A stretch of DNA of 31,903 bases from the IMG/VR virus record IMGVR_UViG_3300045977_000087; one strand, 5' to 3'. Both the position numbers and the translations under genes were made by a program. The notes below the pieces were generated by a model. It worked only from the letters and a program-made list of their open reading frames with translations. It did not search any database and had not been told where the DNA came from. Origin of the DNA: a virus. Lineage: Duplodnaviria; Heunggongvirae; Uroviricota; Caudoviricetes. Positions 1 through 31,903 of this stretch are shown piece by piece (positions within the stretch are counted from its first letter, which is position 1; each line of letters opens with the position of its first letter).

Positions 1-3000
1 CTTAGCTAAGTTCTCAAGGTTATCATACTTACCAAAAGCCTCTGTAGCTGACTTACCTAAGTCCTTAGTATTAATCAATGACTGCACTTTACTCATCTTC
101 TTAGCTGCTGCTCTAAGTTCAAGGAACAGGTTCAAAGCTGCAAGCTGTACATCCTTTTGAGTTCCATTAGTTTGAAGGCCAGCTATCAAAGCTTCACCAG
201 TAAGCAACTCACTGGTTATCTCTTCTTTACCAGTTTCACTATATTTTTTACGAAGATTCTCTATAGTAGTTTCCTCAAGGTTAGAGGTGAAGTCAGAGAT
301 GATACCCATACCTGACTGCATATGTTCCACAAACTCTCTTATCACAGGTTGTGATAGCAGGGCATAGGATATAGAAATGTCTTTGAATATTGGTTTACCA
401 TACTCATCCTTTTCTCCTGTATCATACTTAACCTTATCAAAGCCAAGTCCTGCAAGTAAGCTATCTACACCAATAGTAAGGGAGTTGATATTTACCCTAC
501 CAAGGATTTGTTCTTTCTCATTATCTGTTGCAGTATTTTGTTTCTCTGCATAAACCTCAGCTATACTTCTGTCTCCAGGTACATCTCTGTGTTCAGTTAA
601 AGTTCTTTGTCCTCCAAGCATTCCATTAGAGTAGATTTTACCTATGGTAATCTCAAATTTTTCTGATGGCCCTTGTGGGTCTTCAGGGTTTTTTCTCTGA
701 AGATAAGAAGGAGTATCAAGTTGTTGAACTAAACCATGGAATGTAACATAGTTTGAGTACACCCCAATAGCCATCTTACCTGCTGCCCCCAATCCCATTT
801 TCTCTTTTTGATATTGGTCAGAAAGAATAGTAAAGTCCCAAGGAGTACCTTGAGAAGAATCTGTCATGCTTTCAATTAACTCAGCCTGTTCTCTGGCAAA
901 GTCCATACTCAATACCTTGTTTACTTTCTTCTGCATCTCATCAGAAGGGTTAGAGAATACAGCCTGATGTATCTTAATAAACTTGTTCTCAAGTACTTTC
1001 AGTTCTTTCTCTTTAAGCTTTCTTTTCAAGGACTGTGTTTTCTCAGCTAAAGACTCTCTTGAAGCTTTTACTTCTTCAAGTTCTTCTTCAGTAAACATAT
1101 CCTCAAGGCCATCATAGAAGTCCTTAAGCATTTTCTCAGGTACAGTTCTTTCCACTTTCTCAAGTGCCAAAGCATCCTGATACTCTTTACTGTTGACAAG
1201 TTTATCTATTTGCTTTCTTACTTTCTCAACATGGTAGTCAGTAAACTCTTCTATTCTACCCTCCTTAGTTACATGGTGGTTAAGCTGATAAGTATTTTCT
1301 TTATCCACGTCAAAGTCAAGACCTTTCTGTTTGGTAAAGTTCTTAGGCACTATCATCAAGTCTCCTGACTCAGGAGGAAGAATACCTGCTATCTCAATTA
1401 TTGACCCTGATACATGGGAAGATGTAGGGGTTCTGAATGAGAACATGCTGAACAGTTTAGGGTCTATCATATTTGGTTTAAGTTTCAAAGGCTTACCCTT
1501 CTCTTCTATAAGGTATTTATATTGCCCATCTACTTTCTCAAACAAGTTTATAAGAGTACCATCACTCTTTTTAAACTTAGATGGTACAAGAACCTGAGCC
1601 TTAGTAAACACTGGTTTACCATCCACATCTTCAGTAGATACAGCCCCAAGCTCTTCACCATTATAGTTGTCAAAGTAGATAATTCTTGAGGTATCTATAC
1701 CTGCTAAGTCTTCTTTAAACTTATATCCATGCTCAGAACCTGCTACAAAGCTGTTACCTGGGAACTTGTGGGCAAGAACCCTCTTAGTAATAATTGAGTT
1801 CAACATAGACTCAAATCTATTACTGTTAGCACTTAGCCATAGTGGCATTGTGAACTCATAGTATTTGTTCTTATTCTGTGCATCTGTAAGTTCTACAAGG
1901 TCAAGTGACTTAACATCCTGTATAGGATAGTCTCTTCCTATTGCCTCTTTCTTAAGTAACTCTTGCAGTTTATGCATATGGGCTCTGGTATCATAAGGAA
2001 CACCATTAGGGTCAAGGCCAAGCTCATCATAAAGCTGTGCTTTCTTAAGGTCTATAATATCACCAAAGGTTTTAGCAAACTCTTCATACAACTCTCTTCC
2101 ATTAAGGTCTTTATCCATCCAGTCCACTCTAAATCCAGGTAGGTCTATTACCCCATCACCAAATAGGATTTTAAACATCTGTGTACCCAAGGCTATTGCA
2201 GACTTGTCTTTGACAGGAATATCCTGCTGGTTTCTATAGTTGTTTCTGTCAAGCTCTAATGTGGCAGCACTCAAAGCTGCTTCATCTTCAAGTTCAGTAG
2301 GATTTAAAGGGTCAATAGGAGCTACACTTCCTCCCACTTTATTTGCTGTCATATAAGAAGCTCTCACCCCTTTTCCAGGATGTTTAGCCTCAAGTTTCTC
2401 CATAGTCTTTCTAAGGTTATCTAATTCTGTTCCCATAGTAAGCTGTGGGATTAGGGGATAAGTAGAAGACTTAATATAGATAGTTCTTGCAACATCCTGT
2501 GCAGTGTCTATGTTTTGTCCTGTGTACACTGGCTTTTGTGGTTGTAAAACCATAGCTAATTCTTCCCTTGTCAATAACATTGACTCAGGTATCTTATAAT
2601 TATCCCCTATTGCATTGGCTTCAAGTTCTTTTTGTTGCTTGATTTTATTCTGAATATTTTTAAGTTGTACTTCAGGAATTTTACCATATCCTCTCATTAC
2701 TCTTATATGTTCTGAAAGAGTGGTGTATTCCTGAGCATCAGTACTCTCTATATCAAAGTAGTCAGCTATATCTGGAAATGCTTTTGCAAGAGCTTTTCTT
2801 AAGTCTTTCTTTGCACTGCTATCCATATTTGGATAACCTGCTATAAGCTCAGCTACAGTCCCTTTGTCCTCACCAAGTATCTTTCTGCTTAAAGCTTCCT
2901 CACCATGGAATAGTCTAATCAGGTATTTAGAGTTAGCACTGATGTCTTTACTATCCTTAAGGTTAAGCTGAATATAGCTCTCATTATATGCCTCAGCCAT

Positions 3001-6000
3001 AGTAGTACCTGGAGTGGCAAGCAAAGCTAACCTCTTACCTATGTTCACACCTTGCTTCTGTGCAAATTCAATGTAGAATTCATCCCCTAACATATTGGCA
3101 GGGTCTGACCCTTCAGGAAAGTGTTTACTTTGGCTATATAAAGCTGGGTCACCAGCAAGCATTGCAAACATATCAGCATTGTGTAACATGCTGTTAATCA
3201 CAAAGTCATAGATTGCATACTGAAACTTAGCATCCATAGTTCCTTGTCCTGTAGCAAGATAGTCAGTATCAAAGTGATTAATTGCTTTGATATTACCAAG
3301 ACCCTTATCAACACTGGTTTCTCTGACAACAATCTTCTCTAAGGACTCAGCTTTCTTCTCAGCAAGGCTCATAATTACTTCCTGAATAGTCTTGTCTATT
3401 TCTTTTCTGAATACTTCTTCTACTTCCTCAACACTATACCCTTCCTTAAAGTAGGATATCATTCTTTCATCTTTCTCATCTTTAATATTGTTCAAAGCAG
3501 GAATCATGTTGAAGATTTGGGCTGCCTCATTGTAGCCAGAGATATCAGTACCAGTAGTTTCTTTTCTTTTACCTTCAGCAGTTTCTACTGTGCTTGTATA
3601 GTTGCTGTGGAACTTAGCAATCCTTTTCATCTCAGGAAGCACAAGCTTTTTATAAAGTAGGTTTTTAAGTCTGTCTTCAAAGCCATCAACCTTTTTTGTT
3701 TCTGCATTATAAATAAAGGCATTAGTAGCCTGAGCAAAGAAGTTGAATACTCCTGTAGAGAACATATAAGCCTGAGTCTTATCAGACATAGTAAATCCAA
3801 GCATAGAACCCATTCTCATATCAAACATTTCAAACTTACCAAGTTCACCTTGTTTCATATCCTGGAACATACCAAACTTAGTAATGTCATGGTCAAGACT
3901 GTTAAGCTCAGTGATGCTGGCATTAGTTCTTGTCTTAGCCATCTTCTCTGCAAGTGCTTCCAAGGAAAGGTGGCTTAGGCCAAACTTAGAAGCAAAGTTT
4001 TTTCCAAGTTCAGTATGTGTAAGCAACCCAAGAATAGTTGACTCACTGTTGAAACTTAGGCTCTGAAGAAGCTTAATAAATTTTTGGTCACCAAGAGCTG
4101 ACCTTTTCAAGTCATCAACTCTGTTTGTAGCAAAGCTTGGGTTAGTTGTACCTGATACATTCTTACCTGCTACTCTAAAGGATTTGTTAAATACTTTGGA
4201 TGTATATCTTGCCTCACCTTTTGCTAAGGCTTTATTAACATTGGATAAGTTTGTAAAAGGATTTCTTAAAGGGTTCTCAGTTAGATTAATCTCACCAGTT
4301 TCCTTAGTCACAGTTTTAAGCCAATCCACAAGGTGTTTTACAGGGCAATATGCACCTGTAAAGAACTCTTTCTCATAGTCCCTTCTTTCTCCATTACTGC
4401 TAAAACCATTGTCTTTTATCTCCTGCATATATCCAGGAGCCAAGTCAATACCAAAAGCTGCCAACCATTTTCTAACATCTTCAACCTCACTATCTCTTCC
4501 AGGGTTGTTGTTTACATTCCATCTATTGAATTCATTAAGGAGTTCTTGTGCTACCTCTTTATTTACATAGTAATCCCCTTCAGAAGCTTTAAGTAAAGGA
4601 CTTGTTCTTTGGTTTGATTTCCATGTATTGATTATGGCCTTAACCATCTCATTAGCATTGGCATCAAGTATCTGAAGACTGTGTGAAGGTTCTCCTGCAT
4701 TATCAGTCTTGCTATCCTTCATTACAAACTTCATACTTACAGCATGCTTTCTGTAGTTGGTAACAAATTGGTTTCTCATCATTTCATCTCCTTTGTCAAA
4801 TCTTTCTATAAGCTCTTCAACCCAAGGGTTATTTGGTTGCATTTCCTGAAGCTTAGCTTTCATGATATCATAGTTGGCTTCAATATATATTCCTGATGTG
4901 GATAGTAAACCATACACAGAGTCATATATTTCATTGAAGCTCATAAGCTTATTGAACTTAAGGAACCCTGTTACAGGTACAAACTCTTCTTTCTTTTCAC
5001 CATCTTTCTCTACTATCTGTTTAACCTTTACTGTAATACCAGACATCATTCTTCTTAGTCTGTATCCAGCTTTAAGTTTAGAACTCTCAGCTAGTGAAGC
5101 ATTGTCCTCATAGCTGAACAGTCTTTCAGATAAGTCAGTTTCCATCTCAGCCTGTTCCTCAGTTTCAGGTACTTCATCAGTAGCAATCTCCCCTTTTTTC
5201 TCTTTAAGTTCTGAAGTCTTTCTAACCTCAACAAGGGCTTTGTCAACAACACTTACTTCACCATTATACTTCTCTCCAAGGTGTGCCTGCAATGATGCAT
5301 CAGACCAATAAGCACTAATGTTGCCTAATATCTTAACTGCTCCTTGTACCATATTAAGAACTTCTTTCAGCTCTGGGGTAGGGTTTTGTTGATACTCTTG
5401 GGAAACTCTGGTATATGCAGTATCTATGGCTCTAGTTGTAGGAGCCATAATCTCTGCCTGAGATTTGATAATCTCTGCCCTAACTTCATTCAAGGTAGGA
5501 ACTCCTTTATCACTCTTACTTTCTATGAAGGCTCTTGCAGCCTCACTTACTGTCTTGATTAAGTCTTCCTCTTGTGCTACATTAAGACCAGGTACAAGCT
5601 GATAGATAGTCTTAAGTTCCTCAGTTCCTTTAAGAGTACCTGGCTGAAAATTCATGCCTTGTAATGTGGTAGCATTAAAACCAAGTTCTTTAAGCAGTTT
5701 CTTGGTTTCATCTATAAGTTTTTGAGGGTCTTCAATCTGATTCATTTCCTGAATCACTTCCTGTGCTGCTTGCTCAACTTTTTTAATATCAGCAGTTATT
5801 GGAGCAGGGGCAGCTTCTGCACCTGTCTTATAAGTAAATCTGATAGTAGGCTGTACTGATGTGATATACTCAGGCTTTTCTTCAGTCCCCACATTAAAGG
5901 AGATAATACCTGTGGTCAAAGTGCTCTTAACATAGTCAGAGTATTTAAGACCTGTGTTCACCACATTACCATTAGTATCTATGTGAGGCATAATAAGGTC

Positions 6001-9000
6001 TTTACCAAGATAGTCTTTCTCAGTTTTTGTATAGAATGCTTCTGGCCCCACAGGTTTGTAGAATCTTTCTGCATAGTTATAGACTCCATTAACCACAAAG
6101 TTTCCTTCATTTCTTGGCTTGATAAACAAGTCAAAGAATATCCTTGCCTGCTTATCACTACTTATATCAAGGTTAGTAAGTTCCTCAATTTTATCCCTGA
6201 TGATTTTGGCTTTTGCCAAATCCATTCTGTACTTAGGACTTATATACTCTCTTGCCCCAGGCTCTGCCTCTATACCTTTCTCTGGGTCTGCAGGTTTACC
6301 ATTAGCTCCTATATTATCTTGGAATGTAATGAAAGCACTGTAAGCCCATCTTGCAGTTTCAAGCTGTTCAGGAGTTACCCATTCTTGTGGTTTGGTAAGT
6401 ATCCACATCTCTTTACCATCTTTAGGGTCAATACCCATCTTTCTTAAGTCCCAAACAGTACCTGCTGCTTCTTTGGCATTTTTGTTTTTACTTTTTCTAA
6501 GATTTACCATGACATCCATGTTGGTAATCTTTCTTGTATCATCATCAAATTCAACATCCTTTCCATCTTTAGTACCCACAAGAACCCTGTCCCCATCACC
6601 TTGCACTGCAATTATGGCCTGAGGGTTAGCTTCTGATATTGGTATGAAAGGCATTCTCTCTACTCCTGCTTCTTCTTTCTTTTCAATGCTATGGAAGGCA
6701 CCATGTTCTTTTGCTGTAATCTTTACTTCAGTTACTGTACCATCAAGTATGGCATTTCTAAAATCTGAAACCTCCTGCTTAGCTTTTTTAAGGAGGTCAG
6801 AATGGGCTTTGGTAGGGGCTTCACCCTCCTCTTTCTTTTCACCATCAATAGGGTCAGCTACATTTCTGGTATTGTACCAAGCTGTATCATGGATAAATGC
6901 CACAGGTTCTCCTTTATTATTCAAGAAGAACATTGGTACCATATCTCTAAACTCTTGGGTTTCTCTAAATCCAGGAGGTTGATTTTCAAGATACTTAGCA
7001 AAGGTTATCTCTATGTCATTACCATTATCATCTACTCCTGTAACAATTTTAATATCTACCCAATCATCTTCCTTGGATACACCTACAGCTACTACTTGGT
7101 CAGGTAAGAACCCATCAAACTTAAGTATGTCCTGAAATCTAAGGACACTATCTTGTCTAAGAACCCTTGTAGGTATTGCCTCAGGTTTCCATCTACCATT
7201 CTCATCTTTTACTCTTTTATATGGTATGGCACTGTATCCAAAAGTAAAGGCCACACTCTCTACAGTAGTACCTGTATCAGCAGCTGTGACAGGAATGTTC
7301 TCCTCAGTAAAACCAGTTATTACTTCTTGTTTCTTACCCTCATCAATTATCTGTTGATTAGTAAGGGCTACTACTTCACTTTCAGTAGCAGGGGCCCCCT
7401 CTCTTAACTCAGGGTTAAGGGAAGTCAGGTAAGCATCCAAAGCTTCCATCTTACTTTGAGTAGTTGCAAAGAGCTGTTTATATACACCATCTCTGTCATA
7501 CTCTTCATAGTTATTTAACTGCCATCCAAGACCTATACTGTCATACATCATCTCTGCTCTTTTAAAGCCTGAGATTTTAATTGTGTATGCCATGTATTCT
7601 TTGTAGCTAGGTTTTTTACCAAACTCATTCTCATAGGTGGCAACAGCATCAGCAACCAGGTCTTTAATCATCTTCTTATGTGTATCATCATAGTTGACAA
7701 TAACAAGAGGTTGAAGGTGAATATTTCCTCTTACTTGTTGCTGTTCAGTTACAGGCTCAACTCTATCTACTGTTTCAGGGATACCTACAACACCTTTTTC
7801 AGATTGTTTCTCTAATGCTTCTAACTCAGCATCATACTTAGCTTCTATATCAGCAAGCTGTTGTTTTCTTATAACTTCCTGTTCTGGTGTTTCTCCTACA
7901 ATTATTGGATGTGCTTCCAGTTCCTTTTGTTTTCTCTCCAGTATAGCTTCTTTATTGGTTTTTACCTGTTCTTCTGTAAGAGGTTTTTTAACTCTTTCTG
8001 GGTCAAGATTATCAGGCATTAATCCTGTTGCAAAATCAAAGTTAGGAGGGAAGTTATTTACAGGTGTTACACCTTGTACTCCTACAGGTGTAGGGGTAAC
8101 AGTTCTCTCAGGACCTAAAGAGTCAGGGTCAGGTTGTTCTCTTTGAGTTTCTACCTCAGGAGTTTCAACTGCAGTTGGAGTCTGACCTGTAGCAATAAAA
8201 GCTTCTTCAACAATTGCATTAATGGCATTGTTGTTCTCTTCAAACTTCTCTCTTAAAGTCTCAGGTACAAGCCTTGCTGACTTAGTTTCAGAGATATTTT
8301 TAAACCCTGCACTTATCTTATTGGCTACCTCTGTAGAGAAAGCCTTGCCAAGTTCAGGTAAAGTCTTCTGTACCATAGCAGGAGTAAGCTCCTTATTTCT
8401 TTTATACATCTCCCATAAATCCTCAACATGCCCTTCATCAAATTCAACAAAGGTTCTACCCAAAGCATTTCTGATTTCAGTTTTTTGCTGTTCCATTTCA
8501 TCAGTATCATGCACTATAATTGGGTTAGGTGCCTGTTCCTGATTCTTAGTTGCTAAGTAATCATCTAATTTTTTCTGTTCCTTAGCCAGTTTCTCTTTTA
8601 AGAAATCTACTTCAGCAGGGTTTTCATCATAATCAAGTTCATCTATTTGTTCCTGCAAGTCATCAATAATATCTTCCTGCAACTCTTCATCAAAGGCAGG
8701 TTGTATAGATTGAGGGTTTTGTTGTTGTTGATTCTTAGTGGCCTCCATCATAGACTTGATATTCTCTGATGTTTTGTTTCTTCTAAGTATCTCAGCCTGA
8801 TGAGCCTGAATCATGTACCCTATCTTCAAAGCCTCAAGCCTGTCTTTACTTAAACCTGTAGGCTTTAATCTTTTAAAGAATTGGTCAATATACTCAGGAG
8901 TTACCTGAGCTTCAAATCTCTCTGTGATTTCACCATCCTCTTTAAGTTTTCCTCTTCTGTCTGTAGGCATTTCAAGTACTGTCTTCAATGGAAGATGAGG

Positions 9001-12000
9001 TGTATCAACACCACCTGCTTCAGCTTGTCTGATAGCATCATCAAACTGTGCTCTTATATTTGCTATTTCTTTGGTATCAGTTTCATACTTTTTACTTACA
9101 TTATAGTTGAAGTCATTTCTTATTTGTTTAAGTGACTCCTTCTCATTCTCTTGGGCCCACCATGTAGTGGCATGCTTAGAAGTCTCAGGAAGAATATCCT
9201 CATTATCCATAGCATCATTCAAGAACTTATCATAGGCTCTCTGGTCTTTTTCATCAGCAAACTTTCTGTCAAATAAGTTGTCTGCATCTATGTCCACCTT
9301 GTGGCCTCTATCCTGTGCAAACTGCTCAAGCTCTAACTTTGTTGCAGCTTTACCTTCTTCAAGTTTACCTTGAAGGTTTTGGATATTGTTTCTTGCTGTA
9401 ACCTTATCATTAGCTAAGGACAGGATTTTACTAACATTTGATTTGTCTTTATATTGGTCTTGTGCTTTCTCAAGTTCAGCTACCCTTTCCTGAGCCTTTA
9501 GCAGGTTATCCATAGTAGGCTCTGTATATGACCTTTGTCCTTTACCTTGCTGTCTGACCATTGTATCAAGTATATTCTTGAATTCCCCAAGAGTACCTGT
9601 GCTTACAGCTTGTTTTATTAGGTTAGAGAACTTAGCTGCTTCCATTGCATCAGCAGTCTTCTTAGCTTCTTCAGTACCCTTTAGTCTAAGGTTAGTGATT
9701 TCAATATCATAATCCCTTGCAGCATAATGTGTCCCAGCACTGGCCATGCTGGCAAGTTTTGCTAACTGGTCATCAGTTACTGCTCTGTCCATCTTTCTGT
9801 ATAGGGCTCTAATACTTCTTCTTGCATCTATGTACTCAGCATTGGCTTTAGCATTCTTGATAGCACCAGGGACACCTACAATACCTGCACCCCCTGATGT
9901 TAGACCTGATACAATAAGGGTTTGTGCAACCACATCAGAGTAGAAGCTTGGGTCAGCTAAGTGGGCTAGTTTCTCACCATAACTATCATCAATACTTGGT
10001 ATAGCCTCTCTTACTATCTCTTCCCATACCTCAGCAGGAAGACCATGATATACACCACCCATTCCATGAGGAGCTATGGTTTTTGAAAGTTTTCCTACCC
10101 ATGATTTACCAAACTTTGCTTTACCTGCTTCTATGGCATAGTCCATAGTTTTATATGCTTTACCTAAAGCACTGTCAGCTACATCAGTTCCAATCTTAGA
10201 TTTAGCTAAGACACCAAAGGCATCTTGTGTCATATCACCAAGAACCTTTTCAGTCCAGGTCTCAGCCCATGTTTCAAGGCCACCATATACTGCAGAAAAG
10301 ACTGCACTTCTTGGTCTTAGCTTTTCTATCTGCTCTGTTCTTTCATCCATCAAGTCTGAAATCCTGGTCATTTCAGCTCTGTCTTGCTCAGTCTTATTAG
10401 GCTTATTCTCAATTTCTTTATAGGCTTTATTCAATATCCCCATATCAGATTCAAACTCCTTATTGTAATGTTTGAAAAGACCATCTCTGACAAGGACATG
10501 TTCCTTACCTTGCTTGTCTTTGATTATCTCAGTCTGACCAATATAGTTTTTCAATGCAGTCTGATATGTCATAGGCTGAAAAGGAACTGTATATGCTAAG
10601 TTTAAACTCTGTCCAATTTTATCCACAGCATACCCTAAGGCCTTATCTTTACTTGGTATCTTTCTGGCCAAGTTCACAGCCATACCTTTCATCTTATTCT
10701 TTGCTTCCATTTCCAAGAACTCTTCAGCAGCAGCTCCTGTCACAGATTTACCAGCAGCTTGAAGCTCTTTTTTAAGACCACTTTTAACAATTCCTTTAAT
10801 ACCTTTTTTAACTATTCCTTCTACTCCTTTCTTAACAACTCCTCCTGCACCCTTACTAAGTATCATACCTGCCATCATGGTAAAGGAATCTGCTGCTCCT
10901 TTACCAGCACCATACCAGGTACCATGCAGTGCTGAAGAGTTATCTATACCCTGCTTATTTGCATAGCTATGAAGCAGAGCTCTTTCAGACTCATCCATAT
11001 CTGCCTCATTCTTATTTGCAATCCTTGCTACCTTAATATCTCTGAATATAGGTTTAAGACCAACACTGATTAAATCTTCCCATCTGCTTGCAAGACCCAG
11101 AACAGGGTCTGTATAGATATTGTCTTTACCCTCATATCCTTTTTGAAGGTCTCTTAAACCATCTTCAGCAAGGTCTGCAGCATCTCTGTAATTAGAAATT
11201 TGGCCAAATAGTTTCTCAGCCACATCATGCTGACCATTCTTGGCAGCTGTTATGGCATCCTCCTGAGTTTTATTTACCTTAGCTCTTGCTTCTGTAGCAT
11301 ACTTTTGCTGTAAGTCTATAGCAGGTTTTTTGTATTTGTTCTCCTCTCTTTTCAGCTTATTAGCTATGAGCTCATACTCCTTTCTTGCTGGCCCCATAGC
11401 AGCAGTCTTATCTCCTGAGACAGCCTCATTAAAAGGATGTAGAAAGTTATCAGCAAGCTTCCCCATGGTCCAGTTAAAAACACCTTTCCCTATTTCCCCA
11501 AGTCCTTTTCCTATTTCCACTCCACTCATAGGAGTAAAAGCCCCATAGTTAAAAGCATTCTTAAAGTGGGGAATAAAGTCTGCCTCAGGGTATGCTTTGT
11601 CATAAGCAGCCTGTTTTTTCTCAACAAGAATTTTATAGTTTTTAAGCCTGGCTTTATCTTCATCTGTTGTCCCCTTACCAAATATGGACATCTCCATTGG
11701 GTTATTTTCATCAGGGGTAGTAAGCATTTCCTCTCTGGCCTGAGCTCTTATCAGCTCTTGTTGTCTGGCTTTTTCCTTCTCCTTTTTAAGTTGCATCTGT
11801 CTCATCTGCTCATTGGTATATTCCTCATGAACAGTTTCTTTAACAGGCTTATTAGGTATTGGTGCTTTATCAGGAACTTTGGCAGGAGCTTTAGGTGGTG
11901 GAGCTTTCTTAGCTGCAACTGACTTCTGAAGTTCTATCTCCTCTGAAGTAGTGGCAGCAAGAGTGCTACCCACATTGGCATCTAAACCTTGAGAGGCTTT

Positions 12001-12162
12001 TGCTACCTGTGACTTTGATGTAGTCTGAGTACTACCTATCTGGCCCTGTAGGGCTGATGGCACATCTTCAGTTGATTGTTTATTAATACTTCCTGCTAAG
12101 TCTTGTATAAAAGACTTACCTTTTCCTTTTCCTTTTTTAGGAGGTTCTTGTTCTGCAGCCAT
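1..12162 (-). CDS. Giant virion-packaged RNA polymerase polyprotein (at least 4054 aa, 3'-truncated by the window edge)
   Basis: ATG at 12162 (MAAEQEPPKKGKG...) lies 2 nt after the TAG of the upstream gene, with an in-frame TAA just upstream at 12175-12177. The frame is open to position 1, so the ORF track omits it. It contains two-barrel RNAP motifs typical of crAss-like vRNAPs: KRLALLATPG (~3008-3037), STDAQEY (~2725-2745), QPQKPVYTG, KSSTYPLIP, TANKVG, GTQMFK, KFPGNSFV, RTPTSSHVS...GDLMIVP...GLDFDVDK (1300-1434), GKMAIGVYSN and ATDNEK. Confidence 0.92.
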   Translation of the reverse strand, partial: MAAEQEPPKKGKGKGKSFIQDLAGSINKQSTEDVPSALQGQIGSTQTTSKSQVAKASQGLDANVGSTLAATTSEEIELQKSVAAKKAPPPKAPAKVPDKAPIPNKPVKETVHEEYTNEQMRQMQLKKEKEKARQQELIRAQAREEMLTTPDENNPMEMSIFGKGTTDEDKARLKNYKILVEKKQAAYDKAYPEADFIPHFKNAFNYGAFTPMSGVEIGKGLGEIGKGVFNWTMGKLADNFLHPFNEAVSGDKTAAMGPARKEYELIANKLKREENKYKKPAIDLQQKYATEARAKVNKTQEDAITAAKNGQHDVAEKLFGQISNYRDAADLAEDGLRDLQKGYEGKDNIYTDPVLGLASRWEDLISVGLKPIFRDIKVARIANKNEADMDESERALLHSYANKQGIDNSSALHGTWYGAGKGAADSFTMMAGMILSKGAGGVVKKGVEGIVKKGIKGIVKSGLKKELQAAGKSVTGAAAEEFLEMEAKNKMKGMAVNLARKIPSKDKALGYAVDKIGQSLNLAYTVPFQPMTYQTALKNYIGQTEIIKDKQGKEHVLVRDGLFKHYNKEFESDMGILNKAYKEIENKPNKTEQDRAEMTRISDLMDERTEQIEKLRPRSAVFSAVYGGLETWAETWTEKVLGDMTQDAFGVLAKSKIGTDVADSALGKAYKTMDYAIEAGKAKFGKSWVGKLSKTIAPHGMGGVYHGLPAEVWEEIVREAIPSIDDSYGEKLAHLADPSFYSDVVAQTLIVSGLTSGGAGIVGVPGAIKNAKANAEYIDARRSIRALYRKMDRAVTDDQLAKLASMASAGTHYAARDYDIEITNLRLKGTEEAKKTADAMEAAKFSNLIKQAVSTGTLGEFKNILDTMVRQQGKGQRSYTEPTMDNLLKAQERVAELEKAQDQYKDKSNVSKILSLANDKVTARNNIQNLQGKLEEGKAATKLELEQFAQDRGHKVDIDADNLFDRKFADEKDQRAYDKFLNDAMDNEDILPETSKHATTWWAQENEKESLKQIRNDFNYNVSKKYETDTKEIANIRAQFDDAIRQAEAGGVDTPHLPLKTVLEMPTDRRGKLKEDGEITERFEAQVTPEYIDQFFKRLKPTGLSKDRLEALKIGYMIQAHQAEILRRNKTSENIKSMMEATKNQQQQNPQSIQPAFDEELQEDIIDDLQEQIDELDYDENPAEVDFLKEKLAKEQKKLDDYLATKNQEQAPNPIIVHDTDEMEQQKTEIRNALGRTFVEFDEGHVEDLWEMYKRNKELTPAMVQKTLPELGKAFSTEVANKISAGFKNISETKSARLVPETLREKFEENNNAINAIVEEAFIATGQTPTAVETPEVETQREQPDPDSLGPERTVTPTPVGVQGVTPVNNFPPNFDFATGLMPDNLDPERVKKPLTEEQVKTNKEAILERKQKELEAHPIIVGETPEQEVIRKQQLADIEAKYDAELEALEKQSEKGVVGIPETVDRVEPVTEQQQVRGNIHLQPLVIVNYDDTHKKMIKDLVADAVATYENEFGKKPSYKEYMAYTIKISGFKRAEMMYDSIGLGWQLNNYEEYDRDGVYKQLFATTQSKMEALDAYLTSLNPELREGAPATESEVVALTNQQIIDEGKKQEVITGFTEENIPVTAADTGTTVESVAFTFGYSAIPYKRVKDENGRWKPEAIPTRVLRQDSVLRFQDILKFDGFLPDQVVAVGVSKEDDWVDIKIVTGVDDNGNDIEITFAKYLENQPPGFRETQEFRDMVPMFFLNNKGEPVAFIHDTAWYNTRNVADPIDGEKKEEGEAPTKAHSDLLKKAKQEVSDFRNAILDGTVTEVKITAKEHGAFHSIEKKEEAGVERMPFIPISEANPQAIIAVQGDGDRVLVGTKDGKDVEFDDDTRKITNMDVMVNLRKSKNKNAKEAAGTVWDLRKMGIDPKDGKEMWILTKPQEWVTPEQLETARWAYSAFITFQDNIGANGKPADPEKGIEAEPGAREYISPKYRMDLAKAKIIRDKIEELTNLDISSDKQARIFFDLFIKPRNEGNFVVNGVYNYAERFYKPVGPEAFYTKTEKDYLGKDLIMPHIDTNGNVVNTGLKYSDYVKSTLTTGIISFNVGTEEKPEYITSVQPTIRFTYKTGAEAAPAPITADIKKVEQAAQEVIQEMNQIEDPQKLIDETKKLLKELGFNATTLQGMNFQPGTLKGTEELKTIYQLVPGLNVAQEEDLIKTVSEAARAFIESKSDKGVPTLNEVRAEIIKSQAEIMAPTTRAIDTAYTRVSQEYQQNPTPELKEVLNMVQGAVKILGNISAYWSDASLQAHLGEKYNGEVSVVDKALVEVRKTSELKEKKGEIATDEVPETEEQAEMETDLSERLFSYEDNASLAESSKLKAGYRLRRMMSGITVKVKQIVEKDGEKKEEFVPVTGFLKFNKLMSFNEIYDSVYGLLSTSGIYIEANYDIMKAKLQEMQPNNPWVEELIERFDKGDEMMRNQFVTNYRKHAVSMKFVMKDSKTDNAGEPSHSLQILDANANEMVKAIINTWKSNQRTSPLLKASEGDYYVNKEVAQELLNEFNRWNVNNNPGRDSEVEDVRKWLAAFGIDLAPGYMQEIKDNGFSSNGERRDYEKEFFTGAYCPVKHLVDWLKTVTKETGEINLTENPLRNPFTNLSNVNKALAKGEARYTSKVFNKSFRVAGKNVSGTTNPSFATNRVDDLKRSALGDQKFIKLLQSLSFNSESTILGLLTHTELGKNFASKFGLSHLSLEALAEKMAKTRTNASITELNSLDHDITKFGMFQDMKQGELGKFEMFDMRMGSMLGFTMSDKTQAYMFSTGVFNFFAQATNAFIYNAETKKVDGFEDRLKNLLYKKLVLPEMKRIAKFHSNYTSTVETAEGKRKETTGTDISGYNEAAQIFNMIPALNNIKDEKDERMISYFKEGYSVEEVEEVFRKEIDKTIQEVIMSLAEKKAESLEKIVVRETSVDKGLGNIKAINHFDTDYLATGQGTMDAKFQYAIYDFVINSMLHNADMFAMLAGDPALYSQSKHFPEGSDPANMLGDEFYIEFAQKQGVNIGKRLALLATPGTTMAEAYNESYIQLNLKDSKDISANSKYLIRLFHGEEALSRKILGEDKGTVAELIAGYPNMDSSAKKDLRKALAKAFPDIADYFDIESTDAQEYTTLSEHIRVMRGYGKIPEVQLKNIQNKIKQQKELEANAIGDNYKIPESMLLTREELAMVLQPQKPVYTGQNIDTAQDVARTIYIKSSTYPLIPQLTMGTELDNLRKTMEKLEAKHPGKGVRASYMTANKVGGSVAPIDPLNPTELEDEAALSAATLELDRNNYRNQQDIPVKDKSAIALGTQMFKILFGDGVIDLPGFRVDWMDKDLNGRELYEEFAKTFGDIIDLKKAQLYDELGLDPNGVPYDTRAHMHKLQELLKKEAIGRDYPIQDVKSLDLVELTDAQNKNKYYEFTMPLWLSANSNRFESMLNSIITKRVLAHKFPGNSFVAGSEHGYKFKEDLAGIDTSRIIYFDNYNGEELGAVSTEDVDGKPVFTKAQVLVPSKFKKSDGTLINLFEKVDGQYKYLIEEKGKPLKLKPNMIDPKLFSMFSFRTPTSSHVSGSIIEIAGILPPESGDLMIVPKNFTKQKGLDFDVDKENTYQLNHHVTKEGRIEEFTDYHVEKVRKQIDKLVNSKEYQDALALEKVERTVPEKMLKDFYDGLEDMFTEEELEEVKASRESLAEKTQSLKRKLKEKELKVLENKFIKIHQAVFSNPSDEMQKKVNKVLSMDFAREQAELIESMTDSSQGTPWDFTILSDQYQKEKMGLGAAGKMAIGVYSNYVTFHGLVQQLDTPSYLQRKNPEDPQGPSEKFEITIGKIYSNGMLGGQRTLTEHRDVPGDRSIAEVYAEKQNTATDNEKEQILGRVNINSLTIGVDSLLAGLGFDKVKYDTGEKDEYGKPIFKDISISYALLSQPVIREFVEHMQSGMGIISDFTSNLEETTIENLRKKYSETGKEEITSELLTGEALIAGLQTNGTQKDVQLAALNLFLELRAAAKKMSKVQSLINTKDLGKSATEAFGKYDNLENLAK
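1303..1317 (-). other. RNAP catalytic Mg-binding motif DFDVD (DxDxD), aa 3616-3620 of the giant ORF
   Basis: Codons GAC TTT GAC GTG GAT are in frame with ATG 12162 (10845 nt = 3615 codons). The motif is equivalent to NADFDGD of cellular beta' and DFDID of the phi14:2 gp66-type vRNAP. Confidence 0.9.
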
Positions 12163-12164
12163 AA

Positions 12165-14429
12165 CTATCTTGCTTTAAATCCTTCTGACAATCTTTTCAT
12201 TACTTCAGGGTTGTCAAGAGTTGTAGTAACTCTTTTATTCCCAAGTGTAAGAGTAATTTCTCCTGCTCTGTATTCAGGTGTACCATCAGCTTTCATTCTA
12301 CTAGATGTTTTACCATGATAAACCATATCTTCACCATCAGGTACAACTCCTTTAAGAGATACCTTCTCAGCTCCACCCAACTTTCTAAAATATTTGATGA
12401 CTCTCATTTTATCTCCATGCTTAGCCATAAATGCATCTGTACTTGCAGTACCAAAATTACCTGTACTGGCATCATGCTCTACCCCATTAATACCTATCTT
12501 ATAGTGGAAGTTTACTCTGTCATCATCATTAAGGGTCATGTCTGGCAAAACCCCTTTACCTATGTCAACATTTAAGTGTCCTCCTCCCTCAACAATTTCA
12601 AAGGTATCTTCACCTGAATTAGCATCTGTACCTGTTACCCTTTTGTTTGCCTTAGGTTTTACTACACCCATAGTGACTAAATCATTTATGGAAGGGTTCT
12701 TAACAAGGTCTATTCTATCTCTGATACCTGCCTTAATATTTGTAGGCTTACCATCTTTATAATCAAAGTAACCTTCTGCACCTTTGTTTACTACATATTG
12801 TCCTTTCTCATTTACAGTGAATGGAAGAAGTGCACCTGTATTTTTATCTCTAAAACTTTGTCCAACAATAAAGTTCCCAATCTTGGTTCCATTCTTTAAC
12901 CCCATAGGATTTTTAAGGTGAAGGCTGCTACCAAAGAAACCTTTGTTTACCTGGTCTATATCCTTCTGTACCATTCCTGTATCCTCATAAGAAAGTTTTG
13001 CATCTCTTGTGGTAACATTACCTTTTCTAAGATATCTACCCCAAGCATCTTGAACTTTCTTCTGGTCTGCTGGGCTATAACCACCATTCTTTTCTCCACC
13101 TTTTCTATATCTGTTAAGGTCATAGTTTAGGTGGGCATACTCTCTGTTGAACTGAGCTTCAAGTGCTGCATTATGATTTGTGATTAGTTTACCTTGTTTA
13201 TACTGAGAGCTTAACTGCTTTCTGATAACAGGGTCTTGAACACCACTGAAGTCACCAGCCTGCATCTCTGCTATAATGGCAGAACCAGCTTTAGTTGCTG
13301 CAAATGCTTTGTAACTTCCTTTAAAACCACTCTGTTCAAAGGCATGCTTAACACCTTTATCAACAGCACTGTTTACACTCTCTCTTGCACTATTAACAAC
13401 TAAGGTTTGTTTCTGCATAGTATCACCAGCAAAAGTTTTACCTGTTTCTTTTACTGTTTCATTAATGTATTCAGTTTCTTCCAGCTCTTTAATTTTGGCT
13501 TTTCTTTCCTCTTCATTCATTTTAAACAAGTCATTGTAATGGCTTGAAGATTCACTTACTATTTTCTTACCTCCATATTTCTCTTTAAGGTTTTCAAGGC
13601 CTTGTCCTAAATAGTTATTTGAAGCAAAGACAGGATTACCATTCTCATCAAAGTTAGATACTGCAAATCCTTCTGAACCAAGCAATTCTCTTTGTTTAAT
13701 ACCTGAGACCACATTAGGGTCTGTAGCTATAGCTGTCTTGTACATATTTTCAAGCTGTTTCTCAGTGAAGTATTCTACTCCACTTTTACCAGCTACTCTA
13801 AATTCACCTCTGTCATTGTCCCAACTTATTGTTTTGTCAACACCTTTTATACCACCCCTCATAAGGTTCTCAGTAAACTCTTGAAATGGAGTAAGCCCAG
13901 CAAGTTCCTCAGTATCAAAGGAGCTGTACTTGGTGGGGCTTTCCCACTTGGTTCCTCCACCTTTAGTGAATTCAGCAAGCTTCATCTTTTTTAAGTCTTC
14001 AGCTTGTTTAGCATCATATAGCTTAGGGTCTTTCTTCATCTTCTCAGCAAGCTCTTTTTCCCAAGCCTGATAAGCAGTATAGTTGCCCTGCATGGCAGCT
14101 ATCTCCCCTCTTTCCCAATTCTCCTTAATACCTCTGCTAAGATTTTTAATCTTAGGATTGTATAAGGCAGCATTAAGTGGGTCAGCAATTATCTGATTAG
14201 TGATGTCATCAATGTTCTTACTGTAGCCAGAAATGATTTGGTTTGCTCTTGCTTTATCTGCATCTAAAGTCTGAGCCTTGAGTAAGTCAGCAAGAGCACC
14301 AGCACTTTCAATAGCTTCACCTGTCTCTTTATCTTTCTTCTCAATAACATTCTTCATCTGCTCAAAAGGAAGAACAAACATCTTGTCATCTAGGAACTCT
14401 GCAGCTGTTCCTTTATAAAACTGTCCCAT
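12165..14429 (-). CDS. Putative internal virion / ejection (cargo) protein, 754 aa
   Basis: Long, helical, K/E/A/G-rich ORF. The N-terminus (QFYKG...FVLPFEQM) resembles crAss-like ejection protein starts. It sits between cargo protein 1 and the vRNAP. Confidence 0.6.
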   Translation of the reverse strand: MGQFYKGTAAEFLDDKMFVLPFEQMKNVIEKKDKETGEAIESAGALADLLKAQTLDADKARANQIISGYSKNIDDITNQIIADPLNAALYNPKIKNLSRGIKENWERGEIAAMQGNYTAYQAWEKELAEKMKKDPKLYDAKQAEDLKKMKLAEFTKGGGTKWESPTKYSSFDTEELAGLTPFQEFTENLMRGGIKGVDKTISWDNDRGEFRVAGKSGVEYFTEKQLENMYKTAIATDPNVVSGIKQRELLGSEGFAVSNFDENGNPVFASNNYLGQGLENLKEKYGGKKIVSESSSHYNDLFKMNEEERKAKIKELEETEYINETVKETGKTFAGDTMQKQTLVVNSARESVNSAVDKGVKHAFEQSGFKGSYKAFAATKAGSAIIAEMQAGDFSGVQDPVIRKQLSSQYKQGKLITNHNAALEAQFNREYAHLNYDLNRYRKGGEKNGGYSPADQKKVQDAWGRYLRKGNVTTRDAKLSYEDTGMVQKDIDQVNKGFFGSSLHLKNPMGLKNGTKIGNFIVGQSFRDKNTGALLPFTVNEKGQYVVNKGAEGYFDYKDGKPTNIKAGIRDRIDLVKNPSINDLVTMGVVKPKANKRVTGTDANSGEDTFEIVEGGGHLNVDIGKGVLPDMTLNDDDRVNFHYKIGINGVEHDASTGNFGTASTDAFMAKHGDKMRVIKYFRKLGGAEKVSLKGVVPDGEDMVYHGKTSSRMKADGTPEYRAGEITLTLGNKRVTTTLDNPEVMKRLSEGFKAR

Positions 14430-14431
14430 GA

Positions 14432-16225
14432 TTATCCTACTTTAGTTTTCTTAGCAACCAGTTTACCTCCAGGAGTCATACCTGCATATGTCCCCATATT
14501 ATTTAGCAATTCCATATAGATAGGGTTCATAGCCATTTGGTTTAAGTCCTTACCAGTTTGTTGTATAGAACTGGCCTGGTCTTTATAACCAAGACCCATA
14601 GCAGTATAGTATGCATCCTGTGCAGCCTCATTAGCCAGCTGTGCTTCATACTCACCTTTAGCTTTATAAACATCAGCCTGAAATTGAGTCTGTGCTTTCT
14701 TACCAAGCAACTCTTGTTGTTGTTTTGCAGTGTCCAGCATAATTTGGTTAGCACTCTTGCCCTCTGCTATATCATAAGCTAAGTCCATAGCTCTGCTTGT
14801 ATTTATACCTCTTGCACCAGCTCTGGCAGCCATCTTACCTGTTCTTGCCTGAGTCTTAGCTTCAAGTAAGGCCTGAGCCTCAGTACCAAGTAATCCAAGT
14901 TCAGCAGCATCAAAGCTTTTCATGGCATCCTCACCTACTCTGTCATAGAGATTAGTATGAGTTATATCCCTGCTTCTTTGTTCAGCAGCATTCTTAAGCC
15001 CTGCCTGTCCTGCCATGTAGTTACCAATAAGCCCTACAACATCCCCTACTTTAGGAAGATAAGTATTAGCTAAATCAAGTAGTTTACCTTTTTCAGGTTT
15101 AGTGGGAGTACCTTTAAGCAGTTCAGGGTCAATTGGCATATAGGTATCAGTGGTAGTATCTTCTGTAATAGCCTTGTTCATTTTAACCTGTTCTTCAAAG
15201 GTTAAGCCTCCAGGAGTACCTGTTCCAAGACCTGTAAGGTCAGGAGGAAGGACTTTCTTCTGAGCAAGTGCATAAGAGCTTGGGCCAAGTAGTTTACCAT
15301 ACCCACTTGTTTTCTTACCAACTCCTAACCAATCATGAAAAGAAGATAAGTTAAATGCTGCACCAGGATTCATTCTCATGTATTCATCAATATAAGGTTG
15401 GAACATGCTTTGGTCAAAACCTTTAGCATATCCTATCCCTGTAGGGCCTGTACCATCTGCATACTTTTGTACTCCTCTGTATCCTGTTCCATAAGCAAAT
15501 TGGAAGGCTCTTGTGGCAGTTGCTAAAGACTGTACCATTTCCTGATGTTGTAAATCTGCCATGTCTTCTTGCTGAAGGCTTTTCATCTTTCTCATCACAG
15601 TATTCTTCATGGCCTTATTGGGATTCTTTTCCATAAGGTTCATCAAACTCTTTTGCTTAGCCTCTCTGGCTTCTTTTCTTTCAGCCATAGTTTTGCCTTC
15701 TCTTTTAAGCCTGTCAGAGTAGATTTTAGTTCCTTGTGGAATATCTTCACCTACTTGTCCATCTATACCTCCCTCTTCATGAGAAGGACCTTCAAAGGTT
15801 CCTGATTGTCCTTGTGGAGTTTCATATGCTTCTCCACCCTCAACTTCAACTTCCTGTCCTGGGTCTTCCTCTATACCAGAGTCTCCAAGGGCTTTCATGT
15901 ATTTGTTTCCAAGGTCAATTACAGAAGGAACTGTAAGATTAAGTTCAGTAGGAATCTCTGAAGCAACAGCTTGACCAGCTGTGGTTCCTGTACCAGGTGT
16001 CTTAGTACCAAGGGCTCCTCCTGTATAAGCAGAGCCTAACATCCCAAGACCTTGTTGAAGTATTCCCCCTACCATAGAAGCAATGGCTACCCCCTTACTG
16101 TTTAAAGCATCAGATTCAGTTTGAGCCAGCATCTTATTGTAATCAGCAAAGGACTCATAAGGAGAGGGGATACCTGTTCCTTGAGTCCCTGTGCCAAGAG
16201 CATATTTTTTGATTCTCTTTTTCAT
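14432..16225 (-). CDS. Putative cargo/ejection protein 1 (crAss001 gp45-like), 597 aa
   Basis: Contains EVEVEGGE...GPSHEEGG...GTKIYSDRL, a motif I recognise from crAss-like cargo proteins. It also has repeated [YF]AxG[TG] motifs, Gly-rich hydrophobic stretches and an A/Q-rich C-terminal helix. It lies directly after the muzzle gene. Confidence 0.65.
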   Translation of the reverse strand: MKKRIKKYALGTGTQGTGIPSPYESFADYNKMLAQTESDALNSKGVAIASMVGGILQQGLGMLGSAYTGGALGTKTPGTGTTAGQAVASEIPTELNLTVPSVIDLGNKYMKALGDSGIEEDPGQEVEVEGGEAYETPQGQSGTFEGPSHEEGGIDGQVGEDIPQGTKIYSDRLKREGKTMAERKEAREAKQKSLMNLMEKNPNKAMKNTVMRKMKSLQQEDMADLQHQEMVQSLATATRAFQFAYGTGYRGVQKYADGTGPTGIGYAKGFDQSMFQPYIDEYMRMNPGAAFNLSSFHDWLGVGKKTSGYGKLLGPSSYALAQKKVLPPDLTGLGTGTPGGLTFEEQVKMNKAITEDTTTDTYMPIDPELLKGTPTKPEKGKLLDLANTYLPKVGDVVGLIGNYMAGQAGLKNAAEQRSRDITHTNLYDRVGEDAMKSFDAAELGLLGTEAQALLEAKTQARTGKMAARAGARGINTSRAMDLAYDIAEGKSANQIMLDTAKQQQELLGKKAQTQFQADVYKAKGEYEAQLANEAAQDAYYTAMGLGYKDQASSIQQTGKDLNQMAMNPIYMELLNNMGTYAGMTPGGKLVAKKTKVG

Positions 16226-16237
16226 CTCTTTTGTTGT

Positions 16238-16245
16238 TAAAGGTA
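16238..16245 (-). promoter_or_regulatory. Weak candidate Bacteroidota -7 promoter box (TACCTTTA) in the 47-nt gap before the cargo/RNAP genes
   Basis: One mismatch to TAnnTTTG, in the largest intergenic gap of the window, 12 nt upstream of ATG 16225. No clear -33 element. Confidence 0.2.
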
Positions 16246-16272
16246 AACATTAATAAAACTTAAGATTGCTAT

Positions 16273-19200
16273 TTACCTTTCTGAAGACTTTTCATCATGT
16301 TGTGAAAGATGGAAAGTAAGTTGTGTATTAGCAAAATTATCAAATATAAGTCTTACTGCCAAGTATTTATCCCTAAAGCTTTCAAGTTGTGTCCAATCTT
16401 TATTTGGGTCTATTGCATCAGGATTAACCACCTTATCATAATATTCCTCTCCTGGGCTAAGACCATAGTTATAATTAAACATAGGAACATTTAAATTTCC
16501 TCTAATGTCTCTGAAACTATTTATAGTCCAATTTCTTTCATTTCTGTCAATAATAATCTCACCATTTGAGTAGTCCCTATTCTTAACTTGGTCTAACATG
16601 TAGTTAACAGATACCTCAGCTTTAGGCATAAGCTTAAGTACTCCTGAGGTTTGTTGGGAGTTGTAGAACAGTGCACTATTAAAGGTTTGATTCATATCTA
16701 CACCATATCCATTAGTGGCTTCACTCTGAAACATTATTGAGTCTGTGAGCTTAGTCTGTACTGCACTGACATTATCAACATACTCAACTATGAATGGGTA
16801 AAGAACATTGTAGAAGGTCTGATACCAACCTGTTATATTATGTTTATAAAAGCCTATCAAACCATCTTTCCAAGACCAGAAAGCACCTTGTATATGGAAG
16901 TAGAATGAAGGCAGGTATGGGTGCCAGCTTCTCCACTCATTTCTTCTAAGAGAGAAACTCATAGTCCAACTTGAATTAGTAAGTGGTGGCACTACAGGTT
17001 CACCATCTTCATACTCATACTCAATAGTGTACTCAGTAACCTGAGTAGGTTTAACTGTTTCTTCAAAGTGTCCAGGTTCAACAAGCACTACAGTAGTACC
17101 TGTATTACAGGCTGCATAAGGAATATCCACTCCAGTAAGATTACCTGCTATAAAGGCACCTCCAGTTTTAGACCATGATAAGCTACCAGTTCTTATACAC
17201 AATAGAGTAGGTTCAACTTTTTCAACATGACTTACTCCTGCTGCCATTGGTACACTGTAACTGTATGTATTACCTGAACACAGTACCATACTTATGGTTA
17301 TATTCTGAGACTGAGTAGTATCATTTCTTGTAAAGGAATAGTGTATCTCAACCTGAGTACAATCAATAGGGGAAGCATACTGCTCATATACAGGAGGAAC
17401 CCAGGTTGTGACAGGGATATCTTTAGTAACAACAGTTTGTGTTACTTTCTTAAACTTCATTCTACAGTTTTCATAACCTACAAAAGTCCATCCTTGACTA
17501 TTTCTTTCCCATATAATTCCAAAGGCATTCTCAAATCTGTATGTAGTATTTGTATCTGTACAATAATCTTCAGGAACTCCTGTATAATTAGGTGATATAT
17601 CTTTCTTAGTGATTATCAGTCTTTCCTTCTCAGTATCAAAGGTAGATATGTAACCAACTCCAAGATAGTTAGAAGGGTTATCCTGTTTTGAATAGTCATC
17701 TCCCATTCTAAACTTCATATTATTGTCAAACCATATCCTATTACCATTATCTGAGATAGGCTGAAGCTGTTCACCATTAAACAAGTACCATTTCTTCTCT
17801 CTGTGAGAAGGGAAGAGAACACCATATTTGGTCTTGGTTCTACCCCATTTATGTTGGGTCCCTGCACTTGAGTTCTCATCATCCACTATCTTTCTTGGAG
17901 GGATATTGAAAAGCTCTCCTGTACCAATGAAAGAAACTATACCTTCAGCAGTAGTTCTTTCCTGGAAGTTCTGTGGACACATCCATAAAGCTTCCTCAGT
18001 ATGTATGAACAGGTTATTCTTGATTTTAAATATGTCAACAATATCACCTGTTTCCCCAGCTAAATCTCTGTAGTTATTAGGTAGGAAGGTTCTGTAGTTA
18101 TCAGTAAGCTCTTCTTGGAATGAGGTCTGAGACCAATGCCATCTGTGAGTAAATACTTCAAGACATTCTGAACAGCAATCATATTCTATAGGAAGATGAT
18201 TGAATACTTTCTGCTTGTTTCTTCTCTCATAGTCAGGGTTGATTTCATATATCTCAGCTAAGGCCACACCCATATACTCCTTACCTTGTTTGTTTTCCTG
18301 TTTAGGATAGGTAAGCTTTTTAACCATGTGGCTATCAAAAGATGTTGTAGGGTCTATGGTTTCTACAGTTTGTCTGTTATTACCAAAGTAAAGCCAGTTC
18401 CCTTCAGGAACAAGTGTCCCTGGTTCCTTAATAGTAGGGGAACTTAGAAAGTCAGGGATACCATCTATAACTGATATCCTTGTACCTATGTTTACATTGG
18501 ATTCAAACCAAAGGTTTGCACAATCTCCTAACCATTGTATCTCATCATCAGCAGGGTTTTTGGAAAAACCTCTTTCTTCTTCTGTTGCAGGAAGTTCAAT
18601 ACCATATAGAGTGTACTGGTCTTGTATGGTTTTTCTAAGTCCTTTATCATAGTTTTCCTGATAAGCCTTAGCCCAAGCTACCTGACTAAGTCCTGATACA
18701 GCAAGAGATGTTGCTATACCTACAAGAAGAGATGCAGCACCTAAGGCAGCTATTAAGAGAGGAGTCCCAGCACCAAAGCTGAAGAAGGTAACCACAGCAG
18801 CAGCAATAACCAGGAATGTAGCAGCAACAAATTTCCATACTGATGTACCAGCTACTCTTTCTTTGAACCTGTTATCATACCACATACTATTCACATATCT
18901 TATAGGTGAGATGTAACTGTCACCATTGAATAGTTCTAAGGAGGAGACATTGTTCTCACTGAAATAAGTGGGGTTCTTACTGTCCTTGTAGTAAGGAGTA
19001 GTTCTAAAGTTAGCATAAGGGTTGAGGTTATCCCTCATTAGATACACATAAGGATACCTGTTATAAGGGTCGTATATAGGGGCATCTTCTGTAAAGGTTA
19101 TCATCCCTATTTTATTGTCTGCAACATTGTTATAATAATCAACACCAACACCTTCATTATCATTAATGGCCTTATCCTCAAGAGCATTAAGATAGAATAT

Positions 19201-21756
19201 CTCTTTTGTTATAGGTGTAAGGTCAAACTCAGCACCAGGTTGAAGATAGCTATTTGAGAAGGCAGTAATACCCTCTCTTGTCTTAATATGAAGTGTCATA
19301 CCATCTTCATCCTTTTCACTGTCTTTGTGTTTACCTTTTACATAACTGGTAACACCAGGTATTACATCATTGATTTTAGTTCTACTTTTAATTCTCTCTT
19401 TTATCTCAAATCTTCCCTGTTCAATAATATGGCTAAACTGCTCATAGTTCTTTTGTTTAAACTTATGCTCAGGGTATAGAAGCCCTGCAGAATCTTTCTT
19501 AATTGCAGTAGAGGGGTCAGCAAACTCTGGGTTAAGTAACCCTTGTGATATGAAAGGACTAAATACAACATTAGGGAGCAGTACAGCACTGTCAAGTACA
19601 GTCCTGTCAGGTTCTGTTCTCTCATTTCTTACTATGTAGTATCCAATAATTTTCTTTCCTCCTGTTTCCTCAGGAAGAGGAAGAAGGATATTTGAGAACT
19701 TAAATCCAAAGATATTGGCAACATAAGTACTTTCTTCAAGTTCTCTGCTATCAGCTACTATATCTAATGAATAGGTAACACCTGTCTCTGGGGATTGTAC
19801 AGAGAAGTCATATCCAGTCACAGTAGCAACAATAGGAAGTGGAGTGTTATTAGCTGCAGTATTACCATTACCATCCTTCTCAAATATCTCTGCACTAAGA
19901 AGTTCTATGGCTCCAGTTATTGGTCTTGAGAAAGAGTCAATAACTATTGTTGAAGGTACATCTTCAGGTACACTTTCATTAGAACTTATAGCCCATTTAT
20001 TAGGGTCAAATGAAAATATCTCTTCTTCTACAGACTGTATCCAACCTCTGGTATGTCTATATCTTACTACAAGACTAAATGTGTCATAACCATAAGAGAT
20101 ACAGTCAGAAGTGTATCCATACTGTCCTGGCTCAGGACACTTTGCAGGAATAACTAACTTTCCTTTTAATGGTACAGGAGGGTTTGCAACAGCCTTAATC
20201 ATAAGGGAAGAAGGGATACTAAACTGCAACTTGATTAGTGCAACTGTACCTGAAATCTTAGCTTTTGGAAGCTCAGTTATAAATGGTATTCTATAAGTAG
20301 TTCTAAGAGGAAATCTGTGATGTCTTACTTTCTGTCCAGCAAGTGGATTACCTAAATAATCATTTCCCCAATAGCCATCAGGGTCACAAGTATCTCTCTC
20401 TGTATAGGAGGCATCAATACAGGTATTATTCTTTGCCATAGGATAAACATCATCCCCAACTGCATACTTTTCACTTTCAGCAGCAAGTGGGCTTTTACCT
20501 GGTATATGGTAAGTAGGGCTGAGTGTATTGTCTTCAAAGATATATACTATACCCATAGAGTAAATTTCACCTGGCATATACCCTGTTTCATCATGGTGAA
20601 TAGATGGGTTTCTACAATCTGCTCCTTCAAGGCTGCCTATATTTACCTGTCTGATTACAGCATCAGTCTTAATCTGACTTGCATATTTCTGTAGTTTACA
20701 GAAGTTAATGCCAGGACCTTCTACATTACCAAGTATAAGTTGATTCTCAGCCTGCTCTATACTCTGTGCTTTATCTATGATGTTATTGAACATCATGATT
20801 TCCTCTTGGATTCCCTCACTTTCAAAGTTACTGCCTGTGTATGTAAAAGTATCTACAGATGTAGGTATAGGGGCAGTGAACTTAGTTGCACTTACAAGCC
20901 CATTACCTGTGTTAGCTTCAGTGATAGCAAGCCTATAAAAAGGATATCCCTTATCTATAGATGCAATATTTAGGTCAAGTCTTACAGCTTTAGTAGTCAA
21001 AGCATTGGATAAATAGTCAGCTTTCTTCATAGTCCCACCTCTGATATCCTTATAATCTGAGGTTAAAGCTTTTGGATAGATTACCACAGGCTCTGTACTA
21101 AATACAAACTCAGTAGGATTGAAGTCCTCATCAAGGTATTGAAAAGAGAAGTTGTAACTGCCTGGGGCAAGTTGCCCTCCTTCTATGGCTTTAATGCTTT
21201 GTATCTCAGGTATTGATTTATATGTTTTGAAAAGATTGAATTTATCAATATTGAACCTATAGTTTTCATCCCTGTAACTCATTGGGTCATCAATATTCAT
21301 GGTTCTTGGCTTAGGGTCAACCCAATATATAGTTCTTTCACATCCTCTTCTGAGTCTGAAAGTAGCATCAATTTGATGATTAACATTAAAGCCAAGCTTT
21401 GCAGTCTGATTAGTATCATCTACAATAGGGCTAAAAGTTTCCCCTTTAACACTGGCTATCATAGAGTTACCTGCAGGGTCTGCAAGAAATAGCACTGTTT
21501 CACCATCACCAACATAGACTTTTCCAAGAGGTACAAAATCAGTTTGCCCATCAGGAAGCATAAACCAAAGTTGATTGGCACTCTCATTAGAGATTCTACC
21601 TTGACTTCCTTCCTCAGTTTCATCTACACCACAGAGTACATATCTTGTAGTTCCTGGAGGCTGATTAGCTGGGTCAGAATCAGTATGAATCCCACCTGCA
21701 GTATTCAAGGGCATGCCTTGCCCTTGTTGTCTTTCTTCTTGATTATCTTTAGCCAT
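16273..21756 (-). CDS. Muzzle / tail stabilisation protein (P22 gp10-like, crAss 'Tstab'), 1827 aa, with several insertions
   Basis: Motifs FRLRRGCERTIYWVD, YMPGEIYSMGIVY, RHHRFP...FKFSNI..P...GYYIVR, DNYRTFLPNNYRDL and W.SWHPYLP. Size and position between the tail tubular and cargo genes fit the assignment. Confidence 0.75.
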   Translation of the reverse strand: MAKDNQEERQQGQGMPLNTAGGIHTDSDPANQPPGTTRYVLCGVDETEEGSQGRISNESANQLWFMLPDGQTDFVPLGKVYVGDGETVLFLADPAGNSMIASVKGETFSPIVDDTNQTAKLGFNVNHQIDATFRLRRGCERTIYWVDPKPRTMNIDDPMSYRDENYRFNIDKFNLFKTYKSIPEIQSIKAIEGGQLAPGSYNFSFQYLDEDFNPTEFVFSTEPVVIYPKALTSDYKDIRGGTMKKADYLSNALTTKAVRLDLNIASIDKGYPFYRLAITEANTGNGLVSATKFTAPIPTSVDTFTYTGSNFESEGIQEEIMMFNNIIDKAQSIEQAENQLILGNVEGPGINFCKLQKYASQIKTDAVIRQVNIGSLEGADCRNPSIHHDETGYMPGEIYSMGIVYIFEDNTLSPTYHIPGKSPLAAESEKYAVGDDVYPMAKNNTCIDASYTERDTCDPDGYWGNDYLGNPLAGQKVRHHRFPLRTTYRIPFITELPKAKISGTVALIKLQFSIPSSLMIKAVANPPVPLKGKLVIPAKCPEPGQYGYTSDCISYGYDTFSLVVRYRHTRGWIQSVEEEIFSFDPNKWAISSNESVPEDVPSTIVIDSFSRPITGAIELLSAEIFEKDGNGNTAANNTPLPIVATVTGYDFSVQSPETGVTYSLDIVADSRELEESTYVANIFGFKFSNILLPLPEETGGKKIIGYYIVRNERTEPDRTVLDSAVLLPNVVFSPFISQGLLNPEFADPSTAIKKDSAGLLYPEHKFKQKNYEQFSHIIEQGRFEIKERIKSRTKINDVIPGVTSYVKGKHKDSEKDEDGMTLHIKTREGITAFSNSYLQPGAEFDLTPITKEIFYLNALEDKAINDNEGVGVDYYNNVADNKIGMITFTEDAPIYDPYNRYPYVYLMRDNLNPYANFRTTPYYKDSKNPTYFSENNVSSLELFNGDSYISPIRYVNSMWYDNRFKERVAGTSVWKFVAATFLVIAAAVVTFFSFGAGTPLLIAALGAASLLVGIATSLAVSGLSQVAWAKAYQENYDKGLRKTIQDQYTLYGIELPATEEERGFSKNPADDEIQWLGDCANLWFESNVNIGTRISVIDGIPDFLSSPTIKEPGTLVPEGNWLYFGNNRQTVETIDPTTSFDSHMVKKLTYPKQENKQGKEYMGVALAEIYEINPDYERRNKQKVFNHLPIEYDCCSECLEVFTHRWHWSQTSFQEELTDNYRTFLPNNYRDLAGETGDIVDIFKIKNNLFIHTEEALWMCPQNFQERTTAEGIVSFIGTGELFNIPPRKIVDDENSSAGTQHKWGRTKTKYGVLFPSHREKKWYLFNGEQLQPISDNGNRIWFDNNMKFRMGDDYSKQDNPSNYLGVGYISTFDTEKERLIITKKDISPNYTGVPEDYCTDTNTTYRFENAFGIIWERNSQGWTFVGYENCRMKFKKVTQTVVTKDIPVTTWVPPVYEQYASPIDCTQVEIHYSFTRNDTTQSQNITISMVLCSGNTYSYSVPMAAGVSHVEKVEPTLLCIRTGSLSWSKTGGAFIAGNLTGVDIPYAACNTGTTVVLVEPGHFEETVKPTQVTEYTIEYEYEDGEPVVPPLTNSSWTMSFSLRRNEWRSWHPYLPSFYFHIQGAFWSWKDGLIGFYKHNITGWYQTFYNVLYPFIVEYVDNVSAVQTKLTDSIMFQSEATNGYGVDMNQTFNSALFYNSQQTSGVLKLMPKAEVSVNYMLDQVKNRDYSNGEIIIDRNERNWTINSFRDIRGNLNVPMFNYNYGLSPGEEYYDKVVNPDAIDPNKDWTQLESFRDKYLAVRLIFDNFANTQLTFHLSQHDEKSSER

Positions 21757-21761
21757 GGCTA

Positions 21762-22781
21762 TTAAATTTTATATGGTATGTATCCAGGATTACCTGTGTA
21801 TCCTGCAAATCCATATCTGTTAGTCAAATTAGGGTCATTGAATACCTTATCTTCAGGGTAGGCTAACTTACCAAAGTAGCCATAGTATCTCTTCTGATTA
21901 GGAAGCAGGTAGAGTGATTGGTCTTTAAGGTTCTGATATTCATCAATACCTGAAGGCATTTTAGCTTTATTCTTGAATTGTTTTACATACTTAAGCCAGT
22001 GTTGTTCAGCAAGTTGAGCAAGCTGCATAGCTCCCTCTCTGTGGTTCCAACCCTCTCTTTCCTTAAGCTTCCATCCTAAGTAGTAAGTGATGGCAGCAAT
22101 ACAAGCTGAATCATCAGGAATCATAGGGTAACCTGTAGCTGGGTCTGTTACCTGTCTTAGGTAAGCAAGGGCTACAAAACCATTCTCAAAGCTGAATCTT
22201 AAGTGGTCAGCTACAACTGTATATTCATCCCTGCTTGTAGTATATAGTCCATCTGCTTGAGGAAGATTACATACAAGGGTATTAAAGAAGCTATGATTAG
22301 CAAGTCTCACAGGAGTAAATCTCTTACTTCCCCTGAGATAGCTGTACCAAAGTGAGAACTCCCACTTCAAATCATAGTAGGGTCTGTAATAAACTATGTC
22401 ATAATCTCCAAGAATCCTTCCCTGACAATCTGCTACCACTACTGGAGCTGCATCCCCACAATCTATACAAGGGTTGTAAGTAGGTGGGTTAATCTCCTCA
22501 AGTACTTTAACAGGGGAGCAGGGCTCAAGGAATGTAGGGTCCCATTGATTATCTCTTGCAATCTGGAGAATATATTGAAGACCATTAGGAAGTTGGGCAT
22601 GATATCCTTTAACTTCAAGGAATGCCACAGCTTCTTCAGATACATTGGCAATCTGCATAAAGCCTAAAGCCTCTCCTATCCATTCTATGGCCTCATCATC
22701 ATTGATGTTTAAGCCCTTGAAATCCCTTAGGAATTTGGCTAAGATAGTATCTACAGTTACAAAATTAAATCTCTGTTTCAT
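21762..22781 (-). CDS. Tail ring / tail tubular protein (P22 gp4-like, crAss 'Ttub'), 339 aa
   Basis: N-terminal ILAKFLRDF...EAIEWIGEALGF...FLEV...AQLP and C-terminal GYPMIPDD...AAITYY signatures. It is immediately upstream of the muzzle gene. Confidence 0.7.
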   Translation of the reverse strand: MKQRFNFVTVDTILAKFLRDFKGLNINDDEAIEWIGEALGFMQIANVSEEAVAFLEVKGYHAQLPNGLQYILQIARDNQWDPTFLEPCSPVKVLEEINPPTYNPCIDCGDAAPVVVADCQGRILGDYDIVYYRPYYDLKWEFSLWYSYLRGSKRFTPVRLANHSFFNTLVCNLPQADGLYTTSRDEYTVVADHLRFSFENGFVALAYLRQVTDPATGYPMIPDDSACIAAITYYLGWKLKEREGWNHREGAMQLAQLAEQHWLKYVKQFKNKAKMPSGIDEYQNLKDQSLYLLPNQKRYYGYFGKLAYPEDKVFNDPNLTNRYGFAGYTGNPGYIPYKI

Positions 22782-22823
22782 GATGGTGTTGGATATTAGT
22801 AATTAGTGGCCCAAGAGTTTTTC

Positions 22824-23090
22824 TCAGTCCATATCATCTACTACAAGTCTGTTACTCTTAGGGATATCTGCTATACTAACAGGGTTATCTTCAGAGAAGA
22901 ACTTCTCATTATAGTAGGTGTAGTTTTTCTCATCACCTACCATATATTCAATGTCATAATTCTTATTCAGAAGATACCCATTCTTAATCTTCTCTACAGT
23001 AATAGAACAGTTCTTCTTAACTATTTTTGCTCCTTTAGGAAGTTGGAAAGTATTACCCTCCTCAACTCTTATTCCTCTAACCTTTTCCAT
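22824..23090 (-). CDS. Hypothetical protein, 88 aa
   Basis: Co-oriented, overlaps the upstream gene by 22 nt, fills the gap between the IHF-like and ring genes, and has the same CG-free codon usage. No motif confidently recognised. Confidence 0.7.
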   Translation of the reverse strand: MEKVRGIRVEEGNTFQLPKGAKIVKKNCSITVEKIKNGYLLNKNYDIEYMVGDEKNYTYYNEKFFSEDNPVSIADIPKSNRLVVDDMD

Positions 23091-23578
23091 TGTTGTGGTT
23101 CTTTAGTTATATACTCCTTTCCAGCTTTAATAGCTGCATGTATTTTTCTCTTATTAACCCTCATCATTATGAGGTTATAGTAACTCTTATTTTCAACACT
23201 GGCTTTTCTCTTAGACCATAGCACTTTATATACCACTCCTGAGGTAGCCTCATTAAGGCAATATACCATTCTTCTTTCTGCCTTAGCAGCAGGGTCTCTA
23301 TCCCAAAGTCTCTTTGTAGCTGCCCAGTTTGGAGGCAGTACAGGTAAGCCAGATTGACTATAGGTAAGTTTCTTCTTTGTACCTATGATAGAGATGAATC
23401 CCATCCTTGCAGGTAAAGTTACTTCTTCTCCTTCTATCATCTTATCAATTAAGAACTTATTATACAGCCCTGATATCTCTGAATAGAGGCTATACTCCAC
23501 AGGATTCTTAACCCTGGTTTTGTATTCTCTGTAGCAACCCCTTATGGTTACCTCACCTTTTAGCATCTTTACACTCAT
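23069..23578 (-). CDS. crAss-like IHF/HU-related DNA-binding protein, 169 aa
   Basis: Basic protein with an IHF/HU-like core (LIDKMIEGEEVTLPARMGFISIIGTKK) followed by PPNWAATKRLW. It is in the conserved position next to the ring genes. Confidence 0.6.
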   Translation of the reverse strand: MSVKMLKGEVTIRGCYREYKTRVKNPVEYSLYSEISGLYNKFLIDKMIEGEEVTLPARMGFISIIGTKKKLTYSQSGLPVLPPNWAATKRLWDRDPAAKAERRMVYCLNEATSGVVYKVLWSKRKASVENKSYYNLIMMRVNKRKIHAAIKAGKEYITKEPQQWKRLEE

Positions 23579-23664
23579 TTCTTTCTTCTTTTGTCATCAT
23601 GGGATAAGAACCATATAACTATGTATAAACCAAGTGTTATAACTATTATCTTAAGTGTGGTCAT
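23575..23664 (-). CDS. 29-aa single-pass membrane microprotein MTTLKIIVITLGLYIVIWFLSHDDKRRKK (below the ORF-track cutoff)
   Basis: Exactly fills the gap between two genes, with a TAATG overlap at its start (23664) and an ATGA overlap at its stop (23575-23578). It has a 15-residue hydrophobic core followed by a KRRKK tail. Confidence 0.75.
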   Translation of the reverse strand: MTTLKIIVITLGLYIVIWFLSHDDKRRKK

Positions 23665-24356
23665 TATCCTTGTTGTTGTTGTTCTTCTTGTTGTTGAGGT
23701 GCTCTACCTGCTACCCCAGCTTTAAACTCTGTAATTAGCTCCTCTTTACACATGGCAATAAGTGGTTCAATAAGATGCCCATCTATAGGGAAGTCAAAAT
23801 CCCCAGCATAAGTGCAGCTGGTGCAAGCTCCTTCACAGCATGAAGGATATAAATATGCCTCAACAGGGTCTTCAGGCAGCATTCTTATTTTCACTACCTT
23901 TGGGGTATGTGGAGATTTAAAGTAAAGATGCCTGTTCTCATATACATACTTATTGTTCTTGCCTGTGTATTTATTGCCATTGGCATAGATTGTCTCTTGC
24001 CTAGAGGCTTCCTCAATCTTGACCCTATTATCTAAGCTCATGACATACTGAATCATGGTCTTATCAGCACCTACCATAGGCTTAGGGATAGGATATTTTG
24101 TTCTCCATACCTCACAACCTAAGTCAACAAAACAAGGACAATCTGCCTCAGGAACCTTGATTAGTTCCACACAAGGCAGAGTAACATAGTTATCTTCCCC
24201 AATTTTGTTTTTACTCTTGGCCTGTCTATGTACTAAGAAGTTCCTCACTGTCAGCATTTTGTTATATACATGTCTATCTGCAAGTGGGGTTTTGTCAGTG
24301 CCAATGCCTTGTTCAAAGAGGGCTACTATCCTGTCTATGATGGTTTTTATTTTCAT
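23664..24356 (-). CDS. Tail ring protein (crAss ring-protein family), 230 aa, with a polyQ C-terminal tail
   Basis: LADRHVY...R.FL...TLPCVELIKV...CPC...C...RTKYPIPK and DFPID..LI are motifs I recognise from crAss-like ring proteins. ATGA overlap with the nuclease gene. Confidence 0.6.
   Translation of the reverse strand: MKIKTIIDRIVALFEQGIGTDKTPLADRHVYNKMLTVRNFLVHRQAKSKNKIGEDNYVTLPCVELIKVPEADCPCFVDLGCEVWRTKYPIPKPMVGADKTMIQYVMSLDNRVKIEEASRQETIYANGNKYTGKNNKYVYENRHLYFKSPHTPKVVKIRMLPEDPVEAYLYPSCCEGACTSCTYAGDFDFPIDGHLIEPLIAMCKEELITEFKAGVAGRAPQQQEEQQQQG
23670..23696 (-). repeat. (CAA)n/(GAA)n triplet tract encoding QQQEEQQQQ
   Basis: The minus strand reads CAA CAA CAA GAA GAA CAA CAA CAA CAA immediately before GGA TAA. 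Confidence 0.85.
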
Positions 24357-25057
24357 CTCATCTGTGTTTTAAGTCTATCAGTAAAATCACGAGTATCTAT
24401 CACAGAGTACTCACCATTCATTAATAACCATATTACTATTCTTCTGCTTATCTTAATGCCAGGTATCTGCTCAAGCAGTATCTGGTAGTAACTAAGCTGT
24501 ACCTCATAGTGGCTTAAAGGGCAGTCAAGTAAGTCCTCAAAAGGAGGCAACATAGTCTTACCTTTAAAATTCTTGTACAAGTCCTTGTTGGTCTTATAGT
24601 CAGCTATGATATAAGTCCCATTAAGCATGTTGTACAAGAGTATATCTGATGTACCTGCAAACTTCTTGATGTAATGGTACATTCTAATCTCAGCTCCTAC
24701 TGGCACTATGTAAGGAGGAAGGTCAGCCCAGAACTTAGTCAATGCAAGCTCTTGATTACAGCTTGGAGTCAGGGTTCTGTCATCCTGATATCTTTCTCCA
24801 AAGAGGTGAACTCTATGTCCTCTCTCTATGGATTCATCATTGATATCCTTCCATTCCTTTAGTACTTCTGCCTGTGTTCTCCCATCTCTTTCAGCAATCC
24901 TTGCTGAATGATAGTCACTATCAAAGGGTTCATAAAAAGAATGGATAAGGCTTGAAACAGACTTCTCTATTTTAACCCCATCCACTGTATATTTATGCCC
25001 CTTCTCCTGAAAGGTCAAACCCTTAAATGCTTCCTGTATTTTATGTAGTATATTCAT
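24353..25057 (-). CDS. PD-(D/E)xK (RecB-family) nuclease, 234 aa
   Basis: H.Y...SVS (N-terminus), RGHRVH, EIRMY, FAGTSDILL (motif II), IADYKT (motif III) and YEVQLSYY (QxxxY). It lacks the four-Cys Fe-S set of Cas4. Confidence 0.85.
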   Translation of the reverse strand: MNILHKIQEAFKGLTFQEKGHKYTVDGVKIEKSVSSLIHSFYEPFDSDYHSARIAERDGRTQAEVLKEWKDINDESIERGHRVHLFGERYQDDRTLTPSCNQELALTKFWADLPPYIVPVGAEIRMYHYIKKFAGTSDILLYNMLNGTYIIADYKTNKDLYKNFKGKTMLPPFEDLLDCPLSHYEVQLSYYQILLEQIPGIKISRRIVIWLLMNGEYSVIDTRDFTDRLKTQMR

Positions 25058-25061
25058 ACTA

Positions 25062-25069
25062 CAAATGTA
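25062..25069 (-). promoter_or_regulatory. Candidate Bacteroidota housekeeping-sigma -7 promoter element TACATTTG, 4 nt upstream of the nuclease ATG
   Basis: Perfect match to TAnnTTTG in the 17-nt intergenic gap (TAA TTTAT TACATTTG TAGT ATG). A TTTC lies 19 nt upstream, at the position of the -33 TTTG. Confidence 0.45.
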
Positions 25070-25074
25070 ATAAA

Positions 25075-25437
25075 TTAAAGGGACTTTAGAAACTCTTGCT
25101 TCCTTTCCTCAAACTCAGGTTCATGTACTGATTTAATACAATGGTTCCTTTCAAGTCTTTCTAAAAACCTTACTACCTTATATCCTTTATCAGTTAGTGT
25201 ACCAAGGATTTGGTTCTTACCAAGGCAACAAGAGGTAGTCTCTTCACCTCCAAAATCACACCCACAATCTGGCAATTTCAAATGTTTATTAAAGAAGTCT
25301 TTATAGTACTTGTTTAATGATATGCTTGCTAAGACTCCTTTGTACTTAAAATACTCTATCCTCCCTGTTAGAAGAAAGTTAACTACTGAAATAGGGAAGG
25401 AAAAGATACATACTATTATGAACACAAGGAAGTCCAT
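25075..25437 (-). CDS. Small membrane-anchored Cys-rich protein, 120 aa
   Basis: N-terminal hydrophobic helix FLVFIIVCIFSFPISVVNFLL. The C-terminal GGEETTSCCLGKNQ..GTLT.KG......LE.NHC matches a G..DETISS.LGK...NHC pattern I recall from uncharacterised phage proteins. Confidence 0.7.
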   Translation of the reverse strand: MDFLVFIIVCIFSFPISVVNFLLTGRIEYFKYKGVLASISLNKYYKDFFNKHLKLPDCGCDFGGEETTSCCLGKNQILGTLTDKGYKVVRFLERLERNHCIKSVHEPEFEERKQEFLKSL

Positions 25438-25448
25438 CTTCCATAAAA

Positions 25449-26492
25449 TTACATTATTCGCATCACATTATTTGAGCCAAAATTAGCCACATATATTTTA
25501 TCATTAGCAGTATAAACTAAATCTTGTGGATTAGTTCCTACAGTTGAATAGATTGCAGCTGTGGCTCCTGCTATATCACATTCATATACACTATTATTTC
25601 CAGTACAGGTAACATAAAGTTTAGTAGCAGCTCTATTTACAGCTATTGCAGTACCTCCTGCCCCAACTGTTATCCAGTTATAAGTAAAGGTTCCTCCTGA
25701 AGTGATGTTAGCTATACTATTATTACCTGGGCTGAGTATATAAGACCTGGCTGCACTATCCACACATATATCAATAGGTCCAGAGAGAACAGCTGTTGTA
25801 GTACTTACACCTGCTGTTGACGTATTTATTTTAGATATAGTATTCTTAGGGGTATTAGCTGAGTAAATATAACCACCACTATCAGCACATAATCCTGTTG
25901 GATTTGCTGTAGCAGTTAGGGTAACCCATGATAGAGTTAATGTACCCCCTGATGTTATTCTACTGATAGTAGTACCACCTGTGTTAGCTACATAGATATT
26001 AGCACCATCAGGACTTGTAACTATCCCTTTAGGGTTATTCATTCCTGTAGCAAATGTTTGAGTAAGTACACCTGCAGCAGTTATCCTAGAAACAGTTCCA
26101 TTAGTGTTTGCAACATAAACAGTTCCACCATTAGTAGGTACAACACATATAGCCTGTGGAGATGTAGTTAAAGTAATCCATGGATTAGTTACTACACCAG
26201 CATTGGTTATCTTAGTGATAGTGTTATTAGATTTACATGCAACATATACAGTACCATCCAAATCTGCACATATAGCCTGTGGTCCTGTACCTGTAGTATA
26301 TGTAGGTCTGTGTACATAACCATACCAATCACTTAAATAAAAAGGTCCACTTGGATATTGTATCCTTGGCTTTGAACCAGCTAATGCCAACCCAGCTAAA
26401 GTTTTTAGTGATGAGTCAGCTGCATTAGCAGCTCTCCCCATCTCTACATTTATGTCACTGATGTCTATGACACCACTACTTGGTAAGGCCAT
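25449..26492 (-). CDS. Putative tail-fibre tip adhesin: N-terminal attachment domain plus 7-bladed NHL/YVTN-like beta-propeller, 347 aa
   Basis: The N-terminus MALPSSGVIDISDINVEMG...PFYLSDWYGY is followed by seven P.(A/G)I.....YVAN..N.T(I/V)S.I repeats. It overlaps the stop of the S74-containing fibre gene by 17 nt. Confidence 0.7.
   Translation of the reverse strand: MALPSSGVIDISDINVEMGRAANAADSSLKTLAGLALAGSKPRIQYPSGPFYLSDWYGYVHRPTYTTGTGPQAICADLDGTVYVACKSNNTITKITNAGVVTNPWITLTTSPQAICVVPTNGGTVYVANTNGTVSRITAAGVLTQTFATGMNNPKGIVTSPDGANIYVANTGGTTISRITSGGTLTLSWVTLTATANPTGLCADSGGYIYSANTPKNTISKINTSTAGVSTTTAVLSGPIDICVDSAARSYILSPGNNSIANITSGGTFTYNWITVGAGGTAIAVNRAATKLYVTCTGNNSVYECDIAGATAAIYSTVGTNPQDLVYTANDKIYVANFGSNNVMRIM
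25452..26290 (-). repeat. Seven ~40-aa beta-propeller blade repeats
   Basis: GPQAICADLDGTVYVACKSNNTITKI; SPQAICVV..GGTVYVANTNGTVSRI; NPKGIVTSPDGANIYVANTGGTTISRI; NPTGLCADSGGYIYSANTPKNTISKI; GPIDICVDSAARSYILSPGNNSIANI; GGTAIAVNRAATKLYVTCTGNNSVYEC; NPQDLVYTANDKIYVANFGSNNVMRI. Confidence 0.85.
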
Positions 26493-28569
26493 CTATCTTA
26501 GCTTTTAATTCATTGATTTCTACCTGTTGTTCCTTAATAGCTTCTATCAATAAAGCTACCATTTTTTCATATTTGACAGCCTTATAACCATTATCTCTTG
26601 TTGTCACTATCTCAGGCAGTACTTCTTCTACCTCCTGAGCTATAACCCCAATATCATCTCCTTTATAACTATCCTGTTTATCATTCCAGGTAAAAGTATT
26701 ACCTGACAGTTTCATCACTTTATCTAAGGCATTTTCAATAGGTTTAATATTGTCTTTAAGTCTTACATCAGAGGTAGAGAATGCAATAACATCTCCTGCT
26801 GAAGCTATATTACCTCTTGAGAAAATACCATCTGCAGGTATCAGTGTTTCATCAGCCCAACCATAAGATACTAACAAACCTCCAAAATATCCTTTCTGAG
26901 CAGCACCATAGTTCTGAAACTTAAAGGGTAGTGTAGAATGAAATACCCCTTGTGTATTATTATATCCTATTTGGGTGTTCACAAAGGTACCTGTACCTGG
27001 TACATTCATTGTACCAAAGAAGTGGTTACTGACAATAGAACCATTACCTATAGTAACTGTATTGCTACCATTACCTGTAGCAGTATGTCCAATAACAATC
27101 TGATTAGTTTGGCCATTAGCTAATGCTCTACTATAAGCACCTATAAAGATGGAACTGAATGAGTTACTTAAGGCTGAAACACCTCCTGATATATGATGCC
27201 CAGCTCTATAACCTAATGCTGCATTCTCACTGACACTAGAAAGAATAGAGTTGTTTAAATTACCAAGAGCACCATTACCTACAGCTGTATTATAATTTGA
27301 ACCAATACTTGAACCTATACAGTTATGTCCTACAACAACATTACCTGTTCCTTGAGTCATAGTGTAAAGACTGTATGAACCTATAACAACATTAACACTT
27401 GTATCATAAGCTTGATAGAGGGCATTAACCCCCATTGCTATATTATCATAAGAAGCAGGCCCCATTAGGTTCACCATAGTATAGGCCCCTACACCAATAC
27501 ATCTAGTTGTATTCTCAGCATATCTACCAGCAGTTAAACCCCAGAATTGTGAGTTTCCTATAGATGCTCCATATCTTGTCTCACTTACAGTGTTTCCACC
27601 ACTGTTTTTATGGATATCCATTGGGGCTATAGGAGCAGTTACCTGCTTAACAGATATCTGTATTCTACCATCAAAATCAGAGGTAGGAGTTATAATAAGA
27701 GGTAAAGCTGAACCTGCTGACCTAAGGCCTAGAATAGCAGTTCCACTATCTTCCTGAATACTATACAATAAAACACTATTGTAATAAACAGAAACAGTTC
27801 CTACAAAACCAACTGCAGTAACAGAGATTGTTATCTCATAACTTTGGTTAGCTGCTAAAGTAGCAGTTGAAGTTAAGTTTGCAGTTGAGCCTGCAGTGTG
27901 AGTATATCCTGGAGAAACAAGGTTTGAACCTGTCCAGTTTGTACCTGAGGCAGTAGTCATTAATTCAGAACCTACAGTAGTACCATCTGTGGCAGCTACC
28001 CCTTTAAAAATAAAGGAAGTACCATCATCATCAAGTCTTGAGTTTCCAATAGTATTAGCAGAAGTGAATTTAGGCATTGCATTAGTAGTACCTGAAGGAG
28101 CTGCCATAGCCCCTATCTCAGCAAGAGTCCAAGACATATTAGCACTACCATTCACAGATTTACCTGTGTTTCCAATAGTTATTGTTCTTGAGGTACCCCA
28201 ATAGGATGTGGTAATATCAGCAGAACCATCAAAGCTTGTCCCATTAATAAGTCTTGGAGTTGAAAGCTTAGTTGCATTACCTGCAGTTAAGGAGGCAGCA
28301 GTACCTGTAAGGTTAGTACCTGGGCCAGCAAATAAGCCAGCAGTAATAATATTAGCAGCAAAGTTACCTGAAGCATCTCTACTGACAATAGTGGAAGCTG
28401 TATTATTAGAAGTAGCTGTCTGCCCATTTAAGTAATGGGCATTCAGGTTATTTACCATTATGGTAGAAGCAACTATAAATGGGGACACACCTGTGGCAGT
28501 AGATTGGATTTGATTCCCTGTTACCAGCCCAGGTATGGAAATATCTGTTAGAAACTTAGTAGTTGCCAT
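26476..28569 (-). CDS. Tail fibre with YadA-head-like beta-roll repeats and a C-terminal Peptidase S74 intramolecular chaperone, 697 aa
   Basis: Fibre motifs TIVSRDASGNFAA, ATKLSTPRLINGTSFDGSADI and RTITIGNTGKSVNGSANMSW. N.A.G..AL repeats span ~27020-27560. The S74 domain (STS|DVRLKDNI...IGVIAQEVEEVLPEIV...AVKYEKMVALLIEAIKEQQ) spans 26479-26772, with the predicted S|D autocleavage site at 26770/26769. Confidence 0.9.
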   Translation of the reverse strand: MATTKFLTDISIPGLVTGNQIQSTATGVSPFIVASTIMVNNLNAHYLNGQTATSNNTASTIVSRDASGNFAANIITAGLFAGPGTNLTGTAASLTAGNATKLSTPRLINGTSFDGSADITTSYWGTSRTITIGNTGKSVNGSANMSWTLAEIGAMAAPSGTTNAMPKFTSANTIGNSRLDDDGTSFIFKGVAATDGTTVGSELMTTASGTNWTGSNLVSPGYTHTAGSTANLTSTATLAANQSYEITISVTAVGFVGTVSVYYNSVLLYSIQEDSGTAILGLRSAGSALPLIITPTSDFDGRIQISVKQVTAPIAPMDIHKNSGGNTVSETRYGASIGNSQFWGLTAGRYAENTTRCIGVGAYTMVNLMGPASYDNIAMGVNALYQAYDTSVNVVIGSYSLYTMTQGTGNVVVGHNCIGSSIGSNYNTAVGNGALGNLNNSILSSVSENAALGYRAGHHISGGVSALSNSFSSIFIGAYSRALANGQTNQIVIGHTATGNGSNTVTIGNGSIVSNHFFGTMNVPGTGTFVNTQIGYNNTQGVFHSTLPFKFQNYGAAQKGYFGGLLVSYGWADETLIPADGIFSRGNIASAGDVIAFSTSDVRLKDNIKPIENALDKVMKLSGNTFTWNDKQDSYKGDDIGVIAQEVEEVLPEIVTTRDNGYKAVKYEKMVALLIEAIKEQQVEINELKAKIDGLTK

Positions 28570-28582
28570 CAGCTCTTAGTTA

Positions 28583-30277
28583 TTATTTCTTAATCACTAC
28601 TCTATATTGTGCTGTAGTAGGTGCTGAGTTGAATGATACAGTTACAACATTCACAGAAGTTCTAACAATTTGTGCTTCCATCTCCTCACCTGTAGAGTTC
28701 TCATATAGGGTAACACTAACATCCTTGGTATTAAGGTTATGTGTAACAGCAATTGAAGTAGCTGAGTTATCCCCAATATCTTGGGCATATCCACCAACTC
28801 TTGTATCAAGCAGTGTTTTTAATGTTAGAGGAGATACTACATATGGATTATGTAGGGCACCAGCATTAACCTCAGCTTGAGTTGCAAATTCTACCTTACC
28901 TCTTATTGTCTCATCAGCATCAGGTGTTTGTCCTGGTACTACTGATAAGACATAAGTCTTCATTTTAAGAGGGGTAACTGCTCTAAAGTCATCAGTACCT
29001 GCAGTACACTCTGCTTGAGTAGCTAACTCTACAATACCTAATGTTGTTTCAGTAGCTTGTATTGGCAGTTTTGCAGCAAAGGCTTGTGCTAACTTTAATG
29101 GAGATACAATTCTTGAGTCATCTGTACCTGTAGTTACCTCAGCTTGGGTTGCTATCTCAGCAGTACCTTGTACTGTTTCTGAAGCTAATCTAAAGTCTAA
29201 GTAAGTTTTTAATTTTAGTGGGGTAATAACATAGTATTGGTCTAAGGTACCACCATTAGTTTCAGTCTGAGTTGCTATTTCAACATACCCTGTTTGTGTT
29301 TCTGAAGCTAAGTCTATATTCTTTTGAGCAATAGTCCAGTGTGCAAGTGTGGTAGGAGCATCTTGATTTGCTATAATCACATCACCTATTCTAACCTGTT
29401 CAGTAAAGAAGACACCATCAGCAGTAACTGTGTACATCCAACCATTTTTGATGGCTAGTGGACCAGGGTTACCTTCCAAGGCAGGTACATCAGTAGCAGC
29501 ATTATAGCCACCCTTGTTAATAAGTCCTCCTGTAATAGCTGAGGTAATATTATTCAATTCAGTCTGAATCTTTTGAGAAGACCAACCCTGAAGGGTACTG
29601 TTATTAATGGAATCATTAAATGGTTGAGACCATGCTGCAGTAGTAGCACCTGTAGCTCTCAACACCATCCCATTTGCTAAGCCTGCCTGAGCTGATAAGT
29701 CAAGTAGATTAACTTCTGCTGCTGTTGCAAGCACATCTGTAGCACCTGTAGCTAATAGGTGAGTATGTCCAGAGGTAGCTGCACCAATATCCCCAGGAGT
29801 TAAGGACCTTGTAGCAAAGGCTGTAACGTGTCCTTCTGTAGTAGTGGTAACATTGCTGATGACTACTGCTCCTGTTAATGCTGAACCTCCATTCAATATG
29901 TTTCCAGGTGCAAAAGGACCAGGGTGAATATACTTGTTAGCATCAGGTGCTCCAATATATCCAAGGTCAGCTAATGTCATAGCTCTTGTAGTTGCTGAGG
30001 TAACGTGTCCTTCAGCATTGGTTACTAAGGTAGCTAATACATTGGCCCCTGTTAAGTTAGGGTTTAATGCACCAGGTACAGCATGTGTATAGTATCTACC
30101 TAAATCTAGCCAAACAGACCCAGTCCATACATAGGAAGTACTGTCTGCAGTATTCCAATATATCCAACCAGGTTGCTTACCAGCTGTAGCAGGATGTGCT
30201 GCTAAGTTCTGTAAGCTTGCATTTGTTAGTTGATTATTCAGTAAGTTTATATCAACTAAAAATTTCTTATTTGCCAT
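28583..30277 (-). CDS. Tail fibre protein with four T4 gp34/gp12-like repeats and a C-terminal THNL domain, 564 aa
   Basis: N-terminal KFLVDINLLNNQLTNASLQNL, two GHVT repeats, a KGGYNAAT...GD.II...W domain, four ASET..G.VEIATQAE..GTDD...TPLKL repeats, and a C-terminal AVTHNLNTKDVSVTLY. Confidence 0.8.
   Translation of the reverse strand: MANKKFLVDINLLNNQLTNASLQNLAAHPATAGKQPGWIYWNTADSTSYVWTGSVWLDLGRYYTHAVPGALNPNLTGANVLATLVTNAEGHVTSATTRAMTLADLGYIGAPDANKYIHPGPFAPGNILNGGSALTGAVVISNVTTTTEGHVTAFATRSLTPGDIGAATSGHTHLLATGATDVLATAAEVNLLDLSAQAGLANGMVLRATGATTAAWSQPFNDSINNSTLQGWSSQKIQTELNNITSAITGGLINKGGYNAATDVPALEGNPGPLAIKNGWMYTVTADGVFFTEQVRIGDVIIANQDAPTTLAHWTIAQKNIDLASETQTGYVEIATQTETNGGTLDQYYVITPLKLKTYLDFRLASETVQGTAEIATQAEVTTGTDDSRIVSPLKLAQAFAAKLPIQATETTLGIVELATQAECTAGTDDFRAVTPLKMKTYVLSVVPGQTPDADETIRGKVEFATQAEVNAGALHNPYVVSPLTLKTLLDTRVGGYAQDIGDNSATSIAVTHNLNTKDVSVTLYENSTGEEMEAQIVRTSVNVVTVSFNSAPTTAQYRVVIKK
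28808..29308 (-). repeat. Four T4 gp34-like fibre repeats
   Basis: ASETQTGYVEIATQTETNGGT..TPLKLK; ASETVQGTAEIATQAEVTTGTDD..SPLKLA; ATETTLGIVELATQAECTAGTDD..TPLKMK; ADETIRGKVEFATQAEVNAG..SPLTLK. Confidence 0.85.
29783..30091 (-). repeat. Two YxH...LTGA.V......EGHVT..TR.(L/M)T..D(L/I)G repeats
   Basis: Protein-level repeat with an identical 14-nt core gtaacgtgtccttc at 29823-29836 and 30000-30013. Confidence 0.8.
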
Positions 30278-30298
30278 TTCTTATAGTTTTAGTGGTTA

Positions 30299-30730
30299 TT
30301 AATTCAGTGTTGCCACACCTGAAAACCCTGCTGAAAATGTTATTGTTAGTTGATTAACTGATATATGAATTACTTCACCTTCAACCTCTGTTCCTGCTGT
30401 ATCCTTTACAGTCACACTTGGGTACTTATTTAAGTTATGTGTTATAGTCCATACAGAAGCTGATACACCTTGGTCATGAATATAGTTCTTATCCCCTAAG
30501 GCAGCATCTACTTTTGGCACTAAGTGGGCATCTAATATGCCATCTTTAAACCAATACTCAACTCCTGCCACATTTACTGTTAATCCTTGGTGTCTAATAC
30601 CACTAGTTATCTCAGACAAAACCTGTGCTACATTTGTATATGGAGTATTGGCATTGTTGAAATACTTAGTAATCTCAGGTGCTGGGTTCAGTACCTTTAG
30701 TCCACCAGGAAGTTGAATAGTTGCACCCAT
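30299..30730 (-). CDS. Small virion appendage/fibre-associated protein with a C-terminal HNL domain, 143 aa
   Basis: The C-terminal WTITHNLNKYPSVTVKDTAG.EV.GEV...QLTITFSAGFSGVATLN is of the same type as the C-terminal domain of the downstream fibre gene. Confidence 0.65.
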   Translation of the reverse strand: MGATIQLPGGLKVLNPAPEITKYFNNANTPYTNVAQVLSEITSGIRHQGLTVNVAGVEYWFKDGILDAHLVPKVDAALGDKNYIHDQGVSASVWTITHNLNKYPSVTVKDTAGTEVEGEVIHISVNQLTITFSAGFSGVATLN

Positions 30731-30731
30731 G

Positions 30732-31901
30732 TTATGATGTTGTTATTGCGTGTCCTGTACTCACTGAGTATGGTGCACCCAAGGTTAGTGTATATTGATT
30801 ACAAGCTCTGTCAGTTCCTCCTGCATCTTTAACTGTAATAGCAGAGAGGATATAGTTAGCTGTTATATCTGCATTTAAATTACCTGTGTCTATCACCTTA
30901 GTGATAGTTACACCTGGTGGTAAAATTACAACAAAATTCCTATATGTAGTGCCTGTTGTAAGGGTAAAGTTGTTGGCACCACTTGTTTTGAAAGCAGTAC
31001 TTCCAAGCCCTTGAGCATAAGTTCTGTTAGCAGTACCATCATTAGGATTTGATGGCAGTGTTCCTGTAGGCCCCCAATATCTATTGAAGAGTGCTGTAAC
31101 TACAAAGTTATTACTGTTCACATTGGGGCCAGTACTGTTATTGGCTATACCTCTCCAAGACTGTGTAGCACCTGTAAAGTTTAGCTGTGTTGTGGTAATG
31201 GTTGCAGATTGTGTACCATCATTAGGAGTACCTGCCAAGAGTGTAGTACCTGTTGTAACATTGAAGATATCTATTGTACCTATCACACCACTATTCTGGT
31301 TAATGCTCCAGCTGAATATCTTACCTCCTGACAGTGTGGTTCCCACCTCTACTGTAGTAGGCTGTCCTGAAATAGAGAAGGAAGCAAAAGCAGGGTTCAC
31401 ATACTCAAGGGCAATATCAGCAATTACTTGCTGAGCAGTTTTGCCTATGGCAGGAATAGTTTGTCCTGTGGTGTACTTACCCAGAGTCTTACCTCCAGAG
31501 AGTACCACAGGTATATCTGCATCAAAGACACTATTCATTGGAGGTAGTTGGGATAGAGGAACCTTACCTGCACTATCTAAGCCAGCATATCCAAAAGGAA
31601 GTCCTTTATTATTCCAATTCTCTTTTGTTTGGAACTCAGCCATTAAATCAGCTTGGTCCTCCATGTTACCATCAATTTCCCCCCAAGTTGCCTGAGCATC
31701 AATATCCCAAGTTCTGTTTTGAGAAAGGTCTTGTGTTGTTCCATTGATAGTAATTCTTCTATCAGGTGGCACATAATTTCCATCTTCTTCCCATGCAGTA
31801 AAGACAGGGTCTTGCTCTTCATATCCCTGACCAGGATAGATGTCATTTATATATTGTGATAGCTTAGTAGGTTTGTTTCTGATATAAGCTCTTCCTTTAG
31901 G
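30732..31901 (-). CDS. Tail fibre / structural protein, 5'-truncated by the window edge (at least 389 aa)
   Basis: The ORF-track start at 31772 is an internal GTG. The frame stays open to 31901 (PKGRAYIRNKPTKLSQYINDIY...). Fibre motifs YIRNKPTKLSQ, RRITINGTTQDLSQNRTW, ATWGEIDG, GYAGLDSAGKVPLSQLP are followed by Thr-rich beta domains. Confidence 0.75.
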   Translation of the reverse strand, partial: PKGRAYIRNKPTKLSQYINDIYPGQGYEEQDPVFTAWEEDGNYVPPDRRITINGTTQDLSQNRTWDIDAQATWGEIDGNMEDQADLMAEFQTKENWNNKGLPFGYAGLDSAGKVPLSQLPPMNSVFDADIPVVLSGGKTLGKYTTGQTIPAIGKTAQQVIADIALEYVNPAFASFSISGQPTTVEVGTTLSGGKIFSWSINQNSGVIGTIDIFNVTTGTTLLAGTPNDGTQSATITTTQLNFTGATQSWRGIANNSTGPNVNSNNFVVTALFNRYWGPTGTLPSNPNDGTANRTYAQGLGSTAFKTSGANNFTLTTGTTYRNFVVILPPGVTITKVIDTGNLNADITANYILSAITVKDAGGTDRACNQYTLTLGAPYSVSTGHAITTS

Positions 31902-31903
31902 GG

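Follow-up and report, generated by a model that had tools for sequence, protein, structure and literature searches.

The window, the whole stretch of 31,903 nt that was analysed, belongs to an uncultured soil crAss-like phage and carries its module of tail, cargo and virion-RNA-polymerase genes. The G+C content is 38.6 %, 98 % of the sequence is coding and every gene lies on the minus strand. The genes are listed in Table 1, together with the CG dinucleotides found in each. Three Crassvirales signature genes are present, namely muzzle (PF25731, E 7e-34), tail ring protein 1 (PF24228, E 4e-48) and tail ring protein 2 (PF25702, E 5e-30), and the longest ORF corresponds to the giant ORF of this group. 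Megablast of the window against phages gave no match. Tail ring protein 1 was used as the query for finding relatives and as the basis of a tree, in which the window phage branches next to FpV4-like (Fipvunavirus) Flavobacterium phages. The nearest cultured relatives are FpV4-type phages, and crass-like contigs are also among the relatives.

Table 1. Features of the window and the CG dinucleotides they contain
Feature	Coordinates	Strand	Details
Whole window	1..31903		9 CG, O/E 0.008
Giant ORF, crass-type virion RNA polymerase/cargo protein	1..12162	-	>4054 aa, runs off the window; 2 CG: 251 (CGT Arg codon), 1308 (GAC-GTG junction)
Muzzle protein gene	16273..21756	-	PF25731, PF25729; 1 CG at 19071 (TAC-GAC junction)
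Tail ring protein 1 gene	21762..22781	-	PF24228; 0 CG
Tail ring protein 2 gene	23664..24356	-	PF25702; 0 CG
Lambda-Exo/RecB-type PD-(D/E)XK nuclease gene	24353..25057	-	1 CG at 24390 (CGT Arg)
NHL/beta-propeller tail protein gene	25449..26492	-	2 CG: 25459 (CGA Arg), 25821 (ACG Thr)
Tail gene with internal repeat (..EGHVT..)	28583..30277	-	2 CG: 29827, 30004, each a CAC-GTT junction within the same 7-base motif
Gene with the last CG near its 3' end	30732..31772	-	CG at 30749 (CAC-GCA junction)

A sequence-only reading of the window had listed nine CG dinucleotides, against about 1,000 expected, and had put the depletion at roughly 100-fold. The exact count agrees with it at every position, and with about 1170 expected the observed/expected ratio (O/E) is as given in Table 1. 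GC, GG and CC are common, as had been stated (ratios 1.04–1.2), Arg is encoded almost entirely by AGA (296) and AGG (61) with only 3 CGN codons, and NCG codons total 1. The same reading held that CG is avoided across codon junctions beyond what codon bias explains. In 200 synonymous shuffles that kept the protein and the codon usage, 426±14 junction CGs were obtained (390 in the lowest shuffle) and the window has 5; codon bias therefore cannot account for the loss. This under-representation of a word relative to a null that preserves codons and protein is one mark of restriction-site avoidance. An NNC codon stands ahead of a G-initial codon in 0.1 % of cases, compared with 15–29 % ahead of other bases. 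The purge has proceeded by purely synonymous recoding, using AGR for Arg, no NCG codons, and NNT or NNA in place of NNC ahead of G-initial codons. Codons with a CG have diverged in amino acid no more and no less than the rest, and the chief Arg replacement is CGT to AGA.

The window sequence recurs in contigs of four further soil metagenome runs, with 5 SNPs in 19.9 kb and none creating a CG; the purge is not an assembly artefact. Other soil samples carry different alleles of the distal part of the internal-repeat tail gene. The surviving CGs had been described as non-random. ACGN does prevail in the window and its nearest clade, but FpV4 retains mainly NCGA, and of the 3 surviving sites with a common 7-base motif, 2 reflect a protein repeat internal to one tail gene.

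The purge is a real, heritable trait of a whole clade. It extends genome-wide through nine relatives, at a CG O/E of 0.03–0.09: 0.065 in FpV4, 0.03–0.045 in G001, G002, G003 and G005, 0.077 in G010 and 0.08–0.09 in the FPSV genomes. Over the roughly 90–100 kb of the complete relatives' genomes the depletion is 25–130 fold, and 85–150 CGs remain per purged genome. The family of FpV4 gp32, counterpart of the giant virion RNA polymerase/cargo ORF, has an O/E of 0.013. The relatives G006 (0.39) and G007 (0.23) are relaxed, and in the tree the purged lineages are basal and the weakly purged ones nested. Non-coding DNA of the relatives is somewhat less purged than coding DNA, at an O/E of 0.07–0.25, but is still 4–15 times depleted, and the effect therefore lies at the level of nucleic acid and not of translation. 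All ten NCGN contexts are depleted, WCGW contexts as much as the others, so that the target is bare CG and not a set of classical palindromes.

Bacteroides phage crAss001 has an O/E of 0.028, in contrast to 1.0–1.13 in its sister lineages. Non-purged lineages separate it from the window clade, and its purge arose independently. FpV4 and crAss001 (Kehishuvirus) share with the window phage the architecture of the virion module, the CG purge and the near-absence of GATC (0 in FpV4, 1 in crAss001); CTAG is also avoided in the purged genomes. The window phage differs from them as a separate uncultured soil lineage with 53–62 % ring-protein identity, a higher G+C content and, for this module, a purge deeper than any other that was measured. 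Literature searches turned up no description of CpG depletion for crass-like phages or phages of Flavobacterium.

The sequence-only reading had proposed strong selection or mutation against CG. Substitutions among related genomes, polarised by majority rule, support the first and not the second. In the FpV4 group, synonymous CG-creating transitions occurred at 4/4410 sites compared with 219/13171 for the control (ratio 0.055, p 1e-22), about 73 having been expected, and CG-destroying changes at 11/46 compared with 140/1630, which is 2.8 times faster. In triplets of G002, G003 and G005, 10/1657 sites gained a CG, against a proportion of about 0.18 in other contexts, and 5 junction CGs are kept in all three genomes even though these are only 81–88 % identical. 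In the crAss001 group, CG-creating synonymous changes were 19/483 compared with 344/1089 (gain ratio 0.125, p 1.5e-40). The non-purged Fpv6 group consists of genomes at least 99.9 % identical to one another. With CG gains 8–18 times rarer than controls and losses accelerated only about 3-fold, these data indicate that the purge is maintained by ongoing weak purifying selection against each new CG and not by decay of methylated cytosine. Maintenance by selection and not by mutation bias, seen here in gain ratios of 0.055 and 0.125 against a loss only 2.8 times faster, is a further mark of restriction-site avoidance. The cost per CG is weak and additive, and the gain deficit gives an estimated scaled S of about -4.

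Among core genes the purge is weakest in the major capsid gene, whose O/E is 0.156 compared with 0.01–0.03 in tail and polymerase genes and which retains CGT in 24/140 Arg codons, compared with 72/6937 elsewhere. CG avoidance in this gene gives way in part to selection for the optimal codons CGT and NNC, in line with a weak additive cost per site.

The chromosomes of the host classes are CG-normal, with an O/E of 0.50–1.56 in 17 Flavobacteriia samples and 0.72–0.90 in 7 Bacteroidia samples. Host mimicry is rejected on these grounds, and host CG methylation, one of the candidates put forward from the sequence, is not favoured by chromosomes lacking CG depletion; decay of methylated CG has left no trace in the hosts' CG-rich chromosomes. 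The O/E in other phages infecting these hosts is 0.25–1.56. A general host CG nuclease, also put forward, sits badly with two phages that grow on FpV4's own Flavobacterium psychrophilum strain, Fpv6 (1.56, with 139 CCGG sites) and 6H (0.96). Any host agent would therefore have to be countered differently by these two.

We know of no bacterial enzyme that reads bare CG. Strains of F. psychrophilum have about 10 R-M systems each, including ones for CCGG, CGCG and GCSGC (PMC11837570). All three sites are absent from FpV4, and the known CG-containing sites of this species cover only S-flanked CGs. CCWGG, which is the half without CG of the second most prevalent restriction target in the host, occurs 58 times in FpV4 where 22 are expected, so the purge is not a plain copy of the host's known R-M specificities. 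C5-methyltransferases were found in 11/17 host genomes, and among Flavobacterium species a Mrr-type domain was found in 42/81 and McrC in 20/81. Avoidance of a CRISPR PAM is disfavoured, in that 11/12 of the protospacers matched on phage 6H by F. psychrophilum spacers are flanked by ATAYY (RRTAT on the opposite strand), a motif free of CG.

The spread of the purge across one clade, and independently in crAss001, points to something reading CG in phage DNA. The account that we favour, and to which we give about an even chance, is ongoing selection on phage lineages by an agent that acts on DNA, most likely a host-side defence reading CG. The candidates would be one or more defence activities within the very dense restriction repertoires of Bacteroidota, which might read CG-containing words either unmodified or following host cytosine methylation. 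The purged phages, having no DNA methyltransferase, would respond by avoiding the word, as with GATC and CTAG. We also consider it possible, though somewhat unlikely, that prokaryotes widely possess an undescribed activity which recognises bare, unmodified CpG in DNA entering the cell and exacts a small cost per site, and that several crassvirus lineages including crAss001 have escaped it by erasing CG. Such an activity would be a bacterial counterpart of CpG sensing.

It is less probable that the phages themselves exploit the difference, with a phage nuclease, nickase or DNA-binding shut-off protein acting on host CG and sparing the CG-free phage genome. The trait does follow phage lineages and not hosts, and same-strain phages are unaffected. 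Host chromosomes are CG-normal or CG-rich, so that CG would be a highly discriminating word. A weak additive cost per site would suit an inefficient or density-dependent effector, and many core genes have no assigned function. However, gene-content profiling found no family that is in all purged genomes and missing from the relaxed G006, and none common to both purged lineages and missing from five non-purged crassviruses; moreover, the 85–150 residual CGs would remain targets. That no family tracks the purge favours an external agent, and the earlier suggestion of a phage-encoded CG-directed enzyme finds no support in this profiling across two independent origins or in searches for DNA methyltransferases, which found none in the purged phages. 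The sole family with the reverse pattern was a fast-evolving cargo-protein-1 domain, a clustering artefact. The PD-(D/E)XK nuclease of the tail module was rejected as a weapon against CG, being a recombination-type exonuclease with motifs conserved in purged and relaxed relatives alike.

No methyltransferase was found in the normal-CG sister crassviruses either; avoiding the word and methylating its own DNA are thus no simple either-or for a phage, and self-methylation was rejected as the strategy of these sisters. DNA hypermodification as the cause of relaxation is at most a weak lead. G006 alone has ThyA together with a dNMP kinase (G007 also has the kinase), but this ThyA looks like a genuine thymidylate synthase, and across 45 records neither PF00303 nor PF21448 follows CG content.

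A cause linked to replication, in which the family-A DNA polymerase or functions inherited with PolA make CG costly or bias its turnover, is very doubtful. PolA (PF00476) occurs in 12/14 genome lineages with an O/E <0.25 and in 2/11 above it (Fisher p 0.001, uncorrected for phylogeny), and it is present in crAss001 but absent from phi14:2 and from the three normal-CG sisters of crAss001. G006 and the FpV4 group, the latter the weakest of the purged (0.065–0.09), share a different polymerase that replaced PolA; by sequence it matched no Pfam family or solved structure. The search with PF00136 missed the crass-type PolB annotated in phi14:2. Against this cause, the strongest selection measured against new CG is that in the FpV4 group, which has no PolA, G155 and G156 have PolA at an O/E of 0.5–0.55, and the relaxed G007 also has it. 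Independent contrasts are few, and a PolA effect has no known mechanism.

Selection on RNA, by a ribonuclease or RNA sensor directed at CG in phage transcripts, in the manner of ZAP against viruses of vertebrates, is disfavoured and still more improbable. About 95 % of the genome is transcribed coding sequence, the self-complementarity of CG leaves the strands indistinguishable, and non-coding DNA is somewhat less purged. A ZAP-like agent should give depletion that scales with transcript abundance and spares untranscribed DNA. Instead, the major capsid gene, taken as the most abundant late transcript, is the least purged, and non-coding DNA is depleted. To our knowledge, no CG-specific bacterial RNase has been described.

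Loss of methylated CG by 5-methylcytosine deamination, as in vertebrate genomes, is scarcely credible: the raised CG loss relative to control C-to-T changes and the CA (1.28) and TG (1.09) ratios of the window are in its favour, but decay of that type should combine normal CG creation with greatly raised loss and creation is instead 8–18 times below the control, existing CGs are not hypermutable, last long enough to be seen and are shared among divergent genomes, the TG/CA excess that had been named as a deamination signature is not consistent in relatives (near 1.0–1.1), host-class chromosomes are not depleted, no C5 methyltransferase (PF00145) was found in 5 complete relatives, crAss001 or phi14:2, and the main Arg replacement cannot be reached by deamination.

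When phages avoid a word, a known restriction enzyme is usually taken to have left that mark; here the word is a bare dinucleotide without a known reader. The purge is deep and under measurable ongoing selection, and it is found in two separate crassvirus lineages with CpG-normal hosts. Two purged phages are in culture, FpV4 on F. psychrophilum and crAss001 on Bacteroides intestinalis, and genetic tools and restriction-deficient mutants of F. psychrophilum exist (PMC11837570); a CG reader in bacteria is therefore directly testable. In metagenomes, these phages are also strongly marked out by their CG content, and the purge may confound host prediction from k-mer similarity. Inserted CG-rich DNA may cost fitness, which may bear on the engineering of phages against a fish pathogen.

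Three known systems can be compared. Avoidance of restriction sites (palindromes) in phage genomes was reportedly surveyed by Rusinov et al. 2018. There too, short DNA words are selectively depleted beyond codon and amino acid constraints in phages without their own methyltransferase, and the purged phages likewise lack GATC and are low in CTAG, while known host sites (CCGG, CGCG and GCSGC) are removed by the purge. Unlike palindrome avoidance, the avoided word here is a dinucleotide in ten flanking contexts, non-palindromic ones included, and the depth of 25–130 fold, the lack of a known cognate enzyme and the retention of CCWGG also set it apart. In vertebrate viruses, CpG suppression arises via ZAP sensing of CpG-rich RNA and, in small DNA viruses, via 5mC decay. 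That suppression is likewise specific to CpG and stronger than codon usage would give, and a host CpG reader is held responsible; by comparison, the depletion in these dsDNA phages of CpG-normal hosts is 10–50 times deeper, is weakest in the most expressed gene and has no deamination signature. Lytic viruses also discriminate self from non-self, as T4 does with hydroxymethyl-C and C-specific nucleases and chloroviruses with short-site nickases. A very short systematic difference between genomes could similarly confine the attack of a virus enzyme to host DNA, but, unlike in T4 and the chloroviruses, no candidate enzyme or modification gene tracks the CG purge, and the likeness is one of resemblance only.

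An exact count gave 9 CG dinucleotides in the 31,903 nt of the window, at precisely the nine positions named in the sequence-only reading, against ~1170 expected (observed/expected ratio, O/E, 0.008; G+C 38.6 %; CG expectations are zero-order unless otherwise specified). GC, GG and CC, also counted exactly, are at expectation or higher. Genes, called heuristically as ORFs, make up 98 % of the window and all are on the minus strand. Their arginine codons are AGA (296), AGG (61) and CGN (3), there is a single NCG codon, and codons ending in C account for 0.1 % when the next codon starts with G and 15–29 % before other bases. The earlier claim that codon bias is insufficient to explain this was borne out by 200 synonymous shuffles preserving the proteins and per-gene codon usage, which gave 426±14 CGs at codon junctions (minimum 390) versus the 5 observed. 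The depletion in the window is confirmed as real, and is neither a codon usage effect nor an accident of assembly. At least six metagenome runs from soil contain the phage, and in contigs from four other soil runs in which the window sequence was recovered there are 5 SNPs over 19.9 kb, of which not one introduces a CG.

Pfam matches to the crassvirus muzzle protein and to tail ring proteins 1 and 2 were found in the window. The closest cultured relatives are the ~90 kb FpV4-type phages of Flavobacterium psychrophilum (ring-protein identity 53 %), and uncultured contigs in IMG/VR share 59–62 % ring-protein identity. The tail gene variants listed below look like swapping of a receptor-binding module inside one phage population.

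Features recorded in the window and in related phages (G-numbers, uncultured crass-like genomes; L-numbers, sequence loci)
Sequence	Coordinates	Feature	Observation
Window		ORF of virion RNA polymerase/cargo type, >4054 aa	Upstream of the muzzle and ring genes
Window	28583–30277	Tail gene	One variant end has TCGA
Window	28579–29261	Distal part of this tail gene	Swapped for other sequence in 3–4 other soil samples (joints, loose ends)
Window	29827, 30004, 30749	Surviving CGs	Common 7-base motif, each at a His(CAC)|G junction
Window	29827, 30004	Internal repeat (..EGHVT..) in one gene	59 codons apart; CAC kept instead of CAT
G001	10002–11888	Divergent family A DNA polymerase	Also in G002, G003, G005, G007, G009 and G010
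FpV4 (L059)	30159–32270	gp62, polymerase in place of PolA	Common to FpV4 and G006 (703–718 aa)
G006 (L091)	46147–54612	Lineage-specific island, ~8.5 kb	ThyA-type thymidylate synthase with insertion, T4 gp1-like dNMP kinase, several genes of no assigned function

CG depletion is a clade-wide and genome-wide trait. The O/E was 0.02–0.09 at 20 of 24 clade loci, and for whole genomes it was 0.065 in FpV4 (106 CGs in 88 kb), 0.08–0.09 in three more phages of the FpV4 group, 0.03–0.045 in four complete uncultured relatives, and 0.077 and 0.137 in G010 and G009, respectively. Each of the ten strand-symmetric NCGN contexts is reduced to ~0.00–0.13, and the non-palindromic contexts match the palindromic ones in degree. 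Depletion is strongest in core genes (O/E 0.02–0.05), and is 10–25-fold in accessory genes and 4–15-fold in non-coding DNA. The ring-protein tree has purged lineages at its base, and the window, the FpV4 group and a clade of 12 members share this state. G006 (0.39), G007 (0.23) and L013/14 (0.16–0.20), in which the purge is weak, are nested within the tree and therefore represent secondary relaxations. The dNMP kinase of the G006 island is the only family common to G006 and G007 and missing from all purged genomes.

The wider Crassvirales were surveyed using the terminase of 80 crass-like contigs. The Bacteroides phage crAss001 (GenBank accession number MH675552; L250–L255) has only 87 CGs in 102.7 kb (O/E 0.028), and genomes sharing at least 78 % TerL identity with it are at 0.03–0.2. 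The nearest phages beyond this group (TerL identity 55–60 %) are normal (0.9–1.13, with G148, G150 and G151 at 1.0–1.13), and the purge is thus patchy and recurrent in the Crassvirales rather than order-wide. The family-mate phi14:2 is at 0.46, one other branch is at 0.17–0.22, and the majority of the rest are at 0.45–0.8. A literature search found no published account of CpG depletion in crass-like phages, including crAss001.

Host composition is ruled out as the source of the purge by the CG-normal chromosomes of the host classes and by other phages of the same strain. The sequence-only reading had raised the possibility of a host chromosome equally depleted in CG, and this was not seen in the host classes sampled. 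The O/E was 0.50–1.56 in Flavobacteriia (17 samples of 20 kb, five Flavobacterium species among them) and 0.72–0.90 in Bacteroidia (7 samples). Two unrelated phages on the F. psychrophilum strain of FpV4, Fpv6 (GenBank accession number KU599881; L082) and the temperate 6H, are at 1.56 and 0.96, respectively, and further Flavobacteriia phages are at 0.25–0.96. The bias of Fpv6 is opposite to that of FpV4, with TA at 0.48. We rank first, at an even chance or slightly under, a host factor acting at the level of DNA that reads words containing CG, whether these are unmodified or methylated. Components of type IV systems are widespread in Flavobacterium, with an Mrr-type domain in 42 of 81 species and McrC in 20 of 81.

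An effector directed at CG and encoded by the phage, also proposed earlier, is ranked second and is unlikely. Searches of purged and normal crassviruses detected no DNA methyltransferase of the C5, N4/N6 or Dam type, and no gene family tracked the purge in the genomes compared: none is in all purged genomes yet missing from G006, and none is common to both purged lineages yet missing from five non-purged genomes. The PD-(D/E)XK nuclease of the tail module was rejected as a CG-specific weapon, being a recombination-type exonuclease that is conserved everywhere. A cause linked to replication is less probable again. Of 14 genome lineages with O/E <0.25, 12 carry the family A DNA polymerase PolA, versus 2 of 11 above this value (Fisher p 0.001 for 25 crass-like lineages, uncorrected for phylogeny). 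However, PolA is not required, because the FpV4 group lacks this enzyme and is nevertheless purged. By sequence, the polymerase that replaces PolA in FpV4 and G006 matched nothing in Pfam or the PDB.

Selection acting on RNA is a somewhat poorer candidate still. Of the large core genes, the major capsid gene has been purged least (O/E 0.156), which argues against an RNA-cleaving agent whose effect rises with transcript abundance. It uses the translationally optimal CGT for 24 of 140 arginine codons, versus 72 of 6937 elsewhere, and also retains C-ending codons before G. The cost per CG is therefore weak and additive, and comparable to codon selection in the most highly expressed gene.

The sequence-only reading had offered selection or mutation against CG, and only selection is upheld. 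In the FpV4 group (four phages, 2–2.7 % divergent, changes polarized by majority rule here and below), synonymous CG-creating transitions were found at 4 of 4410 sites versus 219 of 13171 in other contexts (ratio 0.055, p 1e-22), the genomes in this and the following comparisons being mutually related. CG-destroying transitions (11 of 46 versus 140 of 1630) were 2.8 times commoner per site. As this rate of loss is only modest, new CGs that arose normally and persisted would have shown up, and ~73 gains were expected where 4 were seen. In the crAss001 group (22 contigs) the corresponding gains were 19 of 483 versus 344 of 1089 in controls (ratio 0.125, p 1.5e-40), and in the G002/G003/G005 triplets they were 10 of 1657 versus ~0.18 per site in other contexts; five junction CGs are kept in all three genomes. 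From the gain deficit, we calculated a scaled selection coefficient of ~−4 using the standard mutation-selection-drift formula. Amino acid divergence between G006 and purged relatives is the same for CG-containing and other codons (0.456 versus 0.452; 0.509 versus 0.505) and arginine content is almost equal; the recoding is synonymous only. Mutational decay, ranked last of the five explanations, with the rest of the probability given to no named cause, is highly improbable given the gain deficits, the modest loss, and a most frequent replacement, CGT to AGA, that deamination cannot reach. Selection on DNA composition thus maintains a purge that is real, deep and heritable.

Other words are also avoided. 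CTAG is under-represented in the window (14 versus 86), while GGCC and AGCT are not. Allowing for the CG purge, CTAG, AATT (99 versus 192), CCAG/CTGG (185 versus 291) and AAAA/TTTT (384 versus 580) are low in its coding sequence. GATC is absent from the window (72 in shuffles), FpV4 (L058 and L059) and G009, and occurs once in crAss001 and twice in G010. The relatives G001–G006 keep normal numbers (80–179), and the GATC purge is thus independent of the CG purge. A prevalent orphan methylase of F. psychrophilum modifies the cytosine in GATC, and no GATC nuclease is known there (PMC11837570). With a methylase as the only known enzyme for GATC, the loss of this word hints that what the phage avoids may be methylation and not cleavage.

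The known defences of F. psychrophilum were compared with the purge. Avoidance of a CRISPR PAM is excluded for this host, as protospacers on 6H are flanked by ATAYY, without CG. In 11 of 12 protospacers of published spacers on 6H (L081), ATA at −6 to −4 is followed by two pyrimidines, implying a predicted PAM of approximately N-RR-TAT on the other strand for the type II-C Cas9. Each strain has about ten restriction-modification systems, with 55 methyltransferases across 17 strains; HpaII-like (CCGG) and ScrFI-like (CCNGG) systems form the main barriers, and CGCG and GCSGC systems are also present (PMC11837570). In Fpv6, CGCG is absent (0 versus 27) and CCGG is five-fold over-represented (139 versus 27) despite being the main restriction site of the host, against which Fpv6 must be protected by some other route. 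FpV4 lacks CCGG, CGCG and CCSGG entirely, and has 58 CCWGG where 22 are expected. With CCWGG kept by FpV4 and CCGG abundant in Fpv6, the purge tracks the CG dinucleotide itself and not the list of known restriction sites.
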